The notes under the pieces are model-generated. The model had not been told where the DNA came from. It saw only the letters and a list, made by a program, of their open reading frames with translations, and ran no database searches. This document shows, piece after piece, positions 1 through 64,000 of a stretch of DNA of 64,000 bases (within the stretch, counting starts at the first letter, position 1; every line of letters begins with the position of its first letter). This DNA comes from Methanomicrobia archaeon (GTDB lineage: Archaea; Methanobacteriota_B; Thermococci; Methanofastidiosales; NM3). The stretch covers positions 355 through 64,354 of the forward strand of contig JAUVXU010000010.1 of assembly GCA_030603445.1 (NCBI GenBank), written 5' to 3'. The position numbers and the translations under genes are program-made.

Positions 1-808
1 GTGGAAGACGGTACTTCTCAGTTATCATTTCCCTCATGGCCATGGCTGCCTTTACTGGAACGGGATTTGTCTCAATAAACATGGCCTTTATCAGATCCAT
101 ATAACGGAAATGCATACGCTGTGCTTCAGCCACATTCCCTGCTAGGGCAGCATTTATCATTTCAGACATCTCTCGTGGCAAAATGTTGGAAAGCACAGAA
201 ACCACACCGTGCCCGCCCATGATCGTTAATGGGACAGCTAAATTATCATCGCCCGACAGTATCGAGAAGCTCTTTGGTGTGCTGCGCACCACATCGAGCA
301 TTTGGTTAAAGTTGCCTGATGCCTCCTTGACGCCCACAATATTGTCATTCTCTGCCATAGATAACAACGTTGAAGTCTCGATGTTAACCCCTGATCTCCC
401 TTGTATGTTATATACTATAACAGGGAGCCCGCCTTCATTTGCAACGGTATTGAAATGCTGGATCAGCGAGTGCTGTGTAGGCTTGTTGTAGTAAGGTGTT
501 ACCTGCAGCGTTGCATCTGCCCCAGCATCCGCTGCCATCTTTGTCATGTAAATGGCCTCCTTTGTGCTGTTGCTTCCTGTGCCTGCAATTACCGGGACTC
601 TCCCGTTAGCCTGATCAATGACTATTCCAACTACCTTGGTGTGTTCCTCGTGCGAGAGCGTCGGGCTCTCACCAGTGGTACCAGTCGGAACTAGCCCTGA
701 TATACCATTCTCAATTTGAAAATCTACCAAATTACGTAATGTAGCCTCATCAACATCGCCGTTTTCATCAAACGGTGTTACAAGTGCAGTATATACTCCT
801 CTAAACAT
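1..808 (-). CDS. dapA: 4-hydroxy-tetrahydrodipicolinate synthase (3' end runs off window)
   Basis: Manual translation from ATG at 808: MFRGVYTALVTPFDENGDVDE...GLVPTGTTGESPTLSHEEH; lies directly downstream of dapB. Not in ORF track. Confidence 0.93.
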   Translation of the reverse strand, partial: MFRGVYTALVTPFDENGDVDEATLRNLVDFQIENGISGLVPTGTTGESPTLSHEEHTKVVGIVIDQANGRVPVIAGTGSNSTKEAIYMTKMAADAGADATLQVTPYYNKPTQHSLIQHFNTVANEGGLPVIVYNIQGRSGVNIETSTLLSMAENDNIVGVKEASGNFNQMLDVVRSTPKSFSILSGDDNLAVPLTIMGGHGVVSVLSNILPREMSEMINAALAGNVAEAQRMHFRYMDLIKAMFIETNPVPVKAAMAMREMITEKYRLP

Positions 809-813
809 ATGTT

Positions 814-1560
814 TCACTCTCCTATAATATCTGAAATCAAATCTTCAATATCAAAAAATCCTACTTTATCCTTTATGAATTCCGCAGCCATGACAGATCC
901 AACAGCCAGACCGCGTCTTGTCCTGTTCTGGTGCGACACCTCTATTGTGTCGTAAGGTGAATCAAAAACAACAGTGTGAAGACCCGGATTGCTACCTCCC
1001 CTTATTGATGCAAAATGTACTTCTTCTGGGGCAGGACGCCTGTTAAGCATCTCATATACTGCAGTGTCCTTACGCTTTAAATTCTCAATTAAAACCTGAG
1101 AGATCTTAATCGCCGTCCCTGAAGGTGAATCAGCTTTGCCGTTATGGTGTAACTCATACCCCATCACATCATAGTCGTTGAAATTGTTAAATATTTGGGC
1201 TGTTGCAGATATTATCCTAAAGTACAAATTAACACCTATTGAGAAATTAGGTGACCATAGGAATCCAATTCCGCTTTTATCTACAATCTCCCTTACCTGT
1301 AGCATCTGGTCATACCAACCCGTGGTGCCGACGACCAAAGGCTTCTTAAGTGATGCTATGAGCCCAATATTTTTAACAGCACTTGATGGATGCGTGAAAT
1401 CTATACATACGTCACATCCCCCCACAGAGTCTGCTGAAATACCGACGAAGTCTGCATCTGATCTGTTTGGATCTATTGTCACAGCAGAATGCCCACGCTC
1501 CATGGCAACATCCTGGATCTCATGTCCCATCCTACCGTATCCAATTATAGCTAGTTTCAT
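814..1560 (-). CDS. dapB: 4-hydroxy-tetrahydrodipicolinate reductase
   Basis: GYGRMG Rossmann motif, DFTHP, VVGTTG, PNFSIG, ELHHNGKADSPSGTA. Confidence 0.95.
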   Translation of the reverse strand: MKLAIIGYGRMGHEIQDVAMERGHSAVTIDPNRSDADFVGISADSVGGCDVCIDFTHPSSAVKNIGLIASLKKPLVVGTTGWYDQMLQVREIVDKSGIGFLWSPNFSIGVNLYFRIISATAQIFNNFNDYDVMGYELHHNGKADSPSGTAIKISQVLIENLKRKDTAVYEMLNRRPAPEEVHFASIRGGSNPGLHTVVFDSPYDTIEVSHQNRTRRGLAVGSVMAAEFIKDKVGFFDIEDLISDIIGE

Positions 1561-1665
1561 AGAATCCCACCTTTAATAAGAAAAGAATTATAGTTTTATT
1601 TATAAGATTAATGTTTTATAAAAAACAAATAAAAAGAAAAATATAATAAAAGAAACAAAATAGAA

Positions 1666-2070
1666 TTATTTGCGTGGAAGTATAGGCCGGAACTTGTAAC
1701 CATACACAATAATGCCAGATTCCCCATATGCAAATAGCTTTCTGATAACTACCTCTACAGGCATCCCGATCTCAAGATGATCCAAATCGCAGTCGGTAAT
1801 TTGTGCAGTCACTATCTCTCCCTCTTCTAGCTCTACTAGTGCCGCGGCATATGGTCTGCAAAACGTATATCCTTCAGGAGGATTTCTTATTATTGTGTAA
1901 GAATATATGTTCCCTTTTCCCTTGAACTGATACTCCTCAAGGTCCCTGGATTTACAAGAAGAGCACACAGTACGCGGTGGGTAGTGCAGCTTCTTGCAGG
2001 ACTTGCATTTTGTGCCAAGCAATCTGTACCTTCTCTTGCTCTCTCTCCAATGACGTGGGACACTCATCAA
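1666..2070 (-). CDS. DUF35 Zn-ribbon/OB-fold scaffold of thiolase-HMGCS complex
   Basis: CKSC...PPRTVCSSC, YGYKF C-terminus; third gene of the HMGCS-thiolase operon. Confidence 0.9.
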   Translation of the reverse strand: MMSVPRHWRESKRRYRLLGTKCKSCKKLHYPPRTVCSSCKSRDLEEYQFKGKGNIYSYTIIRNPPEGYTFCRPYAAALVELEEGEIVTAQITDCDLDHLEIGMPVEVVIRKLFAYGESGIIVYGYKFRPILPRK

Positions 2071-3212
2071 ATATCCCTCCCCAAAATTGTGACAGAAACA
2101 GTAGAACCAGTGCCACCTATATTTTGTGCAATGCCATTTTGTGCATCTACCACGCCCTCGCCGCGCAAGTTCTTAGTAAGCTCAAGAATCTGGTATACAC
2201 CTGTCGCACCGACAGGATGCCCGCGGGCCTTTAGTCCTCCATAAGTGCAGCAAGGCAATTTTCCGCCAATGCCTATTTGTCCCTCTGCTGCAAAATGCGC
2301 CCCCTTGCCATGGCGTACAAAACCTAGGTCTTCTAGGCCTATGACGCCCATAATAGAAAAAGCATCATGAAGCTCTGCTGTATCCATGTCTTTTGGAGTT
2401 AGTTTTGCCATATTATATGCTTCTTTTGCAGCCTCCACGGTTGCAGTCATGCTTGTAACATTCTTCCTGTCATGCACACCAATGGTATCCACCTTTACCG
2501 CAGATCCCTTTACAATAATTGGTGTATCTGTAAACTCCTTTGCCCTCTCTCTTGTTGTCAGGATTATAGAAGCTGCACCATCACAGATTGGAGCGCATTC
2601 CATAAGAGATAAGGGATCCGCCACCATAGGGGAGTTAATAACAGAATCCAATGATATCTCCCTGCGAAACATTGCATTCTTGTTGTGTACTGCATTCTTG
2701 TGCGAGTTTACTGGAATAGAACATATGTCCTCGCGCCGTGCATTATAATCATGCATATACCGGCGCATTACCATAGCGTTTAGACCGACAAACGTCACCC
2801 CATGTACAGCCTCATACTCCCTGTCAGAAGCATTTGCAAGTATCTTAGTTGCGCTATCGCCAACAACATCGGTCATTTTCTCAACGCCTGTAACACAAAC
2901 GACATCATGCATTCCTGATGCAACGGCCATTACGCCTGTCCTAAAGGCAACGCCACCTGACCCACAAGCTCCCTCAACCTTAAAAGCAGTTATATTTCCC
3001 AGACCTGCATAATCTGCTATCAGCGAACCCAGGGATTCCTGGTCGACGAAGTTTCCACTCGACATATTTCCTACAACTAAACCATCAACCTCATTAACGC
3101 CTGCATCATTCATTGCCGCCCAGGTAGATTCAACAGCAATTTCACGTAAAGACTTGTTCCATGGTTCACCAACAGGCGTACATCCAATTCCTACAATAGC
3201 AACGTCATTCAT
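2067..3212 (-). CDS. acetoacetyl-CoA thiolase (archaeal)
   Basis: EGACGSG, ELHDAF, GHPVGATG, QNIGG; start moved to MNDVAIVG (3212). Confidence 0.92.
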   Translation of the reverse strand: MNDVAIVGIGCTPVGEPWNKSLREIAVESTWAAMNDAGVNEVDGLVVGNMSSGNFVDQESLGSLIADYAGLGNITAFKVEGACGSGGVAFRTGVMAVASGMHDVVCVTGVEKMTDVVGDSATKILANASDREYEAVHGVTFVGLNAMVMRRYMHDYNARREDICSIPVNSHKNAVHNKNAMFRREISLDSVINSPMVADPLSLMECAPICDGAASIILTTRERAKEFTDTPIIVKGSAVKVDTIGVHDRKNVTSMTATVEAAKEAYNMAKLTPKDMDTAELHDAFSIMGVIGLEDLGFVRHGKGAHFAAEGQIGIGGKLPCCTYGGLKARGHPVGATGVYQILELTKNLRGEGVVDAQNGIAQNIGGTGSTVSVTILGRDI

Positions 3213-3216
3213 TTCA

Positions 3217-4263
3217 TCACATCCTGATTTTTTCCCTATACCTGGCATACATGGCATAATCTATACCAACCCTTCTGGCAATGTAAGATTTTACGTTAGG
3301 TGCACGTTCGCGTGCCTCGATTATCTTATCTGTAATTTTGAACGAGAAAGCATCAGATCCTGCCCCAGAACCATATGACACGCACAAAACCAAGTCGTCA
3401 GGTTTTGCCACATCAAGGACTGCACTAAGTCCAAGCATTGCAGAACCTGCATAAGTATTGCCTATGTAAGGGGATATTAGACCAGGTATTACCTTCTCCT
3501 TGTCAACGCCTAACATCTTTGCGGCCGCCATTGGGAACTTAGCATTAGGTTGGTGGAATATAACATAATCATAATCATTTGGTTCCCTTTGTAATTCGTT
3601 GCAAAGTGTTTTGGTCGCGTTTGTGATATGTGAGAAATATGCCGGTACGCCTGTGAAGCGCGAGGCGTGTTTTGGGTAATGCTCATGTTGGCGACGCCAG
3701 AAATCTGGTGTGTCTGTCACAAAAGAGTATGACCCCTCATATTCTGCCAATGATCCTTCAGATGGTCCCATGATAAAAGCGGCACCGCCAGCTGCAGCAG
3801 TGTACTCCAGCGCGTCTGAAGGCTGCCCCTGGGCAGTGTCCACACCTACTGCAAGCGCATACTCTGCCATGCCCGAACCTACGTAAGCTATTGCTCCCTG
3901 CAACGCCTCTGTGCCAGCCTTGCATGCGAATTCCCAATCTGCAGCATTTATAGAGGGGGTTGCTCCAAGATACTCGGCCACGATAGTAGCAGTTGGCTTG
4001 ACAGCATATGGTTTTGACTCTGTTCCCACCCACACCGTTCCGAGCTTCTGAGGACTTATATCAGCACGCAACAAAGCGTTTTTTGAAGCCTCGCACGCAA
4101 TGGTGCAAGCATCCTCGTCAGGTCCAGGGACCGACTTCTCTTTTACAGGGACACGCTCAGGGTCATTTCCCCATACACGTGCAATATCAGAATTCTTTAT
4201 TCTATACATTGGAACATAGGCGCCATAGCCGTAAATCCCGATGTCCTTTATGGTCTTCATCAT
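3217..4263 (-). CDS. hydroxymethylglutaryl-CoA synthase
   Basis: [46 protein letters not shown]. Confidence 0.95.
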
Positions 4264-4365
4264 ATCACCTCTTTCATTTAGGAAATGCCTAATCTATATT
4301 TAAATATATCGGTATATAACGGTTAGCCATTCGTCTTTTGCCGAAAGAAATAATTACAACAAGTA

Positions 4366-5082
4366 TCAATCATTAAAAATATTTCTCAAATTGCGTATTA
4401 ATACGTCTATTGAATGTGTATGGGACAATATAAGCGGTATGCGTTCTATCTCTGCTATCTTTATAGCAACATCATCCATCTTTTTAGGGCCGTTGATAAC
4501 TACCACAGATGGTTTTAATCCCTTTACCTTTATAGCTACCATGGGGGATCGTCCCATATCCACCTTAGTGAAGATGAGTGCACGCTCGGTGGACCACCCA
4601 TAAAGCTTTAGAAACTCATCAGCCGACATCCCAAGGATTGCCTTAATACTGTCTATTACCGTGTAACCATATATGGGCCGGTGTGATAGGTCTTCATTTG
4701 CCAATACTGTTCCTTCAACAGCAGCACATAGGTCCGATATCTTGACAGGCACGGAGAACTCACGGACATCCATTATGGCATCGCTTGTCATGTCAGTAGA
4801 AAACATCCTGCCAAATGCATGAATTACTTTTCCGCCGTTCTTTTCATCAATGTGTATAAGCCCCTCAACGAATTTCTTAATAGTAGTTGATCCAGGTGAT
4901 TTTCTTCTTCCGCCCTCATAATCCGAAAGAACAGAAGATGAAACCCCCAAATTTTTTGCAAGGCTTGTTTGGGTGATCCCAAAGATCTCTCTCCATTTTC
5001 TCATGGTCTTGCCAGGATTCTCTGAAAGGGCTATCTCGCCAGCCATCCTTTTGGCAAGTTTCTCTTTGGATGCACTTATCAT
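4366..5082 (-). CDS. XRE-family HTH transcriptional regulator with DRTGG-like C-terminal domain
   Basis: KWREIFGITQTSLA...SDYEGGRRKSPG; conserved archaeal neighbour of HMGCS. Confidence 0.8.
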   Translation of the reverse strand: MISASKEKLAKRMAGEIALSENPGKTMRKWREIFGITQTSLAKNLGVSSSVLSDYEGGRRKSPGSTTIKKFVEGLIHIDEKNGGKVIHAFGRMFSTDMTSDAIMDVREFSVPVKISDLCAAVEGTVLANEDLSHRPIYGYTVIDSIKAILGMSADEFLKLYGWSTERALIFTKVDMGRSPMVAIKVKGLKPSVVVINGPKKMDDVAIKIAEIERIPLILSHTHSIDVLIRNLRNIFND

Positions 5083-5265
5083 TGCTAAAGTTACCTTTAA
5101 AATATATAAATAATTTTCGGTGATTGCTATATTTTAAATAGACAATAAGGGTGAACTTGTATTATGAAGCATATTTTTTCGCTATATAGCGAAATTGTGC
5201 GAACTGCCTATAATTAGTAGATTAGAGGCCTTCTTGCCTAGGACGTACCAAATAATTATTACGTC

Positions 5266-6834
5266 CTATTTTTTATAATTTATACGTTCACGAGTGTAAA
5301 AATAGACTATATCGTCTTTTCTTACTACTCCAACAGGTTTCTTTGTACTGTCGATGACCGCTAGTTCATTTACATGATGCTCGTCCATAAATACCAATGC
5401 ATCAAGTGCCGATGAGTAGAGGTATATGGTGAGCAGATCATCTTCTCCCATATATGCGTCCATTATTTCCTTTATAGGGGTCATAGAAAGCATGTCGATA
5501 GCACGCTCGTGTGGGACTTTTATGTTATTCTTTAGCAGTTTTATCTCATATACTGTTCCCTCACTATGATAATGGACAAATGCACGTGCGATAACAACGG
5601 ATATCGTAAGGGGAAGTATAATTGAATAATCGCGCGTCATCTCAAAAAACATTACTATGGCCATGAAAGGTGCACCAGTAATTCCGCCGATAAACGCACC
5701 CATTCCAACACTCGCGTATGCTGAAGGTGTTGTTGCAATTGTTGGAAATAACGTTGTTGCCAAAAGCCCAAATGCAGCGCCGAAACATGCGCCGATAAAA
5801 AGGCCCGGAGCAAAGATCCCACCAGATCCTCCAGAACCCAATGTCATGGATGTGGCAAACACTTTGAGAACTACAAGAGCCAGGAGAAAAACTATAGAAA
5901 ATCCTGACACCCCGGAAATCACATCTGATATTGTGGAATATCCAACACCAAAAATGAAAAAGTTACCATATGATTTGAACAGTATAAGCCCAGTAACACC
6001 GACTACAATGCCCCCCACCACCGGTTTAAAGTATGGTGAGACGTTCCAATCCTCAAAAAGGTCCTCCAACTTGTATAGGGACTTGATATAAAAAACAGCA
6101 ATAACACCTATAAGCAGGCCCATAACTGCATAGAGCGGAAGCTCATACCCTGAGTTAAGTACATAATGCGGCACCGAGAAGGCAGGCTCGTTGCCTAAAC
6201 ACCAGCGGACCAAATAAGTGGAAGTGGAGGCGGATAATGCAAGCGGGACAAAAGTCCTTACAGAAAACTCTGGTAAGATAAGTTCTATTGCAAAGAGAAT
6301 CCCTCCCAATGGGGCATTAAACGTAGCAGCTATGCCTGCAGCAGCGCCGCATCCCAACAGCGTTATTGTTCCAAAAGAAGAAAGATGCAAAAGCTGGCCT
6401 ATTGCAGACCCGATAGATGCGCCTATTTGAACGATTGGGCCTTCTCTGCCTGTTGAACCCCCTGTACCGATGCACAATGCTGATGCAATGGTTTTAATGC
6501 CTGCGACACGAGGCCTTATGTTCCCTTTGTTTGTGAAAACCGCCGTCATTACCTCAGGAACACCATGCCCTTTAGCTTCTGGTGCGCCCTTATTCACCAG
6601 CACCCCGACAAGAAAAAATCCAATGACTGGAATAAGAATAACATAATTTCCCCATACTGTGGATAATGGGAGGTGGTCATCAAAGAAATAATTAAACTTC
6701 CCCTCGAAAAAAAGATTGTAAACTATCGCAATAAGATATCTAAATATTATTGCGCCTATGCCTGCAAGTGCTCCTACTATTACAGGCAATACATAGAACT
6801 TCCATTCAAAACGAGGTCGTTCCGAGGAGTACAT
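5266..6834 (-). CDS. ClC chloride channel/antiporter with degenerate CBS tail
   Basis: GHGVPE, GREGP, FNAPLGG, GGIFAP motifs. Confidence 0.93.
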   Translation of the reverse strand: MYSSERPRFEWKFYVLPVIVGALAGIGAIIFRYLIAIVYNLFFEGKFNYFFDDHLPLSTVWGNYVILIPVIGFFLVGVLVNKGAPEAKGHGVPEVMTAVFTNKGNIRPRVAGIKTIASALCIGTGGSTGREGPIVQIGASIGSAIGQLLHLSSFGTITLLGCGAAAGIAATFNAPLGGILFAIELILPEFSVRTFVPLALSASTSTYLVRWCLGNEPAFSVPHYVLNSGYELPLYAVMGLLIGVIAVFYIKSLYKLEDLFEDWNVSPYFKPVVGGIVVGVTGLILFKSYGNFFIFGVGYSTISDVISGVSGFSIVFLLALVVLKVFATSMTLGSGGSGGIFAPGLFIGACFGAAFGLLATTLFPTIATTPSAYASVGMGAFIGGITGAPFMAIVMFFEMTRDYSIILPLTISVVIARAFVHYHSEGTVYEIKLLKNNIKVPHERAIDMLSMTPIKEIMDAYMGEDDLLTIYLYSSALDALVFMDEHHVNELAVIDSTKKPVGVVRKDDIVYFYTRERINYKK

Positions 6835-6931
6835 AAGGGTAAACTTCTAAGAATACATTAAAAAGTTATGGGATAATATTCCTAAAACGTATTATACAAA
6901 TGAAAGGAAGAGAAAAATGTAAGAAAATGGT

Positions 6932-8299
6932 TTAAGATTTACTAATAATTCCCTCTGCTGCCAAAATGCCTGTCACTGCCGCATACACTATGCCGCGAGA
7001 ATGTCCTGATGCATCGCCTGTAACAAAAAGATTTGGGATATTTGTCTCCATATACTTTGTCACAGGATACTTGGTATCATAGAACTTTATTTCAGGTGCA
7101 TATATTAGCGTTGAATCCGAAGCTATGCCCTCTATAACAGAATCCAAGCGTTCGACAGCCTCGACAATATTTGTAACGATCCTGTGCGGCAGCGCCATTG
7201 ATATGTCCCCTGGTGTTACGCTCTTTAGGGTTGGTTTTATCTGAGAGCGCTTTATGCGACCCCATGTTGACCTGCGCCCAGTCTCGAGGTCTTTAAACCT
7301 TTGAAGAATAGGTTTTCCCCCCCCAATCGTAGTTGCGAGTCTAGCTATGGACCTGCCGTACTCTGTCGTATCTTCCACAGGGTCGGTAAGCTCTATACGA
7401 GATAGAATGGCCAAATTAGTATTTTCTGATTTTTCCTCCTTCTTTGCATGGCCATTTACCATGACAAAATCAGGATAGCGCTCCTCAGTAACGAAACCTT
7501 TCGGATTTGTACAAAACGTGCGCACCATATCATCGTATGTGGAAGTGTAGAGCTTAAACTTGGCATCATACATTATATCTTCCACAGGTTCGTATATTGT
7601 TGCAGGGAACTCAGCCCTAACACCGACATCAATTGGACCATACTGGTTAGTAATTCCAAGATTGCGTGCCTGTGTTCTGAACCAGTATGCACCAGCGCGC
7701 CCTGGAGCCACTATGAGGTAATCGCCTACAAACTCCTTATCTTTGCTATGGGCGACAAACTTCTTTCCCCTTACCTCAATTACCTCAATCTTGGTCTTTG
7801 TATAAAATTTAACGCCTTTTGCCTTGAGGTCTTTGTAGAACTTGTCCATTATTAAGGGCGTCCTGTCAGAGCCCATGTGGCGTTGTTTTCCTGATATAAA
7901 CTCTATGTCATTGGAGGATGCCTTTCTACTCAAAAAGCTCAAATCATCTTCATCGACACCATATACCTCGGTATCGGCACCATACTTCAAAAATACCTCA
8001 TCCACCTTTGATATGTAGCACTCCACCTCTTTTGGAGTATGATGTATCGATTCTGGGTCCCCACCGATATTTGGGGTCAAATTTAGTTTTCCGTCAGACA
8101 GTGCTCCGGCGCCGCCTATGCCTGCGTATATTTCACATGGATCACACTGTGTACACAAATCCATAGACTGGGTCTGGCATTTCCTAAATGTGGATTCCTT
8201 TCCCATCTCTATGACGGTTATCTTATGGTCAGTTTCGTTAGCTAGCTTTTCAGCTGCAAACATTCCGGCTGGCCCTGCACCAATGATTAAAACATCCAT
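6932..8299 (-). CDS. FAD-dependent oxidoreductase (HI0933/COG2509-like)
   Basis: GAGPAG, GGAGALSDGKL, VRTFCTNP, YAPEIKFY, GDASG. Confidence 0.85.
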   Translation of the reverse strand: MDVLIIGAGPAGMFAAEKLANETDHKITVIEMGKESTFRKCQTQSMDLCTQCDPCEIYAGIGGAGALSDGKLNLTPNIGGDPESIHHTPKEVECYISKVDEVFLKYGADTEVYGVDEDDLSFLSRKASSNDIEFISGKQRHMGSDRTPLIMDKFYKDLKAKGVKFYTKTKIEVIEVRGKKFVAHSKDKEFVGDYLIVAPGRAGAYWFRTQARNLGITNQYGPIDVGVRAEFPATIYEPVEDIMYDAKFKLYTSTYDDMVRTFCTNPKGFVTEERYPDFVMVNGHAKKEEKSENTNLAILSRIELTDPVEDTTEYGRSIARLATTIGGGKPILQRFKDLETGRRSTWGRIKRSQIKPTLKSVTPGDISMALPHRIVTNIVEAVERLDSVIEGIASDSTLIYAPEIKFYDTKYPVTKYMETNIPNLFVTGDASGHSRGIVYAAVTGILAAEGIISKS

Positions 8300-8329
8300 T
8301 TTTACCAGTTCGCCATAGTAATAACGCTA

Positions 8330-9676
8330 TTAAAGCTTTTTGCTTTTAATATTTAAAATTTCAGTGCAAGAAGACAAACATGAAATAATATCATCGACAG
8401 TATTCTTGAACGTGCCGATATCATCCGAACGCACTAGCACTATGCTTTTTTTCTCTCTTGCAACAATGATGGATTCTGTTGATTTATACTTCTCATTGTC
8501 CACGCTAAGGGCTTTTAATATTGAGTTTGCATTGTTAGTATTTTTTACATCTATCTCCAAAACAAACTTCAGGCGTGCTTTTGTCTGGTTGAAAAGGGCG
8601 TATGTTACCTCTGCTTTGAACTCCTCAATACGATTGTTAGGAATCATCGCCCCGGCAGCGATGTCATGTCCGCCGCCTTTTCCACTGCAATACAGGGCCC
8701 CGTGTTCCATTGCCTTTCCCAGATTCACACCCTCTTTTACCAATTTCTCCGTAGTGCGTGCTGATGCCTTTATCCCATACGATGCATCGAAAAGTATGAT
8801 TATTGGTTTGTCTGGAAAAACTGCCACCAGATCTTCTGCAATTGCCCCGGAGAATCCAGGTTCAAGTGCGCTGCAATGGATAAAGTATGCAAGATGCTGG
8901 CTGTTTGATGTGATTATATCTTCCTTCCTCAATAATATGGCATTGATGAAATCGTTGTGCATCTTGCGATAATCCTTAAAGATCCCCCTTGCTTCATTGT
9001 ACGCTTCCATGCTGCCCATCATCATTTCAACAGCGACATAAGGCTTGTTAATGCTAGCACATGCATCAATCATATTAGCCACTTCTAGCGCTTGGACTGG
9101 GTCTTTTGAAAAGGGGGTGGTAAGGATGATCAATTCGGATGAACGCTCTCCTTGTGCAAGTTTCTCGGAAAAGAGGTCATCTAATATAACACTATTAGGT
9201 CCTTTGAATCCAGAAAGGTACTGTTTATCCCCCATTGCCCCTATAACAGCAAATGGGGAAAGACGCTTGTTAGTCTCAGAAATTGCACGAATGACAAAGT
9301 AAACTACGCCCGCCCCTGAAAGCTCACGTGTTCCATCAATCCCAAAGTCCCATGGATTTACCATCCACTTATGCTGCTGTTTTGTGGGATGGTGGTCTAG
9401 GATTAGGAACTCCTTGAAATGAGAAGATATGTTTGGTACCTCAGAACTACCGTAGTCAACGAACACAGGAAGGGTCCCATCGCTCTTTTGTGCCAGTTCT
9501 TCGAAGGATGGCCCATGGCGTATGATAACTATCTCAACCTTTTTAGTGGGAAAAGCTTGTTTTATTAGTAGTGAGGCGCATATTCCATCTGTATCACGAT
9601 GCCCAAATACTGTTATCTTTTCAGCACGCTGCAATATGCGCGCTGCCTCTTTGCATTTCAGTAAAAAATTATTCAT
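8330..9676 (-). CDS. RecJ/GAN-like DHH nuclease fused to C-terminal KEOPS Pcc1-like domain
   Basis: HRDTDG, DYGS, LDHH, SGAG, SART, GGGHDIAAG; last ~85 aa (SILKALSVDN...RSDDIGTFKNTVDDIISCL) resemble Pcc1. Confidence 0.8.
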   Translation of the reverse strand: MNNFLLKCKEAARILQRAEKITVFGHRDTDGICASLLIKQAFPTKKVEIVIIRHGPSFEELAQKSDGTLPVFVDYGSSEVPNISSHFKEFLILDHHPTKQQHKWMVNPWDFGIDGTRELSGAGVVYFVIRAISETNKRLSPFAVIGAMGDKQYLSGFKGPNSVILDDLFSEKLAQGERSSELIILTTPFSKDPVQALEVANMIDACASINKPYVAVEMMMGSMEAYNEARGIFKDYRKMHNDFINAILLRKEDIITSNSQHLAYFIHCSALEPGFSGAIAEDLVAVFPDKPIIILFDASYGIKASARTTEKLVKEGVNLGKAMEHGALYCSGKGGGHDIAAGAMIPNNRIEEFKAEVTYALFNQTKARLKFVLEIDVKNTNNANSILKALSVDNEKYKSTESIIVAREKKSIVLVRSDDIGTFKNTVDDIISCLSSCTEILNIKSKKL

Positions 9677-9721
9677 TTATTATAACCTAATACTAAATAA
9701 ATAAAATAAAAAAAGAGGGGT

Positions 9722-10177
9722 TTACTTAATAAGTAAACGTGCTTTTACTGGATCGTATATCCATTTTGGGTCAAGTATACCATTGCGCTTGTAGTATTTC
9801 CCAAGTCGGCGGATCTTTGATTCTGATAGCTTTAGACCCCTGAAGGAATGCTTGTCCTTTGGGTGTAATTCCATATGCTTCCTCAGAAGCACTGCTTTTG
9901 TAATAAGATTCATGAGATCATCTGGCAACTCAGATGCCAAATCGTTCTCTTTGAGATGCTGTCTAATCTTTTTTCCTGTTGAGAGGCGGACATCTGCTAT
10001 CCCATGCTGATCGCGTAAAATTGTGCCAATCATTGATGGTGAGTGCCCTTTCTTAGCATTATCTAAAATCAAATTTACTACTTCATCCGCACTGATATCC
10101 TCCCATTGCGGAGTAGATGTTCGTAATGGGTGAGTTGAACCTGACTTACCTTTTTTCTTTGAATGCATTCTTGCCAT
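9722..10177 (-). CDS. rps15: 30S ribosomal protein S15 (uS15)
   Basis: [31 protein letters not shown]. Confidence 0.97.
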
Positions 10178-10182
10178 GTTAT

Positions 10183-10743
10183 TCACCTATATTCATATTC
10201 TCTGAAATAATTCATAAGCTTATTTAAAGATTTCCCTCTATGTGAAAGAGCGTTCTTCTCTTTTGTTTCCATTTCTGCAAAAGACAGGGCGGATTCTTCG
10301 GGGATAAACAAAGGATCATAACAAAATCCGCCGTCCCCTTTGATCTCGCTGCCTATCTGTCCTTTTGCTTCGCCGGCGAATATATGCGTTTTTGAGCCGT
10401 TGTTATATGCAACCACCGACTTAAATACGGCATCCCTATTACAAATGCCATCAAGAAGGCGCAATATGCCCTCATTGCCTATTGTGTTAAACACATATTT
10501 TGAATACGGTCCCGGGAAGCCATGAAGAGCATCTATAAATAGACCAGCGTCTTCTATAAAGCAGGGCTTTTTAAGCTTTTCTATACACCAATTAATCCCA
10601 AAGTGTGCTATTTCCTCTAATGTATCAGCTTGAATCTCAGGATAACCCAAATCCGCCTGGGTGACGGCCCATTTTACTTTCTTCATAACTGTTTTAGCTT
10701 CGTGCAGCTTATGTTCATTCCCTGTGACAAACATTAGTTCCAT
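10183..10743 (-). CDS. rdgB: XTP/dITP diphosphatase (Ham1 family)
   Basis: [23 protein letters not shown]. Confidence 0.93.
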
Positions 10744-11391
10744 TTACTCACCTCTTTGAATATAACGGCCCCTTTTTTCTATATCTTTTATACGCTCAAT
10801 AACATCATCCGCCTTTATGTGGCTTCCAATATAAGCTTCTGTAAAGCTGCGCCAATAAATTTTCCAATTTTCAAAATGCGTGCTTTTCAGTGCCTGTTTG
10901 AATAGATGAAGATCAACAGCCTGTTTCTCCACTTCAGGGGAAAACTCTCCTAATCCAAAATCGATGAATACTATGTCATTGCCGCGAATTATTATGTTTG
11001 ATGTTGTAAGGTCCCCGTGCACAATCCCGTGGCTATGCAATCTTCCAACCATCTCCCCAATGCCAGAAAGGATATGTAAATATTTTCGAGGATGTTTTTG
11101 CAACATCTCCTTAATCCTTTCGCCACTTATAAACTCCATGACCAAGGCATGTTTCTTCCTATCGATGAAAAATAGGGTTGGTGTGGCAACTCCTGCATTT
11201 TTTGCCTCATGCAGCAGCTTTGCCTCATGCAATGTGCGTGACAGGACTATCTTTTTATCTAGTTCTTGTATTCTATAGCGCTTCCTAACCCTCTCCTTTA
11301 CGATAAGCTTGTAAGGCAGCGCTAAATCAAAGTACTCTTGGGCATCTGTTTTGTAAATCTTGCCCTCCGCCCCTTGGTTAATCAGCTGCAT
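10744..11391 (-). CDS. bud32: KEOPS kinase Bud32
   Basis: QGAEG, KER..KRYR, HGDLTTSN, IDFGL, AVDL, RGRY. Confidence 0.95.
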   Translation of the reverse strand: MQLINQGAEGKIYKTDAQEYFDLALPYKLIVKERVRKRYRIQELDKKIVLSRTLHEAKLLHEAKNAGVATPTLFFIDRKKHALVMEFISGERIKEMLQKHPRKYLHILSGIGEMVGRLHSHGIVHGDLTTSNIIIRGNDIVFIDFGLGEFSPEVEKQAVDLHLFKQALKSTHFENWKIYWRSFTEAYIGSHIKADDVIERIKDIEKRGRYIQRGE

Positions 11392-11998
11392 TGTACACCT
11401 CCATTACCTCCTCTTCGGAATACTTTCCCACCCTGTATACCTTTCCTTCTATGCAATCCATTATTGTGGAAGGTTTCTCCCCTTTGAGCTTCCCTGCATC
11501 AATGGTAAACTGTATGTAGGACAAGCTGCCAGAAAGAGATCGGACAATGTCTTTAACTTCATAAGGATTTGGGTCATTGGACTTATTTGCACTTGTTGAA
11601 ATTACAGGGATGGGGACATTGGCGAGCATGGCCATAACGACCTTGTTATCAGGTATCCTTACCATTATTTTAGAAGGGTTTATTATGGAAGGAATGTATT
11701 TTTTTGGGACTACTAGGGAAATTCCTGGAAATGCCTTTAACAACGCTTTTGCCTTGTTATCAATGCCACAAAACCTTTCGGCCGTAGTGATGTCGCGAAC
11801 TATTACAGGAAGTGGTTTTGATAAGTCGCGCCCTTTTATAATATAAATTTTATATGCCGCCTCTTCATTCAAAGCGTTGGCACCAAGAGCATAGCATGTG
11901 TCAGTTGGATAACAAAAAATTGCTCCTGAAATAATTAACTTCGATAATTGTTTTGAAAAATCCTCATCATCAAAGCGATCAGCAGATATTATCTCCAT
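11378..11998 (-). CDS. threonylcarbamoyl-AMP synthase (short TsaC/YrdC type)
   Basis: YPTDTCYAL, KGR...KP, RIP, STSANKS; no Sua5 C-terminal domain. Confidence 0.9.
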   Translation of the reverse strand: MEIISADRFDDEDFSKQLSKLIISGAIFCYPTDTCYALGANALNEEAAYKIYIIKGRDLSKPLPVIVRDITTAERFCGIDNKAKALLKAFPGISLVVPKKYIPSIINPSKIMVRIPDNKVVMAMLANVPIPVISTSANKSNDPNPYEVKDIVRSLSGSLSYIQFTIDAGKLKGEKPSTIMDCIEGKVYRVGKYSEEEVMEVYNAAD

Positions 11999-12957
11999 AT
12001 GACATCCACCTCATCGGTACGCCACTTTTGCTTCACTTTTGTGTCTGATATCTCCGTCCTTCTTCCGGCACCATATTCTATCATGCCCAAAACAGCTATC
12101 ATCGCGCCATTATCCCTGCAAACATCAAAGGGTGGAATAAATACTTCTGCACCCCTCTCCTCACACATTATATGGCACATTTCACGAAGGCGTGGTGCGG
12201 CAGCATTTCCTCCGACAAGAAGCATCTCATTTTTTTGTGTATGGGAAATAGCACGCTCCGTGGCTTCGACAACTATTGAGAATGCTGTTTCCATAAGAGA
12301 AAATGTCACATCTTCAACAGGGTGGGTCTTTGCGTATTTAATAGCCTCAGTAAGCATCCCTGTAAACGAAAAGTCCATTCCCTTGATGGTATATGGTATG
12401 TCCAGATACTTTGTTCCTTTTGATATATAATCATCTATTATCTTGCCGCACGGGAAGTTGATGCCTATGGCACGGGCATACGTATCTTGCATATTTCCTA
12501 TCCCAATATCAAGAGTTTCGCCAAAAACCCTGTAGCGCCCTCCCGCAAATGCAAGTATCTGGGTATTCCCGCCTGATACGTACAACGTTACAGGATCCTT
12601 TATTCCTAAGAGGAACCTGCCAACCTCAATGTGGGCTATACAATGATTTACCCCTATGATAGGTATGTTTCTGCTTACGGAAAGTGTGCGCGCTGTTGTT
12701 GCCCCAACACGCAGGCATGGCCCAAGGCCAGGTCCTTGGGCGAATGAAACAAGATCGACATCCCCTATATCAATGCCTGCTGCATTTATCGCGCTAGATA
12801 CTGTTTTACCAGCTACTATGGCATGGTGATCGGCAGCCAAACGGGGATGAATGCCCTCCCCCCCATATGAATCTACGATATTTGATAGTATATTATTATT
12901 ATCGCAGATTCCAACGCCAAATGTGTGTGCTGTAGACTCTATTCCCAAGGTTATCAT
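11989..12957 (-). CDS. kae1: tRNA N6-threonylcarbamoyltransferase Kae1
   Basis: LGIESTAHT, GPGLGPCL, VNHCIAHIE, VSGGNTQ, DNGAMIA. Confidence 0.96.
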   Translation of the reverse strand: MITLGIESTAHTFGVGICDNNNILSNIVDSYGGEGIHPRLAADHHAIVAGKTVSSAINAAGIDIGDVDLVSFAQGPGLGPCLRVGATTARTLSVSRNIPIIGVNHCIAHIEVGRFLLGIKDPVTLYVSGGNTQILAFAGGRYRVFGETLDIGIGNMQDTYARAIGINFPCGKIIDDYISKGTKYLDIPYTIKGMDFSFTGMLTEAIKYAKTHPVEDVTFSLMETAFSIVVEATERAISHTQKNEMLLVGGNAAAPRLREMCHIMCEERGAEVFIPPFDVCRDNGAMIAVLGMIEYGAGRRTEISDTKVKQKWRTDEVDVIWR

Positions 12958-13527
12958 AAATTCACACAATCCATATGAGTAGAGGGAATATGTAATGAAT
13001 CATTATAAATGTATTTTTATTTATAGGTCCTTGTTTGTAAATCCTTTTTTTCCTAAAAGATAGGTAAGAGCTAATAATATGAAAAATTATAGCTATGCCT
13101 AAATTTTTTATATAAAATTCTTAAAAATATTAGAATCATGATATTGATTTAATTTACCATGATAAAACGAATTTCTTAATAATAATCAGAATACAATAAG
13201 TTATTTAAAGGGAACCCTGTACCACAGATATTACTTCCTCCTATATTCAAATGTTTTATGGGCGAGTATCCCCTTTTTTTATTCGCCCATGAAACAAACC
13301 TTTTGATCAAATAGTTCTATATCGGTGTCTATTTGACTTTACATTCCGCTTTCAAGTGTATCTATTCATGACTTGTTTTTTATCTATTTAACGTGTTCTA
13401 TAGGCGTAGAAATATCTGCTTTTTTATCCAAGTATTAATCAGTTCCATGAGGGGTAGTTATATTGAAATACTTTATGCAGAAATAAAAATGGATAATTTG
13501 TTTTCTCCAAAACAAATTGGGTTCTGT

Positions 13528-13641
13528 GTTGGTGCAATAATTTCAGACATACCTATGGTGGATAAGATAGATATTTCTGCAATATCCACTGGAGATATTA
13601 TAAAAATCGATGGAGAAAATGTAGAGATAATAAAAAAATAA
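13528..13641 (+). pseudogene. 3' remnant of DUF126/AcnX swivel-domain gene (phosphomevalonate dehydratase small subunit-like)
   Basis: VGAIISDIPMVDKIDISAISTGDIIKIDGENVEII matches the DUF126 C-terminus; upstream sequence has no matching N-terminus. Confidence 0.6.
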
Positions 13642-13651
13642 TAGGGAAGTG

Positions 13652-14593
13652 TTAGATGCATTCGCACCCGAGCGCTTCGTTTATATTCTTCATTAACTTT
13701 ATTGCTTTTACAAGCTCGCCGTTAGAGTATATTGGATTTGAAAGCGACGTGGCGTTTGCCATATGCTCCTGCGCTTCCTCGATCATTTCCTAAACTTCTT
13801 CAGGTACCTCTTCTGGCAGGTTTTCAGCAATGCAGTTCCACATGGTGTTTGCATTTGCGAGCTGCGTGTTTGCTATCGGCTTGAAGATGGCGAACAGATT
13901 GATGGGATTACGTGGAACAGCTGGTCCAGCCATTTTAACAAAGAATATCTCACGATCGTTTCCTCCCTCTTCTCCCCACCACGTGAGGTAGGAGTTGCCT
14001 GAGGGGTCTGCTGCTATCTGCGAAGATTCATCAGCATATGAGTTGTCGGTGACCTGTGTGGTGTCGGTGACTGTGTCTGAGGAGTCTACCTTTGCCCAGA
14101 ATATCTCAGCATCGCCATCTTCTCCGTACCATGTGAGGTAGGAGTTGCCTGAGGAGTCGATTGCTATCTGTGGATAGTACTCATGATATGAGTTGGTGGT
14201 GACCTGTACTGTGGTGAAAGCGCCTGAGGAGTCTACCTTTGCCCAGAATATCTCATAGTCATTTCCATCGTGTCCGCGCCATGTGAGGTAGGAGTTGCCT
14301 GAGGAGTCTGCTGCTATCTGCGGATCTTCATCACTATAATCGTTGGTGGTGACCTGTGTGGTATAGGTGACTGTGTCTGAGGAGTCTACCTTTGCCCAGA
14401 ATATCTCACCGTCGTTTCCTCCTTCGTATCCCCTCCATGTGAGGTAGGAGTTGCCTGAGGAGTCTGCTGCTATCTGCGGATCCCTATCAATATAATCGTT
14501 GGTGGTGACCTGTGTGGGTGTGGTCTGGCCGGCAATTGGTGTTATTAATAAAAATGTTATAAGAAAAATAATTATTATAGTTGCTTTTTTCAT
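13652..14593 (-). CDS. secreted protein: 4 beta-propeller-like repeats plus shared C-terminal tail, interrupted by in-frame TAG at 13790-13792
   Basis: Signal peptide MKKATIIIIFL; past the TAG the frame continues EMIEEAQEHMANATSLSNPIYSNGELVKAIKLMKNINEALGCECI*. Confidence 0.8.
13945..14515 (-). repeat. four ~55-aa tandem repeats (QVTTNDY.D.DPQIAADSSGNSYLTW.G...EIFWAKVDSS), last one partial
   Basis: Repeated nucleotide block gtgaggtaggagttgcctgagg occurs four times. Confidence 0.85.
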
Positions 14594-14795
14594 ATTAAAC
14601 TCTCTCCCCTTTTTTGGATTTGTATAATATTAAATAAATGTTTCTGTGAAGAGGGGAATTTTTCTATTTTTATACGAATGAAGAAAAGAATTGGAAAGCA
14701 CGTGTTAGAATTCTAATTTACTTAATTCCATAATTAACTTTCTCATTTTGTAATTATCAATGCTATATTTTTAACACTTTTTTTTATGTGTTTTA
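14590..14795 (-). promoter_or_regulatory. conserved upstream element of tail-family genes (copy 1)
   Basis: Proximal part matches 63733-63885; distal part matches 61350-61500. Confidence 0.65.
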
Positions 14796-14951
14796 CCATG
14801 TGCTCCCACTTGCTGCTTGTCCGTGCTTCTCTTGGTACAAGCACTTGTTCTAATCAAGAAGGCTAAGCACCTCTTGTGCCACGCACTGTGTGACCAGTAT
14901 ATATGCATATACCAATCGAAAACCATATATTCTTTATACTGTATTAAAAAT

Positions 14952-16358
14952 ATGAAGAATTACAAGTTTTGTTCTATTATACTTTTATTATTGATAATAT
15001 TTTCATGCGCCGGATGCATATCAGGTGGAAATGATGAAGGAAATACCACCACAACGCCCACCGAAGCACCTACCACTACAACACCGGCCCCTACTGAGCC
15101 ACCCACTGTTACTCAGCAGCCCACATCGACTGTTCCGCCTACTACCGTTCCGCCGGCACCAGAATTTGTCCACAGCGAATGTTCGACCAATTCTATGAAC
15201 TTTGATGCAGGAAATACCAGATATTACATGTGCAACGCACCAGATAATCCCACTGAAGTATGGAAGGCGGATACTTTAATGATGCAGGGATATATCCTAA
15301 CGGACTATGACAGGGCATATCTTTTTCAAAGCAATTATGGGGATTATGAGGTAAAATGTTACGATGTATACACTGGTGAAAATCTTTGGACCATAACCAC
15401 CCCTTTCATGAATTTTCAAAATGTTTTTTTGAAAGATGAACGGATATACATGTTCCAATTCACTGATGTTGACTCATTGTACTGTTATGATGCAAAGGAT
15501 GGAAAATTCCTTTGGAATTCAGAGAATATCATGGACCTTTATCCAGGTGAAAAGAGATTTCACTTGTCCAGCTTAAACTACTCCGATGGAAAGATACTTG
15601 CAGTGCTAGTTACATTAGCCGATGATATAATAGCTGGGGATGGAAGATGCTTATGTTGCTTTGATTCTAGCAATGGAGAGATATTATGGCATAAGATATT
15701 TGATCAAGATTCATGCTCTCGCCCTGCAATCGAGAATGGGACAGCTTATTTTTCCACCATCTTGCTTGACCAGACATACAATTACAGCACTAACGATGTT
15801 GAGAAGATAATCGGTATTGATATGGACAATGGGAATCAAGTATACGATATATCAAGGGATGAGCACTATTTCAATCAAAGACAAATAATCGTATCTGATG
15901 GAAAGATATATGCCATTGGGCAAAAAAGAGACCTATTTGGCCAGAGGGAAGAGTACAACATGTACCTATTCTGCTTTTCGGCATACTCTGATGATGTCCT
16001 ATGGACATATAAGATAGTGGAGAAGCGGTGGGGCAACCTTACTCTAGGCGAGGACAAGATCTTCATATCCATGCAAGACTATATAATATGTATAGATACC
16101 ACCACGCATGCGGAACTCTGGAGGAAGCAGATAGAATATTATAATGAATGGAATCCGCCGATATACGCCGGAGATAAATTGATAGTATTTATATCACAGA
16201 CAGGGGTAACATCCCAGGTGATGGCCTTGGATCCCGAAACAGGACAGGACTTATGGACAGTGGATCTTGAGGGATTGCAGATAGCGAATGCAGCCTCGTT
16301 CTATAAAAATCTGATGCTAGTGGGTACAGATCTGGGATATCTTTACTGTTTTGAATGA
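14952..16358 (+). CDS. lipoprotein with Thr/Pro linker and PQQ-like beta-propeller
   Basis: MKNYK...AGCI lipobox, TTTPTEAP linker, repeated YDAKDGKFLW-type blades; start moved to 14952. Confidence 0.8.
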   Translation: MKNYKFCSIILLLLIIFSCAGCISGGNDEGNTTTTPTEAPTTTTPAPTEPPTVTQQPTSTVPPTTVPPAPEFVHSECSTNSMNFDAGNTRYYMCNAPDNPTEVWKADTLMMQGYILTDYDRAYLFQSNYGDYEVKCYDVYTGENLWTITTPFMNFQNVFLKDERIYMFQFTDVDSLYCYDAKDGKFLWNSENIMDLYPGEKRFHLSSLNYSDGKILAVLVTLADDIIAGDGRCLCCFDSSNGEILWHKIFDQDSCSRPAIENGTAYFSTILLDQTYNYSTNDVEKIIGIDMDNGNQVYDISRDEHYFNQRQIIVSDGKIYAIGQKRDLFGQREEYNMYLFCFSAYSDDVLWTYKIVEKRWGNLTLGEDKIFISMQDYIICIDTTTHAELWRKQIEYYNEWNPPIYAGDKLIVFISQTGVTSQVMALDPETGQDLWTVDLEGLQIANAASFYKNLMLVGTDLGYLYCFE

Positions 16359-16661
16359 TATCCTTCCTTTTTTTATATTTATTTATATTTTTATCCTTGG
16401 TGCAATTATTGTGAACAGTATAAATATAGTTAAAAATATTCTCTCATACTTTTAACGCATGAAAGAGATTTAGTTTCATATATTGTAAATAATATATGGT
16501 ATCTATAAACAAGATATAATTTAATGTTTGGAAGATGAAAAGAACGTCATTTTTTCCTACAAAAGATATTTAAATATTCGCATTTTATGGTTATTCCAAG
16601 ATATAGTTTTTAATATTATAAATAAATAAGAACAAAAATGAAATTACTATGAGGGGCTTTT

Positions 16662-17006
16662 TTGAAAAAAAAAGATGTTCTTATAAAAATAAGGGAAGAA
16701 GAAGAGAAAGGACAAGAAACTATAGCGCAAGCTAAGCAAGAGCAAGAGCGTTTGGTGCAAGAAGCCATCATAAAAGCACATACAATAAGGGAAAATGCAC
16801 TAATAAAAGCTAACGAGAAATACAATGCGACCATAGACAATTTTCATAAAGAAATGACACCCGAAGAGCGTAAGCTAATAGAAAAAGAGGAACAACTAAT
16901 TGCAAATCTCAAGGAAAGGGAGATTGGTAATATTGACAAAGCTGTTTCCATAATACTCGATGATTTCGTGAGGTATATTGATGCTAAGACCGAAAAAAAT
17001 GAGTAA
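16662..17006 (+). CDS. atpH: A-type ATP synthase subunit H
   Basis: First gene of atp operon; charged coiled coil DVLIKIREEEE...IDKAVSII. Confidence 0.75.
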   Translation: MKKKDVLIKIREEEEKGQETIAQAKQEQERLVQEAIIKAHTIRENALIKANEKYNATIDNFHKEMTPEERKLIEKEEQLIANLKEREIGNIDKAVSIILDDFVRYIDAKTEKNE

Positions 17007-18606
17007 GGTTCTAATTGTGGGTGGAAAAGACGAACTCGAAAAAACGATAAATACCCTCTATAACTTAAAGATAATCCACATTATAGACTATCAAGGTGCT
17101 GAAGAAGGTTTTGAGATGGGCAACCCCTCAAAAAAATCTTCCCTCTTTAGCGAGTATGTTCTTTCTTTGCGCGGACTAAAAGATGTCTTGAACCTCTCCG
17201 ATAAAAGTTTAGATAATGAGCTATCAGATTTTGAGTTTTCAAAAGATTTCAAGTCCAGATTAGAGAAGCTAGAAAACGATGTCATGATCAGACACAAAAA
17301 AATAGAAGACCTAGAGATACTCTTATCCGACATCGAAAAGATAGACAATGTAGAAGAGCTTGGAAAGCTTGGACTATCTGAAGATGTAAAAAACATAATG
17401 GTAGACCTCATACGATCAAAACAGAATCTTCTAAAAGAACGTAAGGACCTTGAGGAAGAGCTAAAATCAATAAACGAGGAATACCGCAACTTCATTCTCA
17501 CTGCAGAGGATTTCCTCACACGAGAAATTGAGAAGGCAGAGACCCCCCTTAGGTTAGCAACCACAGAGAACACATTTCTAATTGAAGGATGGATACCAGA
17601 AGAAAAAGAGGAACACGCCCAAGAGGTGTTACACAAAGAAAGCGAGGGAAAGGTGCATATAGTACATTTGGATGAAGCAGAAGATGATACTCCAACATTC
17701 GTGGAAATGCCCAAACCAATCAAACCGTTTGAGGTATTAGTGGACATGTTCTCCACGCCCCATTATAACGAAATATCACCAACACTGCTCATTTCATTCA
17801 CATTTCCCCTATTTTATGGAATTATGCTAGGCGACCTTGGGTACGGCCTCGCACTGCTAGGGCTTGTAACGTATCTACGAAGAACACAAAAGACACCTGG
17901 ATGGCAGTCGTTATTAAATATCATGGCCTATGCAAGCTACTTCACAATGGCATGCGGAGTTGTGTACGGGGAGTTCTTTGGATTAGAGCTGTTCCATTTG
18001 TTAGGCATTGGAGAGATAGGCGGCATGCACATGCCTCTTGCCCATCGTTTGGACAATATTGTGCAACTACTTGTTATTTGTATTGGGATTGGTGTAGTGC
18101 ACATTTCTTTGGGATATATTGTGGGGTTTGTCAATGTATACACTAACAAGGGGCTAAAGCGTGCCATATTCGAAAAATTATCGTGGATGGGCATATTATA
18201 CTCTATGGTAGGGCTATTCATATACCCTGAATTAAGATACCCTTTGTTTGGGGCAATGATATTCTTCATTGTATTGATGTATCTTGGAGAGGGGATGATG
18301 GGCCTAGTTGAGATATTCTCACTTATCTCAAATCTAATATCATATACTAGGCTGCTTGCAATAGGCCTGTCTTCCGTAGGGATAGCTATGGCCATAAACG
18401 AGATAGTGTTCAATTTGATGATTCCAAAAGGGGCTTTATTTAGCGCTTTTGGGGTAGTTTTATTAATATTTAGCCATACCCTCAATCTTGCATTAGGTAT
18501 CATAGCATCGTTTTTGCATTCGATACGCTTGCAATATGTGGAGTTTTTCACTAAATTCTACAAGGGAGGGGGAATAAAATTCACACCATTAGGTGTTAGA
18601 AAATAG
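16981..18606 (+). CDS. atpI: A-type ATP synthase subunit I
   Basis: MLRPKKM, EGWIP, GIMLGDLGYG, ISYTRL, HSIRLQYVEFFTKFY. Confidence 0.95.
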   Translation: MLRPKKMSKVLIVGGKDELEKTINTLYNLKIIHIIDYQGAEEGFEMGNPSKKSSLFSEYVLSLRGLKDVLNLSDKSLDNELSDFEFSKDFKSRLEKLENDVMIRHKKIEDLEILLSDIEKIDNVEELGKLGLSEDVKNIMVDLIRSKQNLLKERKDLEEELKSINEEYRNFILTAEDFLTREIEKAETPLRLATTENTFLIEGWIPEEKEEHAQEVLHKESEGKVHIVHLDEAEDDTPTFVEMPKPIKPFEVLVDMFSTPHYNEISPTLLISFTFPLFYGIMLGDLGYGLALLGLVTYLRRTQKTPGWQSLLNIMAYASYFTMACGVVYGEFFGLELFHLLGIGEIGGMHMPLAHRLDNIVQLLVICIGIGVVHISLGYIVGFVNVYTNKGLKRAIFEKLSWMGILYSMVGLFIYPELRYPLFGAMIFFIVLMYLGEGMMGLVEIFSLISNLISYTRLLAIGLSSVGIAMAINEIVFNLMIPKGALFSAFGVVLLIFSHTLNLALGIIASFLHSIRLQYVEFFTKFYKGGGIKFTPLGVRK

Positions 18607-18618
18607 GAGGTGTAAAAA

Positions 18619-18855
18619 ATAGCAGATATTACCATTGGCCTTATTGCAATTGCAGCTGCACTTGCGGTCGGGTTAACAGGATTTGCATCAGCCATTGCTG
18701 AAAAACATATTGGTTCAGCTGCAGTAGGAGCCATTGCTGAAAAAGAAGAACTATTTGGTAAAGTATTGTTACTTACGGTCATCCCGGAGACCATTGTCAT
18801 CTTTGGCCTTGCTGTAGCATTGATATTGCTCTTTGTTGTTCTTCCAGGGCTGTGA
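18619..18855 (+). CDS. atpK: A-type ATP synthase proteolipid subunit K (c), ATA at start position
   Basis: GGAGGTG RBS then ATA-GCA-GAT; 78 aa IADITIGLIAIAAALAVGLTGFASAIAEKHIGSAAVGAIAEKEELFGKVLLLTVIPETIVIFG. Not in ORF track. Confidence 0.92.
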   Translation: MADITIGLIAIAAALAVGLTGFASAIAEKHIGSAAVGAIAEKEELFGKVLLLTVIPETIVIFGLAVALILLFVVLPGL

Positions 18856-18860
18856 TAGGA

Positions 18861-19487
18861 ATGTCACTTGATAATGTGCTCGAGCAGATACGCATCGAAG
18901 CAAAAACCCAAGCAGCGAATATAATTAAGGAAGGTAGGGAACAGTCCGAACACATAATCAATGAAGGAAAAAAAGATGCAAGAAAAATTATTGAAAAGAA
19001 GGAAAAAGAACTGGAACCCCATATAAAGAAGCTTAAAGAAATCCGCTTATCAAAAACGCGCATTACGTACAAACGAAAGAGGATGGAAATAGAGAAAGAA
19101 ATAATAAACATGTGCTGGGAGAAGGCAAAAGAAAGAGTCGGCCTTCTAGACCCAGATCTTAATGAAGAATTGATCAACAAGATCCTTCACATTGTTAGGG
19201 CAACTCCAGTTTTTTCTATACGCTCGATTATGGCAAGAAAAGATAAAGACACCGAAACAAAGCGGCCATTCTACATATATTCGAATGAAAAGGATGCTCA
19301 ATTGGTAAAAAGGCTATCAGACCTGGAGTACGCAGGAAGCATCACTTGCCTTGGTGGCATCATCGCAGAGGCAGAGGACCGTAAATGCAGGGTCAATCTA
19401 ACTTATGATCAAATACTCAAGGACATCTATGAGATCTCACTCATAAAAATATACAATGTCCTATCAGGTGATGCACAAGATGGATGA
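18861..19487 (+). CDS. atpE: A-type ATP synthase subunit E
   Basis: MSLDNVLEQI, CLGGII, operon position. Confidence 0.88.
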   Translation: MSLDNVLEQIRIEAKTQAANIIKEGREQSEHIINEGKKDARKIIEKKEKELEPHIKKLKEIRLSKTRITYKRKRMEIEKEIINMCWEKAKERVGLLDPDLNEELINKILHIVRATPVFSIRSIMARKDKDTETKRPFYIYSNEKDAQLVKRLSDLEYAGSITCLGGIIAEAEDRKCRVNLTYDQILKDIYEISLIKIYNVLSGDAQDG

Positions 19488-20463
19488 AAATTATGCATAC
19501 CTAAATTCTAGGATATCTGCAATGAAATCCAAGCTTATCCCAATGATCTCCTATAAGAAAATGTTGCTGATGGAATTACCAGAGATAACGCGATACATAA
19601 GTGAAGGCGAGTACAAAAAAGACATAACAGAGCTTTCGAGAAGTTTTAGAGGAATAGATCTAATCGAATATTCCCTAAACCTAAACCTGGCACGCACTTA
19701 TCAAAAACTTATAGATTTATCGACAGGAAAAACACACGACATCATCAAGTTATACATGAAGAGATGGGACCTTGAAAACATCAAATCAATACTTCGAGGC
19801 AGATTATCTGATGTTAATTCAAAAGAGATAGCTGAGACCCTCATACCTGTTGGTGAGATGAAGTTCTCCTATCTTATCTCATTGACCAAGAAAGACTATG
19901 GCACCATAAAAAAGGAACTGGAAAACAAGGGTATAATCCCTTCAGGGTATGCATCGCTCTCAGAGCTTGAATCAGAGCTCGACAAGAATTATTATGCTGA
20001 AATGCTGCACGTAATTAAAACACATGAGGAAAAGGAACTGGAACAGTACCTCTTAAGAGAGGTAGACATGCATAATCTGAAAATACTTCTTCGCTTGAAA
20101 AAAGAAAATGCACCATTTGAGCGTATCGTAAACGAGATAATGCCCCTGGGAAGAAAAGTAACACCAGGATATATCATCAAGTGCAAGGATTTAACATTTG
20201 AGGAAACAGTCTCGAATGTAAAAAAACTATTCCCAACATTGCAGTTCCGATCGGATGACTCGATAGCGATAATAGAGCAAGAAGTTGACAAGTCGCTTAT
20301 ACTGTATGGCGAGAAGATATCCCACCTCCATATGTTCTCCCCTTTAGCATCTTTGGGATTTATTTTAAGAAAATATATGGAAATATTAAACTTACGCTTG
20401 ATAATAAGAGGAAAACAGCTCAATATCCCTCCAAAGACTATTGAGAGAATGCTGGTGGTATAA
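19480..20463 (+). CDS. atpC: A-type ATP synthase subunit C
   Basis: YAYLNSRISAMKSKL, WDLENIKSILR, EILNLRLIIRGK. Confidence 0.92.
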   Translation: MDENYAYLNSRISAMKSKLIPMISYKKMLLMELPEITRYISEGEYKKDITELSRSFRGIDLIEYSLNLNLARTYQKLIDLSTGKTHDIIKLYMKRWDLENIKSILRGRLSDVNSKEIAETLIPVGEMKFSYLISLTKKDYGTIKKELENKGIIPSGYASLSELESELDKNYYAEMLHVIKTHEEKELEQYLLREVDMHNLKILLRLKKENAPFERIVNEIMPLGRKVTPGYIIKCKDLTFEETVSNVKKLFPTLQFRSDDSIAIIEQEVDKSLILYGEKISHLHMFSPLASLGFILRKYMEILNLRLIIRGKQLNIPPKTIERMLVV

Positions 20464-20762
20464 TGGAAATAGCAGTTGTAGGGGAAGAAAGCTTCATGAT
20501 AGGATTCAAACTGGCAGGAATAAAAAAGGGAATACTTGCACAACTCCCTGAAGAGTATGAAAAATCTCTAAAAGAACTGCTAAAAGACCCGAATATAGGC
20601 ATGATAATCGTTTCACAAGAAGCATTTCATTCTATTTCAAGACCGCTTAAGCTAAAAATTGAGGAAACAACAAAACCAGTGATTTTCTCTATCGGTGAAA
20701 AAAGAGATCATGATTTGAAAAATCATATCATCAAAGTTGTTGGTGTAGACTTATGGAAATAG
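20463..20762 (+). CDS. atpF: A-type ATP synthase subunit F
   Basis: MEIAVVG, GFKLAGI, VGVDLW. Confidence 0.93.
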   Translation: MEIAVVGEESFMIGFKLAGIKKGILAQLPEEYEKSLKELLKDPNIGMIIVSQEAFHSISRPLKLKIEETTKPVIFSIGEKRDHDLKNHIIKVVGVDLWK

Positions 20763-22522
20763 GGTCAAAAAAGTCAAAAAGAGGTCCGCGTATCTTCAAA
20801 GTATCCGGTCCTGTGGTAGTAGTTGAGAATCTAGATGGACGAATGTACGACGTGGTCCTTGTAGGGGAAAATCAGCTGATGGGGGAGATTATAGGAATAG
20901 ACGGAGATTTATCTATAGTGCAAGTATACGAGGACACGGAGATGCTAAAGCCACACGATCCTGTGAAGAACACAGGACATCCGTTGTCTGTTGAGCTTGG
21001 CCCAGGACTATTGACATCCATATATGATGGAATACAGCGCCCGCTTCCAAAGATTGCAGAAGGCGGGCCTTTCATGAGGCGGGGAATATCGATACCTGCT
21101 CTTTCACGCGATAAAAAATGGAAGTTCGTGCCAACAAAGAATGTAGGGGACATCGTCAATGGCGGAGATGCAATTGGATATGTTGATGAGACAAAGAACT
21201 TCAGACATCTCATACTTGTTCCTCCAAAAATCTCTGGGAAAATAACAAAAATAGAGGGGGGCGCTTTTACGGTCACCGAGACTGTGTGTGTCCTGGATGA
21301 TGGGAATGAGCTGCAACTTATGCAAAGATGGCCTGTTAAAAAAAGAAGGCCTGTTAAAAACAAGAAATGGCCTGATAAAATCCTAATAACCGGACAGCGC
21401 ATCCTAGACACACTATTTCCTCTTGCAAAAGGGGGGACTGCCGCAATACCAGGGCCATTTGGCAGCGGGAAGACGATAACACAGCAGCAGCTTGCAAAAT
21501 GGGCAGATGCCAAAATCATTGTCTATATCGGTTGCGGGGAACGCGGGAACGAGATGACCGATGTTCTAGTTGAGTTCCCTGAGCTAGTGGACCCAAAGAC
21601 TGGGTCTCCTTTAATGGAGCGCACCGTACTAATAGCAAACACGTCAAATATGCCTGTTGCAGCCCGAGAGGCCTCCTCATACACTGGGATAACGATAGCA
21701 GAATATTTCAGGGATATGGGATATGACGTGGCGCTTATGGCAGACTCGACATCGCGCTGGGCCGAGGCGATGAGGGAAATATCATCGCGCCTTGAAGAAC
21801 TTCCGGGGGAAGAAGGGTATCCTGCATACCTGGCATCGCGCCTTGCAGACTTTTATGAGCGCTCAGGCAGGGCCGAAACACTGATGGGAAAAGAAGGTTC
21901 GGTAACAATAATTGGTGCAGTATCGCCTCAAGGCGGCGACTTTAGCGAACCTGTTACCCAAAACACGCTAAGGGTAACAAAGACTTTCTGGGCACTTGAC
22001 GCGAAACTTGCCAACAGGAGGCACTTCCCTTCTATCAACTGGTTAAAATCTTATTCACTATACCAAAATAATCTCTCCCCCTCCCTTGAAAAGGAGTTTT
22101 TGGGGTGGGAGGACAACAGGAAAAAGATCATGAACATACTGACAAAAGAAAACGAGCTTACAGAAATAGTACAGCTTGTTGGTTCTGATGCGCTGCCTGA
22201 GGACCAGCAGCTCACACTAGAGATCGCACGAATGATAAGAGAGTACTTCTTGCAGCAAGATGCATTTCATCCCGTCGACACATACTGTCCACTGGAAAAG
22301 CAGCATTTGATCATAAAAGCCATCCTATTCTTTGCAGATAATGCCTATAAAGCCCTGGAGATGAAGAAAAAACTACAAGACATAATGAGTCTGCAGTCCA
22401 AGACCATGCTAGCAAGAGCAAAGTTCGAGAAAGATTATGTCAAATACCTGGGCAAAGTGGTTGAACAGATGGAAACGGACTTTAATTCCATTACAGGAGA
22501 TGAAGAACTTGAGGGAATATAA
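20753..22522 (+). CDS. atpA: A-type ATP synthase subunit A
   Basis: [28 protein letters not shown]; no intein. Confidence 0.97.
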
Positions 22523-23897
22523 GACCATCAATAAAATAACAGGCCCATTGCTTTTTGTAGAAAAGACCAAACCAGTAGGTTACAAAGAGTTCGTGGTTAT
22601 CAATCTGCCCAACGGCGAGACAAAAAGGGGGCAGGTGCTTGAAACATCCAAAGACCACGTTATTGTGCAAGTGTTTGAGAACACCCAAGGAATAGATAAA
22701 AACACCTACGTTCACTTCTCGGGTGAAATTATACAGATGCCTGTTTCAGGGGCCATGTTCGGAAGGGTGCTATCCGGCATAGGAAAACCCCTTGATGGGG
22801 GAAGGGACATCATCCCGGAGGATAAAAGAAATATCCAAGGGGAGGTCATAAATCCTTATTCACGAAAAACTCCGGACGAGTTTATACAGACAGGGATCTC
22901 TACAATAGATGGTATGAATACTCTTGTAAGGGGGCAAAAGCTGCCACTATTTTCAGGTTCGGGACTTCCGCATAACGACATTGCCTTGCAAATAGCGCGC
23001 CAGGCAACGGTAAGGGGAGAAGAAGAATCGTTTGCTGTAGTATTTTGCGCCATTGGCATAACGCAAGAAGAAGCAAAACAGTTCATGAATGAATTTGAGA
23101 AAACAGGCGCCCTAGAAAGAGGCGTCATCTTCCTGAATCTGGCAAGCGATCCTTCCATTGAAAGGATAATCACCCCGCGAATGGCCCTAACAACAGCAGA
23201 GTTCCTTGCTTTTGAATATGGTTATCACGTTCTTACCATCATGACCGATATGACCAATTACTGCGAGGCTCTCTTGGAGATAGGTGCTGCCAGAGAGGAA
23301 GTACCCGGAAGAAGAGGTTATCCTGGATACCTCTACACAGACCTTGCAACCTTGTATGAAAGAGCAGGCATAATAAAAGGGAAGAAGGGGTCTGTCACAC
23401 AACTCCCCATCTTAACAATGCCAGGAGATGACAAGACCCATCCGGTACCAGACCTAACAGGGTATATAACAGAAGGCCAGATATTTGTATCGCGCAATCT
23501 TCATAGGAAAAATATCTATCCTCCAATAGACGTGCTGCCGTCCCTTTCAAGATTGATGAACAGCGGGATAGGCCATAAAAAGACCAGGGAGGATCACAAA
23601 TCGCTTTCTGATCAACTCTACTCCGCATATGCAGAAGGGCTTGATCTAAGAGGGCTAGCAACTATAGTAGGTAAGGACGCCCTTACTAGAAGGGACCAGA
23701 GGCTGCTCTCGTTTGCAGACTCTTTTGAAAATACGTTTGTACAGCAGGGAAAAGAAGAGAACAGACCTATAGAAACAACACTTGATATAGGTTGGGACCT
23801 CTTGTCAAAACTACCTGAAAACGACCTGACCCGCATTTCAAGCGAGATATTAAAAAAATATTATGGGAGGGGGGAACCTGCCATTAGCCGAAGTTAA
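22500..23897 (+). CDS. atpB: A-type ATP synthase subunit B
   Basis: [35 protein letters not shown]; start moved to 22500. Confidence 0.97.
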
Positions 23898-24510
23898 CCC
23901 TACCCGCTCAGAACTCTTAGAATTAAAAAGGAAGATAGAATTTTCCCAAGTAGGTTATGATCTGTTAAAAAAGAAACGCGACGCCTTAATGCTCGAACTC
24001 TTTGCCGCAATCAAGAAGGCAAAAGATGCCAGGGAAGAGCTTGATAGAGAGTATGAGATAGCACTTGAGAAAATTGCAGTAGCCCAGGCAACAGATGGGA
24101 TAGCCAAGCTAAAATCATCTGCTTTTGCTCGCACGGACACACCAGATATCATAGTAGAGAAACAAAATATAATGGGAATAGAGGTGCCGCATATATCCAC
24201 TGTATCTGTTAGAAAGAAACTTTATGAAAGAGGATATGGTATTGGCAATACCTCATCGCGAATCGATGAAGCATCATACCACTATGAAATAGTTGTGGAA
24301 AAGATAATCATCGCCGCAGAGTTTGAGGCCATAATAAAGCGCATTCTAACTGAGATAGAGAGAACAAAAAGAAGGGTAAATGCTCTGGAGCATAGGATAA
24401 TACCCCAATTGATTGAAACACAGCAAAAGATTCAGACCCGCCTTAATGAGCAGGAGCGAGAAAACATATTTGTCATCAAGAAGATAAAAAAATGCATGAG
24501 GGGATCCTAG
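23863..24510 (+). CDS. atpD: A-type ATP synthase subunit D
   Basis: [25 protein letters not shown]. Confidence 0.95.
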
Positions 24511-24914
24511 ACTTCCTCTATGAACACATCGATTACTTCGGGAATACCGCTTATCTCCTTCTTTATCTCCTTTAACGAATGTTTGCATCCTGAAAGGTCT
24601 AACAGCTTTACCGAAGAATAAATATTATCATCAACGATCCCGCCTGTGCCAAATAGTATGTTTATGTCAAACTTGCCAAGAATAGCATCAACATTGGCAT
24701 TTGTCCCAGGCACATTCTTTAACAAGACCTTTAGCTCCGCCGTCTCTGTTGATGTTGGGACAAGAGGTTTTATAGTGATCTCCTTTCCCGATGCCGAACC
24801 TTTGAAAATGATGTATTCTCCTTTTTGCATCCCAAGGACATCTAAGATGTCGCAAGGTATGGTCACGTCGTTCTTATCAACCTTTATTATGGAAAAGATA
24901 GGCATGAAATACAC
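24507..24914 (-). CDS. AbrB-like plus ACT-domain regulator
   Basis: N-terminal VTIPCDILDVLG (AbrB-like), C-terminal KNVPG...DINIL (ACT-like). Confidence 0.6.
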   Translation of the reverse strand: MYFMPIFSIIKVDKNDVTIPCDILDVLGMQKGEYIIFKGSASGKEITIKPLVPTSTETAELKVLLKNVPGTNANVDAILGKFDINILFGTGGIVDDNIYSSVKLLDLSGCKHSLKEIKKEISGIPEVIDVFIEEV

Positions 24915-25079
24915 TTTAAATTATCAACATTTAAACATTATGGTGCAAGTATGATCATACAATTGCCACAAGGTATTACAGCCTTCTTGTCGAGAAATCC
25001 CTCTTTTTAGTAAAAGTACCATCATTTAACGTGACAAAATACAAAACAATAATTAAGTAAAAAGAAAATATACAACAGT

Positions 25080-25850
25080 ATGACAATTATCATAACCAAT
25101 GATGATGGGGTATATTCAAAGGGGATAAAAGCAAGCTACCAAGCACTGCGCCCACTAATGCCCCTGATAATATCTGCACCTGAGTCGCAAAAAACAGGGA
25201 CCGGGAGGGGATTTACACTATACAAACCCATACGCGTACGCGAAGTTAAATTTGGCGATAGCATTGCCTATGCCACAAGCGGGACGCCTGTGGACTCTTT
25301 ATTGTTTGCAACAAGGGGGCTTGGTATTTGCCCAAGCCTTGTTGTATCAGGCATTAATCTAGGGGAGAACATATCTACCGAGATAACGGCTTCCGGGACC
25401 GTTGGAGTGGCTCTAGAAGCTGCATCCTGCAACTACGCTTCAATAGCGGTATCACTTGAAGTGCCAAAGGACATGGCGAAATTCGAAGAAGGTAAGGACA
25501 TCGACTTCCTAGCAGCACAGCACGTCACTAGAAAGATAGCCCAAACTGTGCTTGAACATGGCCTGCCGGATGGTGTGGACCTGCTAAACGTCAACATCCC
25601 AAAAGATGCGACACCAGCAACCCCGGTAGAGATAACGTTCCTTGAAAGGAGGCTGTATGAATCCAAAATAGAAAAACGTACAGACCCTATGGGAAGGGCA
25701 TACTACTGGAACTTAGGTGATATTATAGAGAAATCTTCACCTGGATCAGACGTATACTGCATAAAAAACAAGCACCATATCTCAATAACGCCTTTGTCAA
25801 TTGACCTGACCGCAAAAATAAATGAAAAACAATTAGAATACTTGCTCTAG
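25080..25850 (+). CDS. surE: 5'/3'-nucleotidase SurE
   Basis: ITNDDG, SGTPVD, SGINLGEN, SGTVG. Confidence 0.95.
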   Translation: MTIIITNDDGVYSKGIKASYQALRPLMPLIISAPESQKTGTGRGFTLYKPIRVREVKFGDSIAYATSGTPVDSLLFATRGLGICPSLVVSGINLGENISTEITASGTVGVALEAASCNYASIAVSLEVPKDMAKFEEGKDIDFLAAQHVTRKIAQTVLEHGLPDGVDLLNVNIPKDATPATPVEITFLERRLYESKIEKRTDPMGRAYYWNLGDIIEKSSPGSDVYCIKNKHHISITPLSIDLTAKINEKQLEYLL

Positions 25851-26761
25851 TTCTTTCTCCCAATAGCAAGCATCCTCTCCAGTGGCTCCCTTGCTGCATC
25901 AAGTATCTTTTCAGGAAGCACTATCTTATTATCGCCTGTCTTCATTGTATGGTATATCTTTTCAAGCGTAACTTTTTTCATATCGGCGCATATAGCATGC
26001 TCCACTTCATAGAATATCTTGTTAGGGAGCTCGTTTCTCAATCTGTAGCATAAACCCTTCTCGGTCCCTATGATAAACTCCTTTTCTGAGGATATGCTGG
26101 CAATTTTTAACATGCCATTTGTAGACAATACATTATCTGCAATAGACTGCACCTGGGGTATGCACTCTGGATGTACTAACAATTTAGCATCAGGATGGCG
26201 CGACTTAAGGTGCAGCACATCCTCGGGGCGTATAAGCAAATTATGCACATAGCAGTATCCCTCGTCTGGTATCGGGATAAGCGTCTTGTCTGTCTGTTGC
26301 TGGGTCCAGTGCAAAAGATTCTTGTCTGGGCCAAACAATATGGTGTCAGAATCTGCAGCCTCCACGATTTGTGCAGCATTAGCTGATGTGCATATTATAT
26401 CAGACAACGCCTTTGAAGCTGCTGTCGTGTTGCCATATAGCACAACGGAAGCATCAGGGTACTGTTCCTTCTTTTTTGTAATTATATCTGGTGTAAGCAT
26501 TGCAGCCATAGGGCAGTATGCATTAGGTTCTGGAAGCAGGACCGTCTTTTCAGGATTTAATATAAGGGCAGATTCTGCCATGAACTTTACTCCGGCAAAA
26601 AGGATTGTTCCCTCTTCTAAGTCCTGCGCCCTATAACATAGATCAAGCGAATCACCCAGGTAGTCTGCTATGTCCTGTACCTCTGGTGGCTGGTAGTTAT
26701 GGGCAAGGATGGCAATGTCCTTCTCCTCTTTCAAAGCATTTATCTTATCAATAATATCCAA
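25847..26761 (-). CDS. nadA: quinolinate synthase
   Basis: ILAHNYQ, GDSL, FMAE, CPMA, CTSANA, HPEC, CADMK. Confidence 0.96.
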   Translation of the reverse strand: MDIIDKINALKEEKDIAILAHNYQPPEVQDIADYLGDSLDLCYRAQDLEEGTILFAGVKFMAESALILNPEKTVLLPEPNAYCPMAAMLTPDIITKKKEQYPDASVVLYGNTTAASKALSDIICTSANAAQIVEAADSDTILFGPDKNLLHWTQQQTDKTLIPIPDEGYCYVHNLLIRPEDVLHLKSRHPDAKLLVHPECIPQVQSIADNVLSTNGMLKIASISSEKEFIIGTEKGLCYRLRNELPNKIFYEVEHAICADMKKVTLEKIYHTMKTGDNKIVLPEKILDAAREPLERMLAIGRKN

Positions 26762-26828
26762 AGTATCTCCCCTTATAACACGAAATCCGTTATATAATAC
26801 AATTTAAAAAACTTTTGGGAAGAAAAAA

Positions 26829-27497
26829 TCATAGCAACGACATTATCTCACGAAGCGTGGAGACGCTGTGATCAGGCGTAACATCTGCAACACGTTCATA
26901 TTCAAAAAATCCATTTCGAAATAGTATTGTGGTAGCACCTATCGCATTGCCGCCGCGTATATCTGTCTCCATCCTGTCCCCTATGACATATATTTTTTCG
27001 TCTCCCTTGCACGCAAGTTCGAAATTGCGAACGTTCTTCTTTGAGGTGCCTATCTCACCCGAAATTATTATGCTATCAAAATAATCCCTTATGCCAAGAA
27101 AATCGATTTTTTCATTCTGCCATTTCTTAGATCCATCTGTTACCAAACACAGTCTGTAGCGCCCCTTTATATGCTGAAGCAGCTCTATAGCGCCGTCTGT
27201 AAGGCTAAATTTTTCATAAAACGCTTTCTCGAAAACTATACACGCCTCCTCTTTTACCGATTCAGGAAGGCTGGGATAGTATTGGGATAGGAATTTCTTG
27301 ATTACGGAAGATGGATCAAGCAGCAATATAGCCTCATTTTGAAATATAAACTCCTTGTCCTCCTTTAGAATCAGGGCCTTTACGATACGAAACAGGCGCT
27401 TTTTCAAAAAGAAAAACAAAAGCTTTCTATTGCCTTTTTGGGCAGCTTTCCATGTTGTGGCCAGAGTGTCGTCAAGATCTATTATTACCGTGCCCAT
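26829..27497 (-). CDS. HAD-family hydrolase
   Basis: DLDDTL, VTDG, IGDRMETDI. Confidence 0.85.
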   Translation of the reverse strand: MGTVIIDLDDTLATTWKAAQKGNRKLLFFFLKKRLFRIVKALILKEDKEFIFQNEAILLLDPSSVIKKFLSQYYPSLPESVKEEACIVFEKAFYEKFSLTDGAIELLQHIKGRYRLCLVTDGSKKWQNEKIDFLGIRDYFDSIIISGEIGTSKKNVRNFELACKGDEKIYVIGDRMETDIRGGNAIGATTILFRNGFFEYERVADVTPDHSVSTLREIMSLL

Positions 27498-27556
27498 ATT
27501 ATTAAAGCAGTAAAAACACTTTTAAACATTTCTTATCACATACCAATAGTATTAAA

Positions 27557-28075
27557 ATGATGGATAAGTTACGTGAGCTGGCTTTAAAGCAGGGTGCGAA
27601 TAATGCCACCATAATAGACCCAAGCACAATACAGCCCAGGGTATGGGTGCGAATGAAATGCCAGTTTGGATGCCCGGCGTATGGAACAAACTATACATGC
27701 CCTCCACACGTGCCACCACTTAAAGATGTAAAGGAGTTCCTTTCAGAGTATACTTGCGGCCTTCTAATAGAGTTTGTGGGACTAGCCACACTGCATGACC
27801 AAAAGAGAGTGCTAAAAGTTCTGCTTCGCTTGGAGAAGGAAGCTTTCTTTGAAGGTTATTACAAAGCATTTGGCATCGCTGCCGGACCTTGTCATTTATG
27901 CAAGGTATGTAAGGCAAAAGATGGAAAGCCGTGCTACGATATGGGGCGCCGACCCTCTTTAGAATCACTTGGAATTGATGTCTACGAGCTTGTCAATAGC
28001 TCCGGGTACACTTTATCCCCTGTACACAAAAAGAATGACGAATACAAGAGCTATGGAGTATTACTGCTTTATTAA
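27557..28075 (+). CDS. DUF2284 metal-binding protein
   Basis: KCQFGCPAYG...CPP, GPCHLCKVC, RPSLESLGIDV. Confidence 0.85.
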   Translation: MMDKLRELALKQGANNATIIDPSTIQPRVWVRMKCQFGCPAYGTNYTCPPHVPPLKDVKEFLSEYTCGLLIEFVGLATLHDQKRVLKVLLRLEKEAFFEGYYKAFGIAAGPCHLCKVCKAKDGKPCYDMGRRPSLESLGIDVYELVNSSGYTLSPVHKKNDEYKSYGVLLLY

Positions 28076-28122
28076 AAGATAACCAAAAGATTTTTATTTT
28101 TAGTTATATGCAGCAACTGCAT

Positions 28123-28198
28123 AGCCGGGTAGGGTAGGGGACAATCCTGCAGGACTCTGGATCCCGCGACCGCGGTTCGAATCCGCGCCCGGCTACCA
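28123..28198 (+). tRNA. tRNA-Gln (anticodon CTG), CCA encoded
   Basis: Acceptor AGCCGGG/CCCGGCT, T-arm CGCGG-TTCGAAT-CCGCG, loop CT-CTG-GA, discriminator A plus CCA. Confidence 0.93.
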
Positions 28199-28414
28199 TA
28201 TTATAAAATAATGTCATTTATTAAACAAATTACCGATATTTTTAACGTTATGTTAAAATAAACGGCAAAGAGTTTAAATATTATATAAATTCCCTTTTGA
28301 AATGTTTGGTGACCTATATGAAAACCACAACAGTAAATCACAAAATAAACATGGCAAATAATATCACCCATATTTTTTCTACTGTGGTTTACGCTTATAG
28401 CTATTGAGCACTAT

Positions 28415-29776
28415 TTGCATTTGTGCATCCCGCTTACCTGCATTCTAGCAGCTTATTGCTATTTTTTAGGAGGGGTTATTATCTTATCAACAAAAATTAG
28501 TAGATATGATATTATTTCACAACAAGAAAAACAATTACGATATACAATTCGTGAAGGGGAAAAGAAGTCCCCTTGGATAAAGTCACAACTAAGTAAAGCA
28601 GGTTTAACTGCAAACGACATAAAGACGCGCGAGGATCTCCAAAAAATGCCTTTTACAACAAAACAGGATTTGCGTGACAACTACCCATTCGGCCTGCTTG
28701 CATGCCCTCTGGAGGATGTGGTGCGATTCCACGCATCATCAGGGACCACAGGAAAATCAACAGTTGTATACTACACCCAGGAGGACATAAACACTTGGGC
28801 AGGCCTGATGGCCAGAGTTTTGAAGACCACCGGGCTTACGAACAAGGACACCATGCAAATAATCTACACGTATGGGTTCTTTACTGGGGGATTCGGATTT
28901 CACTACGGGGCCGAGCGTCTTGGCATCTCCGTTATACCGTCTGGTGCGGGCAACTCAAAAAAACAGCTTGAGATAATGAAGGACTTCAAGACAACGTCTT
29001 TTACAAGCACCCCGTCCTACGCACTGCACCTGGCAGAGGTAGCAGATGAAATGGGTGTAGACCCTGAAAAGGACCTCTCGCTTAGGCAGGGAGTATTTGG
29101 CGCCGAACCATGGACAGAGAAGATAAGGGAGAGGATAGAACAGGCCTTTGATATAGATGCCTACGACAACTACGGGCTCTCAGAACTTTGTGGGCCAGGC
29201 GTTGCATGTGAATGCGAAGAGAAGAACGGTATGCATTTTTGGGAAGATTATTTCATCCTTGAGGTCATAGACCCGGACACTGGAGAAGTGCTCCAAGACG
29301 GGGAAAAAGGAGAACTTGTGTTCACCCCATTATGGAGGCAGGCCATGCCCCTTATCCGCTACAGGACAGGGGATATATCGCGAATAATGGATGATGAATG
29401 CACCTGCAGCCTGCCATTTAAGAAAATAGAGCGTATAACAGGAAGAAGCGACGATATGCTAATAATAAAGGGGGTAAACATCTTCCCAAGCCAGATAGAA
29501 GAAGTAATATCCCAGCATCCGGAATTTAGGGGGCACTACCAGATAATTGTTGAGAAGGAGGGCGCAATGGACGGTCTGACAATATGTATGGAAGTGACTG
29601 AAAATTTATTCTCAGGCAACCTTAAAGACCTTTTACAAGTGCAAAAGGAGCTAGAAAACAGCATGCGCTCGACATTTTTCATATCTTCAAAAATCAAGCT
29701 CGTGGAAGAAGGGGCCATCCCAAGATCCATGGGCAAGGCAAAACGCGTAATAGACAATAGGAGGAATAAAAAATGA
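28415..29776 (+). CDS. paaK: phenylacetate-CoA ligase (start uncertain, probably ~28480)
   Basis: PFTTKQDLRDNYPFG, HASSGTTGK, FGAEPW, YGLSE, RYRTGD, GVNIFPSQIE. Confidence 0.92.
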   Translation: MHLCIPLTCILAAYCYFLGGVIILSTKISRYDIISQQEKQLRYTIREGEKKSPWIKSQLSKAGLTANDIKTREDLQKMPFTTKQDLRDNYPFGLLACPLEDVVRFHASSGTTGKSTVVYYTQEDINTWAGLMARVLKTTGLTNKDTMQIIYTYGFFTGGFGFHYGAERLGISVIPSGAGNSKKQLEIMKDFKTTSFTSTPSYALHLAEVADEMGVDPEKDLSLRQGVFGAEPWTEKIRERIEQAFDIDAYDNYGLSELCGPGVACECEEKNGMHFWEDYFILEVIDPDTGEVLQDGEKGELVFTPLWRQAMPLIRYRTGDISRIMDDECTCSLPFKKIERITGRSDDMLIIKGVNIFPSQIEEVISQHPEFRGHYQIIVEKEGAMDGLTICMEVTENLFSGNLKDLLQVQKELENSMRSTFFISSKIKLVEEGAIPRSMGKAKRVIDNRRNKK

Positions 29777-29886
29777 TATATGGATTACCAAACACAACAT
29801 TTGTTGTTGCCTTTGGACTTCCAGTAGTAATAGTCATCGTTCTCCTGATATGGGGAAAACTATACACCGTAGGGGAGGATGACTAG
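29773..29886 (+). CDS. 37-aa single-TM protein, probable symporter accessory subunit
   Basis: MIYGLPNTTFVVAFGLPVVIVIVLLIWGKLYTVGEDD; overlaps the paaK stop and abuts the symporter ATG. Not in ORF track. Confidence 0.7.
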   Translation: MIYGLPNTTFVVAFGLPVVIVIVLLIWGKLYTVGEDD

Positions 29887-31395
29887 ATGGAAGGAAATAT
29901 TACAATGCTGGCCATTGTTATAACCTACTTCGTGGGCGTCATGATAGTGGGAATATGGGCATCAAAAAAGATAAAGACATCAAAAGACTACCTTCTTGCA
30001 GGAAAGAGCATAGGATTTTGGATGTTCGTAATGCTAATAGTATCATCTACCACATCCGGTATGACGCTTCTTGGAAGCTCTGGGCTAGGATATGTTACAG
30101 GATGGCCGACGATATGGGAGCAGATGTTTGTTCCCCTGACAATAGCGGTATGCATCATAATCTACGGGGCCAAGATGGCCCAGATAGGCAATATCAGAGG
30201 ATACGTTACCGTACAGGACTATTTTGCAGACAGATTCTACAGCAAGAAAAAGATAAGGGGTATTTCCGGATTTTCCGTAATCGTTACAAGCATAGTATAT
30301 CTCGTCGGCCAGTACACGGCAATAAGCATAGTGCTCGTTTGGTTGTTTGGGATATCGCATGCGCAGGCGCTGCTCATAGCCGGGACCATAGTTTTTCTAT
30401 ATGTGATACTTGGAGGGCTGTATGCTGTTGCATGGATAAACACCATCCAGGGGATCTCCATTATCTTGGGCGTGATAGTTTTCGCACCCATAATCATCAA
30501 ATCTGCAGGAGGGCTTACTGCCATAAACGCGACACTTGGGGCAATAGATAGCAACATGCTCTCACTTTCCTACCCGTCCGCCTACGCAGGATATGCCTTT
30601 GCAACACCCGCATTTTTATTCTCATTTTTCTTCCTGCTTGCTATAGGCCTTGGGTCTAGCCCCCACATAATCAACAACGTCCTTGCAGTTAAGAAGCAGA
30701 AGTATTTCAAGTACACCCCTGTTGCAGCGTTTTGCATCTACGTGGTCATCATGTACTTAATCAAGATGATAGGATTCTCTGCCCGAACACTAGTGGAGAA
30801 AGGCCTGATGACCGTACCAGGTCCAGACTACTCTTTCATAGCAACGACCGAATACGCACTGCCGCAAATCGTGTGGCCTTTTGTGGCCGTTGTCGTGCTT
30901 GCAGCGGTGATGTCAACAACAGACAGGATAATGTTAACAATAGGCACTACTGCCAGCTGGGACATCTACAAGAACATAATAAATCCTGATGCCGATGACA
31001 AGAAGATAACACTATACTCCAGGATCGCGGTGTTTTTTGCAGCCATAATTACGATGGCTCTTGCCATAAATCCCCCAGAGCTGCTTGCCTGGTTGATATG
31101 GATGACAATTGGCATAACACTATCTGTGTTTGTTGTACCGCTTGTTGCCGGGCTGTACTGGAAGCGTGCGACCAAACAGGGTGCAATGGCATCAATGATA
31201 GTTGGATTCTCAACAGCAGTGGTATTTGGATACGTACATAAGTTCGTGACCTCTCTACCTATGCACTTCTCGATATACAGTTTTGCCCTGGCAATCCTCG
31301 CAATGGTCATAGTCAGTTTTATGACCCCGCCGCCGCCAGAAGAAGTGATAAAGAGAACCCACACAGGATTTTTTATTAAGATAAAGGAGGAATAA
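29887..31395 (+). CDS. sodium:solute symporter (SSS family)
   Basis: DYLLAGK, GGLYAVAW, AAVMSTTD, GLYWKRATKQGA; many TM helices. Confidence 0.92.
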   Translation: MEGNITMLAIVITYFVGVMIVGIWASKKIKTSKDYLLAGKSIGFWMFVMLIVSSTTSGMTLLGSSGLGYVTGWPTIWEQMFVPLTIAVCIIIYGAKMAQIGNIRGYVTVQDYFADRFYSKKKIRGISGFSVIVTSIVYLVGQYTAISIVLVWLFGISHAQALLIAGTIVFLYVILGGLYAVAWINTIQGISIILGVIVFAPIIIKSAGGLTAINATLGAIDSNMLSLSYPSAYAGYAFATPAFLFSFFFLLAIGLGSSPHIINNVLAVKKQKYFKYTPVAAFCIYVVIMYLIKMIGFSARTLVEKGLMTVPGPDYSFIATTEYALPQIVWPFVAVVVLAAVMSTTDRIMLTIGTTASWDIYKNIINPDADDKKITLYSRIAVFFAAIITMALAINPPELLAWLIWMTIGITLSVFVVPLVAGLYWKRATKQGAMASMIVGFSTAVVFGYVHKFVTSLPMHFSIYSFALAILAMVIVSFMTPPPPEEVIKRTHTGFFIKIKEE

Positions 31396-31778
31396 TGGTG
31401 GACATCATATCTGTATTTATTCAAAATGTTCCTGGGCGCTTGTCCCATATCTTAAATGAAATCGGGACTCAAAATATCCATGGATTCTCCATTGCCGATG
31501 CAGGCGAGTTTGGGATCGTCCGGCTGTGTATAGATGAGCCGTCAAAGGCAGTGCAGATGCTAAAAAAACATGATATAATAGCATGCATAACGCCATCAGT
31601 CGCTATTGATGGAAAATACCTACAAAAGACATCAGAGCTCTTTGACAAAAACAACATCAACATAGATGACGCAATATATGCGGTCGTTGTTAATGGCTCG
31701 CCACTTGCCGTGCTTAAGGTATCAGACACGAACAAGACACAAAAACTACTTGAGGAGAATGGCATTCCATTCTCCTGA
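31395..31778 (+). CDS. ACT-domain protein (paaK-associated)
   Basis: ISVFIQNVPGRL, SIADAGEFGIVRL. Confidence 0.85.
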   Translation: MVDIISVFIQNVPGRLSHILNEIGTQNIHGFSIADAGEFGIVRLCIDEPSKAVQMLKKHDIIACITPSVAIDGKYLQKTSELFDKNNINIDDAIYAVVVNGSPLAVLKVSDTNKTQKLLEENGIPFS

Positions 31779-31786
31779 TCTTTCTT

Positions 31787-32788
31787 CTATTTTTTTCCAA
31801 TTATTTCTAATGTTTTTCCTGTATGTTTCCAAGACGTGCCCAGAAATGATGAGATTATCTGCAGATTTGTCAATAGGTGCCCTGTCATCTTAGATATTTT
31901 TAGGATGGATTTTTCAGGTGCAAGTGCAAGAAATGGGGCCAACTGATCAGGAAGATACGTATCACACGTTTTAGAATCAACTATCGAGAGAATGCCTCTA
32001 GCAGCGTCTGCGCCGACATCTTGGGCCTTATATCCCTTCTGCCCTAATATGGAATGCCCTATCGGGACGTTTCCGGCATCGCCCCATATGGTAATGGCAC
32101 TTCCCCTGCCGCTTCCAGACGTATCAAGCTGCACGCTGGTGTCGTAATCATCAAGAAGCGCCTGTGCCCCCTCTGCCTGGCGCATGGCGACATGTTCTGG
32201 CAGACCTGCACTTGAGGACGATATATGAAGTGATGAAGGCGATCTTATCTTAATGTCCTTTAATGGTCTTCTTTTTATCCAAGGTTGCAAGGACAATGAT
32301 ACGCGCCCGCCGCCTGAAGGATAGTAGCCTCGCTGAATGATCTTAAGATCTGCCTCTATTCCCAAAAGGGATAATGCACGCAATGTGACGTTACAAAAAT
32401 AGTCTGCCGTTGGGCTCCATGAAACGTCTGTTCCCCCCACAACGCTAATAATTGCTGGCTCGTTGCCGCACACCATGGGAAGTAAGAGCGCATGTAAAAG
32501 TAAGGTAACAGACCCAGCTGTCTTTATATCAAACGAATATGAACCTCCCGATATTTCTTTTGGTGAAAATCTTACGGTGCGTGACCCAATCATAGCCTCG
32601 CTAGTTGTGGCATCAGAAAGTGCGGCAAGCGCACGTAATGTCGTTAGATGCTGGGGTCTTAAGCCGGGAGACGGGCGAAGAGAGCGAATGTTAATTATCT
32701 TTACAGGAATGCCAGTGATAATAGAAAGCCCAAGTGACGTCCTTAATATCTGCCCTCCGCCTTCCCCAATTTTTCCATCTATCTCCAT
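31787..32788 (-). CDS. rtcA: RNA 3'-terminal phosphate cyclase
   Basis: DGKIGEGGGQILRT, PGLRPQH, GGTDV, RGYYPSGGG, DQL, HLLTN. Confidence 0.95.
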   Translation of the reverse strand: MEIDGKIGEGGGQILRTSLGLSIITGIPVKIINIRSLRPSPGLRPQHLTTLRALAALSDATTSEAMIGSRTVRFSPKEISGGSYSFDIKTAGSVTLLLHALLLPMVCGNEPAIISVVGGTDVSWSPTADYFCNVTLRALSLLGIEADLKIIQRGYYPSGGGRVSLSLQPWIKRRPLKDIKIRSPSSLHISSSSAGLPEHVAMRQAEGAQALLDDYDTSVQLDTSGSGRGSAITIWGDAGNVPIGHSILGQKGYKAQDVGADAARGILSIVDSKTCDTYLPDQLAPFLALAPEKSILKISKMTGHLLTNLQIISSFLGTSWKHTGKTLEIIGKK

Positions 32789-32806
32789 CACATATAATTT
32801 TAAGGT

Positions 32807-33325
32807 ATGCGTCCTATAATAATTATGGGATTTGGATACTGCCGCTATTTCCTCTGGGGCCATGAACACTATGTTGTTGCCTATGGAAATGATGTTTTAG
32901 AATCTATCTTGCTTTTAGAGAAGAACGCGCCTAACGCGCCTAACGATGCAATACTAATGCCGATTGCACGTAATGCCATAAAATGGATAATTGAGGGAAA
33001 TGTATCAAAAACGCCCTTCAAGTTGAAAGCCACGCCTTTTCAGAAACTAGTTTTTGAAACATTAAATAAAGTGCCGCAAGGGTACGTTACAACATACAAG
33101 GAAGTTGCAAAGGCAATTGGGTGCGGCAGCCCAAGAGCAGTCGGGCAGGCACTAAAACGAAATAGCGTTCCTCTTTTTATTCCGTGCCACAGGGTTGTGG
33201 CAAATGACCGTACATTAGGAGGATATTCATGCGGCATCGCACTTAAGGAGCACTTGCTTAAAAAAGAAGGCGTCGTGATATTAGAAAACAAGGTTGAAAA
33301 AAGGCACGTGCTTAGAAATCTTTAA
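32807..33325 (+). CDS. ogt: methylated-DNA-protein-cysteine methyltransferase
   Basis: TTYKEVA, RAVG, IPCHRVV, LGGY. Confidence 0.92.
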   Translation: MRPIIIMGFGYCRYFLWGHEHYVVAYGNDVLESILLLEKNAPNAPNDAILMPIARNAIKWIIEGNVSKTPFKLKATPFQKLVFETLNKVPQGYVTTYKEVAKAIGCGSPRAVGQALKRNSVPLFIPCHRVVANDRTLGGYSCGIALKEHLLKKEGVVILENKVEKRHVLRNL

Positions 33326-33336
33326 TTTATTATGGC

Positions 33337-34785
33337 CTACCCTTCGCTCATGTCCTTTTTAGGGCCCTTTCTTCTCCATGCCATAACAGCGTATATTATG
33401 AACATGAGGGTAAGTGATAATGAAGCAAGTGTTACTATAAAGTGGGTATCAGTGATCACAGGCAGCATCTCAAATGCAGTGTAGAATATCCACAAGGAAA
33501 CTGCTATGACAATGATGCCTCCTCCTCCCCACACCAAGTTACGGAAAAATCCAGACCACCTTACCTTCTTTGCAATATCGGTCGTTCCCCCGCTTATTAG
33601 CCCTATGAAGACAAATGGCATCAAGACGCCGGCAGAAAATGATGCAATAAGCACTACACCAAACACTAGATCCCCCTTGTCGGCTATCTGGGTAAGGATG
33701 ACAACTAGTGCAGGGGCAGCACAAGGCAGCTTAACGGCCGAAAATATTATGCCTAAGAATACTGCACCAAGATACCCCTTATCGCCAACAAACTGCTGGA
33801 CCATCTTCTTGGAAAATCCTTTTGTTGATACAGGGAACTCGACTGCCTGAAAAATATAATTGATCAAGTTAAGCCCAAGTATGAATGTTATTATGCTTCC
33901 AAACAAGGACATGTAGAACTTGAAGTTCGTAAGCCGCTGGCCAAGCAAGGCCATGGTAAGTGCAATTGCCGTGTACATTATGACAAGCCCGACGCCAAAT
34001 AGGACCGACTTTCCCATCGCCTCAGAGCGCTTCTTTGATGTTCCCGCAGTATATGCCAATATGAACGACAATACTGCCATAAGACAAGGCGAGAATGATG
34101 AAAAGAAGCCCAATGTAAATGCTACAGAAATAGACCATTTTGTAATATTGGAATAAATATCCGTTCCTCCGGACAACGCATTTTCTATAAGCTCATCAAG
34201 CCTCTCGTACGTTGTCTCCGGATGCTCAACAAATGACTCCCCATTTATCGCAACAGACGGTGTTATGGTAAAGCCGTATGAGCTGAAAATATCCCATCCC
34301 TGTGCAGTGAATACGTCGTATTCCATAACAATTAGCTGCTCGCCATATTTGTCCTTTAGCTGCTGCAAATGGGGCTTAAAATCATCACATGCCTCACATC
34401 CATCTTCATAAAAGTAATCAAGTGTGACGGTGTCTTTTGATGATGTTATAATCTCAATTATTTTCTCCTTGGTGAAGAGTTCCTTGTCAAACTCAAGGAG
34501 CGTGTCACCTATGACAATCGACGGCACCTTTGTAAAGCCGTACGAGCTGTAAATATCCCAACCTTCGCTTGTGAAGACGTCATAGCGGGTGACATTTATC
34601 TTGTCCCCCATTTCCTCCTCAATCTCCAAGAGAATAGGCTTAAAAACGTTGCATTCGTCACATCCTTCCTCATAGAAGAATATCACTTCCACCGTATCAG
34701 AAGCTGCGCCTGTGGTAAGCGGCATCATTGAAAAAAGCACGATTGCACCCAGAATGCTGCATATTATTGCTGTCTTTCGTTTCAT
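33337..34785 (-). CDS. two extracellular thioredoxin domains fused to CcdA/DsbD membrane domain
   Basis: Signal peptide, CDEC and CEAC motifs, FSPCL and LPCAAP. Confidence 0.85.
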   Translation of the reverse strand: MKRKTAIICSILGAIVLFSMMPLTTGAASDTVEVIFFYEEGCDECNVFKPILLEIEEEMGDKINVTRYDVFTSEGWDIYSSYGFTKVPSIVIGDTLLEFDKELFTKEKIIEIITSSKDTVTLDYFYEDGCEACDDFKPHLQQLKDKYGEQLIVMEYDVFTAQGWDIFSSYGFTITPSVAINGESFVEHPETTYERLDELIENALSGGTDIYSNITKWSISVAFTLGFFSSFSPCLMAVLSFILAYTAGTSKKRSEAMGKSVLFGVGLVIMYTAIALTMALLGQRLTNFKFYMSLFGSIITFILGLNLINYIFQAVEFPVSTKGFSKKMVQQFVGDKGYLGAVFLGIIFSAVKLPCAAPALVVILTQIADKGDLVFGVVLIASFSAGVLMPFVFIGLISGGTTDIAKKVRWSGFFRNLVWGGGGIIVIAVSLWIFYTAFEMLPVITDTHFIVTLASLSLTLMFIIYAVMAWRRKGPKKDMSEG

Positions 34786-35909
34786 CGCCTTCTCCTCATT
34801 ACTATTACTACACAAAGCGCCGCAATTATTCCAATAGCGCAATAATATTTGTTTGGAATGCCTTCGGAACTATTTTCTGGTATGTTTATAAAGATTTCTT
34901 TAGTGGCACTATAACACTCGTTGCATCCGCCATAATCTGCATTTGCAAAAAACAATGTATCGCCATAAATTCCATCGTCTAGCTGCACAGGTATTAAGAT
35001 AGATCCCCTTGTCTTTATCTCATCTATCGTTTCATGCAGGCAGGCCTCATCGTTTACATATAATGTGAAAGTTATCTCGCTTGCCTTAATCCCGCCCTCA
35101 TTTTTTATCTCAACTATGATTGAGCGATTACTGTTTAGTATTTCAATCTCTAGTTGCGGGCGATAAGGGCGCACCTGAACCATAAAAGGTATCTTTTCGG
35201 TATATAGCTTGAAGTAGTTGTCATAATACAAAACGTTCAAGTTAAGATAATAGATGCCTGATTCAAGAAACTCTGTGTTAAGGGATATTGTTGCTGTATT
35301 GGTGCTGCCTGGGGCAATAGATAAGAAAGCATCTGGTGTTATCATTCCTTCAATGCTGCCAGATATTGATATCTTAAGGTCCTTTGCACTTCCTGTTCCG
35401 GCATTTGTGAATGAGAAAGGCAACGATGCATTGTTTCCCCCTACCACATCAAAGGTCCTCTCAAAATCGGTCTTTAACTCCGGCACCTTCCTTGTGACAG
35501 ATATAGTGCATGTCTGCACTACACTAAAAGGAAAGCACCCCCCATCACATGTTCCAAGCGTGCCCTCGAACATTATTGGAATATCATACTCTCCGTTAGG
35601 AGTATCAGGCGTCATTTCCAACTGCAGTAGTAGATTTGACCCTTCTCCGCTCGGAAGAATGGGATCTAACATTTCCTCTCCTTTAATAATGTTCACATAC
35701 TTTTTTATGTCCTCATCTATGGCATTGATGTTGATATACACCATGCCATTGTTGCAAGGATTAACTGTTGTATTATCAACAAAAATAGAGAAGGCCACGA
35801 AGTCGCCTGGCGTAACATGCCCCGTATAATCTATGGACATAGTCGGCTCTGTTGTTTCTATGGAAAAAAAGAGCAATAATCCAAGCAAGGCCACAGAATA
35901 TAGCTTCAT
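34782..35909 (-). CDS. secreted Ig-like (COG1361/CARDB-like) protein with C-terminal TM anchor
   Basis: Signal peptide, TNAGTGSAKDL-type Ig strands, TM helix plus RRRR tail. Confidence 0.65.
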   Translation of the reverse strand: MKLYSVALLGLLLFFSIETTEPTMSIDYTGHVTPGDFVAFSIFVDNTTVNPCNNGMVYININAIDEDIKKYVNIIKGEEMLDPILPSGEGSNLLLQLEMTPDTPNGEYDIPIMFEGTLGTCDGGCFPFSVVQTCTISVTRKVPELKTDFERTFDVVGGNNASLPFSFTNAGTGSAKDLKISISGSIEGMITPDAFLSIAPGSTNTATISLNTEFLESGIYYLNLNVLYYDNYFKLYTEKIPFMVQVRPYRPQLEIEILNSNRSIIVEIKNEGGIKASEITFTLYVNDEACLHETIDEIKTRGSILIPVQLDDGIYGDTLFFANADYGGCNECYSATKEIFINIPENSSEGIPNKYYCAIGIIAALCVVIVMRRRR

Positions 35910-35984
35910 ACTAAATCCAGATGCGAAATGATTCAATATAAACTTTTCTAAAAATAATTAAAAATAAAAAGAAAGGAAAAATTA

Positions 35985-36824
35985 TCACCCTGCGCTGTAA
36001 TCGGTCAGTTCAGAACTATACACCATAGCGCTGCTGCCTGTCCCGAAACTATAGCTGGTCGCAAGAGCCAGCGGAACGCTAGGGGATATACAAGTCTGTA
36101 TATTCATATTATCAATAGAGTAGTTCCATTCCCCTTTAACTCCTGTCAGGCCGGCATGTGAGCATGACCCTGTTATCTCAAACGTTGCCGTTACGCCGTC
36201 AACTGCCACAGACCAGGTGTTCCCAACATATAAACTGTATTCCGAAAAGTACGGGCCCCACCACGGTGCAAGGACCGTAAAGATGAACATAGGCATGGCC
36301 ATGATATTTGATGTCGTGATGCTTGATACAAAATCCTCATAAAAGTTCTCCTCATTCGTATCAAAGGATGTATCGAAACTACCAGACATAGCCCCTTCAT
36401 ACGAACCAAAGTAGCGAACCCTAAACTCGTTTGTAAGAGAATTTAGTATATGGATGCTAAATGTGCCTGTCTGGGAAAAATCCTCTCCTTCCCAATCAAC
36501 AGAATATGTGAATTGCTGCCCTATATTAAAGTCGTACAAAGCCCATGTTTTAGAAGGCTGCTGGGTAGATGATGGTGTTGTGGTAGGTCCTGGCGGGGGG
36601 GTCGTTGTTCCTTGCGGCACCAATGGGTTTGGGTCTTTTGGGTCCCATACCCCGTCCCCGTCCGTATCTGGATTGTTTTTATCTGTTCCTGCTATTGACT
36701 CCTGTTCATCACTCCATCCATCACCATCACTGTCGGCCTCCCCGTCGCCGCCAGATATGCATCCGGAGAAGAAGGGCGCTACTAACAGTATGACCATAAT
36801 AAAACATGACAATCTTCTGTTCAT
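35985..36824 (-). CDS. lipoprotein with TSP3-like Ca-binding repeat
   Basis: SGCI lipobox; DSDGDGWSD...PDTDGDGVWD; Thr/Pro linker. Confidence 0.7.
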   Translation of the reverse strand: MNRRLSCFIMVILLVAPFFSGCISGGDGEADSDGDGWSDEQESIAGTDKNNPDTDGDGVWDPKDPNPLVPQGTTTPPPGPTTTPSSTQQPSKTWALYDFNIGQQFTYSVDWEGEDFSQTGTFSIHILNSLTNEFRVRYFGSYEGAMSGSFDTSFDTNEENFYEDFVSSITTSNIMAMPMFIFTVLAPWWGPYFSEYSLYVGNTWSVAVDGVTATFEITGSCSHAGLTGVKGEWNYSIDNMNIQTCISPSVPLALATSYSFGTGSSAMVYSSELTDYSAG

Positions 36825-36855
36825 AATATCTCCCATTGTATATGGGTGATGACAT

Positions 36856-37503
36856 TTAAAAACCATGCGTGCCCAGAAGAGGGACAAACGCACATGCGCA
36901 ATATACATTGGTGGAGAGAGAACCATCTTTAAGCTTAGTTCCAACAGTAAGCATCTGCAGTCCGCTTCTAGCGCCTACGGGCGCTATTATCTTTCCTCCA
37001 CAAGCCAGCTGCTGTATTAGCGGCTGCGGGAAGTTTGGTGCTGCAGCAGTAATTATGATGCGATCATACGGCGCCCCTTTCTCCCATCCAAGCGTCCCGT
37101 CCCCAAGTATTGTTATGACCTTTTGACCGCAATTTTCTATAATCTGCCTAGTGCGAAGAAACAAAGACTCTATACGCTCGATTGATGTCACAAACCCATC
37201 GCCAACTATATTTGCAATAAGGCATGCATTGTATCCAGAACCTGTGCCTATCTCAAGTACGCGCAGTCCTGGGACAAGATCAGATACTTCCAACATTATT
37301 GCAATCATGGAGGGGGCGGATATTGTCTGCCCTTCGCCGATTGGCAACGGGATGTCATTATAACTTTTATTTTCATACTCTTCTGGCACGAACTTTTCCC
37401 TCGGCACTGATTCGAATGCCTCCTGCACGCGCCTTGAGAGTATGTACCCTCCTGACAGCAGGTAATCTACAAGCTGCCTTCTGGCCTTATCCGGTTCCAT
37501 CAT
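36856..37503 (-). CDS. pcm: protein-L-isoaspartate O-methyltransferase
   Basis: VPREKF, QTISAP, LEIGTGSGY, APYDRI, FVPL. Confidence 0.95.
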   Translation of the reverse strand: MMEPDKARRQLVDYLLSGGYILSRRVQEAFESVPREKFVPEEYENKSYNDIPLPIGEGQTISAPSMIAIMLEVSDLVPGLRVLEIGTGSGYNACLIANIVGDGFVTSIERIESLFLRTRQIIENCGQKVITILGDGTLGWEKGAPYDRIIITAAAPNFPQPLIQQLACGGKIIAPVGARSGLQMLTVGTKLKDGSLSTNVYCACAFVPLLGTHGF

Positions 37504-38053
37504 ACACCTCTAAGATCTCATAGGCTATTCGCTTGACGGGCTTGCCATAAAGCCTCTTTATTTCACTTGCCTCAGCCTTTTTCCTCTTTCCCGTCTCAGA
37601 CATTATGTTGTTAACTTCAAACGTCACATTGCCTATCTGAAGTATGTCGCCGATGCCATAATACTTGCCACGTTCCACCTTGACCTTGTAGGATACTGTC
37701 TTGTGGGGATGATGCACAGAAACGGCCATGATATGGGGAAATGATATGGAGACGCCCCACAGCCACACTATATCTTTTACCTCTGCCTTATCCACCCTTC
37801 TGTCCTTTAGCTCTATTGCATGAATCTCGACATCCTCCCCATCCACATCAAGTAGTTCCATAAGGACAATTTTCCTGCCCTTCTCGAGGGATATTTTCTT
37901 CTTCTCAGACTTATCATGCCGATTTATAATTATAGGAACAAAAATGGGCTTCTCCTTTATTATTGTGAATATCTCTTTACAATCACTGCATTGCGCCGTT
38001 ATCTGGCGCCCCCTTTGTTTGAGGATAACGTAATCCTTATGAGAACAGTTCAT
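37487..38053 (-). CDS. HVO_0476-like Zn-finger protein
   Basis: CSDC motif, AEASEIKRLYG; conserved upstream neighbour of pcm in archaea; start after AAGGTGAT RBS. Confidence 0.7.
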   Translation of the reverse strand: MNCSHKDYVILKQRGRQITAQCSDCKEIFTIIKEKPIFVPIIINRHDKSEKKKISLEKGRKIVLMELLDVDGEDVEIHAIELKDRRVDKAEVKDIVWLWGVSISFPHIMAVSVHHPHKTVSYKVKVERGKYYGIGDILQIGNVTFEVNNIMSETGKRKKAEASEIKRLYGKPVKRIAYEILEVYDGTG

Positions 38054-38213
38054 CAATATCACCTTGTATCCAGACAAATTTAAATATTGCTTAAATATCT
38101 TGCTCTGTCCAGGCCGGTTTTGTACATTAAATTAATTCTATATATAATATAACTATACTTGCACAAATAGGTTATCAGAAATAATATCAACAATTCCATT
38201 ATTGTTGAATAAT

Positions 38214-39476
38214 TTAAAAATCTAGAATAGTTTGTTTATGTGGTGTAGGAGAAATAATGTTATCAAACAACTCTGTATTTTTATTTATTGCATCTTTACT
38301 ATTAATGTATTTTTTCAATGTTCCTTTTTCAAGTGCATATTTTTTTGTATTTTCAATTTCTTGTGATAATAACATGCCATTTTGTAGCTTATAGAATTCA
38401 TTATTATTTAAAAGATTATTTTTATAATTTTCATCTATTTTTCTAGGATAATAATCAACTTTATAATAATAATATGAATTCGGGTCAAATAACCTATGTT
38501 TATGTAATCTATTAATAAAATTAAACTCTTCTACACTTTTAAAACCTTTTTTGATAATTCTTTCTTCTAACTTATTATCTTTATTAAACATACGAAATGG
38601 TTCTCTATTTATTCCAACAAAATCAGCACAGAAAAACTGAGATAAAATATCAGAAGCACTAGCTCTATTTTCGAATATATTTGAATCTACCTCTCTCTTG
38701 ATATGTGAGTAGTACAAAGTAACATTATCTAAGCCAATAATATCTTCAATTAATCTTATTAATGTGCGGATGTATGTAAAATAAGTTCCTCCAATCTGGG
38801 TGGCACATAAATTAATCCAGAGATTATTAATATTTTTTTCTTTGTAGAAATTAAGAATATTGGATAATTTTTTTCGAGATAATCTAGGTTGAATTGGTGC
38901 AAATATAGGTTTATTATTTTTATCAGAAAGATATGTTATGCAGTTATATACAAAATTTAAATATTCATCTATATCTATAGTATCTTTTCCACCTCTTAAA
39001 ACAATATCTGGAGAAAGTACTATTAATTTTGATGAAGAATGAAGATAATCTAATAAGCTATAGATATTGTCATAATTCATTGGTTTTATACATAAATCAT
39101 CTCGAAAAGGATTTTTTGAAAAGACAAAGGATATGGTATTAGGGTATTTTTTCCATAGATTTGAATTAATACCAACCATTTTATTTAATCCTGGTACTTT
39201 TTCTCTATCGGCTTCCTCAAGTAAAAAATATAATTTTTTCCAGCTTCTCGGATGTGCAATATATGCATAATGCTCAAATATAGGGGAAAGATTACTATTG
39301 AAACTTGGCAAATTATTTATATTAACATTTTTTCCTTCCAATATTTTAAAAGGAGTACTTAATTTTAATTTTGGATGTTCAATCTCAATATCTCTTATAT
39401 GATAATAATCACTATCTTTTATTTGTATAATTCCATCAATATTGATATGAGTATCAAATTCATCCATTATAATCAC
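38214..39476 (-). CDS. divergent TGT-like (tRNA-guanine transglycosylase-fold) TIM-barrel protein
   Basis: N-terminal HIRDIEI...LSTP, central SPD and KPIFAPI, CADFVG, C-terminal QNGMLLSQEIENTKKYALEKGTLKKYI resemble the TGT scaffold; no DSGG or CxCxxC. Confidence 0.45.
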   Translation of the reverse strand: MIIMDEFDTHINIDGIIQIKDSDYYHIRDIEIEHPKLKLSTPFKILEGKNVNINNLPSFNSNLSPIFEHYAYIAHPRSWKKLYFLLEEADREKVPGLNKMVGINSNLWKKYPNTISFVFSKNPFRDDLCIKPMNYDNIYSLLDYLHSSSKLIVLSPDIVLRGGKDTIDIDEYLNFVYNCITYLSDKNNKPIFAPIQPRLSRKKLSNILNFYKEKNINNLWINLCATQIGGTYFTYIRTLIRLIEDIIGLDNVTLYYSHIKREVDSNIFENRASASDILSQFFCADFVGINREPFRMFNKDNKLEERIIKKGFKSVEEFNFINRLHKHRLFDPNSYYYYKVDYYPRKIDENYKNNLLNNNEFYKLQNGMLLSQEIENTKKYALEKGTLKKYINSKDAINKNTELFDNIISPTPHKQTILDF

Positions 39477-40056
39477 TTTTTAATTTTGACAATAGGGGAA
39501 GCAATATCTTACCATAATCCTTGGTACACATACTACAAGGACGATGATTTATATTAAGTTTATCGGCATTTTCGATAGCAGCTTTCATGTTTTCCATTAC
39601 ATTTATTGCACTATTTTTACTTATATACCCATCATGTTCACATGCTTTAAAAATAAATCCTGGCGTGCCGGTAAGATAAGGTTTTAATTCTTGAAAATAA
39701 TTATTTATAAACTTTCTTCCATGTTTATCTTCCATAATTATATACTTAAACTTCTTATCATTCAGTACATATATAAAATAATGAGCAATCCCTATAGCCT
39801 CATATTCTCCATCATCATGATGCTTTTTTTCTCTATTCAATAAAGGTTCAAATATTTTTTTATAATCTTGTTCAATAGTTGTTAAAGAAGAAATAATTTT
39901 ATTATTTTCTGATACTTTAGCAGGTAGCTCTTTTATTAAATTATTGCCTATGAAAAAATTGTACATATCTAATAATTTCTTTAAAGTATTTATTTCACCA
40001 ATATCATCACATAAACAACAATAAAAACTATTATCAGCAACGACTTTATATTTCAT
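39460..40056 (-). CDS. PIN-domain (VapC/DUF3368-like) ribonuclease
   Basis: VVADNS, E in helix 2, DDGEYEAIGIA, IIMEDKHGR, TGTPG. Confidence 0.75.
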   Translation of the reverse strand: MKYKVVADNSFYCCLCDDIGEINTLKKLLDMYNFFIGNNLIKELPAKVSENNKIISSLTTIEQDYKKIFEPLLNREKKHHDDGEYEAIGIAHYFIYVLNDKKFKYIIMEDKHGRKFINNYFQELKPYLTGTPGFIFKACEHDGYISKNSAINVMENMKAAIENADKLNINHRPCSMCTKDYGKILLPLLSKLKSDYNG

Positions 40057-40631
40057 ATCAATCTCTCTTCTAGGAGTTCTTTATATTTCTTTGAATCAAT
40101 GATATTCTTTACTAGAAGTTGCTTAGCTATATATTCTTTATTTTTTTCTATCCTCTCTTTCCAATATGAATTTTGAGTATATTTAGGATATGAACGATAT
40201 ATCAATAATAGCAATTCTTCCATACTTACATTGTCATATATTTTTCTAATTAATTTAACACCATTCAATAAATGAGATAAAGGAATACTATTTTTTTGTT
40301 TTATTTTTTTTACTAATTCCAAATATTCATTTTTTCCTTTATTATTGAGATAAATATATCCTCCACTTAATTCGTCATTGGAGTATTCATACACCCAACA
40401 ATCTTCTAGAAATATTGGATTTATTATGGCTTCTTTTACATCTTGAGAAAAGGGACCTTTATAATGTTTAATAAAGTATACAAATTCTTTAATAGAAGGA
40501 TGAAAATTCCATAATAGAAATATTTCTTTTTGTAAATGTAATTGGCTTATTTTTTTATTATCGGCACCAAGTACCAATAAAATTAAGTTTTCCAGTGATT
40601 TTCTCTTTCCTTCTGATTCATCTATACTCAT
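40053..40631 (-). CDS. Panacea/SocA (DUF4065)-like winged-helix protein
   Basis: LHLQKEIFLL...FIKHYKGPFSQDV...ELLLLIYRSYP..T..S. Confidence 0.65.
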   Translation of the reverse strand: MSIDESEGKRKSLENLILLVLGADNKKISQLHLQKEIFLLWNFHPSIKEFVYFIKHYKGPFSQDVKEAIINPIFLEDCWVYEYSNDELSGGYIYLNNKGKNEYLELVKKIKQKNSIPLSHLLNGVKLIRKIYDNVSMEELLLLIYRSYPKYTQNSYWKERIEKNKEYIAKQLLVKNIIDSKKYKELLEERLI

Positions 40632-40686
40632 ACGATCAACTATTTTTTCATGATTTTATAAATTGATTATGTGTTTCTCTCTTGAA

Positions 40687-40961
40687 TTATTTTTCTTTAT
40701 ATTTTTCTATAATCTTGAAATATCTTCTAAATGTTTTTATATTAATAGTCCAATCATATATAATTCTATTATTTCTATCTCTTTTTTTAGTTTTTATCTT
40801 GGATACTAAATTCATTTTTTCTAATTTATTTAAGACTTTTTGTATATTATTTAGGCTATGTACAGTAACTTTGTATAATTCCAATCCTGGCATATGTCTA
40901 TCATTATAATACACAGCACTAACCACATTGATGCCATATTACCCGAAACATGTTTATTCAT
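40687..40961 (-). pseudogene. degraded winged-helix regulator
   Basis: NNIQKVLNKLEKMNLVSK...RIIYDW; the ATG at 40961 is out of frame with the 3' part. Confidence 0.4.
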
Positions 40962-41191
40962 CTCTAATTAACTCCGCCTTTAGTGAATGATTATCATCAT
41001 TCTTTGATATATCAAAGGGATTATAAATGAATTTGAAAACATTTTTCTGCATTTGTCATCGAACTTTTTGCTATGTTACTGGGCATTCGGATAGAATACT
41101 GTTTTCCATCGTAAAATATTTTTGCATTATGGATAATTGGTTCATTTCTATCCTTTTTTAATATATCATAAAGTTCTTTAGCAATTTTCAA
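40954..41191 (-). pseudogene. frameshifted AbrB/MazE-like DNA-binding protein
   Basis: LKIAKELYDIL...KIFYDGKQYSIRMPSNIA, then frameshift to VFKFIY...LKAELIRDE*. Confidence 0.55.
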
Positions 41192-41229
41192 TATGTTTTT
41201 TTAGTCCGAAATAAAAACAGTGATTGAAA

Positions 41230-41776
41230 CGAGCAAAGATGAAATTTTAGTAAAAGAAGTTAAAATATCTAAAATTTACAAAAAAATTCATTGCACCTAT
41301 CCACCCGATTGGAATATAGAATGTGAAGATAATGAAGGGAATAAAAAAGAAAAATAAATCGAAAAAAGAATATATCAATATAAATTTAGATAATTTCTCA
41401 TTATTCAAAGACAATAATAGAAATCCAAAAACATATCCTCAGAATTGGTCTAAGTATAATATAGGATAGACCATTGGCAAGGTGAATGCCTCAGATTTTC
41501 TGTTTGATATCCTTTACACTATTCCATTAATGAGGAAAAAAGGCAAATGAAGGCCAAAATTTAATATCAAGGAGATTATCATAACTCCCCATTTTATGCA
41601 GAAAACAAGTAAGAGTAGTAGAGGCATATATTTCTTGATTTTATAAGATCAAAGAGACATATCTCAAAGATACCTCACTTTAATATCCTATTGAAATATT
41701 TGAGCGACACAAACTTAACACTTATATTGCACCATATAATTGAACTTAGTGCCATGCCATTAGCTATCTTTAACAA
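41230..41776 (+). pseudogene. decayed DDE transposase (IS4/IS5-like), N-terminal half
   Basis: KTYPQNWSKYN and ISKIPHFNILLKYL...LHHIIELSAMPL segments broken by stops and frameshifts. Confidence 0.6.
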
Positions 41777-41836
41777 TTGTGCAACACAGCACACAGACCC
41801 TTATGCTTATATATCTTTATAGGGATTTTTGGTATA

Positions 41837-42289
41837 ATGGAGCTAACTATCACAGCAAGGGGTCATGATAACATAAGGGCCGCACACAAGACGACCATTG
41901 AAATTACCAAAGACCCCGATGTCACTTTGAATGGAGACTGCATAGTTGCAGTTGGTGCGGATATTGGATTTTGCGACATGCCTGGCGCATTTAAGGAAAT
42001 GATTAGGGGATCTAAAGTAAGAGTGACATTTTCCTGCGCCGGGCGTGAGTGGAGCGTGGATGGTGAAGGGACCAAAAAATTGGCCATGCTGCATAAGCAG
42101 GAGATGGTTATAAGAAAAAGCTCCTTTGAATGCGCACGCACGCTTATGATAAATGCCGACAAGGCTTCCTGTGATATGCCGGATGACATAGTTTCTAGCA
42201 TGCAGGACCCCAAAAACATGATAAATATTACCTTATCTATCATAGGTCCACGAAGTAACAAACATCCTCATCAAAATAACCACATCTAA
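41837..42289 (+). CDS. DUF371 protein
   Basis: ARGHDNIRAAHKTTIEITKD, GDCI, VIRKS, ADKAS. Confidence 0.9.
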   Translation: MELTITARGHDNIRAAHKTTIEITKDPDVTLNGDCIVAVGADIGFCDMPGAFKEMIRGSKVRVTFSCAGREWSVDGEGTKKLAMLHKQEMVIRKSSFECARTLMINADKASCDMPDDIVSSMQDPKNMINITLSIIGPRSNKHPHQNNHI

Positions 42290-42821
42290 AATCATCCTTC
42301 GCAAGGCCCAGGCGCTTGGAAAGCATGTACATGTACCAATACACCTGCGTTGATGCATAACGCTCTTTTTCTGCATTAGGCTTGTAGTCCCATACCTCTA
42401 TCTTGTCAGTTAGCCTAAGCACATCTATATGCCCTGTTAGGGGTGATGAGAATCCTGCATTTATGGTCTCGTCCTCTTCTAGCCATACAGGTACCTCAAC
42501 AGCAACTGTTGCACGGTCGTTTTCAAGGAGAAACATCTCGACCCTGCTGTGATTTGATGAATAGCGCTCCTGGTACAGCTTCTTTCCACAGGCCGTGAAC
42601 TTTGATATGGGGTGGCGGACGCGATTGACATAGTACCTGGGCGCCTTTAGTTTGGACGCGCGCGGTTCCTGACAGAAGTGTTCATGAGGGCATGCGTCAA
42701 TGGATGAGAAGTATGAGAGAAGATTGTTTGAATATTGTTCCATGGGGTGGTCTGTTAGTTTGTCCTTCTCATATCGAAACCAGTAGTACCACCCATGATG
42801 AAAGCTTTTTGAGATTATCAT
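42240..42821 (-). CDS. PD-(D/E)XK nuclease-like protein
   Basis: AVEVPVW, TGHIDVL, WDYKP, QVYWY. Confidence 0.7.
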   Translation of the reverse strand: MIISKSFHHGWYYWFRYEKDKLTDHPMEQYSNNLLSYFSSIDACPHEHFCQEPRASKLKAPRYYVNRVRHPISKFTACGKKLYQERYSSNHSRVEMFLLENDRATVAVEVPVWLEEDETINAGFSSPLTGHIDVLRLTDKIEVWDYKPNAEKERYASTQVYWYMYMLSKRLGLAKDDFRCGYFDEDVCYFVDL

Positions 42822-42845
42822 ATGCCTATCACGCCTCTTTTGCGC

Positions 42846-43883
42846 TTAAATCTTATTTATTATTTTGTTGTATGCGGCCTCTGTGCGATTAGCAACGCAT
42901 CTCCAAGTAAATTTAGAAGCGGTCTTAAGCCCATTTTTTATAAGCTTTTTACGAAGTGCATCATCCGTTGTTACCGCATGAAGCTGTCTTGTTAGCTCAT
43001 CCACATCCGAGAATAGCAGTCCGTTCTCCCCATAATCAATTATCTCCCTTAGTGCAGAGGTGTTCCTGCCAATTGCCGGGACTCCAGAGGCCATTGCCTC
43101 TAGTATGGTCAGGCCAAAGCCCTCCTCCTGTGAAGGGAGAACCAGCGCCTTTGCCTTATTTAAAAGCGAGGGCACATCGCTTGAATAACCTACAAAGGAC
43201 GTGTTGACATTTCTGTGGCTTGCAAGCCATTTTAGACGAGGCCTCTGTGGGCCGTCCCCAACAATTACAAGCTTCTCATCTGTGCCACGCAGTGCATCTA
43301 TTATGTCGCTTACCTTCTTTTGCTCTGTAAGGGAACCAACATAGATAATATGCTCTTTTTTATCATCTGAAGGAGAGAATCTGGAAGTGTCAACACCATT
43401 TGGGATATAATAGGTCGGAACGTCGGTTATGTATGATACCTTTTTTTCCAGTGCCTTGCTTACGCAGATAACGCCATTAGTATTATGTAATGCTCTATTT
43501 ATCAAAAAACGTCCAACCCGTTCCATGTATAGAAAGTTAATATCACTTCCATGAGCCGTCACCACATGAGGTATTCCATATTTTTTTGACAATTTTGACC
43601 CAACATATCCTGGCGGCATCATATAATGTGAATGTATTATATCGATATCATGTTTTTCTATAAGCGATTTTGCGGTGGCTTGCGCATTCTTGATAAATGA
43701 TATTCCCCTGAAGTGGGACCATGTATTTACCATGTGCACGTCTTCGCTGTTAGACCCTTTATGATTGTATGTCAGGACATGCACATTATGCCCAAGTGAT
43801 TCCAATGACACCTTAAGATTATAAGTGTGGGTAGCTATCCCGCCTATATGAGGGGGATGCAAGCCGATAAAAAGAATATTCAT
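42846..43883 (-). CDS. GT4 glycosyltransferase
   Basis: PPHIGG, TAHGSD, IPNGVD, EGFGLTILEAMASG. Confidence 0.92.
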   Translation of the reverse strand: MNILFIGLHPPHIGGIATHTYNLKVSLESLGHNVHVLTYNHKGSNSEDVHMVNTWSHFRGISFIKNAQATAKSLIEKHDIDIIHSHYMMPPGYVGSKLSKKYGIPHVVTAHGSDINFLYMERVGRFLINRALHNTNGVICVSKALEKKVSYITDVPTYYIPNGVDTSRFSPSDDKKEHIIYVGSLTEQKKVSDIIDALRGTDEKLVIVGDGPQRPRLKWLASHRNVNTSFVGYSSDVPSLLNKAKALVLPSQEEGFGLTILEAMASGVPAIGRNTSALREIIDYGENGLLFSDVDELTRQLHAVTTDDALRKKLIKNGLKTASKFTWRCVANRTEAAYNKIINKI

Positions 43884-43915
43884 TGGATATATAAAGAAGA
43901 ATGGATATAAATAAC

Positions 43916-45142
43916 TTATCTTCTTGCCCTGCCGTGCGCCATATGGGCCTTTGTAAGATCTTTTGATGCCAAAGCGCCTATGAGTGATATCTCGCCGGCC
44001 AAAACTATGCTCCCAAACACCTCAGCTAGCGCCTTGCAGTTGTGCCCTGGCTCATCGCCACTCCCAAGCAACCCAAGAATCGATAAGGCCTCCTTTTGAG
44101 TAGGAAGGTGTGTTCCAGCGCCAAATGTTGCAAGAGGCACGTCAGGCAGCGTCACGTTTGCATACAGGTCCCCGTCTTCCTCTTCCATCATCGTAAGGCC
44201 CATCGAGGCCTCGACAACGTGTGCCAGGTCCTGTCCTGTGGCTGCAAAAAACGCAGCGGCTATGTTTGCGAAGTGTGCATTAAATCCACCAAGAGCGCCT
44301 GCACGCGCGCCTCCAATATAGATCTTACGATAACACACATCAGCCATTTTCTCAGCAGTTGTCTTTAGCTTTGAAACTACTACTTCTTTTGGAATAAGCA
44401 CTTCTGCAGTAATGGATTTTCCCCTGCCCATGATGAAGTTTATGGCAGCAGACTTCTTGTCAACGCACATGTTGCCAGAAACCGCAACAAGATTTGCCCA
44501 CGAGAACTTTGACTCTATGAACTGGGCTATTGCATCACTTGCCTTTGTGGCAGAGTTCATGGCCATCGAGTCTCCAGTTGAGAACTCAAAGCGCAAGAAT
44601 AGATTTTTTCCTGTAACAAAAGGCGTAAAAGCAACAAGTTTGGTAAAGCGGGTCTCCTTGTTAGAAACATCTTTTATCTCATCGAAATTTTCCTTTACCC
44701 ATGTGGCTAGCTTATGCGCATGCCTAGCATCCGGCACACGAAAAAGCGGTGCGCGGGTCATGACGTCGCCAAGCAGCATTGCAACAGCGCCTCCTGACGC
44801 GGTGATTGCCGAGCATCCTCTATTAGTGGATGCTATTAGGGCGCCCTCTGTAGTTGCAAGCGGCACGTAGTACGTGCCAGACGCATAGTCGCCTTGTATT
44901 TTCAGCGGCCCTGCAATGCCCATAGGCAGCTGTGCAGCCCCTATCGTGTTCTCCGCGTTCTTCCCGCAAATGATATCAAAGTCAAAGGACGTGTTTGCAA
45001 TATTCTTTAAAGATGTCTTGCTCTCTCTTTCTAGGAAAGCGCGGCGTAGCGCAGTCGCCTCATTGCCCCCGTACGCCTTGTCCAAAGCATGAAGCTTTGT
45101 CTTGCCTGACCTAATTCCATTTAAAATTTCTTCCTTATCCAT
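43916..45142 (-). CDS. hmgA: HMG-CoA reductase (class I, NADPH)
   Basis: ENTIG, PLATTEGAL, GDSMAMN, GNMCVDKK, GQDLAH, AHM. Confidence 0.95.
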   Translation of the reverse strand: MDKEEILNGIRSGKTKLHALDKAYGGNEATALRRAFLERESKTSLKNIANTSFDFDIICGKNAENTIGAAQLPMGIAGPLKIQGDYASGTYYVPLATTEGALIASTNRGCSAITASGGAVAMLLGDVMTRAPLFRVPDARHAHKLATWVKENFDEIKDVSNKETRFTKLVAFTPFVTGKNLFLRFEFSTGDSMAMNSATKASDAIAQFIESKFSWANLVAVSGNMCVDKKSAAINFIMGRGKSITAEVLIPKEVVVSKLKTTAEKMADVCYRKIYIGGARAGALGGFNAHFANIAAAFFAATGQDLAHVVEASMGLTMMEEEDGDLYANVTLPDVPLATFGAGTHLPTQKEALSILGLLGSGDEPGHNCKALAEVFGSIVLAGEISLIGALASKDLTKAHMAHGRARR

Positions 45143-45151
45143 CTTATCACG

Positions 45152-45319
45152 TTACTCGTCATCATCACGGCGAGTTTTTCCTATAGAACGGTAAACTTCC
45201 CACACGCCGCTGATATTAAACGCCTGCAAAGCACCTTTGCACGATGAACATTTGAATATTTCTCCATCTATATCAGGTATTTTTATATCACTTTCACAGA
45301 TTGGACAATTTTGTATCAT
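45152..45319 (-). CDS. 55-aa LysW-like zinc-ribbon protein
   Basis: MIQNCPICESDIKIPDIDGEIFKCSSCKGAL...RRDDDE; 9 bp upstream of hmgA. Not in ORF track. Confidence 0.65.
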   Translation of the reverse strand: MIQNCPICESDIKIPDIDGEIFKCSSCKGALQAFNISGVWEVYRSIGKTRRDDDE

Positions 45320-45370
45320 GATGTTACCCCCATTCTACAAAGACAGATTTTTTCAATGAATATAAAAATG

Positions 45371-45931
45371 TTACTGATAAAACAGCAACACTCCAGACCT
45401 TCTTATCTTGCGTGCTACACTAAAGGCCAATCCTGCCTTAATAACGTCACCTGCAATAAAAGGTATCACGCCAACTTTAAGGGCAGCATATAGCCCCATG
45501 CCTGTGAAGTTCATGAGCTGCAAGATCCCAATCGCATATATTGCAACGATTCCTGCTGCAAGGGCGATGATATCTGTAAGTACAATACTATGTTTATCTG
45601 TAAATTTAGATAGGATTGCCTTTCCGCCCTCCATTATGGCGCCAACCATATATGCAGCAAATACGAATCCGACGATATACCCTCCTGTGGGGCCTGCTAG
45701 TATCCCAAGACCAGACGTCCCTCCAGCAAATACAGGAAGCCCTACTAATCCCATTCCAACGTAACATAGCTGTGAGAGTGCACCTAGGCGCTTTCCAAGC
45801 ACAAGTCCGGATAAAAGGACAAAAAACGTCTGGAGCGTTATTGGAACAAGCGGTAGTGGAATATGGATAAAAGCACCTATTGCTGTTAGTGTTGCAAATA
45901 GCGCTACGAAAGCGATTTCTTTGGATTTCAT
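45371..45931 (-). CDS. bioY: biotin transporter BioY
   Basis: VPITLQTF, GLPVFAGG, GPTGGYIVGF, PFIAGD. Confidence 0.95.
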   Translation of the reverse strand: MKSKEIAFVALFATLTAIGAFIHIPLPLVPITLQTFFVLLSGLVLGKRLGALSQLCYVGMGLVGLPVFAGGTSGLGILAGPTGGYIVGFVFAAYMVGAIMEGGKAILSKFTDKHSIVLTDIIALAAGIVAIYAIGILQLMNFTGMGLYAALKVGVIPFIAGDVIKAGLAFSVARKIRRSGVLLFYQ

Positions 45932-45940
45932 AGTAATCAC

Positions 45941-45974
45941 ATTGTAAACTTAGTTAATCGTGGAAGTTTACAAT
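45941..45974. promoter_or_regulatory. BirA-type biotin operator
   Basis: Perfect 11-bp inverted repeat ATTGTAAACTT-N12-AAGTTTACAAT (TGTAAAC-N16-GTTTACA) immediately upstream of bioY. Confidence 0.85.
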
Positions 45975-46059
45975 CTAATAAAAAGTTTTTGGTTTAATAG
46001 TTAACTATTTTATGGCAAAAAACGTAAACTTTATATAAACCGTTTTATATGTTTATTTA

Positions 46060-47040
46060 ATGGGTATTAGAAAGCTTGCTTTATTTTTTTCATTTGCAAT
46101 TGTCACTTGCGCCTTGCTTGCAGCCTCGTTTGCACCTATAGCTGCAGAGGTAAGGTCCACAGGGCCACAGGAGATACTCCTGGAAAGCGAACAAAGCATT
46201 ATTGTTGGAGAAAACTACACTTACTATTTAACTCTTGTTAATTTGGACCCCTGCGACAAGCTGCTTTCAAACGATTTCACATGCGTTCCATCGATTGCTG
46301 TAGACATGATACAAATAGACAATGCAACAAATGAAGTGCTCCAGACGATATCACTAGAGCACCTGCATTTTGGTTATCAAGATGTTGATATTCAGTACGA
46401 TGACATAACAATTGTTTCGTTAAATGTCTTAAATATTGCGTTTTTTGAAAACAAGGCAAAAGTTGAAATAGGATACACCAGCACCACGACTGCGGCAGAT
46501 CTCATTGAAATTACCTCAAAGGATGACAACATAAACGCTGTGTTAGGATATAACAACAATACTACTATCTATATTAACAATCCTAGCAAGAACGATATAG
46601 ACGTGTTCTTCTCAGTAGAAAGTGCAGCCTCTTCATCTGTTTTGACAATTAAATGGGGGGGGTCAGAAAAGAGCATTAAAACAGGCAATGAAAGATTAAT
46701 AGTACTGCATCAGGGAAATAATACCCTAACACTCTCATTCATACCAAGAGAAGAAGGGCATCAGGTGCTTTCCTTCTTTGTAAAGGTAGATGATAAAATA
46801 ATCGGGATAGTGCTTCCGGTACTAGTACACCCAGTGGATGATATCTCATCTGATATTATTTTTGCAAATCGTGCCTCATTTGATGACGTTCTAAATGACC
46901 AAAAAATAGTAGGGGACGTTAAGATGGACTCAGTCTATCTCTTGGGTTTCTCCTTCATACTCCTCGTAATGGGTGGCGTCCTCGGATTCGTACATACTTC
47001 CAACGGCGGCTCTTTTGGTTCTATAGATAAGGAAAAATAA
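46060..47040 (+). CDS. secreted, membrane-anchored hypothetical protein
   Basis: Signal peptide, beta-rich body, C-terminal TM helix. Confidence 0.6.
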   Translation: MGIRKLALFFSFAIVTCALLAASFAPIAAEVRSTGPQEILLESEQSIIVGENYTYYLTLVNLDPCDKLLSNDFTCVPSIAVDMIQIDNATNEVLQTISLEHLHFGYQDVDIQYDDITIVSLNVLNIAFFENKAKVEIGYTSTTTAADLIEITSKDDNINAVLGYNNNTTIYINNPSKNDIDVFFSVESAASSSVLTIKWGGSEKSIKTGNERLIVLHQGNNTLTLSFIPREEGHQVLSFFVKVDDKIIGIVLPVLVHPVDDISSDIIFANRASFDDVLNDQKIVGDVKMDSVYLLGFSFILLVMGGVLGFVHTSNGGSFGSIDKEK

Positions 47041-48282
47041 GACCACGATAACACATACAATGGCTATGCCTGCAATAGCGTATAATATCATTCTTTCCTC
47101 CTTATCCTTCTCTATTTGTGCCAGTGCGTCCATCTTTTCTTTATTTAATAATATATAATCGTCACATTGCACAGCCATCGCATCATCATCAAGTGCTACA
47201 AACTTCTCTTTTGCAGATTCTAGGGTAGTTATAGACTGCTCGTAGCTTTCCTGGGAGTAAAGCTGTACGCCATACTCAAATGCGGTGTTTGCCAATATGA
47301 ACTTGTCACAAAGCGCAGATGCGCTGTTGCATTCCTCAACTAGTGATGCATCACTAAGAAGAAGGGCTGCATCGTTGTAAAGTTGCTTTGAGTCGCTGTA
47401 TCTCTTCTCCAAGAACGCTTGCTGTGCCTGGGAATATATCCCAAGTGCATATAGCTGCTCATCGCAAAACTCTATGCTGCCATTTATGGCATCAAGCGTC
47501 TCCTTCTTTGAGGTGTATTCCTTTGCGGCTGTAAAGGAATCCTTGGCCTCCTGCCAGCTCCCTTCCTTAAATGCCTCAAGCGCTGATTCGTAAGTCATAA
47601 AGAAGAAGCAGTTCTTGAGGCGCACTTCTATCTTTATTAAAAGGGATGATACGCCCAACTCACCATATATTACTGCTATATCCGCATAAAGTACGCTTGC
47701 AGAAATGTAATCGCCATCAAAATAGTAGTTCTCGGCTTCCAAGAACTTGGACTGGGCCAGCTTGAACTCGTTGCAGTCACTGATCTTCTCGTTGCAAAGC
47801 GATATTTTCTCATCGTTCTCTGCAATTATGTATATCTCTATTGCCTGAGTGAAGTAGTCTATTGCCATATCAAACTCGCCATCGCTCATCGCTGCAAGGC
47901 CCAAGTTGTACAATTCGTCTCCCTGCACTCCGATGCCTGCTAGCATCTCGTCAATGATTAATCTCATGTTAGAATATGTTATCTTCAGATCACCAGCAAG
48001 CTTTCGCTCATCATTTATAAAAAGAACAGGTATGCCACTGTTGCCATATCTTGAAGTGTAGTCGTTCCATATAGCCTGATTCTCTGAGAGATATATATTA
48101 TACTTGTTAATCTCCACTAAATCGCCGTAATGGTCTTTGATATCATCTAAAACGTCAGAAGTTGCCCTGCAATGGGAACATCCTGGAGAATAAAAGTATA
48201 CTATCTCAATCGGCGCGGCAGCTGTCACTGGAACGAATGTAAGCAATAATAAGACTAATACGATTACGCCACTTTTCTTCAT
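46930..48282 (-). CDS. extracellular thioredoxin plus TPR-like helical repeats, C-terminal TM
   Basis: Signal peptide, YFYSPGCSHC, GIP, helical repeats with paired Cys. Confidence 0.75.
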   Translation of the reverse strand: MKKSGVIVLVLLLLTFVPVTAAAPIEIVYFYSPGCSHCRATSDVLDDIKDHYGDLVEINKYNIYLSENQAIWNDYTSRYGNSGIPVLFINDERKLAGDLKITYSNMRLIIDEMLAGIGVQGDELYNLGLAAMSDGEFDMAIDYFTQAIEIYIIAENDEKISLCNEKISDCNEFKLAQSKFLEAENYYFDGDYISASVLYADIAVIYGELGVSSLLIKIEVRLKNCFFFMTYESALEAFKEGSWQEAKDSFTAAKEYTSKKETLDAINGSIEFCDEQLYALGIYSQAQQAFLEKRYSDSKQLYNDAALLLSDASLVEECNSASALCDKFILANTAFEYGVQLYSQESYEQSITTLESAKEKFVALDDDAMAVQCDDYILLNKEKMDALAQIEKDKEERMILYAIAGIAIVCVIVVLFFLIYRTKRAAVGSMYESEDATHYEEYEGETQEID

Positions 48283-48357
48283 TAAGAGAAATCGCTTAAA
48301 ACAGTATATATACTTTATGCTATATGGGAAAAAAAAGAAAAAAAAAGAAAGGAGGTT

Positions 48358-50646
48358 TTAAGAAAGATCTGTTATAAGGTCAAGAGCTGCCTTGGAGGTT
48401 CCGGTCCTGTCAGCGCCTGCTACAACAAGCACGTCCTTTCCGAGTGAGTACACATCCTCATAGAGTTTGTACTCTCCCTCTGAAGTATCCCATTCCTCAA
48501 ATGTTGTGATGCCTAGGTCAACAAGCTCCTGCACGATGCTGTTTGCAACAGGCCCGCCTATAAGCACGAGGTTGTACTCGCTCTTTAGGTCTGGTTCTGC
48601 TTCAACGCCAATATCGAGCTTCACAAGCTTTGTTGGATCTATGTCAACGTAGACTGTTGTCACGATTGGGGCAAGCTGTTCTATCTTCGAGAAAGTGATG
48701 TCACCATCTATTCTGTAGTCTGTGTGTATTGCATCCACAACTTGCAGTGTGAAGTAGTTGTTACCATCTAGATCATCTAAGCATACTGTCAATGCATCGC
48801 TGCACATTCCAGCAAGTTCCACTGGAGTTGCGAGCCATAGTTCGAGTGCTGGTCTGCATATTGGCTGTGTAAGTCCTGCATCTAGAGTTAGTGTCCATTC
48901 ATCAGTGGTAGAGTTGTATGTTGCTACGTAGTAATCCTTGAGCATGGCAGTCAGTTCATAATATTCAGCTGTACCTATATCTGGGAAGTCAGAAGCTACG
49001 TAATCAAACGCATCGTAGATAATAAGCTTGTCTGCTGCATCGAAGTTTGGATTTCCTTCAGACCAGAGTGCTAAAGCGTTGTCCAAATCCACAACGTCTA
49101 TATCGTTGTTTGGTATAATGTCAAGATACCAGTCAAGCTCCTCGCCGCCGCAGTTGGATACAACATATGGCATGTAAAGTTCAGACGTGTATGTGTCGCA
49201 TGGTCCTGGGTATATGCGCTCTTTTATGCATCCATAGTCCTCTAGTGTGTAAGCGTGGAACTCAACAACGTAGCTGCCTGATGCACCTATCAAGGTCTTC
49301 ACAAAGTTGACAGCAAATACGACTTCTAACGTTCCGCATGTATCTTCCTTGAATGCTATTACACTGTTTTCCTCGTTGTCTTCATCACCATCTCCGCCTG
49401 AAGGCACTTGGGACGTGTATGTGTTAATAACAGTTATGTAGTCGTAAGCTTCACCGCTTGGGTCTGTTATCGTGACATAAGCCTTGTTCTCGTATATTCC
49501 GAGATCATTAATTGTGAGCGTGTATCCGCCGTATTCCTTTGATTCGCCAACGTGGAGTTTTTCCTCTACAAACCACTTTGGAGTTCCGTAGAACATATAG
49601 TCCACACCATCCACATTTGTACCAAAGCTTATGGCATCGTAGTGGTCGCCAAGGAAGTACACGTCGCAGGTGTCACAGTACAAGTCAATATCTACTGGCA
49701 AAATTGGTTCGCATATGCCGTATGCCTCTGAGTCTGGGCCGATAATCGCACTCCATGTAACCTTGCTTAAACTTTCTATTCCGGTTACTATTGTCCTGTA
49801 TTCCATACCGCCTACAGGGTCGCATATCTCATCGTTCCAAGCTGGAGTTCCCCAGTAGTGGCGCGGGTAGATGTTAGGGTAGGTCTGACACTCGTCAAGT
49901 GAAGTTACTGGAGCTATTGGATCCCAAGTTGGATATGTAACTGAATCTGGGTTCTCAAAAGGACCAACAATATCTGCTACTCCGTCGTCAGTGATATCTA
50001 CATCCCATAGCCCTTCCTGATCACATGATGCTGCGCAGGTAACGCAAAGGTCCTGCGTGCATAGCACATCCCTGATCGAGAAGTCCACTGTAACTGACTC
50101 ATATGAGCATCCTGTGTCTACCATGACCTCAGCTGTGCATCCGAAGTTTGTGTTATGGTCTATGTAAATGTCATAGTCCCACCATGGGGCCTGAACATCC
50201 ATTCCTCCCTGTCCATCCGGATCTACGAAAGATGTTGCAGCAGAGCAAACGTATGGAAGAACTACCCAGGATTCGGGCACTCCAAGTCCAGGTATTACGC
50301 CCTCGTGTATCCTGAAGTCATCAAAGTATGCATCTATTGAGAAAATGCTTGAATTGGGCATGTAGTTGTCTACTTCTGCCTCTTCGTCATATATCACAGA
50401 ATATATGTTCTGATCTTCAGTTTCTTCAGTATAATAAGCCATGCTTCCTATCTGTGCCGATATCCAGGATGCTGAAACGACATCTTCTGCTGCAGCGTTG
50501 GAACCAACTACAATAAGACATGTTGGTTCACCATCGCTTGGATTGATGAAGAAGTCCTTGTTCAAATCTGTTGCAGCACCTACTGCTCCAACAAGTGTTG
50601 AACCTAGCAACAGCGCGCCTGAAATGGCTACACCTATTTTTTTCAT
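48358..50646 (-). CDS. S-layer protein (paralog 2)
   Basis: MKKIG signal, IVVGSNAAAEDVVSA N-domain, NLVLIGGPVAN / VAGADRTGT C-domain. Confidence 0.9.
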   Translation of the reverse strand: MKKIGVAISGALLLGSTLVGAVGAATDLNKDFFINPSDGEPTCLIVVGSNAAAEDVVSASWISAQIGSMAYYTEETEDQNIYSVIYDEEAEVDNYMPNSSIFSIDAYFDDFRIHEGVIPGLGVPESWVVLPYVCSAATSFVDPDGQGGMDVQAPWWDYDIYIDHNTNFGCTAEVMVDTGCSYESVTVDFSIRDVLCTQDLCVTCAASCDQEGLWDVDITDDGVADIVGPFENPDSVTYPTWDPIAPVTSLDECQTYPNIYPRHYWGTPAWNDEICDPVGGMEYRTIVTGIESLSKVTWSAIIGPDSEAYGICEPILPVDIDLYCDTCDVYFLGDHYDAISFGTNVDGVDYMFYGTPKWFVEEKLHVGESKEYGGYTLTINDLGIYENKAYVTITDPSGEAYDYITVINTYTSQVPSGGDGDEDNEENSVIAFKEDTCGTLEVVFAVNFVKTLIGASGSYVVEFHAYTLEDYGCIKERIYPGPCDTYTSELYMPYVVSNCGGEELDWYLDIIPNNDIDVVDLDNALALWSEGNPNFDAADKLIIYDAFDYVASDFPDIGTAEYYELTAMLKDYYVATYNSTTDEWTLTLDAGLTQPICRPALELWLATPVELAGMCSDALTVCLDDLDGNNYFTLQVVDAIHTDYRIDGDITFSKIEQLAPIVTTVYVDIDPTKLVKLDIGVEAEPDLKSEYNLVLIGGPVANSIVQELVDLGITTFEEWDTSEGEYKLYEDVYSLGKDVLVVAGADRTGTSKAALDLITDLS

Positions 50647-50847
50647 GTTCACGTTATTCACCTTTGATTTTTTTTTATTTCTACAATATTATGTAGACTC
50701 TGTATTAGTATTGCTCATCAATAGTATATAAATGTATCGGTAATATCCATTAGATAAGCTATATAATCCACTTAAAAACCAACTAGAACAACGTTGATAG
50801 AACAGGATTGAAAAGAATAGTTCTAATAGAATAGTGTATAAAATTAA

Positions 50848-50885
50848 TAAAAAAAAGATAAAAAAAAAGAAAGAAAAAAGAGAAT
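50848..50885 (-). terminator. oligo-T terminator after S-layer paralog 1
   Basis: Long A runs on + strand (T on coding strand) right after the stop codon. Confidence 0.55.
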
Positions 50886-50886
50886 T

Positions 50887-53106
50887 TTACATCTCAGAGA
50901 TCAGTGCTAGGGCAGCGACTGCTGTTGCGTCCCTGTCCATACCTGCTACGATTAGGACATCCTTGCCCACAGCGTACACATCCTCAATGAGCTCAAACTC
51001 TCCTTCTGAAGTGTCCCACTTCTCGAAGGTTGTGTATTCGAGGTCAACGAGTTCCTGCACTATTGCGTTTGCAACTGGTCCGCCTATCAGCACGAGGTTG
51101 TACTCCTGCTTCATGTCGGTCGTGATGTTCTCGTCAAGCTTGACAAGTGACTCTGGTTCGATGTCGACGTATACCTTGGTTACTGTTGGGTCGAGTGCGA
51201 CCTTCCTGTAGATGTCAATTGCACCGTCTATTGCGTAGTCTGTGTGGTCTGTGTCGGTCACCTTGAGGGTGAAGTAGTTGTCTCCATCACAATCCGCAAG
51301 TTCTACTATAAGCTCATCGTCGCAAAGGCCAGCGAGTTCCACTGGGGTTGCAAGCCATAGTTCTAGAATTGGCCTGCATATCCGATCAGCTACTGTTATA
51401 ACATCCGCGCCATCCCTAGCGAGATTATTGTAGAAATTTCCTAAGTAAGCAAAGAAGTCGTCGTCTGCAACAGTTACACCTACAATATCGCCATATATAT
51501 TAAGATCGTCTGTTCTATCATAGTTTGGATTTCCTTCATCCCAAAGTGCTATCAGGTTGTCTTTGTCTATGACAGCAGTCCCATCGGCGTTCCAATCTAC
51601 ATTATCATTTGGTATGATATCAAAGTACCACTCGAGGTCGCCTACCTTGATTGCTGGCTCTATTGCTGGATCGCATGGTCCTGGGTATACCTGCTCGCGT
51701 AGGACTCCGTAGTCCTCTAGTGTGTAAGCGTGGTATTCCACCATGTAGTTTCCTGCTGCGCCGATCATCGTCTTAACAAAGTTGACAGCAAATACAACTT
51801 CTCCTGCAGGTTCTCCTTCTAGTCCTATTAAATCAATCTGACCTTCCAACTCATCTCCGCAAAGCGAATATACATTAAATGAGTCTAGAACAAAAGCAAT
51901 GCAGTCGTTCTCTTCGTTGCCACTCGTGTCGCCAGGTATTCCTCCATCCCACATGTCTCCTTCTCCTTGTGAAGGTACTTGGGATGTGTAGGTGTCTATG
52001 ACTACCATGTAGTGGTTGTCATTTCCATCTGGGTCCGTGATTATGATGTCTGCCTTGTTCTCGTAGATTCCGAGATCGTTGATGGTAAGTGTCCATCCGT
52101 TGAAGTACTCCTTTGACTCTCCGACGTATAGCTTCTCCTCAATAAACCACTTTGGAGTTCCATAGAACATGTAGTCGTATCCATCTGCATCAGTGTCAAA
52201 GGACAATGCATCGTAGTTCTCTCCAAGGAAAAACACATCACATGACTCGCAGTACAGTTGTACTTCTTCTAGACCGTTATCATCGCATGTTCCATATGCC
52301 TCTGATTCTGGACCGACAACTGCCCACCAAGTGACAAAGTCAAGATTCTCAACACCAGTCACGATTGTCCGGTACTCTATACCGCCTAGAGGGTCGCATG
52401 GGTCTTGTGGGTTAGTGTATGGGTTTGGTACTCCCCAGTAGTGGCGTGGGTAGATGTTAGGGTAGGTCTCGCATTCATTCAACACAGGTGCGGTGCCTTT
52501 AACCTGTACACAAGCAGCAGAGCAAGCTACGCAAAGCTCTGCAGAGCACTCGAGGTTTCTTAATGAGAAGTCTACCGTTATTGCTTCATATGAACAGAGC
52601 GTATCTACAAGGAAGTTCTCGTCTGCTGCGTTAAATCCCGTCCATGGGTCAACGTAGACATCGTAGTCCCACAACATATCATCTGTTCCACAGTCGTAAG
52701 GTAATACCACCCAAGACTCTGCATCAACTGCAGTTGCCGATACAGCCTGGAAATCATTGAAAAATGCATCTCCATCTAATCCATAAACGCCAACATCTAT
52801 GTAGTTGATCACTTTCTCTTCAAAAATGCTTCCGGTTCCATCATAGGTCACACCAGGGAAGTCCCAGTTCTCTGTGACGTCTTCGTAATAAGCCATTGTT
52901 CCGACCTTTGCTGACACGAATGCTGCAGAAACAACATCCGCCGCAGCTGCGCCGGATCCAACGACGATCAAACAGTTGTTAAGTCCGTTTGTCTCGTCGA
53001 TGAAAAAAGTACTGTCTAGCGTATCGGCGGAAGCAACTGCTCCTGCAAATGTTGCACCAAGCAAAGCTGCGCCTGCTAAAACTGCTCCAACTCTTTTCAA
53101 CTTCAT
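50887..53106 (-). CDS. S-layer protein (paralog 1)
   Basis: MKLKRVGA signal, IVVGSGAAAADVVSA, NLVLIGGPVAN, VAGMDRDAT. Confidence 0.9.
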   Translation of the reverse strand: MKLKRVGAVLAGAALLGATFAGAVASADTLDSTFFIDETNGLNNCLIVVGSGAAAADVVSAAFVSAKVGTMAYYEDVTENWDFPGVTYDGTGSIFEEKVINYIDVGVYGLDGDAFFNDFQAVSATAVDAESWVVLPYDCGTDDMLWDYDVYVDPWTGFNAADENFLVDTLCSYEAITVDFSLRNLECSAELCVACSAACVQVKGTAPVLNECETYPNIYPRHYWGVPNPYTNPQDPCDPLGGIEYRTIVTGVENLDFVTWWAVVGPESEAYGTCDDNGLEEVQLYCESCDVFFLGENYDALSFDTDADGYDYMFYGTPKWFIEEKLYVGESKEYFNGWTLTINDLGIYENKADIIITDPDGNDNHYMVVIDTYTSQVPSQGEGDMWDGGIPGDTSGNEENDCIAFVLDSFNVYSLCGDELEGQIDLIGLEGEPAGEVVFAVNFVKTMIGAAGNYMVEYHAYTLEDYGVLREQVYPGPCDPAIEPAIKVGDLEWYFDIIPNDNVDWNADGTAVIDKDNLIALWDEGNPNYDRTDDLNIYGDIVGVTVADDDFFAYLGNFYNNLARDGADVITVADRICRPILELWLATPVELAGLCDDELIVELADCDGDNYFTLKVTDTDHTDYAIDGAIDIYRKVALDPTVTKVYVDIEPESLVKLDENITTDMKQEYNLVLIGGPVANAIVQELVDLEYTTFEKWDTSEGEFELIEDVYAVGKDVLIVAGMDRDATAVAALALISEM

Positions 53107-53441
53107 AATTCCACCTTAGTTTATTTTACCGAGATTTTTCTAAATCTCTTAGAGATAATTAGGACAAGCATATATAAAATTATCGCTTGCAAAAGGCTAG
53201 TATATACATCAAAAGGTATCGTTTTATGGTAATTATACCTTTAACTTAATAGTACTAGTAATTTATTGGTATTTCATAAACTTAAAAACATAAATATTAT
53301 TGACAATATTCTATTCATATTTTAATGCTAATATTAATAAAAAAATAATAAATGAAAAGACATCTTTTTTACTCTCTTCGCAAGCGCCGGGACAAAACCT
53401 AACTAAAATTAAAAGAAATAATATAAAAAAAAAGAAAACGC

Positions 53442-54242
53442 CTAATTTTCCTTAGGGGCCAGATCATGTTTCTTTATAGTGATATAGTTCGTTATATCAG
53501 TCACAAGCGACGAGACATTAATAGCAAGATTCTGGATATCAAGTAAAGATATAGAAAGGACCGAAGGGTGCTCAAGCGTCATTGCAATCGGACTAAAGCG
53601 CAAAGCTATCTCAAAGAGCGTCTCTACATCCGGTATAAGGATATCGATAGCTGCAAGGCCCATAAATCCGTTGGACTGGTCCCCTTCCTCTTTAAGCTTC
53701 ATAGTATTTACATATGCGCCCAGTACGTTAAGAACACGCAACGTGTCGCGCTTTATTAGCTCCTCGTCCCCGGCAACCTTTGTAACGAACTTATAGTGGA
53801 TATACCCCTCATCGATAAACTCATCGTACGCATCCTCATCGATTCCTGGCTCTTTTTGTGTTTCGTCCCCAAACTGCGTCTTTGGCATTGGCAGCCTGAC
53901 GCCTGCGGACTGGCAGCATGTCCCGATGACCTTGCACATATCACCGATAAGATACATTGCCTCTTTTGCCGTAAGCTCCTTCTCAGCATCGGTCACTTCT
54001 AGTGTGGAAGGCGTGACCCGCATACAGAGGCGCAAAAATTCCCGAAGAGGCATATCAACGTCGACTTCTGCAAAAGAAGAGTAAGTTTTCGTTTCCTCTC
54101 CATCCTCCTCTTCCTCGGACACGTCCTGCCCCGTTATGTTGACCTTGGATTCTTTCATCTCAACTATAAGGTCTTCTAATGATCTGCTGGCGGCTCCAGG
54201 GATATTCGCCTGGGCCTCGATGAACAAGGTAGCTTTTACCAT
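53442..54242 (-). CDS. conserved hypothetical protein with internal duplication
   Basis: Two similar halves (SSFAEVD...MRVTPSTLEV and MGLAAID...LRFSPIAMTL). Confidence 0.6.
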   Translation of the reverse strand: MVKATLFIEAQANIPGAASRSLEDLIVEMKESKVNITGQDVSEEEEDGEETKTYSSFAEVDVDMPLREFLRLCMRVTPSTLEVTDAEKELTAKEAMYLIGDMCKVIGTCCQSAGVRLPMPKTQFGDETQKEPGIDEDAYDEFIDEGYIHYKFVTKVAGDEELIKRDTLRVLNVLGAYVNTMKLKEEGDQSNGFMGLAAIDILIPDVETLFEIALRFSPIAMTLEHPSVLSISLLDIQNLAINVSSLVTDITNYITIKKHDLAPKEN

Positions 54243-54276
54243 ATATCCTAAAACACGACGCCCCCTTTATAAGTTT

Positions 54277-55242
54277 TTACCATGTCCCATATATTTTACA
54301 GCCGCAGTTGGGGCATTTTCCAGAGAAGTTGAGGGTAGAGACGACATAACCGCTCCTTTTTATAAGAAGCTCCTTGCAAGAGGGGCAGTGCGTATCCGAA
54401 CTTCGTTCCCAGACGTTTCCGATATAGACGTATCGTATGCCTTTTTCTTTTGCAATCAATGCGGCCCTGTCAAGTGACTCTATTGGCGTGGGGGGGGCAT
54501 CAGGCATCTTAAAGTAAGGGAAGAAGCGGGAGAAGTGCAGTGGTATGTCAGGCGATATCAAGACAAGCTCATCGCAAAGCGGGGCGATGTCGTTATGGCC
54601 GGGCACGATAAGATGTGTTACCTCCACATGCACCCCTGAATCATGCATCGCCCTGACAGTTTCCATCGTGTTCTTGTAAGGGGCGTGGCAAAGCGACGAA
54701 TAGAATTCCTTTCCCCCTTTCACATCGATATTAGCAGCATCAATAAAGGACAAAAGCTCATCCAAGGGCTCTTCGTTTATGTATCCATTTGAGACTAGAA
54801 CGTTGTAGCCATCATTTGCGCGCGAGGCATCTATCACGAACTCTATCCATGTGACAGGCTCAGAGTACGTGTACGCAATTCCTTTGCAGCCGTATAGATG
54901 CGATTTTGCAACAACCTCATCAGGAGAAAGATTAACAGAAGGAGGGGAGTCGCTTTGGGATATCTCGTAGTTTTGGCAAAAGTCGCAGGCAAGATTGCAC
55001 CCATAAGTCCCGACAGAAAAGGCATTTGAACCAGGTTTGAAGTGATAAAGAGGTTTTTTCTCTATAGGGTCCGGATTAGCTGCAGTTACCATCCCGTAAG
55101 ACTCACTTATAAGGACGCCGTCGTGATTTACCCTTCCTTTGCAAAATCCTTTTTTCCCAGAAGAAATTACGCATGCTCGCGGGCAAAGCGCGCAGCAGAC
55201 CTTCTTGTCCTCCCTACATTCCCAAAACATTGCTTCTTTCAT
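54277..55242 (-). CDS. amrS: AmmeMemoRadiSam radical SAM enzyme
   Basis: CALCPRAC, DPIEKKPLYHF, GCNLACDFCQN, HFSRFFP, YVYIGNV. Confidence 0.9.
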   Translation of the reverse strand: MKEAMFWECREDKKVCCALCPRACVISSGKKGFCKGRVNHDGVLISESYGMVTAANPDPIEKKPLYHFKPGSNAFSVGTYGCNLACDFCQNYEISQSDSPPSVNLSPDEVVAKSHLYGCKGIAYTYSEPVTWIEFVIDASRANDGYNVLVSNGYINEEPLDELLSFIDAANIDVKGGKEFYSSLCHAPYKNTMETVRAMHDSGVHVEVTHLIVPGHNDIAPLCDELVLISPDIPLHFSRFFPYFKMPDAPPTPIESLDRAALIAKEKGIRYVYIGNVWERSSDTHCPSCKELLIKRSGYVVSTLNFSGKCPNCGCKIYGTW

Positions 55243-55564
55243 CTAAGTTATATATTAGGGCTTATATTATTTAACTTCTTTTTCTCCTGTTCCAACATCC
55301 TTCGCATCCAGAGTGGAGTATTCCCATCAAAAAAAAAACCATTTTCTTGCGCGACATTCTGCCCTGTGCTGGAATGCTCCAAATTTCGTACTTATCCATC
55401 ATGCTTTTTATCCACAAAGGGATTTCCTTATCTTCACCGGTATTTGTAATGAAAAAACTCGCAAGGATTTGGAATGTCGAATGTTTATAGAGGACATCAG
55501 AAAATTTGGAAAAACTTAACACAAGCGTTAAGTATAAATAACATAATCCTTAATAGAATATCAA

Positions 55565-55947
55565 ATGAGAAAAGAAGTTGAAAACTGGTGGAAACAGGCA
55601 AATAGAGACCTGTTAAGTGCAGAAAATGCATTCAAATCGAAAGATTATTATGTGGCAGCATTTCTTTGTCAACAAAGCGTAGAGAAAGGGTTAAAAGCTT
55701 TATATATTAAAAAAAGAAAAGAATCTCCGGGAGCAGTGCATTCTTTAATTTATCTAGGTAAAAACACTAAAATCCTAACAAATTTTACAGTGCATTAAGA
55801 AGATTGAATCCTGATTTTGTAATAACAAGATATCCTGACGCTGCGCATGGCCTTCCTTATGATCTTTATGATGAAGAAATAGCAAAAGAGAGAATAGATC
55901 TAACTAAAAAAGTGATGGAATGGATAAAAGAGAAGTTAGAGAAATAG
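55565..55947 (+). pseudogene. HEPN-domain protein, 1-nt frameshift near 55773
   Basis: WWKQANRDL...QQSVEKGLKA...HSL, continuing in another frame as PNKFYSALRRLNPDFVITRYPDA...EWIKEKLEK*. Confidence 0.8.
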
Positions 55948-56231
55948 AAGATTTTTTGAATAATCTGAGGAGTGCGTACGCCCCAGAAAAGATAATACTA
56001 TTTGGCTCAAGAGCTAGAGGGGACAATTTGAAGCAAAGCGATTATGATTTGATGGTGGTGAGCAGGAAGTTTGAAAATATCCATTTTCTTGAAAGAATAT
56101 CCAAACTACTGGAACTCTGGACCTATGATGTTGATGTAGATATACTCCCATATACCCCTGAGGAGTTTGAAGATAAGAAGAAGGAGATTGGCATAGTCTC
56201 GCAAGCCGTGAAAGAAGGGATTGAAGTATAA
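55920..56231 (+). CDS. minimal nucleotidyltransferase (MNT antitoxin)
   Basis: LFGSRARG...SDYDLMVV...VDILPYTPEE. Confidence 0.9.
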   Translation: MDKREVREIEDFLNNLRSAYAPEKIILFGSRARGDNLKQSDYDLMVVSRKFENIHFLERISKLLELWTYDVDVDILPYTPEEFEDKKKEIGIVSQAVKEGIEV

Positions 56232-56557
56232 GTGAGATAAAGATGTCAGAATAGATTAAATATATCCATTTTTTTGTTCCCCAATAAATTGATTAATAAA
56301 TTTATGAAGAGTGCGGTTCTCGTTTTTATCTGTTAGTATGGAATGATATATTCATAATTCCCTGAACAGATTCATAACAAGTATCGCTACAAAAATCTGT
56401 TTCTATAACACTATTTTTTAAATTCTGAGAAGAATTATTTACATATTGATTTTTTATTAAATTTTATTGATTTAAGTGATAAAAAACTTCAACAAGAAAC
56501 TATTGATAGGATAAAAGGCGAGTTTGATTTTTTAAAGAAAGATATTGAAAATAGATA

Positions 56558-56662
56558 TTAAAATGGTTTTGTTCTACCATCAACAACCTGTCTTATACCT
56601 AAAACTAGCTCTTTGACAAGTTTATTCTGTTCTTTTAAATTTTTCAATTCTTCCTCTGACAT
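56558..56662 (-). CDS. 34-aa antitoxin-like fragment
   Basis: MSEEELKNLKEQNKLVKELVLGIRQVVDGRTKPF; AT-rich islet. Confidence 0.3.
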   Translation of the reverse strand: MSEEELKNLKEQNKLVKELVLGIRQVVDGRTKPF

Positions 56663-56838
56663 ATTTACTATTGGTAATTATTGATTTATAAAACATTGCT
56701 TTTAACATATTTATCCTATTATTTTGTCAGAACATGGAGAAGTAAAGATAACTATCTGATTTATATCAAACCCAATATCAAGTTGTATAAACCGGTTTAA
56801 TATGTTAACCAAGGGTAATAAAATAAATAAGAAACCCC

Positions 56839-58029
56839 TTAATTCAAAAACTTCTTGAACTTCAAGAGGAGCTTGACATTGGTCTTTGCGACCGCCTTTA
56901 GAAGCTCTACCTCATTTAATGTCTCGAAGTCGCACTTTAGCATCGATCTTGCGGCATCGTCTAGTTCCTTGTCCGACATGGAAACAAGGACCTCCTGCGC
57001 CCTGAAGAAAAGCTCCAGGCTCTTGCCAAAGTCATCTTTCCACAACTCTTGGTAGCGCATAAGGTATTCTTTACCAAAATTGTTCGCAGAAACAGCCTCT
57101 GCTGCTATTTTCCCCGCATACTTTCCAGACACTATCGCTGTAGTTATTCCTCCGCCTGTAAGCGGGTTTACCACTCTGGCGGCATCTCCTACCAAAAGGA
57201 TGCTGTCCCCATACGTCTCCTTGAGCGGCCTTGACACAGGCACCCCGCCTGCATTGAGCTCCACGAAGCGCGCACCCTTCATCCGAGGCGTCTCGAGGAA
57301 CTTGTCAAGATAGTATTTTGCATTTTTATCGGTAAGCGAGGGTATTATCCCGATGCCGACGTTTGCCGTGTCCTCGCTTTTAGGAAATATCCACACGTAC
57401 CCTCCAGGGGCCACGTCTTTCCCAAAATACATCTCGATAGCGTCATCAAGCCCCATTCCGGTCATCTCATACTGCACGCATGATTCAATGTGCTTTAGAG
57501 GGATGAATGTCTTTATGCCAAAGAACGGCCCGACGCGAGAAGCAACACCATCGGCCGCAATTATCATCTTGGCATCTATTGTAACATCCTCCCCGAACTG
57601 CCTTGCATGCACGCGCATCATTCCATTCTCCAAACGCTCGCCGGTAACAAAACGGGTCTTGAGGTGCAGTTCCACACCTTCTATAACAGCAAAAGTTGCA
57701 AGGTCCTTGTCAAAGACCTTCCTATCAAGCACAAAACCGAACTTTGCCTTTGCAACGCGCTCATCATTTAAGTCGACAACATGTCCGGAAGGGGACACTA
57801 GCCTGACATAAGGCACGTTTCGGGATATCCAGCGTGGGTTTGGCTCAATCTCAAGCTTCTCAAAAACGCTCTCAGAAACTCCTTCAGCGCACTGTATCGG
57901 CGTTCCTATCTCGGCACGCTTGTCTATGGCTATGACCTTTGCACCACCCTTTACCGCATACCTTGCAGCAGTAGAGCCTCCGGGCCCCATGCCAACGACC
58001 AGTATGTCACACGTTAGTTTTTTACTCAT
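56839..58029 (-). CDS. digeranylgeranylglycerophospholipid reductase (GGR)
   Basis: GMGPGG, PIQCAEG, DRKVFDK, PGGYVWIFPK, GDAA, PLTGGGI. Confidence 0.93.
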   Translation of the reverse strand: MSKKLTCDILVVGMGPGGSTAARYAVKGGAKVIAIDKRAEIGTPIQCAEGVSESVFEKLEIEPNPRWISRNVPYVRLVSPSGHVVDLNDERVAKAKFGFVLDRKVFDKDLATFAVIEGVELHLKTRFVTGERLENGMMRVHARQFGEDVTIDAKMIIAADGVASRVGPFFGIKTFIPLKHIESCVQYEMTGMGLDDAIEMYFGKDVAPGGYVWIFPKSEDTANVGIGIIPSLTDKNAKYYLDKFLETPRMKGARFVELNAGGVPVSRPLKETYGDSILLVGDAARVVNPLTGGGITTAIVSGKYAGKIAAEAVSANNFGKEYLMRYQELWKDDFGKSLELFFRAQEVLVSMSDKELDDAARSMLKCDFETLNEVELLKAVAKTNVKLLLKFKKFLN

Positions 58030-58180
58030 ACAAAGCCCCCAGAGGGCATGCGCGGGCGCATATCCCACAATCGTTGCATTCTGAAATAATAATGTCTGCC
58101 TCGGTTACCTCTATATTTTGTGTCGGGCACACTGCAGCGCACGTCTGGCATAGCATGCAAAGCTCTTTGTTAACGTTCAT
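58022..58180 (-). CDS. 2x[4Fe-4S] ferredoxin
   Basis: CMLCQTCAAVCP and CNDCGICARACP, 52 aa, overlaps the GGR start. Not in ORF track. Confidence 0.9.
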   Translation of the reverse strand: MNVNKELCMLCQTCAAVCPTQNIEVTEADIIISECNDCGICARACPLGALYE

Positions 58181-58199
58181 GTGGCCACCTTCGTTCTCA

Positions 58200-59210
58200 T
58201 CATAAGTTAAAAAGATTATTTAGGTAGTAGAAGAACCCTTCTCCCTTAAACTCCCATCCGTCCCCATATAAAACTGACTGCAGGATAATGACATATGGAC
58301 CATCATCCTCTACGGATACGTCCAGTTCACCACCCATTGCCGCAGTATACGTATCTACAAATGCCCTGATATTTGCTGCAACAGATGATGCATCCTCGCT
58401 GCTGCAAAGCTCAAGAAGTGTTGTTGAGTGCAGCTCGCTATTTGAAAAGCTAAATCCTGTCCCCATTGACGTTATGCCCCCCATTTCAGGCAGTCCAGTC
58501 TGGGCAGAGCTATCAAGCCCCATCGCAATTACTGCTTCTTTGGAGAAGAAAAGCTTCATCTGGGAATCTGACATGACATCCAAAAAATATGCAAATGAAT
58601 CCGAGTCCCCAAGGGAGCTGGCATTTCCGAAATAAGCATCGATGCATGCACCAAGGCCCTTTATGTCCCCATAAAGCAGAACATCATCAAACCATAAATA
58701 TCCCTTGTCCTCATCTATATAGTAGACATCCGCGCCGCCTACATCATGGGGGGATGATTCCAAGAAACGTTCCTCAAGCAAAGACTGGACCGCAGGCCTA
58801 TCAAAAGTGACAAACGCCAATACAATATTATCCTGGCCCCCTCCTTGGCTAAATACCATGACCTTGTCGACATAGCATTTGAATATGGAATCGTTGTCCC
58901 ATACTGCCGCGCTCATGCTATGATTTAAATAAGGGGACATATTATCGAAAAACTCCCCATATTCCATTTCTGCATAAAACAGCGCCCCGGAAGGGACGAA
59001 GTCGTTGCCCGATGAGCTCTCGCTAGAGAGATACAGCCCTATGGCAAGGGCAATAATTATAACAAGGGCAACAGCCCCCAAATACTTGGCAAGATTCATC
59101 TGCCTGGGAGCCTTCCCGTAATAGTTCAAAAGATAACCGCAATGCGGGCACATGCCCACCTTATCAGAAATAACCCTATCGCAACTGGGGCAATTCAAGT
59201 ATATCACCAA
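58200..59210 (-). CDS. zinc-ribbon, single TM, extracellular domain protein
   Basis: CPSC...CPHCG followed by a TM helix. Confidence 0.6.
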   Translation of the reverse strand: MVIYLNCPSCDRVISDKVGMCPHCGYLLNYYGKAPRQMNLAKYLGAVALVIIIALAIGLYLSSESSSGNDFVPSGALFYAEMEYGEFFDNMSPYLNHSMSAAVWDNDSIFKCYVDKVMVFSQGGGQDNIVLAFVTFDRPAVQSLLEERFLESSPHDVGGADVYYIDEDKGYLWFDDVLLYGDIKGLGACIDAYFGNASSLGDSDSFAYFLDVMSDSQMKLFFSKEAVIAMGLDSSAQTGLPEMGGITSMGTGFSFSNSELHSTTLLELCSSEDASSVAANIRAFVDTYTAAMGGELDVSVEDDGPYVIILQSVLYGDGWEFKGEGFFYYLNNLFNL

Positions 59211-59328
59211 CGCTCACTTTTTTACAAGTACTTTTATAATTTATGGTAAAAAAAGAGCTACGAGGGAAAAACTCTGATTTTAATTTACCACAAAACTTAT
59301 TAAGATACATTTTTAAGAAATATTTTTA

Positions 59329-59997
59329 ATGAAAGATGTTATTGTTTTGAAAAATCCCGTACTTCAGGGGATACTAAACGTTTTACGTGAAAAGAGTACT
59401 GATTCTACTGATTTTAGGAGAAATCTCCGCTACGCCGGCTATCTGATGACCTACGAGATAGTCGGAAGGGAATGCGACACTAAAAACATCGATGTATCAA
59501 CGGTGTTTGAGGATATAAAGGGCGTTATAATAGATGAGAGGATACTGCAAATAATAGTTATGCGAGCAGGCCTCCCGTTCACCGAGGGCGGATCGCGAGT
59601 ACTTGACGAGGTCAAGTCAAAGAGAGAGATAGGAGTAGTGGACGCCAAAAGAATAGAGAAGGGCGGGCTTGACATGGAGATAGAGATAAGCTCGTTTAAG
59701 GTACCAGAGATAAAAGAAAATGGGATAGTAGTAATATACGACCCAATGGTGGCAACAGCATCAACTATCGTAGAAGTAATAAACAGGCTTCCAAACAAGG
59801 AGCGTGCAAAGAAGATAATCGTGTGCTCAATTCTCTCAACGCCTTACGGCATAATGAAGCTACGCGAAAACTTCGGAAGCAGCCTTCACATCTACACCCT
59901 TGCAATTGACAACGGGGCAAAGGACGGCCTGGATGAAAATGGGTACATAGTCCCCGGCCTGGGGGATTGCGGCGACAGGGCATTTGGAACGTATTAG
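59329..59997 (+). CDS. upp: uracil phosphoribosyltransferase
   Basis: MRAG, DPMVATAST, YIVPGLGDCGDRAFG. Confidence 0.93.
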   Translation: MKDVIVLKNPVLQGILNVLREKSTDSTDFRRNLRYAGYLMTYEIVGRECDTKNIDVSTVFEDIKGVIIDERILQIIVMRAGLPFTEGGSRVLDEVKSKREIGVVDAKRIEKGGLDMEIEISSFKVPEIKENGIVVIYDPMVATASTIVEVINRLPNKERAKKIIVCSILSTPYGIMKLRENFGSSLHIYTLAIDNGAKDGLDENGYIVPGLGDCGDRAFGTY

Positions 59998-60136
59998 AAA
60001 AGTGTGTAATCCCATATAATGAACCAGATTGAAATTCGTATAGATGCTTTATTTCATGAACGCTATGGAAAAGTAAATAATTCAAACAAAATTGAATATT
60101 CTAAAAAATAGAGAAATAAAAAAGAATAGGGAAGCG

Positions 60137-61204
60137 TTAGATGCATTCGCACCCTAGCGCTTCGCTTATATTCTTCATTAGTTTTATTGCTTTTACAAGC
60201 TCGCCGTTAGAGTATATCGGATTTGAAAGAGATGTTGCGTTTGCCATATGTGCTTGCGCTTCATCTATCATTTCCTGGACGTCTTCTGGTATCTCTTCTG
60301 GCAGGCATGTTACAATACATGTCCAAAGCTCATTGGCAGTATTATATTGTGCTAAAGCAAGTGGTTTTGTTATTGCAAGGATGCTGACATTATTCTGAGG
60401 ATAATCCTGGGGCCTTAAAGGAGGGTCTTCCACAGAGATAAATGACATCGCTTCAATTAATACAAAGGTATCAAGTGCATCATCCGATGCATCAGCTATA
60501 GCTAGTTTCATATGATTGACAAGTCCCGGATTGACCGGTGCCACGGCGTTCAGTATATATGAAAAACCATCCATTCCTGTGTCATAAGGGGTATTTGTGT
60601 CGCTAGGATCATTGTTTCGGTAATATTGGCTGTTTACATACAAATTAATGTTGTTTATTGATACAGGAAGCCCATTTGAAAATACTGCATAATTAACGTC
60701 ATTTACAAAAAAACCGAATGGATCATTATATTCGCCAACATATTCATTATATTCCTCAGAACCAAACACATATCTTAGGACCACATAAGGATGCTCAGGT
60801 ATGAAATCAAATTCAAGCACGGTGGCATCGTAAGATACCTCTGGTGCAATGATTGTGTTTAGGTCTGCATCGCCTGGCAGTCCATTTTCTTGTGTTGCAT
60901 CGTCATCTATATTTGGGCCAATTATATGTGCAATATTTCCAGAAGATAACACCAGACCACCGTCAAATCCGAATATGGATACGCCACCAGAAAAAAATCC
61001 TGCTGAAGAATCAATGCCAATATAACTGATGTTTGCAATACCTGTAACGCCGGACCCAATGCCAACTAAGGAATTTACCATAGCAGTTGGCGTGACCCCG
61101 TCCCCCATATCCTGAGTAGTGATCGTCGCAGCAGAAACGGGGGTTATCACAAACAATGATAACATGAAAATGGATATTATAAATATACTTACTTCTCTTT
61201 TCAT
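60137..61204 (-). CDS. secreted choice-of-anchor L-like protein with shared C-terminal tail
   Basis: GLVLSSG, DATVLEFDF, YVFGSEEYNEY, YNDPFGFF, KLAIAD; tail ends ...EALGCECI. Confidence 0.8.
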   Translation of the reverse strand: MKREVSIFIISIFMLSLFVITPVSAATITTQDMGDGVTPTAMVNSLVGIGSGVTGIANISYIGIDSSAGFFSGGVSIFGFDGGLVLSSGNIAHIIGPNIDDDATQENGLPGDADLNTIIAPEVSYDATVLEFDFIPEHPYVVLRYVFGSEEYNEYVGEYNDPFGFFVNDVNYAVFSNGLPVSINNINLYVNSQYYRNNDPSDTNTPYDTGMDGFSYILNAVAPVNPGLVNHMKLAIADASDDALDTFVLIEAMSFISVEDPPLRPQDYPQNNVSILAITKPLALAQYNTANELWTCIVTCLPEEIPEDVQEMIDEAQAHMANATSLSNPIYSNGELVKAIKLMKNISEALGCECI

Positions 61205-61349
61205 TAAAGCCACAACATTATTTTTACTTAATTTTGTTATATAAAGTTTTTCCAATAATTATCCATTTATCATATCGTTCCTGTAGAAAATACCCATCAA
61301 TACTATTTAGAATTTTTTATAATTTCATTATTTTATTGTGTCTTTTGTA

Positions 61350-61500
61350 ATTCTAACTTACTCCATTCCATAATCAACTTTCTCATTTTGTATTTATGAT
61401 ATTAATTTTTTCCATCCACCTTTTATTTAACTCTAGAGTTAATTTCTTGACTTTATAATTATAATACTGGCTTTTTAACACTTCTTTTCACGTGTTTTGT
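61350..61500 (-). promoter_or_regulatory. conserved upstream element of tail-family genes (distal part, copy 2)
   Basis: attccataatcaactttctcattttgta and tttttaacactt...gtgtttt match 14725-14795. Confidence 0.55.
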
Positions 61501-61555
61501 CATATTAATCTGTTAAAAAATAGAGAATTAGAAAAGAAAGAAAAGTAGAGCTAGA

Positions 61556-63736
61556 TCAGTTGCATTCGCATCCGAGTGCTTCGCTTATACTTTCCATTAG
61601 TTTTATTGCTTTTACAAGCTCGCCGTTAGAGTATATGGGGTTTGAAAGAGATGCTGCATTTGCCATATGCACCTGCGCTTGCCCAATCATTTCCTGGACG
61701 TCTTCCGGTATCTCTTCTGGCAGGTTTTCAGCGATGCAATTCCATATTGTGTTTGCCTGAATCAGATGACAGTTCACTAGTGGCTTGAATATTAGTATAG
61801 ATACAGCTGTTGCATCGGTATGCGAAGCCTCATCAACGCCCATGTCAAATCCCTCTCCCAAAGGCCTTACGTCTCCTTCCATGTCTGTGTAGACCCCTGC
61901 ATCCGTTCCCGTATCGATGCACGGGGAGCCTTTCTGAAGATGGAAATCGCCAGCTGCCGCATCAACGAACAGTGGGTCGGTGTCTATATTGCCTTCTCCG
62001 GTGTAACCTCCCTCCACATCGGAGTAAGTGACATTTGGAGAAGATGTGGTGTTGTGAATTTCATTGGGCGCATCTCCCCACAGGATGCAGTTGGTGATTG
62101 TTGGGGAAGAGGAGTACTTCGAGTTCATTCCTCCGCCGTTAAAAGCTGTATTGTTGCTGAAGGTGCAGTTGGCGAGGGTTGGGGAAGAGTGATCGTTGTA
62201 CATTCCTCCTCCTTCAACAGTGGCTGTATTGCCGCTGAAGGTGCAGTTGGCAAAGGTTGGGGAAGAGTATTCCTCGTTGTACATTCCTCCACCATCAGAA
62301 TTGGCTGTATTGTTGTTGAAGGTGCAGTTGGCGAGGGTTGGGGAAGAGTGATCGTTGTACATTCCTCCGCCGTTGGAGGCTGTATTTGAGCTGAAGGTGC
62401 AGTTGGTAAAGGTTGGGGAAGAATACCAGCTGTTGTACATTCCTCCACCTTTGTAGGCTGTATTGCCGCTGAAGGTGCAGTTGGCAAAGGTTGGGGAAGT
62501 GGAGTAATTATACATTCCTCCGCCACTAATGAAAGTGGCTGTATTGCCGCTGAATGTGCAGTTGGTGAGGGTTAAGGAAGGAGAACAGTCGTTGTACATT
62601 CCTCCGCCGTAATCATTTGCTATATTGCTGCTGAAGGTGCAGTTGGTGAGGGTTGGGGAGGAGGCCCAGTTATTGTACATTCCGGCGCCAAGAGTGGCTG
62701 TGTTGCCGCTGAAGGTGCAGTTGGTGAGGGTTGGGGAGGAGGGGTAGTTCATCATTCCTCCGCCGCAGGATGTAGCCACATTGTCGCTGAAGGTGCAGTT
62801 GGTGAGGGTTGGGGAGGAGCCCCTGTTGTGCATTCCTCCGCCATCGGAAGTGGCTGTATTGCCGGTGAAGGTGCAGTCGGTGAGGGTCGGGGAAGAGTTT
62901 TCGTTGTGCATTCCAGCGCCGTCATGAGTGGCTGTATTGTTGTTGAAGGTGCAGTTGGTGAGGGTTGAGGGTGAGTCGTGGTTGTACATTCCGGCGCCAT
63001 GGGCAGCTGCTGTATTGCCGGTGAAGGTGCAGTCGGTGAGGGTCGGGGATGAAGAGTCGCTGTACATTCCTCCTCCGGAATGATTGGATGTATTGTTGTT
63101 GAATGTGCAGTTTGTGAGGGTTGGGGAGGAGCCCCTGTAATTGTACATTCCTCCACCATCGGAAGTGGCTGTATTGTTGTTGAAGGTGCAGTTGGTGAGG
63201 GTCGGGAAAGAGTTTTCGTTGTACATTCCAGCGCCATCGACAGTAGCTGTATTGCCGCTGAATGTGCAGTTGGTGAGGGTCGGGGAGGAGTCCCAGTTGT
63301 ACATTCCTCCGCCGGCAGCAGCTATATTGTAGCTGAAGGTGCAGTTGGTAATTGTTGTGGATGAGCCACTGAAGTTGTACATTCCTCCTCCGCCGGCAGC
63401 ATCTAATCCGTTGGTTATGGTAAAACCGCTTAGCACTGTCGTGCTGCCTACTCCACTAGCTTTCACCACGGTATCGATTCCGCCACCGTTTATGGTGGTG
63501 GAAGCCTCGCCATCTCCTATAAGCGCCACTCCGTCCTTGAGCGTGATATTCTCGGTGTACGTTCCTGCATGCACATAGATTGTATCTCCACTAGAAGCTA
63601 CATCTATTGCAGCTTGGATAGCCCCAGGGGGGTCAATACTATATACATGGTAGTCTGCTGCACTCACGGTATTGACTGCAGATAATAAAGAAAACAAAAA
63701 CATGATTGCTATAATTAGAACTTTAATTTTTTTCAT
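61556..63736 (-). CDS. secreted parallel beta-helix repeat protein (choice-of-anchor Q-like end) with shared C-terminal tail
   Basis: IQAAID...GTYTE, ~17 GGGMYN..SSPTLTNCTF..N repeats, DPLFVD..DFHL..SPCID..DMG; tail ends ...EALGCECN. Confidence 0.85.
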   Translation of the reverse strand: MKKIKVLIIAIMFLFSLLSAVNTVSAADYHVYSIDPPGAIQAAIDVASSGDTIYVHAGTYTENITLKDGVALIGDGEASTTINGGGIDTVVKASGVGSTTVLSGFTITNGLDAAGGGGMYNFSGSSTTITNCTFSYNIAAAGGGMYNWDSSPTLTNCTFSGNTATVDGAGMYNENSFPTLTNCTFNNNTATSDGGGMYNYRGSSPTLTNCTFNNNTSNHSGGGMYSDSSSPTLTDCTFTGNTAAAHGAGMYNHDSPSTLTNCTFNNNTATHDGAGMHNENSSPTLTDCTFTGNTATSDGGGMHNRGSSPTLTNCTFSDNVATSCGGGMMNYPSSPTLTNCTFSGNTATLGAGMYNNWASSPTLTNCTFSSNIANDYGGGMYNDCSPSLTLTNCTFSGNTATFISGGGMYNYSTSPTFANCTFSGNTAYKGGGMYNSWYSSPTFTNCTFSSNTASNGGGMYNDHSSPTLANCTFNNNTANSDGGGMYNEEYSSPTFANCTFSGNTATVEGGGMYNDHSSPTLANCTFSNNTAFNGGGMNSKYSSSPTITNCILWGDAPNEIHNTTSSPNVTYSDVEGGYTGEGNIDTDPLFVDAAAGDFHLQKGSPCIDTGTDAGVYTDMEGDVRPLGEGFDMGVDEASHTDATAVSILIFKPLVNCHLIQANTIWNCIAENLPEEIPEDVQEMIGQAQVHMANAASLSNPIYSNGELVKAIKLMESISEALGCECN
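62090..63400 (-). repeat. ~17 tandem ~75-bp beta-helix repeats
   Basis: Recurrent gaaggtgcagttggtgagggt and gtacattcctcc units. Confidence 0.9.
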
Positions 63737-63885
63737 ATTGCTCTATCCCCGTTTTTGGATTTGCATTAAAATAATAATTAAATAAGATAAATCATAAGAT
63801 AAATGTTTCTGTGAAAGGAGGTTTTTATTTTTATATGAATGAAGAAAAGATTAGGAAAGTGCGTTCTGGAATTCTAGCTTACTTC
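63733..63885 (-). promoter_or_regulatory. conserved upstream element of tail-family genes (proximal part, copy 3)
   Basis: tttttggatttg, taaatgtttctgtgaa, tatttttata.gaatgaagaaaaga and gaattcta match 14590-14725. Confidence 0.65.
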
Positions 63886-63910
63886 CCTTTATATTTATTA
63901 AAATCTTCTT

Positions 63911-64000
63911 TTAAACGTTGATAAATCTATTTATCTCCCAATCCGAAACCTTGGTACAGTAGTCTTTCCACTCAAGGGCCTTAAGACGCATAAACTCATT
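63911..64000 (-). CDS. glnA: glutamine synthetase, C-terminal 29 aa (gene enters from beyond the window)
   Basis: NEFMRLKALEWKDYCTKVSDWEINRFINV* matches the GS type I C-terminus (K..EW..Y...V..WE). Confidence 0.75.
   Translation of the reverse strand, partial: NEFMRLKALEWKDYCTKVSDWEINRFINV

Follow-up and report, generated by a model that had tools for sequence, protein, structure and literature searches.

An approximately 82-residue tail, shared by three secreted-protein genes in the window (the whole 64-kb stretch of DNA analysed here), belongs to a domain family that sits at the C-terminus of proteins with a wide range of unrelated extracellular bodies. The family is apparently previously undescribed, and archaeal by the few named records. 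We suggest that the tail may dock or retain exported proteins non-covalently, a reading to which we assign a probability of roughly 45%. The relevant features of the window are:

13790..14593, minus strand: g1 as read under translation table 11, comprising a signal peptide, four repeats of propeller type and the initial 38 tail residues, ended by an in-frame TAG
13652..13789, minus strand: remainder of the g1 tail past the TAG, 45 conserved codons that stay in frame up to a TAA stop
60137..61204, minus strand: g2, a secreted protein of 355 aa made up of a signal peptide, a choice-of-anchor L domain, a Pro-rich linker and the tail
60137..60391, minus strand: g2 tail, 84 aa and stop; predicted bundle of three helices, the first containing two Cys, with CEC at the C-terminus
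61556..63736, minus strand: g3, a 726-aa secreted right-handed beta-helix with a choice-of-anchor Q domain (597–634) directly before the tail
61556..61807, minus strand: g3 tail, 83 aa and stop
13698–13732, 60183–60217 and 61602–61636, no strand assigned: 35-bp block identical in the three tails, encoding part of the loop-2/helix-3 motif

The original prediction held that three genes with unrelated bodies share one nearly identical C-terminal tail, and the homology of the tails is clear. Comparison of tail against tail by tblastn within the window gave E-values of 1e-30 to 6e-35, with no fourth copy elsewhere in the 64 kb, and 52 of the 84 alignment columns are invariant, the tails being 71–73% identical to that of g2. 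Near-identity holds for the last 45 residues (84–93% identical, with 84–90% nucleotide identity over the last 45 codons) and fails for the first 34 codons, where nucleotide identity is 58–77%. The 35-bp block is exact at all three positions listed above and is the longest run identical in all three tails. Similarity between g1 and g2 runs on for ~40 nt beyond the stop codon. The accompanying proposal, that the tail had been spread by recombinational shuffling of passengers, is not supported as a recent event: on the tail tree each copy has a closer orthologue carrying the same passenger type (g1 with P0149, 91%; g3 with P0002, 91%; g2 with P0001, 86%), and pairs of window tails differ synonymously at 16–19 of 79 codons, so the three are not the outcome of a recent shuffle.

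Upstream of the tail, only the signal-peptide regions of g1 and g2 matched one another by blastp (E 4e-4), with nothing else below E 8, and the bodies are thus unrelated, as had been claimed. The body types assigned from the sequence were also borne out. In g1, the propeller corresponds to the SBBP repeat of Pfam (PF06739, 4.2e-12), and the beta-helix of g3 matches Beta_helix (PF13229, 1.1e-65), followed by choice-of-anchor Q (NF041518, residues 597–634). The passenger of g2, and not its tail, belongs to the choice-of-anchor L family (NF038133, 5.8e-61; 205.7 bits, cut-off 27), matching positions 3–219 of the 219 in the model; this match spans residues 59–272 of the scanned 372-aa ORF with a TTG start, or about 42–255 of the 355-aa g2. 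The g2 start at 61204 agrees with that of a database protein, P0151 (355 aa), which is 100% identical to the aligned tail query. A passage on type A (bioRxiv 10.1101/2023.03.06.531300) describes choice-of-anchor as a label for surface proteins with alternative C-terminal anchors. In g2 and g3, the choice-of-anchor L and Q domains, respectively, adjoin the tail on its upstream side. We take the label to have the same meaning for types L and Q. All three genes encode Sec-type signal peptides.

The tail had been put forward as a module shared by unrelated secreted passengers, and a profile built from the three window tails and searched against 1.84 billion proteins, with hits reported as cluster representatives, supports that view. 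It matched 148 representatives (94 at E≤1e-10), with the tail no more than 12 residues from the C-terminus in 143 of them and a single matched stretch in each, the spurious P0139 excepted. Passengers were typed with Pfam in the 115 representatives of at least 150 aa, and include Beta_helix/NosD, PMP repeats, DUF11, PKD, Big_1, LTD, SBP_bac_5 and NlpC/P60, together with peptidases of four families (C1, C11, C14 and S8), InhA-MAM and chagasin; none of the types found is cytoplasmic. By a crude hydropathy rule, a signal-peptide-like N-terminus is present in 63 of the 107 representatives of at least 200 aa, and most of those without such a call look N-truncated, starting inside repeats. Three proteins (P0053, P0063 and P0114) consist of a signal peptide and the tail only, and in two others (P0071 and P0126) a chagasin domain follows the tail. 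The tail therefore acts as a folded module rather than as a terminal peptide signal. Organism names accompany 6 of 122 rows, all six being archaeal metagenome-assembled genomes, as are all three genome loci with a tail (L001–L003). Most members of the family derive from metagenome contigs, and bacterial ones may therefore exist as well. We defined the family operationally by a ~70-column profile match at the C-terminus of a protein with a signal peptide and an extracellular passenger, an architecture that both g2 and g3 display. Among the ORFs near tails in the window and in L001–L003, inspection by eye revealed no conserved candidate for a receptor or machinery gene.

The tail matched no characterised domain, as anticipated. 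Searched alone, the tails matched no family in Pfam at E≤10 and none in NCBIfam at E≤1, and the 32 alignment members searched singly against both gave scattered, non-significant matches, the commonest being HAAS (6 of 32, best E 0.096). A sequence-profile search of the PDB reached a best E of 0.5, none of the 419 matches listed by Foldseek against the PDB had E≤0.001, and the best ESM Atlas score, 0.83, is under the level counted as meaningful. The tails contain no PGF motif, LPXTG motif or transmembrane helix, as the original prediction had stated, and no transmembrane-like segment was detected in the last 100 aa of any of 147 representatives. Our literature searches found no paper on this domain, which is weak evidence of absence. 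The tail is thus neither a characterised domain, nor found mainly on cytoplasmic proteins, nor confined to three copies from one duplication, any of which would have spoken against the proposal.

The expectation that the tail is helical was supported by structure prediction. An AlphaFold2 model of the g2 tail alone (87 aa, from 32 sequences) had a pLDDT of 90.7 and a pTM of 0.79, with helices at residues 7–32, 39–55 and 61–82. The same helices recur in the full-length g2 model at a tail pLDDT of 95–98; the passenger falls below 50 in that model because its alignment contains only two close homologues. With high predicted confidence, the tail is modelled as an autonomous up-down-up three-helix bundle of ~75–80 residues behind a short Pro-rich linker. 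An F-x-P motif marks the N-boundary of the domain, with P in 91% of sequences, and an acidic loop, L-P-[ED]-[ED]-x-P-x-[DE], is also conserved. The most conserved polar profile positions are N13, Q39, H41, N44, N50 and Y53, which, from a reading of their positions, appear to lie at one pole and in the loops of the predicted bundle rather than along a helix face. The window also encodes S-layer proteins, at 48358–50661 and 50887–53106. Complex prediction combining a window S-layer protein (two-paralogue alignment) with the tail alignment scored 0.00 and gave no answer, an outcome that counts neither for nor against docking.

The window tails end in G-C-E-C-x, and the Cys residues had been taken as a defining, possibly docking, feature. 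This view had to be abandoned, as Cys is absent from about half of the family and occurs in pairs in the remainder, and GCEC is not diagnostic of the family: some related tails have CGC, ITCPL or NCYYD at their end, and others are Cys-free. Both helix-1 and C-terminal Cys are present in 62 of 133 tails, neither in 65, and the two are discordant in 6 (raw counts that ignore kinship). One helix-1 and two terminal Cys is the commonest pattern (19 representatives), with 2+2+1 in 13, and Cys-less groups arise at least two separate times on the tail tree. Judged from helix topology, the helix-1 site and the site after helix 3 share one pole of the predicted bundle. The co-occurrence of the Cys suggests that they staple the domain internally and do not anchor it, and the pairs may be joined by a disulfide or a metal that stabilises the predicted bundle outside the cell. 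The CxC was also considered as a lipidation-type motif and rejected, as the C-terminal Cys covary with those of helix 1 and are missing in half of the family.

Several known systems resemble the tail in part. Dockerins are C-terminal three-helix modules of ~70 aa that are found on diverse secreted enzymes and dock on a scaffold, the same concept as that proposed for the tail; however, the tail has no Pfam Dockerin match and no visible duplicated calcium-binding loop pattern, and no cohesin-like partner was found. The C-terminal domains of type IX secretion (T9SS CTD; the Por secretion tail of Bacteroidota) are likewise folded, ~80 aa long and carried by diverse cargo, including beta-helices and proteases, often after choice-of-anchor domains. 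Those domains are beta-sandwiches recognised by an outer-membrane machinery, whereas the tail is predicted to be all-helical, is archaeal, has no Por_Secre_tail match in Pfam or NCBIfam, and also occurs internally or alone. SLH domains are small helical terminal modules on many unrelated exported proteins, with a non-covalent hold on the envelope of the kind proposed here; as described in PMC6081394, they form a trimer of helix-loop-helix units that binds a peptidoglycan-linked polymer. The tail has no Pfam SLH match and occurs as one archaeal bundle per protein instead of the usual three tandem copies, and the peptidoglycan-linked ligand is absent from an archaeon. The PGF-CTERM signal of archaeosortase A is a known archaeal C-terminal device that fixes exported proteins, including S-layer proteins, to the surface, and consists of a short motif and transmembrane helix that is cleaved and lipid-linked (PMC7157517). 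Unlike it, the tail has no hydrophobic segment and no PGF-CTERM match in NCBIfam; similarly, the motif, hydrophobic segment and NCBIfam match of LPXTG sortase substrates are all absent. Generic three-helix bundles (PDB 2pmr, 4fzp and SCIN-B) share the up-down-up arrangement, with query-normalised TM-scores of 0.62–0.67 and an rmsd of ~2 Å over 67–73 columns, but E-values of at least 0.46 and identities of 10–12% do not show homology.

For archaea whose envelope is limited to a membrane plus an S-layer, few mechanisms of surface retention of exported enzymes are known (transmembrane anchors, lipoboxes and archaeosortase signals). If the tail is a docking or retention module, it would hold different passengers, such as beta-helices, propellers and proteases, on a common envelope component or on one another, and would fill the role played elsewhere on choice-of-anchor proteins by PGF-CTERM, LPXTG or T9SS tails. 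The stand-alone secreted tails are an odd fit to a pure anchor. A bolder version, possible but doubtful, is that the tail is the ‘plug’ of a so far unrecognised system for surface display in archaea, with a function like that of cohesin–dockerin or SLH. Dozens of exported enzymes and adhesins of Methanofastidiosia and related Euryarchaeota would then be captured by one envelope receptor, be it an S-layer protein, the glycan of that protein or a scaffold anchored in the membrane, with redox-sensitive Cys staples perhaps tuning stability in some lineages. Methanofastidiosia, the class to which the archaeon of the window belongs, are uncultured methyl-reducing methanogens of digesters and sediments. 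If docking is indeed its function, the tail would represent a new non-covalent surface device common to more than 100 protein clusters and many passenger types. Its profile could be used to annotate ‘hypothetical’ surface proteins, and the tail itself could provide a handle for a receptor search by pull-down or co-occurrence and possibly a small display tag for archaeal systems.

Other functions would also fit parts of these data. The bundles could instead associate with one another, perhaps through an odd free Cys in the Cys-bearing subfamilies, and so assemble different passengers into homo- or hetero-oligomers outside the cell instead of tethering them to the envelope. Similar tails are indeed found on several paralogues, three of them within 64 kb here, and three listed matches share the same longest-contig figure, 57,198 bases; odd Cys counts are frequent among the tails (1+2 in 19 and 2+2+1 in 13), and stand-alone tails could serve as caps or competitors. 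We nevertheless consider self-association unlikely, given that half of the family is Cys-free and that the conserved polar residues are predicted to occupy one pole and the loops, not a helix face. Should oligomerisation or stabilisation prove to be the sole role of the tail, it would still be a new family worth a Pfam entry, though of modest wider interest. Strict C-terminal placement (143 of 148 representatives), a length of ~80 aa on very diverse cargo that includes proteases, as in T9SS cargo architecture, and a conserved F-x-P that could mark a processing site at the N-boundary would all suit an export, sorting or maturation signal: a folded domain that a machinery of its own would recognise before removing or processing it, as with a T9SS CTD or a C-terminal propeptide. 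Such a role is improbable for a domain that can also lie internally, before chagasin (P0071 and P0126), or follow a signal peptide with no passenger, that is predicted to be helical where T9SS CTDs are beta-sandwiches, and that has no candidate machinery gene beside it in the window or in L001–L003.

It is equally hard to favour an accessory domain that binds a carbohydrate, metal or thiol and brings its passenger to an environmental substrate or mineral instead of to the cell. The acidic loop and the conserved His/Asn/Tyr pole, the CxC near the helix-1 Cys in many members, and passengers that are largely polysaccharide-lyase-like beta-helices and proteases are compatible with ligand binding, and the uranyl-binding protein 4fzp is among the best Foldseek neighbours, at a non-significant E of 0.46. 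No binding module gave a significant structural or sequence match, however, and, with half of the family lacking Cys, a function common to all members cannot depend on a Cys-based site. That the tails are a local curiosity, three copies made by one recent duplication or gene conversion, is scarcely credible: the 84–90% nucleotide identity of the last 45 codons, the 35-bp identical run and the g1/g2 similarity ~40 nt past the stop would be expected of such an event, but it is refuted by the 148 representatives elsewhere, the closer same-passenger orthologues (86–91%) and the 16–19 synonymous differences per pair.

The three tails of the window are not equally intact. The original prediction treated 13652–14593 as one open gene, but g1 is broken by an in-frame TAG at 13790–13792, where g2 and g3 read CAG (Q), and only with this codon read through, which would add 45 aa, does g1 fit the definition of the family that g2 and g3 fit fully. 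Its full-length orthologue P0149 has Q at the same position, and P0149 (549 aa) and the orthologues in L001 (531 aa) and L002 (523 aa) each carry some nine repeats and an unbroken tail. TAG terminates 11 of the 53 genes in the window and is thus an ordinary stop here; decoding as a sense codon, through pyrrolysine or read-through, was considered and set aside as the default for this reason and because the 64-kb window contains no suppressor-type tRNA. We conclude that g1 is probably truncated or a pseudogene, its final two tail helices lost to the nonsense codon, with decay likely. The codons past the TAG retain 90% nucleotide identity to g2, and this part of g1 stands in the protein database as a 44-aa ORF of its own, P0007.

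A C-terminal tail of about 82 residues closes three minus-strand genes of the window:

13652–14593, minus strand: g1, four propeller repeats of SBBP type behind a signal peptide
60137–61204, minus strand: g2, 355 aa, signal peptide plus complete choice-of-anchor L domain (NF038133, 5.8e-61)
61556–63736, minus strand: g3, 726 aa, a right-handed beta-helix (PF13229, 1.1e-65)

The bodies preceding the tail (the passengers) are unrelated, as originally predicted; upstream of the tail only g1 and g2 match, at the level of the signal peptide. A tblastn search of the 64-kb window matched the tails to one another at E values of 1e-30 to 6e-35 and found no fourth copy. With g2 as reference the tails are 71–73% identical over 84 aligned columns, such that their description as near-identical suits the last 45 codons (84–90% DNA identity) but not the preceding 34 (58–77%). 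A 35-bp block is indeed identical in all three genes, at 13698–13732, 60183–60217 and 61602–61636.

When 1.84 billion cluster representatives were searched with a profile built from the three tails, a family extending well beyond these copies emerged: 148 proteins matched at E ≤ 1e-3, 94 of them at E ≤ 1e-10. That the tail exists as only three copies from one recent duplication is contradicted by these representatives, and we reject the view of it as a local three-copy curiosity. One match, P0139, is regarded as spurious; it is a repeat protein whose domains are of eukaryote type. A word-indexed search with the tail alignment returned 114 longer proteins, and among species-representative genomes two archaeal MAGs contained a total of three loci, with propeller and beta-helix passengers and tails ending in DFDCECD, ELNCYYD and DCGCHLG. 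Most members come from metagenomic contigs, so taxonomy is drawn from the few named records; the handful of organism-named matches are all archaeal (Methanofastidiosia, ‘Methanomicrobia archaeon’ and ‘Euryarchaeota archaeon’).

In a local re-search, 143 of the 148 proteins had the domain no more than 12 residues from the C-terminus. The spurious P0139 is one of the five exceptions; in P0071 and P0126 the tail is followed instead by a cysteine-protease inhibitor domain of the chagasin type (PF09394), and P0116 and P0144 appear to be broken within the tail. P0053, P0063 and P0114 consist of scarcely more than a signal peptide and the tail. Among the 115 representatives of at least 150 aa scanned with Pfam, the commonest passenger is of the Beta_helix/NosD type, accompanied by PMP repeats, DUF11, PKD, Big_1, cadherin-like Ig, LTD, SBP_bac_5, NlpC/P60, InhA-MAM, chagasin and peptidases C1, C11, C14 and S8. 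Apart from the spurious P0139, no cytoplasmic-type passenger family was found in this set, which argues against a tail borne mainly by cytoplasmic proteins. Papain-like, caspase-like, clostripain-like and subtilase passengers occur in the same family as the two chagasin-bearing proteins, and may form with them a protease and inhibitor set sharing one tail module. By a crude hydropathy rule, signal-peptide-like N-termini are present in 63 of 107 representatives of at least 200 aa, a plain count over cluster representatives; most of the other 44 begin within repeats or have no initiator Met, as fragments from short contigs would.

AlphaFold2 modelling of the g2 tail alone (87-aa query, 32-sequence alignment) gave three helices, at residues 7–32, 39–55 and 61–82, with a pLDDT of 90.7 and a pTM of 0.79, in keeping with the helical character originally predicted. 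The same helices recur in the full-length g2 model with pLDDT 95–98, although that model is not reliable for the body. Most conserved across the family are a Pro at the N-terminal boundary of the tail (91%), an L-P leading into an acidic loop that links helices 1 and 2, Q..H..NA where helix 2 ends, and N-P-[IV]-Y-A-[NS]-G-E-L..KA, which runs from loop 2 into the first part of helix 3. A Foldseek search of the PDB with the tail model yielded nothing at E ≤ 0.001, the best neighbours (4fzp and 2pmr) being generic small three-helix proteins with TM scores of about 0.65 and 10–12% identity. A sequence-profile search of the PDB returned nothing below E 0.5, and the ESM Atlas gave no meaningful match. 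No Pfam model covered the tail in any of the 115 representatives, and 37 of the 114 tail-bearing proteins lack any domain in precomputed annotation from a newer Pfam release than our local library, indicating that the tail is uncovered there too. Searches of Pfam, NCBIfam and the PDB thus matched it to no characterised domain, and the titles and abstract listings of the literature located do not describe it.

The GCEC ending does not define the family. Endings vary (GCEC, CGC, CECEC, ITCPL and NCYYD), and about half of the members have no Cys, as in ...LSKL or ...LAALLA. In the 133 representatives in which helix 1 is present, Cys residues in helix 1 and at the C-terminus occur together in 62, are both missing in 65 and occur singly in six (plain counts over cluster representatives; Fisher p = 2e-30, ignoring the relatedness of the sequences). 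Cys-less groups occupy at least two separate places in the tail tree: one pairs as sister with the ITCPL group, which is rich in Cys (support 100/99), and a second lies in the other half. In the modelled up-down-up bundle, helices 1 and 3 would have their C-terminal ends at the same pole, and the simplest reading is that the paired Cys could form an intradomain disulfide or metal staple used by some lineages only. Because the pair comes and goes between lineages, a function common to the family cannot depend on it.

What these results establish is that many different exported proteins of archaea carry an autonomous, folded helical module at their C-termini. The module is new, and its family is apparently unannotated in Pfam and NCBIfam. 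Functionally it comes closest to bacterial SLH domains, to dockerins and to the T9SS C-terminal domain and, among archaea, to the PGF-CTERM signal; the defining features tried for these (profile match, fold class, hydrophobic segment) all fail, so it belongs to none of them. As predicted, the tail contains no transmembrane helix (no TM-like segment in the last 100 residues of the 147 non-spurious representatives), and no membrane or sortase-type signal was found in it. We tentatively propose, with a probability of about 0.45, that the tail acts as a non-covalent docking or retention module for exported proteins. The breadth of passengers favours this proposal, as does the way the tail immediately follows choice-of-anchor L and Q domains (in g3 a choice-of-anchor Q match, residues 597–634, lies just before it). 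By the convention behind their names, L and Q domains mark surface proteins that bear alternative anchors at the C-terminus elsewhere. For choice-of-anchor type A, a preprint describes surface proteins with alternative C-terminal anchors (bioRxiv 10.1101/2023.03.06.531300).

An export or processing signal would sit comfortably at the end of exported proteins, but the tail also occurs alone or internally, which suits a binding module better than a terminal peptide signal, and we consider this explanation improbable. A ligand-binding accessory domain appears just as improbable, and a self-association module is an unlikely role, if somewhat less so than these two.

The window copies are themselves old paralogues under purifying selection rather than the products of one recent duplication. 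Each tail is closest to that of a relative with the same passenger type: g1 to P0149 (91%), g3 to P0002 (91%) and g2 to P0001 (86%; starred clade). Pairs of window tails differ at 16–19 synonymous and 18–21 non-synonymous codons of 79. Longer-term domain shuffling is evident from the many architectures, and is hinted at within one MAG, where the propeller (L001) and beta-helix (L003) tails are placed in separate halves of the tree, whose deep split (support 92/94) is drawn open; in the window lineage all three tails fall in one group. Similarity between g1 and g2 runs about 40 nt past the stop into a T-rich 3' flank (13600–13655 and 60085–60140), so that the shared unit includes the terminator region. 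This gives a hint that a cassette of tail and terminator was duplicated or converted at the DNA level, and gene conversion acting locally may be part of the reason why the last 45 codons and 3' flank are so alike.

Contrary to the original prediction, g1 is not one intact gene. Its frame from 14593 ends at a TAG (13790–13792) where g2 and g3 carry CAG (Gln), and the 45 remaining tail codons continue intact in the same frame. TAG is an ordinary stop in the window, terminating 11 of 53 genes; P0084 (267 aa) and P0007 (44 aa) stand in the protein database as ORFs of their own, one for each piece; and the 549-aa orthologue P0149 has Gln at this site and about nine repeats compared with four. Most simply, therefore, g1 is a shortened copy with a nonsense codon, likely a decaying one, whose translated product would lack tail helices 2 and 3. 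The propeller proteins of L001 and L002, loci in other archaeal genomes, also have about nine repeats each.

The window (41.6% GC) carries an A-type ATPase operon, HMG-CoA reductase, geranylgeranyl reductase and Kae1/Bud32. Its ATPase A subunit is 72–77% identical to Candidatus Methanofastidiosia/Methanofastidiosa proteins, the next named group being Methanoperedens at about 68%. The gene content is that of an archaeon, and on the ATPase identities we take it to be a member of the class Methanofastidiosia. Further genes include:

14817–16358, plus strand: PQQ/BamB-like beta-propeller protein, 513 aa as called, 18 Cys
33337–34842, minus strand: DsbD_TM membrane domain fused to thioredoxin-like domains
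38214–40631, minus strand: three consecutive ORFs of 420, 198 and 192 aa without a Pfam match
46930–48282, minus strand: thioredoxin/glutaredoxin-like protein with a signal peptide, TPR repeats and a hydrophobic C-terminal end
48358–50661, minus strand: Methanococcus-type S-layer gene (TIGR01564), 767 aa, 20 Cys
50887–53106, minus strand: Methanococcus-type S-layer gene (TIGR01564), 739 aa, 18 Cys
55920–56231, plus strand: small nucleotidyltransferase (NTP_transf_2/Polbeta), 103 aa

The S-layer genes are tandem paralogues, 58% identical, with many Cys kept in both. Two exported or membrane thiol-redox genes (33337–34842 and 46930–48282) lie near Cys-containing surface genes; the pair is suggestive of disulfide handling outside the cytoplasm, in line with the idea of tails stapled by Cys. 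The propeller protein adjoining g1 has a hydrophobic N-terminal segment followed by a Thr/Pro-rich linker, lacks the tail, and is a probable further surface protein. A CPxCG zinc-finger gene (37487–38077) adjoins the trio of Pfam-less ORFs, and small nucleotidyltransferases like that at 55920–56231 are often the MNT half of MNT-HEPN pairs.
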